From: Octopus bimaculoides
Taxonomy: Eukaryota
Direction: 5' to 3'
Length of the DNA stretch: 42,049 bases
Assembly: GCF_001194135.2 (NCBI RefSeq)
Contig: NC_068993.1
Span: 24,903,983-24,946,031 of the forward strand
Part shown: in pieces, positions 1-42,049 of the stretch
How the letters are laid out: the number at the start of each line of letters is the position of its first letter
How positions within the stretch are numbered: the first letter of the stretch is position 1
The notes under the pieces: model-generated
The model's database searches: none
Told to the model about the DNA's origin: nothing
Seen by the model: the letters and a program-made list of their open reading frames with translations, nothing else
Made by a program: the position numbers and the translations under genes

Positions 1-329
1 GAAAAACAAATTTGAAAAATCCCTGTCAAAGCGAAGAAAATCCAACTTTTGTGGGTGTGATATTCCGAAAGTCCTGGTGAAAATTAGCCAGCAACTTCGG
101 AATACTCAGGCTATCGCGCGCGCACGCGTGAGAGAGAGTATTCATGCACATTCTCACACATATGCACGATACATATACGAATGTGTTATGTATGTATGTA
201 TGTATGTATGTATGTATGTATATACCTTCTTTTTTTTCTTTTTTTTTTTTGTTATTATAAATCTTCCAAAGAGGAGGGAGCCAGATTCCAACAAAGATAC
301 AGGGCTCCATCTTTGGGCTGCGTGCACAT

Positions 330-700
330 TGGACACCTTCAAAGAATGTCTATAAGACGGGGAATATTTGATAATGAAAAGGAAGTGTAAAGGAGAAGGA
401 TAAACAATAGAAGGAAGGACGTGAAAAGCTTTCAAGTTGTAGGTCGAGGTGTCACTAATAAAACGCTTTGTACTGCGATAGAGCGTCGCAGGTCTTAGGA
501 GTGGTGGTGAGAGATGATATGGGAGTGGGGAGGTGACGTTAAGCTGACAGATAAGAGAGACTAAGAGTGAGAATAGGGGGGAAATTGGAATTACTTGAAT
601 TGAATTGTAATAAATGACGTATTTTCCTGTTCTTTTTAAAGCTGATTACGGAATAAAAGCGAACAGTGTGACTAAGAAAGGAAGTGAAACAAAAACTAGG
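330..700 (+). promoter_or_regulatory. Candidate promoter / 5'UTR region of the membrane-protein gene
   Basis: Non-repetitive, CpG-retaining sequence upstream of exon 1 with two GGAAGTG ETS-type motifs (~381, ~680) and two TGACGT CRE half-sites (~534, ~615). Motif inference only; TSS not determinable. Confidence 0.3.
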
Positions 701-909
701 AGAAATCCATTTGCGCTACAACCACTTCAAAGTTGATAAATTTTGGTGTCTCGGAAAAACACGACAGTTTTCAGAAAATAATCGACTGGTTAACATATCC
801 ATCAAAACAGCCGTACACATATATATTTATACTTTTGTGAACTTTAATTTTTGTCGAAATATAATAACATATTAGCTTTCAGTTAATAGTGATTAATATA
901 TATTACAAG

Positions 910-1054
910 ATGAAATCTTTTGTCGGACTGATAATTAACATTTGGATATGTCTGGGAGTGATCTTACTAACAACCAGTTTGACATCGTGTGTTAGTGTGG
1001 TTACTCCATCAGATGTCGCAATTGAGGTGGATCAAAATGAGACGGTGTTGTTCG
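910..1054 (+). CDS. Coding exon 1 of an unnamed single-pass type I membrane protein (signal peptide + start of ectodomain)
   Basis: ATG at 910; MKSFVGLIINIWICLGVILLTTSLTSCVSVVTPSDVAIEVDQNETVLF: basic N-terminus, hydrophobic core, NET sequon; ends at G|GTAAGT donor (1055), phase 1. A possible upstream acceptor (ctttcAG, 881-882) suggests a 5'UTR exon may exist. Linkage to exon 2 across 24.4 kb is inferred from phase and architecture. Confidence 0.72.
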
Positions 1055-1290
1055 GTAAGTGTATAAATTTATTTTAACTATGATTTAATGTAATTTGCAG
1101 GACACTGTATTCCAGATGCCCCTTTTTACCAGATTTTGCGAAATTAGTACCGAAACTTTTAGAATCATAAGTAAAACGGATTAGTCCAAACCATAGTGGA
1201 AATTAGGAATTCATCTACCACTTGCCTAGCACCACTGGAACTTGAATAAAATAATGGTTCAATGGTCGGCTATAGGTTGTGTAAAAATTC

Positions 1291-1292
1291 AC

Positions 1293-1327
<35 letters not shown>

Positions 1328-1707
1328 CACACNNNNNNNNNNNNNNNNNNNNNNNNNNNNNNNNNNNNNNNNNNNNNNNNNNNNNNNNNNNNNNNNNNNN
1401 NNNNNNNNNNNNNNNNNNNNNNNNNNNNNNNNNNNNNNNNNNNNNNNNNNNNNNNNNNNNNNNNNNNNNNNNNNNNNNNNNNNNNNNNNNNNNNNNNNNN
1501 NNNNNNNNNNNNNNNNNNNNNNNNNNNNNNNNNNNNNNNNNNNNNNNNNNNNNNNNNNNNNNNNNNNNNNNNNNNNNNNNNNNNNNNNTATATATATATA
1601 TATATATATCATATATAATATATATACATACATATACAATATTATATGTAAATATAGTTGTATATATATGTACATATTTGTCTATTTATACACACACACA
1701 CATACAT

Positions 1708-1749
<42 letters not shown>

Positions 1750-1767
1750 TGATAGATAGATAGATAT
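1291..1767. repeat. (CA)n - N gap (1333-1589) - (TA)n - (GATA)n microsatellite block
   Basis: Direct inspection. Confidence 0.95.
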
Positions 1768-2005
1768 TCATGTGTGTGTATTTATGTATTAACATAGAGG
1801 CTATTCCGGAGATGACAGTCCGAATCCAGTATTTTTATATGGCAGTCCGTAGAATTTAAACGGTTAACTTTCAATGAAGAATTGAAATTTCAGCACATTG
1901 TATAATATTAACCCAGTAGATTCAGTATCGAATACTTACATGCGGTAAATACCTGAGTCGAAAGACACTTGCTTAACCGTATACTTTTATCAGACCACTA
2001 CGAAG

Positions 2006-2142
2006 CACTAGCGTAGCTAGAGTGTTTGCCGCCCGGGGCGGCCCTTCTGTTTGCCGCCCCCGGACCCCTACAGCAATAGCCTATAACACGATAAAAAGTG
2101 CCGACCGGGGCGGACCGTCCCCCCCCCCCCGATACGCTAGTG
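2006..2142. mobile_element. hAT-type MITE, 137 bp
   Basis: TIRs CACTAGCGTAGC / GATACGCTAGTG (11/12); 8-bp TSD ctacgaag (1998-2005) / ctccgaag (2143-2150), 7/8 identical. Confidence 0.75.
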
Positions 2143-2319
2143 CTCCGAAGAATCATATAGGCTGTACGGCGTATTCGAGTTTTTTTTTTGTTTTTTTTTT
2201 TGTATTCAAAGGCTTAGAATTTTCTGCCTCTTTAAAATATAAATCTAGTTCTTGAAGGTCCTAAATTTTTTTTACAAACAAGTTAAATTTTTAAAATCTT
2301 AATATCAAAACAAATACAG

Positions 2320-2320
<1 letters not shown>

Positions 2321-2351
<31 letters not shown>

Positions 2352-2995
2352 TACTTTTAATCTGCATGTTTTGTTACAATCACTTGCCGAGACACATCCA
2401 GTGTCCTAGGGTGAGTGAAGGATAAGAGATGTTACACTATGACTAAAAGCTTGGGGAGGGGAAGTGACAGGAGCTGTAGCGAAATATTTTCATATAATAC
2501 AACAGACATTTAAATTGATAAGGTTTTTCTAAGGATGTGGGCAGTACTTGTCATCATAATATTTTGGATTTCTTTGAGACATGGTTCTCCTGGGATATTA
2601 TCTAGATGTTTTTGACTTTTCTTATCATACCTAGAGCACCTACAATAATAGGAACGGTTCTCGCTTTAAGATGCCACATCTTTTGTATTTCAATTTCCAG
2701 GTTCTTATATTTACTTAATTAGTCAAATTCCTTTACGGATATATTTTTTATAAGTGGGAACACTTCTATTATTCTACAAGTATTTTCTTCCTTGTCTTTA
2801 ATGACTTTGTCTGGTCGATTAGCTTGAATCGTTCTGTCGACGTTGACTGGAAAATCCCAGAAGATAGTGACATTTTTTTTACCTTTAACCACTGGCTCAG
2901 GATGATGTTCGTACCAGTAAGCAGGAGTGTTGATTTTGTAGTGTTTACATATTTTCCAATGTTAATACTGTCCTACTCTATCGTGGCAATTTTTG
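2321..2995 (-). mobile_element. 3' fragment of an R4/Dong-like non-LTR retrotransposon (REL endonuclease) with (TAA)n tail
   Basis: Minus-strand translation HDRVGQY*HWKICKHY...WYEHHPEPV...IFWDFPV..DRTIQANRPDKVIKD...LSKYKNLEIEIQKMWHLKARTVPIIVGALGMI...TAHILRKTLSI*; 3'UTR ends in (TAA)n at 2321-2350; stops and frameshifts present. Confidence 0.85.
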
Positions 2996-3515
2996 TATTA
3001 TTATTGAGTGAAAGAGCAGTGCATGCCAGCAAAGTGACACTGAGCTAAAATATACGAAGCCCATTATACCCATCATGACTACCTGTCTGATAAGGGTACA
3101 CCAGGTACATGTATCACAACAAATGTACGCGACATGGGGATCTCGTGTCAAGATAAACAGCGAATGACCTTGCAGGTGGGGCCCAGTTAGAATTTTCTTC
3201 AGGTTGAGTAGCCCATCCTGCTCAAATGGTCCTTGAATAAGGAGTGTTTAAGGATGTTGAATGAAACACCCATACTTCCAGAGGTGAATTATTCAAACTC
3301 CAAAGAATTCCTCTCAGCACATGGCTCTGATGTTCCTCAACTACTTCTGCTCGTGATCAGAGATGCACATATCGTCAGCCACCAAAGGACATGCTCAACT
3401 GACAAGCAAATCCGTGGTATTGAGCAGAATATTTACTATTATACCAAGACAAAACATTTACATGATAACACTTCCAATAATTTAAGATCAGAAGCCATGA
3501 GAGCCAGTGTCAGGG

Positions 3516-3518
<3 letters not shown>
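2996..3518 (-). mobile_element. Non-coding SINE-like element with (TAA)n at both ends
   Basis: Minus strand ends gcatgcactgctctttcactc-AATAATAAT; the same end recurs at ~3620-3650 (tattattgggtgagagagcagcaca); no coding capacity. Confidence 0.5.
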
Positions 3519-3610
<92 letters not shown>

Positions 3611-3630
3611 CTATCATTATTATTATTATT
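3518..3630. repeat. Compound (TAT)n(CAT)n microsatellite
   Basis: Direct inspection; explains the poly-L/poly-S and poly-N/poly-D ORFs. Confidence 0.95.
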
Positions 3631-4599
3631 GGGTGAGAGAGCAGCACATACCATCATAGGTACAAATATATATTTGTACATCAATCAAATCAGATAAATC
3701 AAATAATGGAAAAGTAAGGTTTCAAATCAGTCCAAAAATGTTGTTCGCTCGTTTGTTTCGGCGATGAACTTTTTCAAGAGGATGTTCAAATTTTTAGGGG
3801 TTGGGGCGCATGCATACCCTGCCCCCTCCCACTCTACCATTCCCGAGCCAATGGTCTCATGCATTCATTACTGATAAAAAACGAGGGTCAAGAACTGATG
3901 ACATAAAACCATTGGGGCACACATACAAAAGTGTCCTCGTACCCTTCATAACTTTCAGAAAAATTGATATTTTTAATGCAATTTTCTATAAATGCATTTC
4001 AGATGGAATATATTACGATTATATCAGGAATTAGATTTAGAAAAAAAGAATGGTGAGCACGCACACATAAATACTGACACACATCGCATATTATTATCAA
4101 AAGTTCAAATTTCATTTGGTAGCTATATTTGTTATGTTTTCACATTAAATTACGATATAATCGTAATCTACACCATCTGAAAGGTATTTGCAGAAATTTC
4201 ATCAAAAATTATTAATATGATTGTTCATACACAGTTATAACACTTTTATATTGCATTATTCTATAAAAAATTACTGAAACTTTTGTAAAATATTGCAATA
4301 GAAAAGGCTATATTTTCCTTTCATTTTTAAGGACTGAAGCCATCAGATATTTACAAGCCCGGGCCCTTCTTCTGGTACCAAGTCGCAACCGAGGTGCCAG
4401 TTAATCTCACTCCCGCCAATATAAACGTAGTTTATGTCTGAAAGAACGTTTTTGACTATAAATCTGCAGTATCACAATGGCTTGAGGCTTTAACAACAAA
4501 TTATAACTCGGTGTTAGATTTTTTTTTATATACAAAAACTATAATGCGTAACACAATGAGGAAACTTAGGTAAACATAAATAAATGACTTTCACTTTCA

Positions 4600-5420
4600 T
4601 CAAATAGTGACCCTTTATAGGTTCCTTGTTAGAAGAGACTGGTTATGTATTTAGAGAATGATAATTTGCTAAGTAATACCCAACATGGTTTTCGTCAAAA
4701 CAGAATCAGTCTCGCACAGTTATTTCTATGTTGTAATTGATAAAACAGTTTCTGAACCGTTCAAATGTTGATAAATGATATATTCGATCTTTCAATAAAG
4801 CTGATCGCAGGATAATATGCCACAATTTCTTGACCTCGGTATAGTCAGAAAACAAAGAAGCGAATTTGTATGACTTAGGAAGATTCCATAGAAATAAGAT
4901 AAATAAATGAAACAGACGCCTTAATGTTACAACCATTGGTGCGCTCTCTGAAGAGTCGGATTTCCAGGGCAGGATATTAAAGAGAACTGTTTTGAGGACA
5001 TTATTGTCTTCTTATAGCTCTATCGGGCTTATTCGTGCGGTTACCATAGTCAACCCCACCACATATGCCGATAACTCAAAGAAATAAAAATACAGCAAAC
5101 AACTCCAAAGATATTAAAAACCTTCAGAAAAAAGTATATCGATTCTGTATATAAGAAAACAAGAAATTCACGATAGGATAGTTTTGATATAAACTCAACA
5201 CAGCGCAAAACATGAATACACAGAACTGGAAGAAACTGCAATATCAGAATCAGAAACTGTGGAGATCGGGGAATTGTAATGAGTAATACCCCGTTCCCGC
5301 CATGCGCATATCATGCAAATGATAAAAGCATGAAGATATGCAAAACAAGAACATAAGTGCTCATACATTTTTTCCCTAACGACATTTGCTCCCCTTCCGA
5401 GATTATTGATGCCAAATTAT
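4600..5420 (+). mobile_element. Highly decayed CR1/L2-like LINE reverse transcriptase fragment
   Basis: YLENDNLLSNTQHGFRQNR motif at ~4645-4705; later patches resemble GTVLGPLLF and RDLGI segments; many stops and frameshifts. Confidence 0.6.
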
Positions 5421-6029
5421 CCAAAGTATCGAGACAAAAACAGTTATTCCATGCCCCAGGTGGGCTATTGGGGAAAAGCTAAAGTTTTGAAGCTGTAGTC
5501 CTTAGAACAAAGACAGGAAAAAATATACAATCATCTAAATGGAGAAAACCCTTGACTAACTGGTGCCAAAAGTTGGCATTGAAAACTCCACTAATCCCGA
5601 AGCAGAGCACTATTGTACAAATCCAAAAGTTCTGACTTCTCTCTCAAGGATGAAAACAAGTTACTGTAAAAGAATGAGTTGACTCAAGCATTGTGAAAGA
5701 AACGGGGTTGCCAGAAATTGTGTAGAAGCCCGATGGATTGATTGCACTTCTGATTCAAAGGTCCGGTGTTGTCACTTATTGTACCGCTCTGATTCGCTCC
5801 CATGACTGAGTTCAGGGTGCAAATATATGTGGAATACTCAGTCACTTGGCACTAAATGCGTATTGGCAGGATTCTTATGTATGTANNNNNNNNNNCTAAA
5901 CTTTTTTTGCTACCCTGAGATTTATTAATATATATATATATATAGTCTATTGACTAGTTTTTTCTTCTCGCTAGATCAGTGGTAGCAAAAAGAATTTCTA
6001 AACTTTTTTTGCTACCCTGAGATTTATTA

Positions 6030-6064
<35 letters not shown>

Positions 6065-6414
6065 TACTCACAATACACACATGCACATACATTATGAGTA
6101 TGTGTGTTTGTGCGCGGGAGGTGTATGACAGACAGACAGACAGACAGACAGATAATCTTTTATCTGCGTACACAAAAACCTCAAGCACACACACATACAC
6201 ATACATATGTGTGGTTACATATTTAAGTTAATGTATAAATGTATTATCTAAGATATATATGAGTATTATAATTTTGTCTTATCTGTTGCCATTGTTCACA
6301 ACTACATGATTGATTGAACTTTGATACATCATTAGCTGGTATGATCTTTGATAAAACTCAACCAAACATTCATATCGTTTTTAATGTTGTATTATGTTTT
6401 ACTTCACAACAATA

Positions 6415-6470
6415 ATAGACAAGAGCACTCCGAAAGCGCAAACCTCCGCCAAGGCAGCGCCAACGTCCTC
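6415..6470 (+). mobile_element. Possible Helentron/HINE-like left terminus (isolated)
   Basis: acaagagcactccgaaagcgcaaacctccgccaagg resembles termini of molluscan non-autonomous Helentrons as I recall them; the matching ttggcggagg end was not seen. Confidence 0.3.
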
Positions 6471-7755
6471 TCGACGATTAACCGGAGATGATTTATAAAA
6501 TGAGGATATCTGAAAAGTCGCACGCATCTACTTGGAATTGAGTAGCATACGTTCATCATGTCCCACCAAAGACCGAATTGTATCTTTCTTGCTACGTTGC
6601 ACTTTTGCCATTTGGGCCCAATGATTTATAATATCGACACAAACCTTTTAATTTTGGAAGATGTTAAAGATGGTCGATATCTACTCCACTCTGAACGGCT
6701 ACTTAATTTATCAACCTCAAGGATAAACAACAACAACAACTTTTATAGTGGCCACCACCTGACTATCTCAGTTAAAACCCCCAAAGCGCCTGACTATACA
6801 CTCTGAACTCTTAACTACCCGCCACAGATACAACTTTGGTCACCATTTTACCACAGCTTATGAAGCAACAAGAAAATATCTACGTTGCTCACCTATTAGA
6901 AATAATAACCTATTCATAAACAACGATCTTCAAAACAAGGACTCTATTAAACAATGCAATCCTAAATTTTCTAGATCAATGTTTTGAGGGGGTTGTTAAA
7001 CATAATATATGAAGGACCACATTATCTGATATGTTTGCTTTAAAGATTATAGGGAATGATTTGGGGACGATTTGACTGCTATTTACAACAACTCGGGCGA
7101 CGAGACAGATAAATGTATTGACAGCTGTTGACTATAGTGAGGTGGCGATGGCTGTGACTAATCCCTCATTGAGAAAATGTGACTGCCATACCTTTACTAG
7201 TGTAAGTGTAATAATTTGCTGAAATCCTCTTTAATCACGATTGAGCTTGATCGGTGATACTTTCAACAAAAAAAGGAAACAATGGAAAGAAGTGTGGGGG
7301 GGGGGGGTCAGTATTGCTCTGTATATCCCAATACAGGTCGATGAATTTAGGATTCTGTGAGAACAAAGGTAGGCTGAATGGGTGAATGGAAAATGCATTA
7401 GAAAGGAAATCCTTTTGTTGAGCAGATCATCTGATTTCACCCGGAAATATGTTTCAAGGATCATTTGTTAAGTTATTAATCGCTTTTAAGTACGTGTATC
7501 AGTACTAAATACCCTTTAAAAATAAAATTAATCCAGCAAGCTGATCTATTGTCACCTAAATCCGAATACTAAAGGATTAATATAAATAGTTTTTGTCATT
7601 AAAATATTTTTAGACATTAAATTCAAGTTTGGCATTCTTAACAATTTCTTACCGAAATGATATAAAGTCTCGACATTTTATTGCTGAAATGAAGCTGCTA
7701 AATTAGTCAAAGGGAGAGGAAGAGAAGGAGAAAGTCACCTAGTGGCGTGATACCG

Positions 7756-8029
7756 ATTATTATCTTATTATTTAAGTCGTCCTCAACGAATCCTCCAGTG
7801 TTCCCTCCGGCCATCTCGGTACTCCATGAAACCTGCTAGTTGGTCAGTAATTTCCTCTTCTACAACTTTTTTAGTACATTCACATACATTGGCATACCGA
7901 CGTTCTTCGATATCCCTCTGTTTGCTCCCATAGTATCAGATGGCAGGCTGAATGGAAACTTCCAGTTTCTCTGGTAGTGTCCAGCCAGCCTCATTCTTCT
8001 GACTGTTATTTCTCGCTCACCCGTTACAC
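7756..8029 (-). mobile_element. Decayed RTE-type LINE 3' end
   Basis: Minus strand RRMRLAGH...HLILWEQTEGYRR...MYVNVLKK...MEYRDG resembles the RTE RT C-terminus; short taa-rich tail at ~7756-7776. Confidence 0.55.
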
Positions 8030-8240
8030 CAGTGGTTCTCAACCAGGGTCCAGATAAGATTCTGTTGTTAAAATTTGCGCAATAAATTGCTTATACAGGA
8101 AATATTTTAACAATTTTTTTATACACTTGCTAATAATATTTCATGATAAAAATATGAGGATTTCTGAAAACATGGAATGGCTATGGGGGTCCACCCGAGT
8201 AAAATAAGCATCAAAGGGGTTCATAGGTTGAAAATCACTG
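8030..8240. mobile_element. hAT/Charlie-type MITE, 211 bp
   Basis: TIRs CAGTGGTTCTCAACC / GGTTGAAAATCACTG (13/15); diverged 8-bp TSD cgttacac / ctttacat. Confidence 0.75.
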
Positions 8241-8389
8241 CTTTACATAGTAACTCGCTATACAGAAGCATATTGCTAATGTGTTCGTTTTCTTTGATGT
8301 TAAGTATTGCATTCAGCATTCCTCTAGAGATTTGTGTCGGGTAGGCATTCACAGCCTTTCAGTCAATTGTAGAAACTGATGTGTCCAGA

Positions 8390-8565
8390 TGTCGTTTAGC
8401 CCCAGCTCTAACTTGATTTCACTGAAAGACCTATAACCAAAGGTAGTCTTGTCATGACCATCCTGCCTTTTTTATATATCAGAACCATATAAGTGTAATA
8501 TATCCTCGTCTAAGGTGTGATTTAAGAGAATTTAGGTGCTATTTGTAGCAGACTGAGTGACCAGG
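8390..8565 (-). mobile_element. SINE family D ((AAC)-tailed) copy
   Basis: gtcgtttagccccag...gacctataacc...gtgatttaagagaatttaggtgctatttgtagcag shared with copies at 17435, 24540, 26136, 26335 and 27940. Confidence 0.6.
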
Positions 8566-10071
8566 ATCAAGCTTCTTCATTGGCTCATATCAATAAATCA
8601 GTGGAGTACAGTAGTGAAATCGAGTTTCAGTCATATTATTACGACTGACTGACCAAAGTATCAAAGAATAAAAGAGCAGGAATTTGTGAAATCTTGAAGA
8701 ATTACTTATTTTGCATTGTTTTCTTTTTCACCTCAAAGATCTTTTCAAGAAACAACCACCATCATCATATAAACACACTCACAAAAGTATTCAACTTTGA
8801 TCTTAACATTATTTTCACATCACTTAAAGTTGCAATATAATGATTTTTCATCATCTGTAAACTTCTAAAACGGTTTGAAGCTATATAGTTTGAAGTCGAT
8901 AACGTAATTCTTGTTAGTAATATTCTGGCTGTAAATGAAAACCTTCTATTGAAATGTTGTCAGGAATGGTCTAATAAAAGCTTTGCGCAAGCACTGACAA
9001 TGGCAGGGTTCCAACAGTCCAGAATGATTTTTGAAAACCTAGAGTTTGAATCATTGTACAGGTGACGGGCTTTGTCAAAGCTAAATATATTTCAAAAGTA
9101 TATTTCCCTCATGACAATAGCTAGATCAAAGGTTGCAGACATGAGGTATTGCTTTACTCATGTAAAAATATATATAAGATTGTCTCTTGTTTTAGCCCCC
9201 ACTTGATTTTTAGAACTTGGTTTCTATTGTGCCATTGTCATCGACGTCACTATTAGTGCAGTTAAGTGTGTGTGTATGCACATGTGTATGTATGTGCGCG
9301 TGTGACTGAGTGAAAATGATATTCTTGCTGCAAATGAAGCCATTTTATTGAGTTAATGCTATAAATTATTTATTAAAAGCATTTATCAAGCATTGGCGAT
9401 AGCAGTGTCCAACAGTTTAGAATTATTATTGAATCCTTACGATCGAATCACTAAAACATCGGTCAGATGCATCAGAAGAGTTTAGTAAAGCTTCGGAACC
9501 ATGAGTACGCGCGTGCGTATATGTGTGCGTGTTCGTGTATGCGTGTGTGTGTGCTCGCGCGCGTGCGTGTGTGTGTTGTTGTTGTTGTTGTTTATGCCAA
9601 ATTGCAATAAAAAACAATTTGATATTACGCTGAGTTTAACATTAAACTCAATGTTTAGAATACATGTTTCTTTAAGTGGAATAATAAACGAAAAGGGAAA
9701 TGTGGAAAACTTCTAACAATGTGGAGAGGGAAGTTGAGAAACTTTTATATACTTCAGACAGAAACGCCCATCCTCAGAAGGATATCTACGGAGTCTACGT
9801 TGATCCTGCCGTTTCGATAACCGATTGGGCAATGACCTCGCTTAGTCCGCTGAGTGTGCTAGCAGCAGCAGTTTCCAAAAGATGGTGTTGTCGGTGCCGT
9901 AGAGGTCGCAGTTGAGGCAGTGGAGACAGTGGTGGATGATTGGCCGTCTATTTTCGTTTATTATTCTAATTCTGTGCTACAATGCTTCAAGCGAACTATA
10001 ACGCTCTTCTTTCATATTTATACAAGAGGAGTGACACTAACTTCGAAGTTTCGGCCAGCTAGCCTTCGGCA

Positions 10072-10114
<43 letters not shown>

Positions 10115-12424
10115 TTATTTATTTGTCTGTCTATTTATATATTTATATATACATATATATGTGTGTGTGTGTGCGTGCGTGTGTGCGTGCGTGTGTGTAA
10201 AATGCAAAAATGGGACAAGAACGCAAAACATCCAGACAGTTAGGTGATACAAAAATGGGGGGCCATGCTGGAGTACCGTCTTAAAGTACCGCTTCCAGTA
10301 AAAAGTGTTTCATTTCCCCACCCCACTCTTTTTTTCACTGCTGTAACATTAATTTACTCAATACACGAATTGCTCATTCGAGTTTACAAACGCATTTATG
10401 TAAGCCTCTCTTTTTTTTCCCCCCCTATGCCTGAATAACTGTGCATTTTCAAGCCTTTTTAATAACGACCCAATTAGGATAAAAGACGAAAATTGACAAC
10501 GGTGAGATTTGGACTCAACATGTAAAGGACCCTGCGACTCAACTCCAAGGATAATCTACCCTACTCTGTATTGCAACACTTTCAATATTGTTTGATTACC
10601 AACAACGCCTGATGAAGTTTTATCTGGCAAGCTTTTGTTTTATATACATATAATGGCGGACAGCAAAGGGAAAGAAAAGCAACTGCCAAATCAAGTCACA
10701 GTATACCACAGTCTCAATTCCCAGGAAAGATCACTCATACCTTATGTTTGTGAAAATAACACCAGGTAAACTCTTGTACGTTGAGAACAGAGTGCCTGAA
10801 GTTACTAGCAATGATTGCCATAAATGAAATAAAATAACATAACAAAGATGTGTGAGAGAACTTCGTGGTTAGGCTGGACTGTTGCTCCTATAGACATAGT
10901 TGACGTACTGTTTGGTGGTGTGTAGAGGCAGCTGTTGGTCTGTGGGTCGTGTAGTCTTCGTACAGCAACTATGTAGAAAGGCGTCTGGTGGAGAAGATGG
11001 AAGCGAAGACTGGCTGGTGTCAGATACATCGTTGCCGGAGACGAGTTGTGTGCAATCAGTGGCGCGTGCCAAAGACCCAGAGCAGTCGAAAACTGCCGTT
11101 CTGATACAGATCAGTAGGCTCCCAGGAGCTGGTGATTAATTTCACGCGTAAGGAAAAATGAACTGCTGCACCAACACGATTGAACCGACCTATAATAAAA
11201 ACAATTTGAGCTAATCACAAGGTCATGTGACCTGATGGAGCGAAAAGGGCTTGTGGAACCGATATTCGGGTATTTAAGCCTAGATGAGTCAAAACGAAAT
11301 CATTTCACGCATAATGACAGTGTAAATCACTTCTGTCACAACTCCATATCCCTACCGATCTGTATGGCTAGGATTTATTTTATGAAAACTGGTTTACTAT
11401 GTAATGGTTTGGCAATTCATTATCCGTTCACTGTGTTGCCTTCCAATATATGCACCCGAAATGGAAGATCGCCTTTTCTTTTGTCGGGTAATGCGATGCA
11501 TTTGGTGTTAATCTATGGAAGTAAAAACAATAGGGTTTGTTGCTATCGCAAACGATGTGGACACGAGACAAGCCAAATTAAATTGGTTTCAACTTGAATG
11601 CATATTTGGCCTATATATTCAACTGGCTGGGAGCTTAGTATTTGTTCTGTATTACATAAAATGTCAAGAATGGTGGAAAGAGTTATTGGTTAATATTATG
11701 TCACAGGCATTGCTAAATGTTCATAGATACTTAAGTCTCGTACTAACTTGTTTTTGCGCGCATGTGTATATGATCAGTTGTAGCTCTCAGTGAAAAGAAA
11801 TTCCACTCAACTATACAAAAATAGTGAGTATGCATAATATAGTTTATATGCAATCACACTGATAAACGATGCTCATGAATCTCATCTGTCAGTATTATCG
11901 TCATTAAACTCTATGAGGACTAAAGCCGCACACTGTTTGACCGCTGACTAGAATTGCTTAGCAAATCTCCAAAACAAATTCAAAGCTTTCTGGAGCAAGC
12001 AACAAAGTAAGCTCCCAGCAATCTCACACTGCAAGTAGGTTTCAACTGCCGGCTCTTCTCTTAGTTAATTACCTTTCGAAATGTATGCACCTCCCAGTTC
12101 CTTTCTGCAAATAAATATACAAAACATTGTCCTTTGTCAAATGAATCAAATATTTCCTTTTTTAGTGAATGGAGAATTGACAGACGCAGTAACTTGATGC
12201 AAAAATACATTAACGATATTCAGTCACACCGTTCCCCCCCCCTCTCTCTCTCTCTCTCACTACGTTATATGGAGGAAGTGAGACTGTTAGCACCGGGAGA
12301 GGCAAGCAATGCGCAAGCAATACCAAAGTAGTCCTAACTACAATTCTGACGGGAACGAAGCGTAGTAGTTTTCTGGCTTCAGTAATAAGACTATGCACCA
12401 GCTGAAACACTAAATAGCATATCC

Positions 12425-12625
12425 TTTTACTTGTTCCAGTCATTGGACACCAGTCATGCTGGGGCACTGTCTTGGAGAGTTTAGTCGAACAAATTGACTC
12501 CAGATCTTATTCTGTTTTTTAAATCTGATACTTATTCTATCGGATCCTTTTACCAAACCGCAAAGTGACATTAACAAAAACGAACATCGGTTGTCAAACA
12601 CTGAGATGACAAACACAGACATGCA
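12425..12625 (-). mobile_element. SINE family B, 3' half
   Basis: ttttacttgttccagtcatt...catgctggggcactg...cttattctatcgg matches the reverse complement of the copies at 23588 and 26861. Confidence 0.75.
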
Positions 12626-12698
12626 CCTACATACATACATACATACATACATACATACATACAAACAAACAAACAAACAAACAAACAAACAAACAAAT

Positions 12699-12917
12699 GG
12701 CGGCGAGCTGGCAGAAACGTTAGCACGCCGGGCGAAATGCTTAGCGATATTTCGTCTGCCGTTACGTTCTGAGTTCAAATTCCGCCGAGGTCGACTTTGC
12801 CTTTCATCCTTTCGGGGTCGATAAATTAAGTACCAGTTACTCACTGGGGTCGATGTAATCGATTTAATCCCTTGTTTGTCCCCTTTATGTTTAGCCCCTT
12901 GTGGGCAATAACAAAAA
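12699..12917 (+). mobile_element. tRNA-derived SINE family A, near-intact and CpG-rich
   Basis: Pol III A-box-like TGGCAGAAACGTTAG and B-box GAGTTCAAATTCC, followed by a shared central domain (gataaattaagtaccagtt...ggggtcgatgtaatcga); preceded by (ACAT)n(ACAA)n. Confidence 0.85.
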
Positions 12918-13289
12918 TACATACATTCATACATACATACACAGAAAGCCAATTCGAAGATTACAGATTCAAGTCATCAACGGAATTGTAAGGATTCGTA
13001 AAATTTTCAAGAAGTTTAGCATTTGAATATATACGCACTTGTCAAGACATGCAGCTATATGCATGAGAATAAATACATAAAACATACAAATCTACACATG
13101 CATGGACTCCAAAAACTGCGCGGACACATACATACATGAATACCGTGTGGACGTCGATTAAAAATTTCAGTGATCTAAGTTAGAAACCAGTTCTTTATTG
13201 CCAAGAAATTTTGAAATAAAGTAAATAATAACATACATACACATGCCCCCGCCCCCAACATGCACATATATATTAATAAAACGCGTGTG

Positions 13290-13410
13290 CACGAAGTGCT
13301 TCCACGCAGTTTTTGTCTACTAAATTCCCTCACAAGAGATTGGTGAAACTGAAGACGAGAGTGAACCCGAAACCACGTGGCTTTGAAGTGAACTTCTGAA
13401 CCACATAGCA
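13290..13410 (-). mobile_element. SINE family B-related 5' fragment
   Basis: gtctactaaattccctcacaag...gaacccgaaaccacgtgg...aacttctgaacc resembles the reverse complement of the family B head. Confidence 0.5.
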
Positions 13411-14055
13411 ATATTTGCGATTTTATTTATTTATTTATTTATTTATCCATCTTCACAAATAATTACAGCAATTCCTTATACATGTGGCATAAGTAGCTGA
13501 GAGCCGTCGATTAAATCGATCTAACATTCCGACACTTTCCAACAAAGTCAACCGAACCGAGATCAGGTTTTTTTTTTTACTCCTGGTTGTTTTTAAACAT
13601 TTCATTTACATTGTTCATGCTCTTGGGAAACAGATCACCATCACAACATCCAATGCTTCTTACCACTAAAATCATTTTTGCTTCGTCAAAAGAACCGGTG
13701 TCGTTTTAAGATTTCAAAAATTATCTTAACTGAGAGCTGGGTTTCCATTCCACTTCATTGCTATGGGCTGGAAAGTGGTATCGAAGTCACATAATGTTCT
13801 CTCCATACACCTATCGGTTTTAGTTTTATTAGACGGATAAAATCAATACATTTCTCGCTCCCTCATTATACACTANNNNNNNNNNNNNNNNNNNNNNNNN
13901 NNNNNNNNNNNNNNNNNNNNNNNNNNNNNNNNNNNNNNNNNNNNNNNNNNNNNNNNNNNNNNNNNNNNTATATATATATATGCGCGCTCATCATGCATAT
14001 TTATTCATGCGTATTGATTTAACCTACAATTCCATCCTCAGTGGAAAACAGCACC

Positions 14056-14097
<42 letters not shown>

Positions 14098-14439
14098 CAT
14101 GTGTGGTTATGCTTAACACTTGGAACAACTGTTACCACACTGTTCTTGATTCTGAACACTGCTACTACGGTGACTTCGAATACAACAGCCATCACCTCTA
14201 TCATACATTTCCTGTAACTTCCACCTGCTGCATACTATGTAGTTCTATATTTTCATGCAAAGCTTTCCTTCCCACATCCACTGTCTTTCGCTTGTTTGCA
14301 TTGCCTTTCTCTGCATGAGTACACTTGTATCAATATGTGTGTATGTGTTCCTTTGTTTAGATTCTGAGTTATAGCTTAACATGTGTGAATGCGTATGATT
14401 AAACACAACGGGACCATATTTAAAACCCTGGTGACTGAA

Positions 14440-15230
14440 AAAAATAACCGAAGAAAAGAAAAGAAAAGAGAGAGTGGAGTGAAGTATGAATATTTCTGTT
14501 GCTATTTGGCGATCTGTTTCCAGAATACGCAGGTGGCATACAGAAGATAGAAGCAGAAACTGAGATGATATATTTGCGGAAGCGGGGAAAGAGAGAGACA
14601 TAGCCAATAAAGCTGAGAGAGAGAGAAAGAGAGTTGGACTCAGATCTAGACCCACATCGAAAGGTAGAGACGAAAGGAAGTCTAAACAACTGAAAGAAAA
14701 AAAGGAAAACAGAAAGTGAATATAACAAAGTGAACTAATGAGACAGCGAAAGGAAGAAAGAATAGGTTGACAATATACAAACTGGAGGCAGAAATATATG
14801 TAGGTGGGCAAGGAAGCAGAAGACTAGAAAGGGAAAGAAAAAAACGATATAAGGAGATGCGAGCCACGGACAGGGAGGAAAAAATGCCCCTATAAGCTGG
14901 GCAGGAAGAGAAGCAGGCAGACAAGTAATCAGAGAGAGAAGCAAGGCGGCAAAAAGAGAAAGGTGAAAAGTATGTGAGAGAGAAAGAGAGAGAGAGAGGA
15001 GAGAAGCAGAGCGGCAAACAGAGAAAGATGACAAAACATGTGAGAGAGAGAGAAAAAGAAAGAGAGCGAAAGAGATTTAGTGAGGAATAAAGTGGTAGAC
15101 CAAACAGAGGGAGTAATAGGAAGCGTTACACATAGACAAAGCAAAGGAGGAATAAAGGCCAAATACATTTGAGATAAGCTGAACAGAGAGAAAGGGTTCG
15201 CACGGCGAAAGACGAAAATGATTCATTACA
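14440..15230. repeat. Purine-biased (GA-rich) low-complexity tract with an internal ~65-bp tandem duplication
   Basis: Plus strand strongly A/G; gagagagaagcaaggcggcaaaaagagaaagg (~14933) and gagagaagcagagcggcaaacagagaaaga (~14999) are diverged copies. Confidence 0.75.
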
Positions 15231-15729
15231 ATGAGAAAATAGGTATGTACCAGATCTGTGTTAGAAATATCTAAATGTGAGATTGTATTTTCCACATGTT
15301 TTTTTTTAACTTAGAGCTCCTTTAGTAAAAAAAATAAAATAAAATAAACATTCACCCTTTTGAGATTTTGTCACGTGGAATATTGGAGAGCAGTTATTTT
15401 TGTTTACATTTACAAATGTGAAAATATACATCCTTGTATAATTAACATGTTTATGTGCACGCGCTATGTACGTTCACCATGCATATACACGTTATTGTGT
15501 GTGTGTGTATCATACGGACAAGCAGTTATTTCTGGCCATCTATGTGATTCTTGGTTTTATTAATTGTGATACAAAGACTGGTGTTAGCATTTCAGTTGTT
15601 TCAATTTCATACACCCTATTGTATATGACATCAAATCATTTATAAAGTTGAAAGTGCATGTATAAATATCTATCTTAGTTTATATCAGCATCATTGCTTT
15701 TCACTGGATTTAGTTTTTGTGGAATTGCA

Positions 15730-16520
15730 TGACTATGTTGGGGAGCCACAAGTCCAGTCAATGACTGGGACATTGCTTTCCTCGCGGGAGAAGTGTAGCC
15801 TTGTGCTTTGTGAGATGTTTGGTTCGTGCTGTGGAAGCGTTGGCTCCATCATAGATTTTCTTTTTAGCGTCACACTTTTTTCAATTTTTCTGAATATTTG
15901 AATTGCTTCTTTTGTCCACCTTCGCACCTTTGAGCTTTGCCATTCATACGACTTGTCCAGCCCATCGATGCTCATGTATAATGACGGTTTCAATGCAAGA
16001 GCCATGCAAGGTCCTACTCGAGTATGCTAATATTCCACCGTTTGAAGCACCACTGAATGTGCATGATTTTCCTGACTTCTGGTCATATATTGCCAGCTTA
16101 TGGAGATGTCGCCTGTGGTTTTATGTTTCAGAGCCGTAAGGAGAGCGAGTACAACTATTTGCTTAATAGACATCAGTTTGATTGTCTCATATCATAATCT
16201 TCATAGAACTGTCTTCTCATTCATCAAATGGTTCGCTAGGCACATTTTATCTGCTGTTGGGAAGCGTTTTGAGATAAGTGACCACCTAGTTATTGAAAGT
16301 GTTCTACGTTTTCTGCCATTTATTTGTATTTGAATGGCTGGACCAGGTGGTCCCTGCTTCATAGCACAATATCTTTGTTTTTAAATATATCGACAGTGAA
16401 ACTTATGCTTTGTACGTCAGAGAAAATGTCGGTAATTGGAATGTTTCTAAAGTTGCGCACATGGCATCATATGCTTACCTATGTAGTCGTGCTCGTTATT
16501 CCGTCCTCTATTGTACCGTA
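15730..16520 (-). mobile_element. Decayed RTE LINE RT C-terminal fragment
   Basis: Minus strand NVEHFQ-LGGHLSQNAS...IVVLALL-YGSET*..RRHLHKL...CIETVIIHEHRWAGQVV*M, homologous to the better-preserved RTE at 38720. Confidence 0.7.
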
Positions 16521-16647
16521 AAGACAAGGAAGGTGTTTACATCTGACTGCATACAGCAGTAGCTAAAAATCTATAGACATATTCTGTAGTATAGCATTGA
16601 ATGAAAACACTGAATTGTCCCAGTAATTTATTTCTCAAACTAGCTGC

Positions 16648-16836
16648 CAAAAATGCGTAATATATGAGGCCCGAAATTTTTGGGGAAGGGACCAGTCGAT
16701 TAGATCGACCCCAGTACTGGTACTTAATTTATCAAGTCCGAAAGGCAAAGATGACCTCGGCGGAATTTGAACTCAGAACATAAAGATACGAAATATCGCT
16801 AAGCATTTCGCCAGGTATGCTAACGTTTCCGCCTCC
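16648..16836 (-). mobile_element. SINE family A copy, CpG retained
   Basis: gacctcggcggaatttgaactc = reverse complement of B-box + ccgccgaggtc. Confidence 0.8.
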
Positions 16837-17434
16837 TTAAAGCCCTTATTAATATTGGAATTATAAGCATTGTCTCAATGTTTAAGAAGTACTCAAGGCC
16901 CTTATAAAACCCCAAAAGCAAGTCTCTCTTTTTCTGCCTACGAAGGCAAGCTATTTATTTACACCTGTTCACATAGAGTTGGCGAAAAATCTAGATATAT
17001 TGTACAGTGTAGTAAATTCTGTATTCAAATATTGAACAATGTCTTAGTAGATTGTAAAAGGTCAGTCACTAAAGAAGGATGCGTCCTACTTTATGCTTCT
17101 CTCTCATCTCCCGCTCCTTAATTTAATTCGTGCTATTTACATTTAAAATGAATGACTGACCTCAAGTTGACTCCCGTAGATGCTGAATGGAGGCTAGCTA
17201 AATGTGACTTGAATGTGGTATTTTTAATCAGCTCAGTGAAGTTGGTAAAGAAGCTTGTATGTCGTGGGGAAAATAATTCAATCAGTACTTCCTTAAATAA
17301 GGACATCTAGAGTAAACTGTTGACTTTTTATGTTGGTTTTCTACCATTTCTTAAAGAGACGGTCTCCTTGATAAAGAATCAAAATTGTTGTAGCCATGAA
17401 ATTAATATACCTACAAAAGAACATTTATAAGCCT

Positions 17435-17587
17435 AGTGAACATACTAGAAAGAGCAGTCAAATCTTCTTCATATACACTGCTAACTTTAAAATGGAAGAA
17501 TAAAATGAATAATGTAGTCCATGGTATATAAACAGAACGGGATGGCCATAAGTCAGCTTGGGTGTTGATCTGGAGCTACAGAACAAC
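17435..17587 (+). mobile_element. SINE family D copy
   Basis: ctagaaagagcagtcaaatcttc...gatctggagctacagaacaac. Confidence 0.5.
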
Positions 17588-17648
17588 TTGCTGGCACAAA
17601 ATGCCTTAGCATGCATACAGATGAACTACTATTTCCCTTTTACCACGA

Positions 17649-17725
17649 AAGTTGACTCTTATGCATGGCCATGACCAAGAAGACTCTGAGTCTTCATGGT
17701 CATGACTATGCCAAAGAGTCAACTT
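17649..17725. repeat. 77-bp near-perfect palindrome
   Basis: aagttgactcttatgcatggccatgaccaagaagactc-t-gagtcttcatggtcatgactatgccaaagagtcaactt; arms 33/38 complementary. Confidence 0.9.
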
Positions 17726-19659
17726 GGCATATATTTGAACAATGTAGACAATACATACGTATATTGCTGTAGTGTTCTTTATGTCCTATAAGTTCATCAT
17801 TTAAATCCTACCATGCCTTTTATCTTTTGGGAGCTCAATAAAACAAAGTACCAGTCACATACTGGGGTTGGTTAATGTAATCGACTAATCCCTTCCTCGA
17901 AAATTGCTAGCCTTGTGTCAAAATTTGAAACAGTTATGTTACTCTTCAAGAATTTTAGCCACTCATATTGACCACACTACTTATTTCAGTATGGCACTTA
18001 ATTTCTGTTTGTTGAAATGATAGGACATAGACAACACATAAATATATGTATGTATTGTCTACATTGTTCAGATACATACCACTGGCCACTGAGTTAGTTG
18101 TCTTAGTTCCCTTGGCTACTGGAGATAAGATCTGTCAATTGTTATGTTGATAATGGCTATCTGGGTCAGGAATACATGTCCATGATTGTACTCTCATCTC
18201 CAGATAGTAAGCCTGTTCTTTTCCTTAATGTCATGTCAACTTTAGAGAAAATTCTTGATTCTTGAGTCTCTCTCATCTTCTGCTGGGGAATTGGTTTCAA
18301 TTGTTATTTGGTATTTATGATACATCCTCTTAACATAGAAATAATTTTAATACATTGAAAATTCGTGTTGTATGGTATCTAGTATACTTCTGTTTGTCTA
18401 TGTTGCTCAAATACATGCCCACTGGCCACTTCGAGTTATTTCTCTCACATCATTTATGTTTATGTGTATATTATAAATGTATAGACAGGCTTTTGCATAG
18501 TTTCCATCTGCCAAATTCCATGTGCAAAGTATAGGTTAACTTGAGCTAATGATAGTTGGACCTGCTTACCCAAGGTACTGTACAGTGAGGTGGAACGTTG
18601 AGCCATGGGGTTGGAAAGTGTGGTATTACATGTTTGTTTCAACAAACACCAGATGGTCAGAGGCATAGATAGTTACTTCTTGACATTATAGCCATACCAC
18701 AAATTGACATGTTCTTTGTATGCTCTGTTAGATGTAGCTTAAAGAATGGTAAACGCCTCCAAACTGACTTACCCATGATATGTGATATGCTACATGATAT
18801 TATTTCGAATCAACACTAATTGAACAAACATAAGGTCAATGCAGTTTCAGACGTTTCATTTCTGTATATCAGGGACTACACTATATAGGGTGTTCTTCTA
18901 TTTTTAAGATGGCAGTGTATAATCTGAGGGAGATTTGCTGCTTTTTCAAGCAGCTCAGTCAGCATGCACAATCAAAGTTGACATGGGGATGTATAGTTAC
19001 TACATTGTGGTTCAGTATTTGGCTCCCATGAAGAGGAAGTATTCAGTGCTAAGTCTATAATGTTGGTGAGTTCAAAACAATAAAGGCAATAGTGGAGGAG
19101 GAGGAGGAAAGCACTATCTGATAGTGGTCATGATTGGGCAGTATTTAGTGGTAGATGTGGTGTGAGAAAGTATTTATGTTAGAGTGAGTAGAATGCAGTA
19201 AAAGAATAAATGAAATAAAGAGAATTCTATGTTATTTCTAAACATGACTGGCTGCAGGCAATGTGCCAGCTGTTTACACTGATTAACAAGAGCTCAGCTA
19301 ATTACACCTGTCTTCTTGTTCTTTTTCTGGCTAGCTATACCAGTTTTGGTGGGTTTTGTTTTGGTTTGGTTTTTGTTAACTGAAATGCATTGCTGTCCGT
19401 ACAGCTATTGATATTTTAACTAGTTAGGGAGTATTGTAAAGAAAAAATGTAAATTTCAATTTAAGCAAGCTTCGTTTTTTTGATTGAACCCACAAAAATT
19501 CACATTCTGTAACTAATCTAATTTTTAGTAAAGCCGAATTGTATTTAAACAAGTTATTTTATTGTCAGTTTTATTCTATTGAATAAAATGGCTGGTAGAC
19601 AAATGCAACATATCTGTGAAATTGTTTTTATATCAAACAAAGTCACCATCATTATTGGT

Positions 19660-19780
19660 TTCAAATTATGGCACAAGGCCAACAATTTGAAGGGAGTGGG
19701 TAAGTTGATTGCATCCCCCCACCCCAGTACTCAACTGGTTTTTATTTTATCAGTGGCAAAAGGATGAAAGGCTAACATTT
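19660..19780 (-). mobile_element. SINE family A fragment
   Basis: tggcacaaggcc...ccccagtactcaactgg...aaaggatgaaaggc = reverse complement of the family A 3' part. Confidence 0.6.
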
Positions 19781-20590
19781 TTCCCCAGCACAGTAACAAT
19801 TCTGTCAGCTCACCACCTTTCAAAGTCACCCTCATGATTATCATTGTTTTATGTCTGTTTTCCCATGCTGGTATGGGTTCAACAGGTGTTCTGAGAGAAT
19901 GGTTTATAGCTTGATCCCCTTCTTGTTGCTAACCCTTTCAGTCATCTCTTTGAAGAAGTGTGGTTTATGTATTCTAAAACTAGGACACACAGGAACATTA
20001 AGAAAAATTATCTTAAAAAATGTAATTTACTGTCAGAAAAAAACGTTGAACAAAAGATTTAATTGGGCCTCAGATCAGATTCATAGAATACTGTCATAAA
20101 GTCATATGCAGTACACGAATCTCCTTTGACACAAAACTACCTGAAATAGCTCTTAGTTCAATGAAGCAAATTCACTGTTTTAACATTTCATCAAAATTTT
20201 GTGTTAACTTATGTTCCAAACACCAGCTTAGTCATAAAGTTATTTTACTAAATTCTTTTTTTTTTTTTTTTTTTTTTTTTCAAAATTAACTCAAACAAAA
20301 GGAGTGTATTTTGATAGAGATATGGTGTCAAAAAGGATAAAGTAGTTGAAGATATTGCACTTGTTAAGGTGAAACTCTTATCAGATATATCTAGATTAAG
20401 TAGAAAGATTAGTCTAAGCCAGATTGTTGAGGGGCAAAGAACAAAGCTGACAGTTCAGAGATAACATAAGACAATGTTAACAAACTTTGCTGCCCTTATA
20501 ACATTTCAGATGTCCATAAAGGATTGGCTTCTAGTGACTGTAGGAAGAGTTTTATTTTGTTAAATTCTTGAATTCAAGATGATGAGTCAC

Positions 20591-20925
20591 CAAGCTTTCC
20601 AACTACAGGTTCCCACTGCATGACACCTTGGGCATGTGTCTTCTACATAGCTTCGGGTCAACTAAAGCCTTGTGAGTGGAATTCATAGAGGGAAACTGAA
20701 AGAAGCCCATGGTATATAAATATGTGTCTGTTTTTGTCCCCCACCACCATTTAACAACTGGTGCTGGTATGTTTATGTCCTTGTTACTTAGTGGTTCAAC
20801 AAAAGAGACTGATAGAATAAGTACGAGCTTTAAAAAATGTACACTGGGGTCGATTTGTACAGCTAAACTTCTTCATGGTGATGCCCCAGCATAGCCACAG
20901 TCTAATGACTGAAACTAGTAAAAGA
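20591..20925 (+). mobile_element. SINE family B copy (CpG-decayed)
   Basis: cccactgcatgacaccttgggc...aaagccttgtgagtgga...ggaaactgaaagaagccc...gactgaaactagtaaaag. Confidence 0.8.
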
Positions 20926-21210
20926 TTAACATGTGTTACTTCTTCTCTTGTCTTATATCCATTCCTCCTCTCTCAATAATCCTTATTTATCCATCAATAC
21001 TAGTAAAATATTTCTTCACTCCTTAACTGGTTCTACCCTGATAGACTTCTAACAATTTATTTCACTGTTTAAACTATTTGTATTATTTTGCCCATACAAA
21101 TCAAAACTCATTTCCTCAGGCAAAGCCCAACCTTCACATAGCTACACCCTTTGACCCACAATAAATCAGTTATAATATTTCAACTGTTAACAGAAGTAGT
21201 TAGCTACACC

Positions 21211-21575
21211 TTTTACCTTTTACTTGTTCCAGTCATTAGACTGCAGCCATGCTGAGGCATCGCCTTGAAAACTTTTTAGTCAAATGAATTGATTCCAGTA
21301 ATTATTTCTTTTTTAAAACCTGATACTTATCCTATTGATCTCTTTTGCACTGAACTCCGAAGTTATGGGGGTGTAAACATACCAACACCAGTTGTAAAGT
21401 GGTGGTTGGGGACAAACATACACACACACACACACACACAGTGGGCTTCTTTCAGTTTCTGTCTACCAAATCCACTCAAGGCTTTGTTTGGCCCAAGATG
21501 CTACACACAGTGGGACTCAACCCAGAACCATGTGGTTGGGAAGCAAACTTCTTACCACACAGCCACACCTATGCC
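21211..21575 (-). mobile_element. SINE family B full-length copy
   Basis: Reverse complement from the tRNA-like head (cttaccacacagccacacc) to the ttttacttg tail, with internal (CA)n. Confidence 0.85.
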
Positions 21576-22169
21576 TTTGGTAGTTTTTGTTTTTGTTTTT
21601 ACTTGATAATTTAATCTTTTATGCTTTTAATGGGGTCCCCCCCCCCCCCNNNNNNNNNNNNNNNNNNNNNNNNNNNNNNNNNNNNNNNNNNNNNNNNNCC
21701 CCCCCCCGTGAAAATATGTTGTTAATTTCATCTCCTAACACCCATCCCTCCAACAACCTTCTAACTGTGGTACTACTCACTAGGGTGCTATAAATGATAC
21801 CACTTATTCCTCTCAACTTCACATTGTATCCTTACCACTGTCCCTTATCACCTCCTCCTCCTCTTTGACCCATTCCTATTTTCTTTCCTTCATTTGTCCT
21901 CCTCCAAACTGATATTCATTACCCCCACTTCAATCCCCATCTCTCATCATCTGTCACACCATTTTCACTCTATTGCACTTACCTACCCGCCCACCTTTAT
22001 GTCCCTCTATCCTTATTCTTTCTTTCATATTCACCTTGTACCATGACTTCACCTCTCTCTCTCTCTCTCTCTCTCCCCACCCACTCCATTCCAGATGGGA
22101 AGCCATGTATTCCCCTCTTCACCAAGTTGCCTGCTCCTGTTACTTTATCATATTTTTACATCTCTCAAT

Positions 22170-22480
22170 ATAATGTCCCACTCAGTTGAGGGGGTCTTAT
22201 CTTGCAGACACCAAGTGACCTCACCAGTGCTGGTGCCTCAAGAAAATAACTCTCAGTAAGCTATGTAGAGCAGTTGGCATTAAGAAGGGCATCCAGCTGT
22301 AGAAATCATACCTAAAAAGACATTAGAGTTCAGCACATGCCCTCTGGCTTGTCAGTTCCTATCAAACTAGTCAACCCATGTCAGCTTTGTAGTATTTCAT
22401 CCATCTTTACATTCTAAGTTCAAATTCTGCCAAGGTTGACTTCACCGAAATTGCTGGCCTTGTCTCAAAATTTGAAACTA
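22170..22480 (+). mobile_element. Decayed SINE family C copy followed by a family A fragment
   Basis: ggcattaagaagggcatccagctgtagaaa...caacccatg; then gttcaaattctgccaaggttgac...aattgctggccttgt. Confidence 0.6.
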
Positions 22481-23234
22481 AATATTGATGATGTATAGGT
22501 GTATGTGTGTGTGTGTATTTATATAAAAATACGCATATGCATGTATATAATGAAAATAAATACATAAATACACACACACATGTGTGTGTGTGTGTGTTTT
22601 GCAAATTAAATTATTGGTGTCTGATACGTGAATAACTTAAAGGTTGTTATATGTGGGTTTCAAATACTAAAGTGTGTTGTCACGTAGTCGTAAACAACTC
22701 ATAGATCTTAACACTATATATTGACATAGTGCTTTTTTCTCTCTAAGCTTTATGAGCTTTCAGTTAACATTTATTTCCTGCTTGATGTTGAATGTTTAGT
22801 AAATCTTGATAATGATTTTAAGATAGTTTTGCATAAAACATAGACTTGAAAGTATTTATGAAGTATAAAGATAAGTTTGATGATGTTAAAAAACATAACA
22901 TTAAACATTTAATTGACATGTTTCTTTCTTCAAACCTGTAGATAAGAAAAAACAAATATATATATACATAGATTTATTTATTTCAAGTTTCATTCATTTA
23001 CACATGTTTTAGAGACACTGGTTTCCATATAAAAGTAGTGCAGTGATTTGCTGTCCTATTACACACATACATAATATTTAATGACTCAGTCAACAAAAGT
23101 ATGTACAAAGCCACTTTCTTTATTGATATAGTTACAAACACAAGACATTGATTGAAAACATGTCAGATAACCATTAAAGAAATTCCTTGCATAACTGGTA
23201 TGGCAATTTGAAATAATAAAAACAATGGGAAATA

Positions 23235-23436
23235 GGCAGCCAGCTGGCAGAAACTTTAGCATGCTTAGTGGTATTTCATCTGTCTTCACATTCTGAGTTC
23301 AAATTCCACCAAGGTCAACTTTGCCTTTCATCCTTTCAGGGTTGATAAATTAAGTACCTGTTGTGTACTGAGGTCAATCTAATCGACTGGCCCCCACCCC
23401 AAAAATTTTGGGCCTTGTGCCTAGAGTAGAAATAAG
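23235..23436 (+). mobile_element. SINE family A copy (CpG sites deaminated)
   Basis: gctggcagaaac...gagttcaaattccaccaaggtcaactttgcctttcatcctttcagggttgataaattaagtacc. Confidence 0.85.
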
Positions 23437-23587
23437 AACAATGGGAAATGAGAGGAATTCTTTTCTGTGTATTTTGACTAAATTCAATTCCATTTGTGAC
23501 TGAAGGTAACCATAATCTTCACTGATAAACATATCCAGTCAGTTTTCTAGTGTTGCTTCTGAAAGTGCTTTACTAAGATGAACTAAC

Positions 23588-23942
23588 AGATGCAGGATTG
23601 GCTGAGTGGTAAGAAGCTTGCTTCCCAACGACATTGTTCCAGATTCAGTCCCATTGCAATGGCACCTTAGGCAAGTGTCTTCTACTAGCCTTGGGCTGAT
23701 CAAAGCCTTGTGAGTGGATTTGGTAGACGGAAACTGCAAGAAGCCCATCATGTGTGTGTGTGTTTGTCCACCACCACCGCTTAACAACTGTTGTGTTTAC
23801 ATTCCTGTAACTTAGTGGTTTGGCAAAAGAGACCAATAGAATAAGTACTAGGGTCGATTCATTTGACTAACAACTCTTCAAGGCAGTGCCCCAGCATGGC
23901 CATAGTCTAATGACTGAAACAAGTAAAAGATAAAAGATAAGA
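23588..23942 (+). mobile_element. SINE family B full-length copy
   Basis: tRNA-like head ggctgagtggtaagaagcttgcttcccaac...ttcagtccc, body, and gactgaaacaagtaaaagataaaaga tail. Confidence 0.85.
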
Positions 23943-24303
23943 AATCACATATTTAACAAAGTAATAAAGAGGTGAGACATTTAGAAGTGTAGTCTTTCTT
24001 TACCTCTGACAACAAGCATGATAATATTTTACCTAAAATCCATACATACCTTCAACAACCAGAACAACTCTACATTCCAGAAATGTTTATATTCTGAACA
24101 GATTTCTTATCAGACCTTTCAATCATTTCCATCTACTTTGACCTATCCTGTATTTAATGACAGAAATAATTGAATTCAAGCAACAAAACAAATAAAAAAA
24201 AATGTATATATCTTCCTCCTCTTACTGTTGAGCTAGTCAGTTGTTTACAGTAAAAGTTTATGTCATTTTGTTGTGCTCTTCAACACATTTTCCTGAAGTA
24301 AAT

Positions 24304-24480
24304 TCATTATCATCATCATTTAACGTGTTTTCTATGCTGGTGTGGGTTGGGCAGTTTGGCTGGAGCTGGTAAGGCCAGGGACTGCATCAGGCTCCATTGT
24401 CTGGTTTCTATGGTTGGATGCCCTTCCTAACGCCAACCCCTCCACAGAGTGTACTGGGTGCTTTTATGTGGCACCAACCC
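24304..24480 (-). mobile_element. SINE family C 3' part
   Basis: catcatcatttaac...ggttggatgcccttcctaacgccaacc matches the copies at 37737 and 39568. Confidence 0.7.
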
Positions 24481-24539
24481 CAATATTTTTAACATGGAAT
24501 CTGCACAAGTGCTTTTGTGGGCCTTCTTGAATACAGATT

Positions 24540-24866
24540 GTAGTCGTTACCACTGACTGAGCAAGCCTATACTAAAAGTGTTCCAGTTGTAATCATCCCA
24601 CCTTGTATAAAGTCTAGTATTTAATCTATCAGTCCCTTTTGCTAAATAGCTAAGTTATGTAGACATAAACAAACTGAAACCAGTGGTCAAGCAGTGGTGG
24701 GGGACAACACAAACATGCACACACACACATATAGATATATAGATATACAACAGGTTTCTTTCAGTTTCCACCTACCAAATCTACTCTCAAGAAGACACAG
24801 TGTGATTTAAGAGAATTTAGTTACTATTTCTAACAGTTTAAGAGACCACTTACAGGCTCCCTCATT
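24540..24866 (-). mobile_element. SINE family D copy interrupted by a family B fragment (~24640-24790)
   Basis: gagcaagcctat...catcccacc and gtgatttaagagaatttagttactatttctaacag flank ttttgctaaatagctaagtt...tttctttcagtttccacctaccaaatc. Confidence 0.55.
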
Positions 24867-25208
24867 GTTTTGCTTCTGAGCACCTTTGGTAAGTGATGTG
24901 ATGGTCATTTTCAAACTGGGTTGCAGAGCTGCATGGCTCGCCAGAAATGTATTTCATGTTATGACTCCTATATTTAGCAGTGAAACTTAAGTTTAAAATA
25001 AATTGATGCAATATAAACATGAAATATTGCTTCTCATATTGAGATGTGTAACAGACTCCTTAGATTTGTTTACATAGTTAATACGGTGTAACCAAAGCAA
25101 CTGGTGATATGATAGTTTGACCAAAATTACTGGCTGTAGCAAGTAAAAATAAATATTGAGAAAAATGCATTTGGCCAAATTTGGGCATACAACTGTTTAA
25201 CATAATAG

Positions 25209-25247
<39 letters not shown>

Positions 25248-25468
25248 AATACACATATACATATATATGTGTGTGTGTGTGTGAAGGCATGTGGCTTAGT
25301 GGTTAGGGCATTCGGTTCACGATCGTAAGGAAGATTTGGGATGTCATTAGGATTAGGGTGTGGAATGCTGACCTGTCCAGTTCATTGTCATATTTTCAAG
25401 CAGTGACTGCTCAGATATTATAATTATTTTCTTATTTTCTCTGTATTATTGTTTTTTTGTTTTTCCAG

Positions 25469-25549
25469 TTGGAACAGATAATGGAACAATGTATGAAGCA
25501 GAAGATAAAAGCAAAATTGCAGTAGAAGAAAATTCTAATACTTTAGTGG
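25469..25549 (+). CDS. Coding exon 2 (81 nt, phase 1-1, ectodomain)
   Basis: Long pyrimidine tract gtttttttgtttttccAG; (V)GTDNGTMYEAEDKSKIAVEENSNTLV; donor G|GTAAGT at 25550. Confidence 0.85.
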
Positions 25550-25984
25550 GTAAGTTAATTAACATAAATGATCAACTCTTTATTTATTAGTTTATCTCAC
25601 TTTCATTTCTTATGGCTATTTCATATGTTTGATATACCTGTACTTGTACATTTGTGTAGGCAGAGTGTACTCTGAAAATTCATGTAAATATCAATTGTAA
25701 GTCAACTGAAATAAAAAAAAATAAAAGTGGTTGTAAAAATGCCCCAAAATCAAACATTTCTCCTTTTTCTTCCCTTTTTTCTGTGAATGGGGTAGCACTT
25801 TTGAAGAGCTAATTGTTATTCTAAATGAATATAACCAAAGTTTCAATAGAATCTGTTCACACTGAGCCAAGCAGAGTTATATATCAATACTTCCTATAGT
25901 GAGGTTTGAAGCAATGACCATGTAGTTCATTTTGTGGCTATCTACAGTTTTATAATACTTAAAAAATGTTTCTTTTGCTTTCAG

Positions 25985-26063
25985 TTGTCTTATTGGTGTT
26001 GGGATGCACTTTCCTGTTCGCCTTTTTCCTCAGTTTTGTTGCTGTTCTCTACAGATATCACCG
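25985..26063 (+). CDS. Coding exon 3 (79 nt, phase 1-2, transmembrane helix)
   Basis: Acceptor tttcttttgctttcAG; (V)VLLVLGCTFLFAFFLSFVAVLYRYH(R) = hydrophobic helix followed by positive-inside residues; donor CG|GTGAGT at 26064. Confidence 0.9.
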
Positions 26064-26135
26064 GTGAGTTTTTCTTCTTATTTTCCCTTCATTGATTTAT
26101 TAAACATCTACATCACACCAGCACAGAAACCTCTT

Positions 26136-26529
26136 CATAGTTGCTTAATCTATTAGAGATAACAACCAAATTTCTATCACATCACACTGTATTATCTTTT
26201 CAAAATGACAGAGTACATTATATAACATATTACTAGATATCTCATGCCTGAAAAAACAGACCTGGTGTTGATCATGACTTTTGATCATAGGTCTGCTTAA
26301 TCTGGGCTGATTTGGAGCTAATTTGTACAGTTGTTTAACTCCAGATCAGAGCTGATCAAGCAGATCTATAATGAAGTGTTCCAACCAAGACCAGCCCATC
26401 TTTTTATACATCTATGACTACATTTTCCAATGTCTTACATTATTTTTAAGATGATAGGGTGATTTGAAGGAGAGTTGACTTTTATTTTTATCAATTTTTA
26501 GCAACTGTGTAGAGGCACCCTGTTGTTGA
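26136..26529. mobile_element. Tail-to-tail inverted pair of family D SINEs (26136-26321 +, 26335-26529 -)
   Basis: gatcataggtctgcttaatctgggctgatttggagctaa is complementary to ttaactccagatcagagctgatcaagcagatctataat; ~13-nt spacer. Confidence 0.7.
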
Positions 26530-26640
26530 TAAACCCTGATTAGGAAGACATGAACAAAACTACTCCAACCATAACCATAAGTACCAGTTTAGCACTGAAG
26601 TTGATGTAATCAACTAACCCACTCCCCTTAAAATTACTTG

Positions 26641-26841
26641 CAAGCTGGCAGAATCATTATCATGCTGGACGAAACATTTCGTGGCATTTCTTCCAGTTTT
26701 ATGTTGTGAATTCAAATGCCACTGCAGTTGAGCTGATGTTTCAGGGTTGATAAACTAAAGTACCAGTCAAAATAAGTACCAGTTGAACACAGGTCTACGT
26801 GCCCTGAAATTGCTGGCCTTGTGCCAAAATTTGAAATCATT
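26641..26841 (+). mobile_element. SINE family A copy (decayed)
   Basis: caagctggcagaatc...gaattcaaatgccac...aaattgctggccttgtgccaaaatttgaaa. Confidence 0.7.
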
Positions 26842-26860
26842 ATATTAACAGTGTTAATAA

Positions 26861-27222
26861 ACACAGGCAAGGCTGTGTGGTAAGAAGCTTGCTTCCCAAC
26901 CACATGATTCTGGGTTCAGTACCACTGCATGGCACCTTGGGCAAGTGTCTTCTATTCTAGCCTTGGGCCGACTTGTGAGTGGATTTGGTAGACATAAACT
27001 GAAAGAAGCCCATCGTATATGTGCGTTTGTCCCCCACCACTGCTTGACAACCATTGTTGGTTTGTCTATGTCCCAGTAACTCAGCAGTTCAGCAAAAAAG
27101 ACCAATAGAATAAGTGCTAGGCTTAAGAAAAAGTAAGTCCTGGGGTCAATTCATTCAACTAAAACCCTTCAAGGCAGTGCCTCAATATGGCCACAGTTAA
27201 TTGATTGAAATAAGTAAAAGAG
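26861..27222 (+). mobile_element. SINE family B full-length copy
   Basis: ggctgtgtggtaagaagcttgcttcccaaccacatg...ttgaaataagtaaaagag. Confidence 0.85.
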
Positions 27223-27556
27223 GATGCTTTATTGTTGAAAATTCTGAGTTTTGGATCTACTTTAGCTCCATTCTTTACAACAAATACCATTTTGTTAATT
27301 TTCTCCAAACTTTTCTTAAACTAAAAGTTAAATTTTGTAAAATAAAATCAAAATGTTTTTTCAACTTATGGAGAACACATTGCTAGTGGTTGTTGTAAGT
27401 TGTATGAAATGCCATCATTGTATGACTACCTTAAAAAAAAAACAGACTACTTCATACCATAGAAGTTTCAAGCTCTATATCTTCCATCCTCCTAGCTATG
27501 AAAAAAGACCTTTTGGGATAGGTACACTCAAATATTGCAATATTCGTTGATGGTAA

Positions 27557-27732
27557 GGTGACAAGCTGGCAGAATCGTTAGCATGCCAGGTAAAATGCTT
27601 TACGGCATTTTGTCTGTCTTAATATTCTGATTTCAAATTCCACTGAAGTTGACTTTGCCTTTCATCTTTTCAGGGTCAATGTAATCAACTTATCCCCTCC
27701 CCCAAAATTATTGGCTTTGTGCCAAAAATTAG
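27557..27732 (+). mobile_element. SINE family A copy (CpG sites deaminated)
   Basis: ggtgacaagctggcagaatcgttagcatgcc...ttcaaattccactgaagttgactttgcc. Confidence 0.8.
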
Positions 27733-27939
27733 TAATTTGTGAATGGTATCCAAATGATTTTAAAATTGACATGGTTTTGGTGACTTCAGATTTAGATCAG
27801 CATCGGCAATGTGAATACTTCTACTGTAGACAGGCCTGTAGGTGGACTTGAAATTTCATACTAATAATACATTCTCTGTGGGTATCTCAATGAAATACTT
27901 AACCTGCATAGGGAAATAAACAACAGGAGTCTGTATTTG

Positions 27940-28051
27940 ATGATACAGTCTTGGGTATACCATAACTGAAGAAAAGAGATCATGCTACTCATGACTGGAA
28001 TGTTGTTAATCATAGATCTGTTCAGTCAGTGCTAACCTGGGGCTAAACAAC
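27940..28051 (+). mobile_element. SINE family D 3' part
   Basis: catagatctgttcagtcagtgctaacctggggctaaacaac. Confidence 0.55.
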
Positions 28052-28273
28052 TCACAGTGTTTCTGCCTACCACTGACTCTGGCTAGTATCTCAGTAACTT
28101 CTTCATATTATTATCTGTAGTGAATTAAAACAGCATTTATCATATTAAATCATCAACTTTGACCCACAAACCCTTACTACATTGGATTGTATTTCCATGC
28201 CTGAGTAACAAAAATGATCTGCAAAAATATAATCTTTTATTAGTGAATAAATATTTTGTTTCTCCTTTTTCAG

Positions 28274-28469
28274 CCGTAAGACTGCTGAATACCAGCGTGC
28301 TGCACAGGCCCATATAACATCAACACGTAATGCTGGCATCTACATGGATCTTGCCATGGATTCTCCAATCTCTAAATCTGGCTTACCTATAGGTGCACCA
28401 ATCTATAATTCATTGAAGAAACATCCAGAACAGTATACATTTGTATCAGATGATGAACTTGACTTATAA
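28274..28469 (+). CDS. Terminal coding exon 4 (cytoplasmic tail, stop TAA 28467-28469)
   Basis: Acceptor tttgtttctcctttttcAG; phase 2 fits exon 3; RKTAEYQRAAQAHITSTRNAGIYMDLAMDSPISKSGLPIGAPIYNSLKKHPEQYTFVSDDELDL*. Total CDS 145+81+79+196=501 nt = 166 aa + stop. Confidence 0.88.
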
Positions 28470-29215
28470 ACTAAACACAACATATTTGTCCATTTCTGTA
28501 ACCAACTGTCATGTTTTTTAAACCAGAATTCTTGTGAAATGGATTGAAATTTTAATAAGAACTTCTGGTAATCAACCACGCAGCTCATTCCAAACTAATA
28601 TGGCCTAAATCCCTATTGTGTTGGACATTGTACTACCTATTCCAAGTTCTGAATACCATCAGCTTAAAATAGTGTCATTGTGAGATTCCTCTAAGTTTTG
28701 GAGTTCAGTTGGTTTTTGTACTCTCCTGGATTAGTGATGACTGGGTATCAGACTTTACAACAACAACTATAGGAAACATATCTGTTAATTAAATAATCAA
28801 CTTAAATTATCAAAAAAGTTCATTAATTATGCACTAAACATCACACTATGTTATATCTGTAGTATGAGGCAAGCTAAACTTTTGGTGGGGGGGGGTCTTT
28901 TGGAACACATAGGACTTATCCCTATATTGTAACAAACAAATGTTTTTTTCTTTCTGTTGATAGATAAGTAGATCTACCTGATTTGTTTCAAATCTTGTTT
29001 GATTTACATCAGTGGGAGAATATCATTCAATATGCTCAAGGAAAGAAATATAGCTAATAGCTATATATAACAACTAAATGTAGTGAATGCTACTAAATCA
29101 AATATTTTGATTTGCATTATGTATTTCTTTCTCTGGACAAATCAAATGATATTCAATCTCTGATAGAAGAATTGAAATTAGTCAGGTAGAATCTTTGTGT
29201 GTGTGTGTGTCCTCA

Positions 29216-29600
29216 AGTGCATGTGTGACTATGTTATTTGGAAGCTTACTTCCTAACTGTGTGTTTTCAAGTTCAGTTCTACTGTGTAGAGACCTTCAAC
29301 AAGTATCTACAGGCCTGGGCCAGCCAAAGTCTTAGGAGTGGATTTGGTTGACAGAAACCGAAAAAAGCCCATCATGTATATATATATATATATATGTTTG
29401 TGAGCACCCTTGTCTTGACATTACAAGATGGTTGCTAAATGAACATCATTGTCATGCAAGTGGTGGTGTTAATCTCCAATCTTCCTTGGAAATACATCTG
29501 GCCCTTGGGAAATATTACTTGTAAAGGGCATCCAGCTGTAGAAAATCTGTCTCAACCCATGCAATCATGGAGAAGTGAACAATAAAACAATGATGATGTG
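29216..29600 (+). mobile_element. SINE family B 5' half followed by a family C 3' fragment, in the putative 3'UTR
   Basis: ggaagcttacttcctaac...ggagtggatttgg...gaaaaaagcccatc; then gtaaagggcatccagctgtagaaa...caacccatgc...atgatgatg. Confidence 0.65.
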
Positions 29601-30995
29601 TGAATTGAAAAGACATTTGTCAGTCATAAGCGATGGCTCCACTATTACATAAAAAAAAAGTTTGCTCTTCATCACACTACAGGTATAAAAAGTGTAATTG
29701 CCAGGTATCAACTGATGAATATAATCAAACAATCAAATAAACTTCCTGGTTGACCTTTAGGGACCAGTGACTAATCTCATCCAGTTAACCTTACATCTCA
29801 GCTTATACTATAGGCATATACTGGGCATATGCCTATGGTATATATTGTCCCCTCACCCAGTTATCCTTATTCTCAGTATATGCTGTTGTCTTTTCTCAAA
29901 TTAATTCAATGAAAATACAAGCAATCCTCTGTTGATTTCTAACCAATTTTTTTACAAATAACTGATATAGCCTTTCCTTTCCAACATTGTGCCTCCTCAC
30001 TAAAAATGTTAGTTTCTACTTCATCTAACAGCACACCAATATGTATCCTTTCAACCTTTTGTTATACTTCTCAATATATCAGACTGACCAACGAATTAAT
30101 TATTCAATCACTTTGAAATATTGTTTGTTCCTACCTTCCACTCATTCACCACTACCACCAATCAGTGCCATTGTTAAAACAGTAACTAAAACTTTTATCA
30201 TACTGGTTGCCACAATAATGGCACTTCCACCCTCTATCTCATCACTGACTTTTCAATTTATATACATATATTATATTGACCTTCCATGGTGTACTATTTA
30301 TCAGGAAGTTACATTATTGGATACATTACTATCTTACTAATTACACTAATCAGCCTGCCCAGTATGCCCTCACCTGTAGACTCAATTGGTAATTATGGTT
30401 TCTTTGTATCTTTTCAAAGAACTTTATAATCAAATATTTCTACATTTTGCTCCAGAAATTCTTCCATTCTAAATCTTACAAATACTACAGCAATAATAAT
30501 GATAATAATTTGTTGATTTTATTATGAAATAAAGCCTGGAGCAATTAAAATATCAATATCTTGCTGAGGGAGATAACAAAATGCCTGCTGTATAAATATG
30601 GGCTCCAAGCACCCAAACCAGATGTCCATTACCTTTTTACATGGTTATTGTGCCTCATATAATAATAATAACTTATTTTGTGTACACATCACTTTATAAA
30701 ATATATTTGAAGAAGACATGAAATTTGTACCTAAATTTTCCTTTAGCCAACCTTTGAATATTTAAATGAATCACTGTTAAGTATTTTTTATTGCCAAAGC
30801 CCCTTCCCACACAGTTGTTCTTTGTGAACTTCAGGTGGTTGACTCTCATGCACAGATATACATATTCACAATTGAAGAAGGATGATTGACTCATAATTGT
30901 TTATTTCTATTTTTGTTAATTTATCATCTTTCATGGTCAACATTTTCTCTGTGTTATTAAACTTCTGAATTTCAGGAAAAATTTAAAAAATAATT

Positions 30996-31001
30996 AATAA
31001 A
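30996..31001 (+). terminator. Candidate poly(A) signal of the gene
   Basis: AATAAA followed ~20 nt later by CA and a GT/T-rich tract (ttgtttttgtt); lies near the end of the CpG-depleted zone. Other AATAAA exist (e.g. 30528, 32633, 32699). Confidence 0.3.
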
Positions 31002-31552
31002 ATAATTTTAAAAATACCATTGTTTTTGTTATCATTAATTTAAGCATTATCCTCAACCTTTAAACCACCTAACTCAGAAATGTGGTGCCTACAATGTTTG
31101 GCTATATCCCACAAGCTCATTTCATTCTGTTACATGCCTCCATTTACTATGTGTGGGAACGTAATTTGCTTACGGGTGCAGACCCAATTTTTCAGGAGGC
31201 TAAAAAAAAAATTAAAATTTAGTGAGTGCACTTACACTCCCTGTACCTGAGCCTATGCCATTTACTTCTGGTATTTACCTGTACATGTTCTTTCTGTATC
31301 AATTTGCAATAATTTTACATTGTACTTCCTAAAAGCATTGGCCATGATTTTTACTAATATGTTGCATAAAAAACTGGCCATTAAGCAGGTGAACATTTTG
31401 CTTTTTAGTAATGACGGTGAGAAATTAGTATGGCTTTAATTATGACCATGAGTGATTTTTTTTAATGTGAATATAACCTGGAAGATGGTGGTGACATGTT
31501 GAGGTCCTGGTGCTGGAAGATTTCATCTTTGTTTGATCCAGTAATAAGACCA

Positions 31553-31970
31553 AGCGTGATCATTGCCAGAGCAGCTGTCTGGTTTCCGTGCTAGTGGCAC
31601 GTAAATAGCACCAATTGAGCGTGATCGTTACCAGCGTCGCCTTACTGGCACTTGTACCGGTGGCACGTTTAGAAAATCGTTTGAGCAAGGTCGTTGCCAG
31701 TGCTGCTGGACTGGCTCCTGTGTAGGTGGCACGTAAAAAACACCATTTTGAGCGTGGCCGTTGCCAGTACCACGTGACTGGCCCTTGTGCCAGTGGCAAG
31801 TAAAAGCACCCACTACACTCTCGGAGTGGTTGGCATTAGGAAGGGCGTCCAGCTGTAGAAACTCTGCCAGATCAGATTGGAGTCTGGTGCAGCCATCCGG
31901 TTCACCAGTACTCAGTTAAATCGTCCAACCCATGCTAGCATGGAAAGCAGATGTTAAATGATGATGATGA
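31553..31970 (+). mobile_element. SINE family C, CpG-rich, with four internal ~65-bp tandem units and an (ATG)n tail
   Basis: Units start at ~31553, 31617, 31683 and 31750 (gagcgtg..cgttgccag..gtggcacgtaaa); 3' end ccaacccatgctagcatggaaagc..ttaaatgatgatgatga. Confidence 0.8.
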
Positions 31971-32608
31971 ATCAATCATCTAGATTATTTGACCTCGTTG
32001 AAATTTGAACCCCAACTATGAAATAATCAGTTTACAATTATGAGTATCACACTACAGTGTTGTGTGATTGATCTATAAATCAACCAATCAACATGAAACT
32101 TGTATGATATGGCTTCTAAAGTTCGTCTTTTTTTTACCCTAGTTAAACATATCTAACTCAGGCAGACCACAGTTAGATTTCAATCAAGACAGGTCACAAT
32201 ATACCTTAATCAGCCTTCAACAAGACACTGCAGTTCTCTTCTCCAAGCTTTAACAATGTCCAGTATTTATTGTATCTGTATTCCCCCCATCACAAATAGC
32301 AAATCTTTTCTGTTTGGCTGCTAAGATTTCAAAAATTAAAGTTTATCAAAAATTTTAAAATTTGGTACATTAGTGTAGTTTTCTAAGCTGAATTGCTGGA
32401 GTTATATTGTCTTTTCTAGAAAAATGTTTTCAAAAAGTTATAGAGGTTTAAAGTTTGATCATTTTCACCCAGTCAGAAAACAGGATTTTGGAAACTATCA
32501 TTTTCTGTGTTACTGTACATTTTATCAACATCCTGAAAATAGCATGTGTTTGCAATATTTGTATTCTACATGCAAAAAACAAGTAAACAACATGTCTTTT
32601 GTATTTTT

Positions 32609-32745
32609 AAGCATTCAATATGCATCTAATGCAATAAACATCACATTACAAATTTAATATCTTTAAAAAACAAACATTTAAGCATTTGCATTTAATGCAA
32701 TAAACAGCACATTATGAATTAAATATTTTTAAAAAACAAACATTT
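32609..32745. repeat. Diverged ~68-bp tandem duplication, each unit containing AATAAA
   Basis: aagcatt..taatgcaataaaca.cacatta..aaaaaacaaacattt occurs twice (32609, 32680). Confidence 0.8.
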
Positions 32746-32879
32746 TGTTAACCAGTTCATTGAAAATATAAGTTAGAAATACATTCAAGCAATTTCTCAA
32801 ACAAATCACAATATTCATATCTCCTGCACCACATAAATTCACATGAACCTACCATAGAATGGTGAGTGCCACTGCATCG

Positions 32880-34225
32880 TTCATTACCTCCACTTGTATA
32901 TATATTTCCAAATATCGGTTCCTTGTGTAATATGGAGCAGCTTGTAGCATGTGGCCAGTAAAATTTATATACGAATCACAAAAACCGAAAGCAGTAACCT
33001 TACGAGCTGTTAACCACTCACACATTCCCATGTACAGTGAGAAATCTCAATTTGTAACATCAATTCAAGTGGATTTTTTTTATTGTGGATCTTCCATATT
33101 CTATTATCAGTGCAAATTTCCTACTTCACTTTAACTCTGAAACATTTGTCAGTACAAGGTATGAGCATTAAATCTGCCACTGTCAGTCCTCTTTCTTTGT
33201 ATCCTCTAAATCTAATCATCATCCCACGATTCTAAAAAAATTTCCAAGCATTACTTGCACCATTTTTGATAAAGAGGAATCCAATGCACTCGGTTACGTA
33301 TCACACCATCATTAAAGGACCTCACCATGGACTAACAAAAAATAGCTCAAGACGAATTTAGCCACATGTTGAACCTCGTAACAAATTGTCCTTCCAGTAG
33401 TAATTGGTCTTCTCCACTGGATATGGTTCCCAAGGTAACTGAGGGAGATGAGCGTCCCCATGGAGACTACAGAGAATGAAATGCTTTGACTCTTCCTAAT
33501 AAATATCCAATTCTTCATATCTGTAATTTATCAGCTTCATTACATGGTTGTACTGTTTTTTCAAAAATCAGTTTTGTACATGCCTAGAATCAGTCCCATA
33601 GAACCTGCTGATGTCCCAAAACTTCTTTAATTATTTTTTTTTGGACTTTTTGAATTTCTTAAAACACCTTTTAGTCATGGAAATGCAGTGAATACTTTCC
33701 AAATATTTATTGACGAAGTTACTCATGGTTTAGACTTTGTGTTTGCCTATACCGACGACTTGTTGATTGCTAGTTCTACAGAAGAGCATCATGAACAGCA
33801 TTTGGAACTACTTTTTACTAGGTTATCACAGTAGGGTGTCGTAATTAACCCCAGTAAATGTCTTTTTGGTGTTTCTTCTATCATGTTCTTGAGACATTGA
33901 TAAAGAGGGAATCTGGCTATTGAAGGAAAAAGTAGATGCGATTACAAATATTTCTGTTCCTACATCATTGAGAAAGTTACGAGAATTTTTTGGTCTTATT
34001 TATCCCGCACTGTACAGAGAGTATACATCCACTAACAGAATTAATACGTAATTGTAAATGGGAAAATGAAACTATTTCTCCAACAGAATTAGTCGTGACA
34101 TTAAAAAATAACTACAGTTACCTTGCTAATCCATCCAATACCAGATGTACCCCTACCACTAATGGTGGCTGCATCTAATGTGTGAATCCGAGGAGTACTG
34201 CAGCAATATGCCCAAAATTCTTGGC
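32880..34225 (+). mobile_element. Gypsy (Ty3) LTR-retrotransposon relic 1: protease - RT - start of RNase H
   Basis: KYRFLV*YGAACS (decayed DTGA protease); WSSPLDMVPK..GDYR; PIEPADVPKT..FGLFEF; AYTDDLLIAS (33748); INPSKCLFG; AASNV..GVLQQ..WPLA. Multiple stops. Confidence 0.9.
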
Positions 34226-34256
34226 CACTAGCATAGCTAGAGTGTGTACCACCCCA
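34226..34256 (+). mobile_element. Isolated terminus of the hAT MITE family seen at 2006
   Basis: cactagcatagctagagtgtgtaccaccc vs cactagcgtagctagagtgtttgccgccc (25/29). Confidence 0.55.
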
Positions 34257-34305
34257 CGCTTCTCTTCAGTTTTCCACCTCTGGCCCCCACAGAGGTGGAA
34301 AACTG

Positions 34306-36899
34306 AAGGGCACCAACTGCGAATGTTAAGAAAAAGAATAACAAAATTGGAGTGTGTGCTGATTTTCCCACTGGTTTAAACGAATGTCTTAAAATGTGCC
34401 ACTATCTGCTACCTACTCCAGAGGATATTCTTGTGAAATTAAATGGTGGCAAGAATATTTTCTAAATTGGATCTCTCTGACACGTACCTACAAATTAGAG
34501 TACTCTTTTACTTGTTTCAGTCATTTGACTGCTGCCATGCTGGAGCACCGCCTTTAGTCAAGCAAATCAACCCCAGGATTATTCTTTGTAAGCCTAGTAC
34601 TTATTCTATCTGTCTCTTTTGCCGAACCTTAGTGGACAATGAATGCTCTAAATACCTAACAATTAACACACATAAAGGACTGTATAAATACAACAGGTTA
34701 CCATTTGGCTTAAAGTTGATTAAAAGTTGCACTAGCGATTTTTCAACTGATTATGGATGCAATGTTAGCGGACTGTGAAATCACAATTCCATATATGGAT
34801 GATAAACTCATTAAGAGTGAATCCAGGGACCAACACGTAGAGCACGTAAAATATGTGCTCAAAAAAATTAGGGATTATGGCTTTACTTTGAGTGAAGAAA
34901 AGTGTGAATTTTTCTTACAGAAAAAAAGATATTTAGGACAAATCATTGACAGAAATGGACGTTGGCCAGATCTGTCAAGGGCAGACGCAATTAAAAATAT
35001 GCCCCCTTCGACAAATATTGCGATTGTACAAGCCTTTTTGAGACTGGCAAATTATTACTAAAATCATATTCCAAATATGCATAAGGTGAGGGTTCCACTG
35101 AATAGTCTGCTAAAAAAAAAGATGTGAAGTGGAATTGGTCAGAAAATTGTCAAAAGGTGTTTGACAAAATTTTTAAAAATATTAACATCTGATTTGATGT
35201 TAGCACACTTCGATACTGCAGCAGAGATTTTTGTAGCTTCAGAGGCCTCTGAGTACAATATAAGAGCAGTAATGCTACATAAATATAAAGATGGTAACAT
35301 GAAGGCAGTGGTTCATGCTTCCCATTCTCTGATATCAGCAGAAAAAATTATAATCAAATCAAAAAAGAGGCCATAAAAACATTTCACAGATTTTTACATA
35401 GTAGAAATTTTCAACATTCTATGGGCCGAAGAAAGGAATCCCTACCCATACTGTTAATAGGTTGCAATGCTGAGTACGATATTATTAAACTATGATTTTA
35501 AGCTGGAGTATATACCATCCAAGAAATTAGGTCACGCTAATTGTTTATCAAGACTGATTTCAAAAAATGCTAAACCATTTGAAGATACCTCGATTGCTGC
35601 TTTGTGAGCTGAAAATGAAATTAAAGATGTTTCATGTAATGTCATACGTGAACTACCAGTTATTTTACAAGACATAAAATCAAAATTCTAAAATGATAAA
35701 TTCATTTTAAAAAATGAAAGAAATACTGAAGTGATAAAAACATGCACAACACAAATGCAAACCATTTCTCAATGTGTGACAATGTGTTGATGTAGGCACA
35801 AAGAATCGCAGTGCCAGTCGCACTACAAAAGCGATTATTAAAGGGATTTCACAATGGCCACCCTGGGATTTCGTGAATGAAATCATTAATAAGTTATGTA
35901 TATTGGTCAACAATGGACCGTGACATTAAAGAATCAGTGAAAGCATGCAGAGGATGTGTCTTAGCTACAAAAGCTCCTACACTAAATGGCAACCATGGCC
36001 AAAAACAGATATTTCATGCTCCAGACTGCATGTTGATTACGCAGGTCCACTTAAGGGTGCATATTATCTTGTTGTGAAAGACGTTTTTCAAAGTGGCTGG
36101 ATGTGCATAAAGGTAAAAAGCTGGCATTTGTGGTTACAATAAGCTTTTTACACAAATTGTTCGCCAGTTATGGTATTCCTCAAACCATTGTATCTGGTAA
36201 TGGAACTCAGTTTACATCAGACATGTTCAGAAAATTTTGTAAAATATTCATCATTGAACATGTCACCACTCCACTGTATCATCCTAGGTGAAATGGACAA
36301 GCGGAGCGTTTTGTTGATACTTTGAAGAGGGCATTGGAAAAGGTAAACAATGAAGTAATGGATGAACTTGAACGTCAACAATTTCTAAGAGTAACACCTA
36401 ATTGGGACATCCCATCTGGAATGTCACCCACAGAATTAAAGTTTACTAGAAAGATTAGATCCATTTTAGATAAGTTGATACCGAGTGAAAATAAGTAAAA
36501 GACAAACAAAAATTCTTCAAGTTACGTGACGAAGGTTTTTTAAAACCTATAGAAATGGTAAAGAAAGCTGGGAGGATGGTGTAATTATTAAACAAATTGG
36601 AAGGATATTATTCCTGGTAAAAGGGGAAAATGTCAAACATAAAAGACACATTAACCAACTTAAAAATAGATTCACAGAAAAAACAGTCACAAGAAATAAA
36701 ATCCCCATGGAAGTATTGTATGACACGTTTGAGATACAAACACCCAAATAATTTGAAACTACACATTCTAGCACCAGAAAACGGAAAAGAACAGAAACAC
36801 TGGAATTGAACCCCAAGTGTAAGAGATATTGAAACTCCAAACAGAGTTTATTTCTCAAAAGGAGAGATGTGAGGAGAGACTAATTCTAAAAAGGGGAGA
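34306..36899 (+). mobile_element. Gypsy relic 2 (different family): 5'-truncated RT - RNase H - integrase - PPT
   Basis: APT..VKKKNNKI.VCADF.TGLN; FSKLDLSDTYLQI; INTHKGLYKYNRLPFG; YMDD (34792); ASEASEYNIRAV; HNGHPG..KACRGC; LHVDYAGP; VSGNGTQFTS; YHPR*NGQAERFVDTLKRAL; PPT aaaaaggggaga at 36888-36899. Confidence 0.92.
34500..34628 (-). mobile_element. SINE family B 3' fragment inserted into Gypsy-2 RT
   Basis: Separates ...YLQI from VDNECSKYL...; sequence tactcttttacttgtttcagtcatttgactgctgccatgctggagcaccgcc. Confidence 0.85.
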
Positions 36900-37103
36900 T
36901 GTTGTGGAAGGATTCCAACAACCCGCCAAGTGACTAAAGGTGGACTGACTCATTGTTATAAATTAAAGAACTGTGAGTGATTGGCAGTTCGGACTGGTAA
37001 GCAGTTCACTGTGAGTCATTGGCAGAGAGCATTGAATCTTGTAACCATATTGTGTCATGAAAATATTTCTTTCCCCCTGCTTCATTAAATTATATATCCA
37101 ACA
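36900..37103 (+). mobile_element. 3' LTR of Gypsy-2 (204 bp)
   Basis: Immediately after the PPT; TGTTG...CAACA terminal inverted ends; ATTAAA at 37084. No 5' LTR in the window. Confidence 0.75.
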
Positions 37104-37736
37104 CCAGGATATAAAACAGTCTAAAAAGTGAATTGTGGATGTGCAGAGGTAATCTTTCTAATATACTAACGATACTTACTATGATTCAGTTCTCATTCAG
37201 ATGAGGTTCTTACATACTAAGTCAGCTATGATTCAGTAGATCTCTGATTAAAAGTATTCCACACATAATTCAATTTATCTTGCTAAGCACAATGAATCTA
37301 GGACAACATTACTGAATGTGTGCTTTCTGTATTTATACAGTGAGTGTAATTTGAAAAACAATTTGACAGCTATGTCTAGCAAGTCCAAAAATCACAAAGA
37401 GCTTTGTCACTGGTTTACTATCACCACCCCAACATATATCTCAGCCTTTTCGCAAGGAACAGAGTGTAGTATATGTATGTATTATGTAGGTATGCTTGGA
37501 TGTAAAGTTACAAGTGAGTTTTTTGGATTTTTTTCTTCAGAAGTAAGCACTTTTCACTGTTTAGCCAAATGAGGGAAAAGTACCAATGAATCTTTACAGG
37601 GTCTCCAAGAATGGTGGGAGGGAGGAAAAATGGTATCCGTACATAGGGGACCTGGCTCAGGCAACAAAATAAGCCTATCACCCAAGTAGACCACAGTAGG
37701 ACAAAGAACTAGACCAAGTATTGCAAAGTATCCTCT

Positions 37737-37878
37737 TTCATCATCATCATCATCATCATCATCGTTTAACGTCCGCTTTCCATGCTAGCATGGGTTGGAC
37801 GATTTGACTGAGGACTGGTGAAACCGGATGGCAACACCAGGCTCCAGTCTGATTTGGCAGAGTTTCTACAGCTGGATG
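37737..37878 (-). mobile_element. SINE family C 3' part, CpG retained
   Basis: (cat)n cgtttaacgtccgctttccatgctagcatgggttggacg...ctacagctggatg. Confidence 0.85.
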
Positions 37879-38653
37879 GTTCTAATTATTTCACCAAGCC
37901 ATCACCCAAGACTAATATCATAATTATCAACTCAAGAAGGCAGGTCTGTCACCAGACTTTGATGCCTGGGGGTGCTTCAGAATATTCTGAGTAGGAACTA
38001 ATTTGTAATAATGCTAAAATAGAGTTTCAAAATTAGTGTATCCCTGTAAATCTGAGGATGCATCCTTGAATAGTCAGGAGGCAGTGCCATCCCTTAGCAA
38101 TGGTCAAGCAAGAAGAACAAAATACAAAGTTGATCTTGATCAGATTTGAACTCACAAAACAAAGAGTCAGAATAAATACTGCCAGGTATTTCAGCTGCTT
38201 CTCTAACAACCCTGCCAATTTATTTCCCCTCTTCTGTGTTTCTTTAATGCCTCCATAACTATTAAATCTATTTTCTGACTGCTGCAGGTCAAGATCTTCA
38301 TTTAGTAACAACTGAACTGAATTACCTCTGCTGATACAATTGCAGGTCTACTTTACTCACATGAAATCTAGTTCTGAATAAAGTTTACACCTGGTTTAAT
38401 AACAAGCAGAATATATTTTAACCACTTTGTGTAGAATAGAATGGTGGAGTGAGAGAGAGAGAGAGTGGTGGGGAGAAATGGATTCTCTCCCTTTCTTATA
38501 TTCCTTTAATCCTTTACTGGTTTTTGCCACAGAAGTATGGCCAAGTGGGAACACTGCAGTCACTAGATTAATCATGTATACCAACCCCAGCATTTATTTC
38601 ACTTTGATGTTTATTTTGTTGATTTTTATTTGTCAAACTAGATGTGGACAAAT

Positions 38654-38699
<46 letters not shown>

Positions 38700-38719
38700 T
38701 GTATGTATGTATGTGTATA

Positions 38720-39214
38720 TATCCTTCTATCCTTCATTCTAATAAGGTGTCCAGTCCAACGTAATTGGTGCTTGTGCACCATTGCCTCAATACTCAAGAT
38801 ATCAGCTGTCCTCAGGACCTGTGTGTCTGGAATTTTTGAGGCCCAGCCAACAATGAGAATGTGTCTGAAACATCTCTGATGAAAGCGTTCAAGGACCCTT
38901 ACCTGACGTTTGTACAGAGTCCATGTCTCACATGAGTAGAGGAGCGATGTCAGTACACATGCACGGTACACAGCAACTTTTGTTTGACTGCGATGCCATG
39001 CTGGGACCAGACACGAGACTGAAGAGACCGGAAGGAATTAGTTGCTCTCTGCAACCTGAAAGATATTTCCTCATCCAGGGAGCAAGAACAGCTGAGTGTG
39101 CTGCCCAGGTAGACAAACTTGTCTACTACCTTCAGAAGTGTTCCTTCAACCAAGATAGCTGGTTCCATATATGGATTTCCCGGTGCAGGCTGAAACATTA
39201 CAACAGTCTTGTAT
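38720..39214 (-). mobile_element. RTE LINE RT C-terminal segment (inverted part)
   Basis: KTVVMFQPAPGNPY...VVDKFVYLGSTLS...YRACVLTSLLYSCETWTLY...QLRWTGHLIRMKDRRI. Confidence 0.92.
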
Positions 39215-39386
39215 AGTGAATGGGAAAGCTTGGTCTGCAATGTTTGCAGTCGTGTATGCTTGTCAAGAGCAGGGCTCATTAGCCACCAACGGAGCCGCAA
39301 ATGCAAACTATAAGTTAGTCCTAGAGCGTACAATGTTCCTGAAGGTCGGCAATGGTCTTCCTCGGTCACGAGTGGATGGCCATCAT
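39215..39386 (+). mobile_element. RTE LINE extreme 3' end (C2H2-like finger, stop, 3'UTR)
   Basis: VCNVCSRVCLSRAGLISHQRSRKCKL* on the + strand, then a short UTR ending ggatggccatcat. Confidence 0.8.
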
Positions 39387-39397
39387 ATCTATATATA

Positions 39398-39443
<46 letters not shown>

Positions 39444-39567
39444 TATAAATATTTAGAAGATTTGTTTGTCATAGCCGGTCAGAAAGTGAGTATTGGTTCT
39501 GCACCTATAAGGTACTTAGTTGTACAGAGGACTCTTCAAACTCAAATGGCCAGAGGTACATAACCTC

Positions 39568-39787
39568 TCATCATCATCATCATCGTCGTTTAATGTCCGC
39601 TTTCCATGCTAGCATGGGTTTGACGATTTGACTGAGGAGTGGTGAAATCAGATGGCTACACCAGGCTCCAATCTGATTTGGCAGAGTTCCTACAGCTGGA
39701 TGCCCTTCCTAACGCCAACCACTCCAAGAGTGTAGTGGGTGCTTTTATGTGCCACTGGCACGAAGGCCAGTCAGGCGGTACTGGCAA
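39568..39787 (-). mobile_element. SINE family C 3' part
   Basis: (cat)n cgtcgtttaatgtccgctttccatgctagc...aacgccaaccactcc...ggcggtactggca. Confidence 0.85.
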
Positions 39788-39894
39788 GCTAGCTAGCTAC
39801 ATAGATAGATAGATACACATGAGTATGGTACTTAAGTTGAGGCACCAGAATTTAGTACGGTATTATCCACACAATTTCAAAGAAAGGTGATTAA

Positions 39895-39959
39895 AATCAA
39901 AATAAGCAACAAGGATATCCAGAGATAACCTCTCGATATCCTTGTTACTTATTTTGATT
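39895..39959. repeat. 65-bp fold-back hairpin
   Basis: aatcaaaataagcaacaaggatatc ... gatatccttgttacttattttgatt (24/25), plus inner agag/ctct. Confidence 0.9.
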
Positions 39960-40013
39960 GATAGATAGATAGATAGATAGATATGTGTAAGACCATACGT
40001 ATTTACATATAGT

Positions 40014-40020
<7 letters not shown>

Positions 40021-40082
<62 letters not shown>

Positions 40083-40792
40083 NNNNNNNNNNNNNNNNNN
40101 NNNNNNNNNNNNNNNNNNNNNNNNNNNNNNNNNNNNNNNNNNNNNNNNNNNNNNNNNNNNNNNNNNNNNNNNNNNNNNNNNNNNNNNNNNNNNNNNNNNN
40201 NNNNNNNNNNNNNNNNNNNNNNNNNNNNNNNNNNNNNNNNNNNNNNNNNNNNNNNNNNNNNNNNNNNNNNNNNNNNNNNNNNNNNNNNNNNNNNNNNNNN
40301 NNNNNNNNNNNNNNNNNNNNNNNNNNNNNNNNNNNNNNNNNNNNNNNNNNNNNNNNNNNNNNNNNNNNNNNNNNNNNNNNNNNNNNNNNNNNNNNNNNNN
40401 NNNNNNNNNNNNNNNNNNNNNNNNNNNNNNNNNNNNNNNNNNNNNNNNNNNNNNNNNNNNNNNNNNNNNNNNNNNNNNNNNNNNNNNNNNNNNNNNNNNN
40501 NNNNNNNNNNNNNNNNNNNNNNNNNNNNNNNNNNNNNNNNNNNNNNNNNNNNNNNNNNNNNNNNNNNNNNNNNNNNNNNNNNNNNNNNNNNNNNNNNNNN
40601 NNNNNNNNNNNNNNNNNNNNNNNNNNNNNNNNNNNNNNNNNNNNNNNNNNNNNNNNNNNNNNNNNNNNNNNNNNNNNNNNNNNNNNNNNNNNNNNNNNNN
40701 NNNNNNNNNNNNNNNNNNNNNNNNNNNNNNNNNNNNNNNNNNNNNNNNNNNNNNNNNNNNNNNNNNNNNNNNNNNNNNNNNNNNNNNNNNNN

Positions 40793-40823
<31 letters not shown>

Positions 40824-40882
40824 TGTGTTTGTGTGTGTGTGTGTCTGTGTGTGTGTGTGTGTGTGTGTATAATACATGTACA

Positions 40883-40943
<61 letters not shown>

Positions 40944-40955
40944 GTATGTATGTAT
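40021..40955. repeat. (TA)n - N gap (40083-40791) - (TG)n(CT)n(CA)n microsatellite block
   Basis: Direct inspection; source of the long X-containing ORFs. Other gaps: 5886-5895, 13877-13968, 21650-21697. Confidence 0.95.
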
Positions 40956-41115
40956 GTATGTTATGAAATAACATTTTTAACTGAACTCCTGTATATATGT
41001 TGTGGCTTCTCTACCTACTTCTGTAAAAGTCATTGTTACATCCTTAATAATCCGTTAGTTTGAAAGGGATTTCGCTTTTGTGTTTGGTTTGCAAGATTCT
41101 TTATGTGAATTCATA

Positions 41116-41328
41116 TTTCATTGTGTCTGGGGAGAGTCACTCTCTTTTAGTGCCTTATCATTTAACACACTCACTGGTTTAATTGCAACTCATTTATTTA
41201 TTCTTTCCAAAATTTTTGTAACGAGAATTTTAGAAAAAATAAATAACTAAATGAGTGCAAATTGAACAGGTGAGTATGTTAAATAATGAGGCACTAAAAG
41301 AGAATGACTCTCCCCAGACACAATGAAA
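41116..41328. repeat. 213-bp palindrome (fold-back)
   Basis: tttcattgtgtctggggagagtcactctcttttagtgcc...(centre ~41220)...ggcactaaaagagaatgactctccccagacacaatgaaa; outer arms nearly perfect, inner arms diverged. Confidence 0.9.
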
Positions 41329-41478
41329 GGGATTTATATTTCAAGAAACGTGTTGTGTAATAAGATACCTGAAGTGAAGAAGCTGAACACAAAATGTTCA
41401 ATAGTAGGTTGTGAATATTAGGTTGTTGAAATTAACACTTAGTCACCTCCAAATAAGAAAAGTACAAATATATATATA

Positions 41479-41865
41479 TATAATTATATTTATGTGGAGA
41501 ATGGAGCAGTAAATACAAGAAGAAGCAATCCTGTTGGGCTAGTTAGCCATTGTTTTATTATGTGGAGGTTATGTAATGAGTCATTGTGGATGTTATGTAA
41601 TTAGTCATTTACGCACGTTTCAATCTGGCCAATGGTTTGGCAGATCTCTTCAGAATGTTGAGGAGTATGTTAAGAGTTCATGCTGTGAGAGTTGTAGGAG
41701 AAGTGATTAGTGGATATATTAATTATATGGTGGTATAATAATAACGTTAGGTAAAGAAAGCCTTACGTTACATAACCTCCACATAATAAAACAATGGCTA
41801 ACTAGCCCAACAGAATTGCTTCTTCTTGTATTTACTGCTCCATTCTCCACATAAATATAATTATA
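41479..41865. mobile_element. Young MITE-like element with 98-bp TIRs
   Basis: Arms 41479-41576 and 41768-41865 are reverse complements with 1 mismatch (caatcc/caattc); 191-bp spacer; left end abuts a (TA)n run. Confidence 0.7.
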
Positions 41866-42049
41866 AACTACGGTTTAAACAGTAAATTACCTGCCTCTGG
41901 ATGCCCTCTAACCAAGACGGTACCCGCACAGGAGATTCCCAGGAGTGCCTCCAGATTTAAACATCCCCTGGTTGCTTGGATGCTTCAGACTACCCCTGAA
42001 GGATTGAGGCAAGCCTATCATTTATATATATATATATATATATATATAT

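What the first reader, a model, noticed from the sequence alone, without database searches (positions are those of the whole stretch)
910..28469. Hidden 4-exon gene for a 166-aa transmembrane-adaptor-like protein
Seen: four exons with canonical splice sites join in frame to MKSFVGLIINIWICLGVILLTTSLTSCVSVVTPSDVAIEVDQNETVLFVGTDNGTMYEAEDKSKIAVEENSNTLVVVLLVLGCTFLFAFFLSFVAVLYRYHRRKTAEYQRAAQAHITSTRNAGIYMDLAMDSPISKSGLPIGAPIYNSLKKHPEQYTFVSDDELDL. It has a signal peptide, a tiny ectodomain with two sequons (N43ET, N53GT), Cys at 27 and 83, one TM helix and a non-catalytic Tyr-rich tail. Established: vertebrate transmembrane adaptors (SIT1, TRAT1/TRIM) have this layout (short ectodomain, disulfide dimer, SH2-docking tyrosines). 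Inference: an analogous, possibly mollusc- or cephalopod-restricted signalling adaptor. I recognise no homolog.
Basis: partly seen in the sequence, partly recalled or inferred. Interest (0 to 1): 0.72.

Follow-up and report, generated by a model that had tools for sequence, protein, structure and literature searches.

The report
Annotated octopus single-pass membrane protein gene

Summary
Exons 910-1054, 25469-25549, 25985-26063 and 28274-28469 (+) join in frame to the claimed 166 aa. All introns are GT..AG, and all four assembly gaps lie in intron 1. An RNA-derived contig from another octopus runs through all three junctions.

The gene is not hidden. The protein is identical to XP_014790398.1, "uncharacterized protein LOC106883781 isoform X1" of Octopus bimaculoides. 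A second annotated isoform (126 aa, no signal peptide) starts at an alternative first exon inside intron 1 (15218-15242). Both forms are transcribed in Sepia esculenta.

Homologs exist in chitons, bivalves, gastropods and cephalopods, all unnamed. Oyster and octopus share intron phases 1-1-2. No Pfam family or solved structure matches.

Selection acts on the tail (dN/dS 0.06-0.08) far more than on the ectodomain (0.4-0.7). The tail holds an invariant A-G-x-Y box, YxxΦ (Φ = hydrophobic) motifs and an acidic Ser-containing C-terminus.

Most likely it is a small glycosylated single-pass protein whose tail docks cytosolic partners. The SIT1/TRAT1 analogy holds only for layout: the disulfide dimer and the canonical SH2, ITIM and ITAM motifs are not supported. 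This is an ordinary orphan gene of modest interest.

The parts
866..909 (+). 5' UTR, the part that is supported, contiguous with exon 1a
   Evidence: The octopus mRNA contig L001, positions 3-51, aligns to window 866-909 directly upstream of the ATG. The true transcription start was not determined.
910..1054 (+). Coding exon 1a (145 nt, ends in phase 1). It encodes residues 1-48: the hydrophobic signal sequence, C27 and sequon N43ET.
   Evidence: ATG at 910 and donor TTCG|gtaagt. The L001 block ends at 1053/1054. Hydropathy peak at residues 4-22. AF2 helix 2-25.
1055..25468 (+). Intron 1 (24.4 kb) of isoform X1. It holds all four assembly gaps of the finding, interspersed repeats and the alternative exon 1b.
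   Evidence: Collinear with O. vulgaris L002 at 81-93% identity. The gap equivalents there are mostly microsatellites without N.
15218..15242 (+). Alternative first coding exon 1b (25 nt, phase 1), encoding MIHYNEKI plus one base. It gives isoform X2 (126 aa), which has no signal peptide.
   Evidence: Exact match to the N-terminus of XP_014790399.1 (P0041), with donor ATAG|gtatgt. The same exon lies at L002 25925 in O. vulgaris. Homologous N-termini MIDYTEKL (Sepia esculenta RNA, 18 contigs) and MIEYKEKL (P0067) were found.
25469..25549 (+). Coding exon 2 (81 nt, phase 1 to phase 1). It encodes residues 49-75, the membrane-proximal ectodomain with sequon N53GT.
   Evidence: Acceptor ttttccag|TT and donor GTGG|gtaagt. 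The L001 block covers 25475-25549.
25985..26063 (+). Coding exon 3 (79 nt, phase 1 to phase 2). It encodes residues 76-102: the transmembrane helix and YRYHR.
   Evidence: Acceptor gctttcag|TT and donor ACCG|gtgagt. The L001 block covers 25984-26063. Hydropathy peak at 73-91. AF2 helix from residue 71 with pLDDT 82-91.
28274..28469 (+). Coding exon 4 with the stop codon. It encodes residues 102-166, the conserved cytoplasmic tail: AEYQRAA..STRNAGIYMDL, PIYNSLKK and QYTFVSDDELDL.
   Evidence: Acceptor ctttttcag|CC. dN/dS is 0.06-0.08. A122, G123 and Y125 are invariant in 19 family members. The last intron sits in the same Arg codon and phase as in oyster.
28470..29369 (+). 3' UTR, at least about 900 nt
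   Evidence: L001 358-1385 aligns to 28275-29369 at 74% identity. AATAAA occurs at 29581 and 29736. The poly(A) site was not determined.

Best explanation
This is the already annotated Octopus bimaculoides gene LOC106883781. It has four coding exons over 27.6 kb, plus an alternative first exon.

It encodes a small single-pass membrane glycoprotein oriented N-terminus out and C-terminus in. Isoform X1 would get this orientation from a cleavable signal peptide. Isoform X2 would get it from reverse signal-anchor insertion (type III).

It is the cephalopod ortholog of a single-copy-looking family, so far found only in molluscs. The ectodomain of that family is short, glycosylated and fast-evolving. 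The constrained parts are the TM segment and the roughly 68-residue cytoplasmic tail.

Inferred mechanism: the protein works through its tail as a membrane-anchored docking strip for cytosolic proteins. The tail has three parts.
- A membrane-proximal, probably helical, basic block ends in the invariant N-A-G-[VI]-Y-x-D box.
- A YxxΦ motif (Y146NSL) follows.
- A distal Tyr is followed by an acidic, CK2-type Ser cluster at the C-terminus (QYTFVSDDELDL).

The combination of YxxΦ with a phosphorylatable acidic cluster is the classic layout of signals that cycle membrane proteins between the cell surface, endosomes and the TGN. I therefore favour adaptor-mediated sorting, with Tyr and Ser phosphorylation as the likely switch, over a dedicated immune phosphotyrosine adaptor.

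Shown: the gene model, its transcription in relatives, the family, and the pattern of selection. Inferred: topology, glycosylation, motif function and partners.
For: Gene and transcripts:
- The translation is exact and identical to XP_014790398.1 / A0A0L8I6Q9.
- The orthologous spliced octopus RNA contig crosses all junctions.
- Sepia esculenta RNA-seq holds both isoforms, in 17 and 18 contigs.

Family:
- An exhaustive profile search of 1.84 billion representatives gave 17 hits at E<=1e-3, all small proteins of 85-173 aa.
- Named members come from chiton, bivalves, gastropods and cephalopods only.
- Oyster and octopus share intron phases 1-1-2, and the last intron lies in the same Arg codon.

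Constraint:
- dN/dS is 0.06-0.08 for the tail, 0.15-0.51 for the TM and 0.38-0.69 for the signal peptide plus ectodomain among octopods.
- A122, G123 and Y125 are invariant, and V124 and L149 nearly so.

Topology:
- Hydropathy peaks, sequons only N-terminal of the TM in the cephalopod members, and RYHRRK just after the TM.
- AF2 predicts a helix at 71-130 and disorder elsewhere.

Motifs:
- YxxΦ at 125, 146 and 156 and SDDE at 160.
- Y.SL...Y-E-x-D-S-D-D-E-[ILF]-COOH is conserved in chiton, bivalves and cephalopods, and gastropods also end in an acidic stretch.
Against: No experiment or paper bears on this family.

The most conserved block, EY.R..K.Q.SS.RNAGVY.D, matches no motif class I could test, so the core function is unexplained.

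The +3 position after the invariant Tyr is Thr or Pro in many members (YMDT, YVDP), so that Tyr is not a conserved YxxΦ signal.

Gastropod orthologs lack Y146 and Y156 altogether. The sorting-signal pair therefore cannot be the family's universal mechanism.

Signal-peptide cleavage, glycosylation and phosphorylation are predictions only. SignalP and DeepTMHMM were not available.

The match to furin-type signals rests on my knowledge of those motifs, not on a tool.
Confidence: 0.55

Rival explanations
1. The protein is a phosphotyrosine-dependent transmembrane adaptor analogous to vertebrate SIT1 or TRAT1, or to ITAM chains such as DAP12 and FcRgamma. In this view a disulfide-linked dimer has tail tyrosines that are phosphorylated and recruit SH2-domain proteins. 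In cephalopods this would work through the ITAM-like Y146NSL-x6-Y156TFV.
For: The layout fits: a tiny ectodomain, one TM and a non-catalytic tail with six Tyr.

One Tyr (Y125) is invariant across the family.

All cephalopod orthologs carry Yxx[LMI]-x6-YTF[VI]. One of them (P0067) has a canonical ITAM, YNSI-x6-YTFI.

Six of 19 members give sub-threshold hits to the Eph-receptor TM and juxtamembrane model PF14575 (best 25.1 bits, cut-off 28.9). From my knowledge, that region holds phosphorylated Y[IV]DP tyrosines.
Against: No canonical ITAM, ITIM, ITSM, YxN or YxxM motif and no CxxC is present in this protein.

The ITAM-like pair is absent from bivalves and gastropods, so it is not the family's conserved function.

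Around the invariant Tyr, conservation lies N-terminal of it (N-A-G-V), not at +1 to +3 where SH2 domains read.

The TM has no charged residue for receptor pairing.

C83 is inside the TM. C27 is at the signal-peptide cleavage site and is missing from isoform X2.

No Pfam adaptor family was hit. The tail-only profile finds no Eph chain in the PDB.
Confidence: 0.15
2. The protein is an auxiliary (beta-type) subunit of a channel, transporter or receptor, in the manner of KCNE or FXYD proteins. In this view the TM helix and the membrane-proximal helix pack against a multi-pass partner and tune its gating or trafficking. The distal tail would only steer localisation.
For: The size and layout are the same as single-span ancillary subunits: 100-170 aa, an N-glycosylated short N-terminus often without a signal peptide, and a conserved segment right after the TM.

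Non-cephalopod members carry a GxxxGxxxG glycine zipper in the TM.

AF2 predicts one continuous helix through the TM and the conserved block, residues 71-130.

The conserved block is about 25 residues long, longer than a typical linear motif.
Against: No Pfam hit to any such family.

Cephalopods, including this protein, have lost the glycine zipper apart from G82. Their TM evolves much faster than the tail (dN/dS up to 0.51 against 0.06). That is the opposite of what a TM-mediated interface predicts.
Confidence: 0.15
3. It is not a real gene: a chance in-frame join of short ORFs, or a pseudogene.
For: None beyond the a priori risk of stitching exons across a 24-kb intron that holds assembly gaps.
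Against: A spliced orthologous RNA contig exists. The RefSeq model is identical. Orthologs with intact ORFs exist in at least 3 octopus genomes and in transcriptomes of Sepia esculenta and at least two further, unidentified, probably decapodiform cephalopods (P0004, P0067). Purifying selection acts on the tail. Intron phases are conserved with oyster.
Confidence: 0.01

Closest known systems
RefSeq LOC106883781 (XP_014790398.1 isoform X1, XP_014790399.1 isoform X2; UniProt A0A0L8I6Q9 and A0A0L8I6P1), Octopus bimaculoides. Orthologs: LOC115218353 (O. sinensis) and CAI9731627.1 (O. vulgaris).
   Same: Identical sequence to isoform X1. The exons and the alternative first exon are found in the window. 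The O. vulgaris ortholog is 91% identical with the same four-exon structure.
   Different: Nothing differs. This is the same gene. The database name is only 'uncharacterized protein'.
Unnamed mollusc family. Members include Magallana gigas LOC105342149, Crassostrea virginica LOC111126702, Mizuhopecten LOC110442769, Mya arenaria LOC128229131, Liolophura LOC135472626, Aplysia LOC101852249, and Haliotis, Gigantopelta, Patella, Batillaria and Littorina proteins.
   Same: One TM. A basic stop-transfer stretch followed by EY.R..K.Q.SS.RNAG[VI]Y.D. An acidic C-terminus. Size 107-173 aa. Sequons in the short N-terminal part. Intron phases 1-1-2, with the last intron in the same Arg codon in oyster.
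   Different: Cephalopods lost the TM glycine zipper. They changed Y-E-x-D to Y-T-F-[VI] and extended the C-terminus to SDDELDL. The gene is 27.6 kb here against 1.1 kb in oyster. Bivalves and the chiton lack a signal peptide. Gastropods lack the two distal Tyr.
Vertebrate transmembrane adaptor proteins (SIT1, TRAT1/TRIM, LAT family) and ITAM chains (DAP12, FcRgamma)
   Same: General layout only: a very short ectodomain, one TM and a non-catalytic Tyr-bearing tail. Cephalopods also have an ITAM-like Yxx[LMI]-x6-Yxx[VI].
   Different: No sequence relation (no Pfam hit). No conserved extracellular Cys, no CxxC, no charged TM residue and no YxN or ITIM motif. The tail is only about 68 aa. Conservation is centred on a membrane-proximal block that these adaptors lack.
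Furin-type bipartite sorting signal: YxxΦ plus a CK2-phosphorylated acidic cluster, as in furin, VZV gE and carboxypeptidase D. This is from my knowledge, not from a tool.
   Same: Y-x-x-L is followed, 6-19 residues downstream (10 in this protein, 7-8 in bivalves, 19 in the chiton), by a Ser embedded in Asp/Glu near the C-terminus. This holds in cephalopods, bivalves and the chiton.
   Different: This is a motif-level analogy only. It sits in an unrelated protein without a functional ectodomain. Gastropod orthologs lack the Tyr part.

Membership tests
Unnamed mollusc family of LOC106883781 / LOC105342149 type | Significant sequence similarity over the TM and tail | tested here: met
   A profile built from the cephalopod sequences finds the chiton, bivalve and gastropod proteins at E 3.5e-10 to 6e-4 in an exhaustive search. 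The broader profile scores them at 1e-24 to 1e-37.
Unnamed mollusc family of LOC106883781 / LOC105342149 type | Conserved box [NS]-A-G-[VI]-Y-x-[DEQ] about 25 residues after the TM | tested here: met
   N121-A-G-I-Y-M-D127. A122, G123 and Y125 are invariant in 19 of 19 sequences.
Unnamed mollusc family of LOC106883781 / LOC105342149 type | Shared gene structure: intron phases 1-1-2, with the last intron in the Arg codon of Y-R-x-H-R | tested here: met
   Octopus exon ends fall at CDS positions 145, 226 and 305. Crassostrea angulata exon ends fall at 19, 139 and 221. The last intron lies in R102 and R74 of the aligned YRYHR and YRRHR.
SIT1 / TRAT1-type disulfide-linked transmembrane adaptors | Sequence membership (a Pfam or other profile hit) | tested here: not met
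   No Pfam-A family reaches its cut-off. The best hits are sub-threshold matches to unrelated membrane-protein models with E>=0.0066. I did not check which adaptor families the library holds.
SIT1 / TRAT1-type disulfide-linked transmembrane adaptors | Extracellular Cys that forms the homodimer | tested here: inconclusive
   C27 is conserved in the five signal-peptide (exon 1a) cephalopod forms aligned. However, it lies at -1 or +2 of the likely signal-peptide cleavage site. It is absent from isoform X2 and from non-cephalopod ectodomains. C83 is inside the TM. No cleavage-site predictor was available.
SIT1 / TRAT1-type disulfide-linked transmembrane adaptors | Several SH2-docking motifs (YxN, ITIM, YxxM) | tested here: not met
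   The regular-expression scan found none in the octopus proteins. YNSM (YxxM) occurs only in the Sepia-type sequences.
ITAM signalling chains (DAP12, FcRgamma, CD3zeta) | Canonical ITAM Yxx[LI]-x6-12-Yxx[LI] | tested here: not met
   The window protein has YNSL-x6-YTFV, with Val at the last position. The motif is canonical only in P0067. It is absent from bivalves and gastropods.
ITAM signalling chains (DAP12, FcRgamma, CD3zeta) | Acidic residue in the TM for pairing with a receptor | tested here: not met
   The TM sequence LVVVLLVLGCTFLFAFFLSFVAVLY has no charged residue.
LAT / PAG / NTAL / LIME palmitoylated adaptors | Juxtamembrane CxxC or CC palmitoylation motif | tested here: not met
   No Cys lies at or after the cytoplasmic end of the TM in any family member scanned.
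Known small single-span families in Pfam (TMEM154, Syndecan, Podoplanin, CD99L2, DAP10, EphA2_TM and others) | Score at or above the Pfam gathering cut-off | tested here: not met
   All hits are below cut-off and centred on the TM. TMEM154 scores 12.8 bits for the window protein and at best 25.9 bits, against a cut-off of 30.3. EphA2_TM scores at best 25.1 bits against 28.9.
Proteins with a furin-type YxxΦ plus acidic-cluster sorting signal (a functional class, not a homologous family) | YxxΦ followed by a CK2-consensus Ser in an acidic cluster in the cytosolic tail | tested here: met
   Y146NSL and S160DDE. This is conserved in chiton, bivalves and cephalopods. The presence of the motif was tested. 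Its use by adaptors cannot be tested with these tools.

The most novel reading that the evidence does not exclude
Cephalopods may have remodelled the distal tail of an ancient mollusc-specific single-pass protein into an ITAM-like module. The ancestral Y.SL...Y-E-x-D-SDDE-Φ became Yxx[LMI]-x6-Y-T-F-[VI]-SDDELDL. This would create a lophotrochozoan ITAM-type signalling chain that recruits a Syk/Shark-type tandem-SH2 kinase. The two first exons would then give forms with and without the Cys-bearing N-terminus, that is, a dimeric and a monomeric form.
Probability: 0.1. Interest if true: 0.6.

Novelty: already known. Interest (0 to 1): 0.25.

Why it matters
As a gene, it adds nothing. RefSeq and UniProt already hold this exact protein and its second isoform.

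What the follow-up adds is context that I found in no paper. The protein belongs to a family conserved across four mollusc classes and, so far, found only in molluscs. The family has a strongly constrained cytoplasmic tail with an invariant A-G-x-Y box, an acidic C-terminus and shared intron phases, and it is absent from Pfam.

Such lineage-restricted, motif-bearing single-pass proteins are candidates for mollusc-specific trafficking or signalling. The cephalopod-specific ITAM-like change is a cheap hypothesis to test. If the family proved to be a signalling or sorting adaptor, it would be a useful handle on mollusc cell biology. It would not change any general principle.

Tried and rejected
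- **Pfam scans.** I scanned the window protein and 27 further family members. Only sub-threshold, TM-centred hits appeared.
- **PDB profile search with the tail alignment.** Nothing relevant: the best hit was a mitochondrial ribosomal protein at E 0.19.
- **AlphaFold2 with the family alignment.** Mean pLDDT was 61. Only the signal-peptide helix and the TM-plus-juxtamembrane helix were confident, and there is no globular fold. I therefore did not run a fold search, whose matches would be meaningless.
- **Literature searches.** I searched by locus names, protein accessions and the NAGVY motif. There were no relevant papers, and the motif search matched only surnames.
- **Rfam and tRNA scans of the window.** Nothing found.
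- **Hidden coding exons in intron 1 or its gaps that would give a large ectodomain.** Rejected. The orthologous mRNA has no extra sequence at any junction. The gap equivalents in O. vulgaris are mostly microsatellites. The long ORFs in the intron have no Pfam hit. Only the 25-nt alternative first exon is present.
- **Homology to Eph juxtamembrane, syndecan, KCNE or TMEM154.** Considered and rejected: no model reaches its cut-off, and the tail alone hits none of them.
- **Homologs outside Mollusca.** None were found among named hits. However, the broad-profile searches were word-seeded and the exhaustive search used a cephalopod-only profile, so absence elsewhere is not proven. A Mortierella hit at E 1.4e-3 is a low-complexity TM match.

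Full report
**1. The observation**

Reading the four claimed exons and joining them (910-1054, 25469-25549, 25985-26063, 28274-28469, + strand) gives a 501-nt ORF.

The three donors are G|gtaagt, G|gtaagt and G|gtgagt. The three acceptors are long pyrimidine tracts ending in cag. The exon ends fall in phases 1, 1 and 2.

The window has five runs of N. The four named in the finding all lie inside intron 1 (1055-25468), and the fifth (40083-40792) lies downstream of the gene. No exon or reading frame therefore depends on a gap.

I tested continuity across the gaps against the gap-free Octopus vulgaris chromosome (locus L002). The window is collinear with it from base 1 to about 37.7 kb at 81-93% identity, introns included. 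The flanks of every gap keep their order and strand. The O. vulgaris pieces that correspond to the gaps are 482, 272, 237 and 11 bp, without N. Three are CA/TA microsatellites and the fourth is a short T run.

**2. Is it a real gene?**

Yes, on three lines of evidence.

- *It is already annotated.* An exact look-up shows the 166-aa protein is already in public databases. It is XP_014790398.1, [quoted passage not shown] (UniProt A0A0L8I6Q9). The 90% cluster also holds O. sinensis LOC115218353 and O. vulgaris CAI9731627.1. The window is therefore O. bimaculoides, and the gene is not hidden.
- *A spliced orthologous transcript exists.* A 1385-nt contig assembled from run SRR3401912 carries an uninterrupted 166-codon ortholog that is 77% identical. 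That run is described as an octopus meta-transcriptome in PMC11662614. The contig aligns to the window in four blocks: 866-1053, 25475-25549, 25984-26063 and 28275-29369. A global alignment of the spliced window exons to it passes all three junctions without any insertion. This supports the junctions, a 5' UTR of at least 44 nt and a 3' UTR of about 900 nt.
- *Selection is visible.* Nei-Gojobori estimates among three octopods give dN/dS of 0.06-0.08 for the tail (residues 99-166). The values are 0.15-0.51 for the TM and 0.38-0.69 for the signal peptide plus ectodomain. Against Sepia, synonymous sites are saturated while tail dN is only 0.18.

**3. A second isoform from inside intron 1**

RefSeq isoform X2 (XP_014790399.1, 126 aa) begins MIHYNEKI and then continues with exon 2. 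Its first coding exon is at window 15218-15242, with donor ATAG|gtatgt. It ends in phase 1 like exon 1a, so it joins exon 2 in frame. The identical exon is present in O. vulgaris at L002 25925.

The same kind of N-terminus occurs in other cephalopods. MIDYTEKL is found in 18 RNA contigs, including run SRR19578104 of the Sepia esculenta project PRJNA844162. MIEYKEKL is found in another cephalopod transcript. The signal-peptide form is found in 17 contigs, including SRR20545808 of that same project.

The extra exon removes the signal peptide, C27 and the N43 sequon. It does not add a domain.

Isoform X2 has a net-acidic 32-residue N-terminus, and RYHRRK follows the TM. By the positive-inside rule (established knowledge) it should therefore insert N-terminus out, as a type III protein. 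Most bivalve orthologs also lack a signal peptide.

**4. The family**

An exhaustive HMMER search used a profile of five cephalopod sequences against 1.84 billion representatives. It found 17 proteins at E<=1e-3, all 85-173 aa long. Two further profile searches and a cluster look-up named the members:

| Class | Named members |
|---|---|
| Polyplacophora (chiton) | Liolophura sinensis LOC135472626 |
| Bivalvia | Magallana gigas LOC105342149, M. angulata, Crassostrea virginica LOC111126702, Mytilus spp., Pecten, Mizuhopecten, Ylistrum, Mya arenaria, Pinctada |
| Gastropoda | Aplysia LOC101852249, Haliotis, Gigantopelta, Patella, Batillaria, Littorina |
| Cephalopoda | Octopus spp. and Sepia esculenta |

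Every source name is "uncharacterized" or "hypothetical". No named hit comes from outside Mollusca.

The alignment shows these shared features:
- A variable N-terminal part that nearly always holds an N-x-[ST] sequon.
- One TM.
- A basic stretch.
- A conserved block, (A)EY.R..K.Q.SS.RNAG[VI]Y[MV]D[LT], in which A122, G123 and Y125 (octopus numbering) are invariant.
- An acidic C-terminus.

Chiton, bivalves and cephalopods end in Y.SL...Y-E-x-D-S-D-D-E-[ILF]. Cephalopods have the variant IYNS[LMI]KK...QYTF[VI]SDDELDL. Gastropods end in SPE[TH]ERLNKEED and lack the two distal tyrosines. Non-cephalopod TM segments carry GxxxGxxxG, of which cephalopods keep only G82.

The Crassostrea angulata gene spans 1.1 kb and lies next to ATG101 and CFAP68. 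It has the same intron phases 1-1-2. Its last intron sits in the same Arg codon (YRRHR^A against YRYHR^R). Its first coding exon is short (19 nt), like cephalopod exon 1b. This supports orthology over the whole phylum.

**5. Comparison with known families**

No Pfam-A model reaches its cut-off for the window protein or for 27 other members. The hits are TM-centred and below threshold. TMEM154 scores at best 25.9 bits against a cut-off of 30.3, and EphA2_TM at best 25.1 against 28.9. Podoplanin, Syndecan, CD99L2, DAP10 and others are weaker.

The tail profile finds nothing relevant among PDB sequences.

AlphaFold2 with the family alignment gives a mean pLDDT of 61. It predicts a helix at residues 2-25, one continuous helix at 71-130 (pLDDT 72-91 over residues 71-120), and disorder elsewhere. 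There is no fold to search with.

Searches of the paper library by locus names, accessions and motif found nothing relevant.

**6. How it most likely works**

*Shown:* a transcribed, conserved gene for a single-pass protein whose constraint is concentrated in the cytoplasmic tail.

*Inferred from sequence and general cell biology:*
- The N-terminus faces out and is N-glycosylated.
- The ectodomain is too short, disordered and fast-evolving to be a specific ligand-binding domain.
- The tail is a string of short docking motifs.

In this protein the motifs are YMDL (125), YNSL (146), YTFV (156) and S160DDE, followed by the C-terminal LDL.

The pairing of a YxxΦ signal with a CK2-type Ser in an acidic cluster is, from my knowledge, the layout used by furin, VZV gE and carboxypeptidase D. 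Those proteins cycle between the cell surface, endosomes and the TGN through AP complexes and PACS-1. I therefore favour a tail-driven sorting or escort role with phosphorylation as a switch.

This reading has two limits.
- Gastropods lack the YxxΦ part of the pair.
- The most conserved element, the membrane-proximal block with the A-G-x-Y box, fits no motif class I could test. Its conservation lies N-terminal of the Tyr. That resembles PTB or FERM-F3 ligands more than SH2 ligands, but this is an inference, not a test.

**7.

The adaptor analogy holds for layout only. Canonical ITAM, ITIM, ITSM, YxN and YxxM motifs and a juxtamembrane CxxC are all absent from the octopus protein. The TM has no charged residue.

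C83 is buried in the TM. C27 lies at -1 or +2 of the likely cleavage site (T-S-C|V, and V-H-C|S in Sepia) and is missing from isoform X2. No ectodomain Cys is a family feature.

All cephalopod orthologs have Yxx[LMI]-x6-YTF[VI], which is ITAM-like and canonical in one species. It is a cephalopod-specific change from the ancestral Y-E-x-D. I give the phosphotyrosine-adaptor reading 0.15. I give the auxiliary-subunit reading 0.15. The latter is weakened because the cephalopod TM evolves faster than the tail.

**8. Verdict**

The gene is already annotated, however, so the novelty class is "already known".

The added value is the definition of an undescribed, apparently mollusc-restricted family with a strongly constrained tail, a conserved alternative first exon in cephalopods, and a testable ITAM-like variant. 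Interest is modest at 0.25.

Noticed in passing
window 34443-35061 (+): Two overlapping ORFs lie downstream of the gene. The second (34753-35061) matches the C-terminal part of Pfam RVT_1 (E 1.8e-11). This looks like a decayed retroelement fragment.
   Followed up: partly
window 38633-39444 (-): Two ORFs look by eye like the C-terminal region of a non-LTR retrotransposon reverse transcriptase (LLYSCETWTLY...). They gave no Pfam hit, and they are interrupted by a TATG microsatellite.
   Followed up: partly
window 20611-20929, 21210-21580, 23592-23930, 26855-27225; also 12699-12862, 16667-16833, 23234-23416; also 24304-24483, 31787-31970, 39569-39764: Three families of short interspersed repeats (about 320-370 bp, 165-190 bp and 180-195 bp) lie in the introns and flanks. 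Each matches several to about ten places in the 50-kb O. vulgaris locus at 68-88% identity, which is SINE-like behaviour.
   Followed up: no
window 14934-15064: A purine-rich 65-bp tandem duplication lies 150-280 bp upstream of the alternative first exon 1b, where that isoform's promoter or 5' UTR would be expected.
   Followed up: no
window 31644-31805 and 32621-32745: Two further tandem repeats lie downstream of the 3' UTR: a 67-bp unit in 2.4 copies and a 66-bp unit in 1.9 copies.
   Followed up: no
window 1280-1332, 1589-1770, 40038-40082, 40793-40925: At least two assembly gaps (1333-1588 and 40083-40792) are bounded by CA, TA, GT or CT microsatellites. In O. vulgaris the pieces matching the first three gaps of the finding are also microsatellites. 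The gaps therefore look like collapsed simple repeats rather than missing unique sequence.
   Followed up: yes
L013 10001-11089 (Crassostrea angulata CM046782.1): The oyster ortholog is 25 times more compact (1.1 kb against 27.6 kb) but has the same intron phases. It lies between ATG101 and CFAP68 genes. Synteny with octopus could not be checked because the window holds no neighbouring gene.
   Followed up: partly
family members P0010, P0018, P0023, P0064 and others (not in the window): Six of 19 family members give sub-threshold hits to Pfam EphA2_TM (PF14575) that span the TM plus about 35 residues. The box GVY[VM]D[PLT] recalls, from memory, the Eph juxtamembrane Y[IV]DP motif. The tail-only profile finds no Eph chain in the PDB.
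   Followed up: partly
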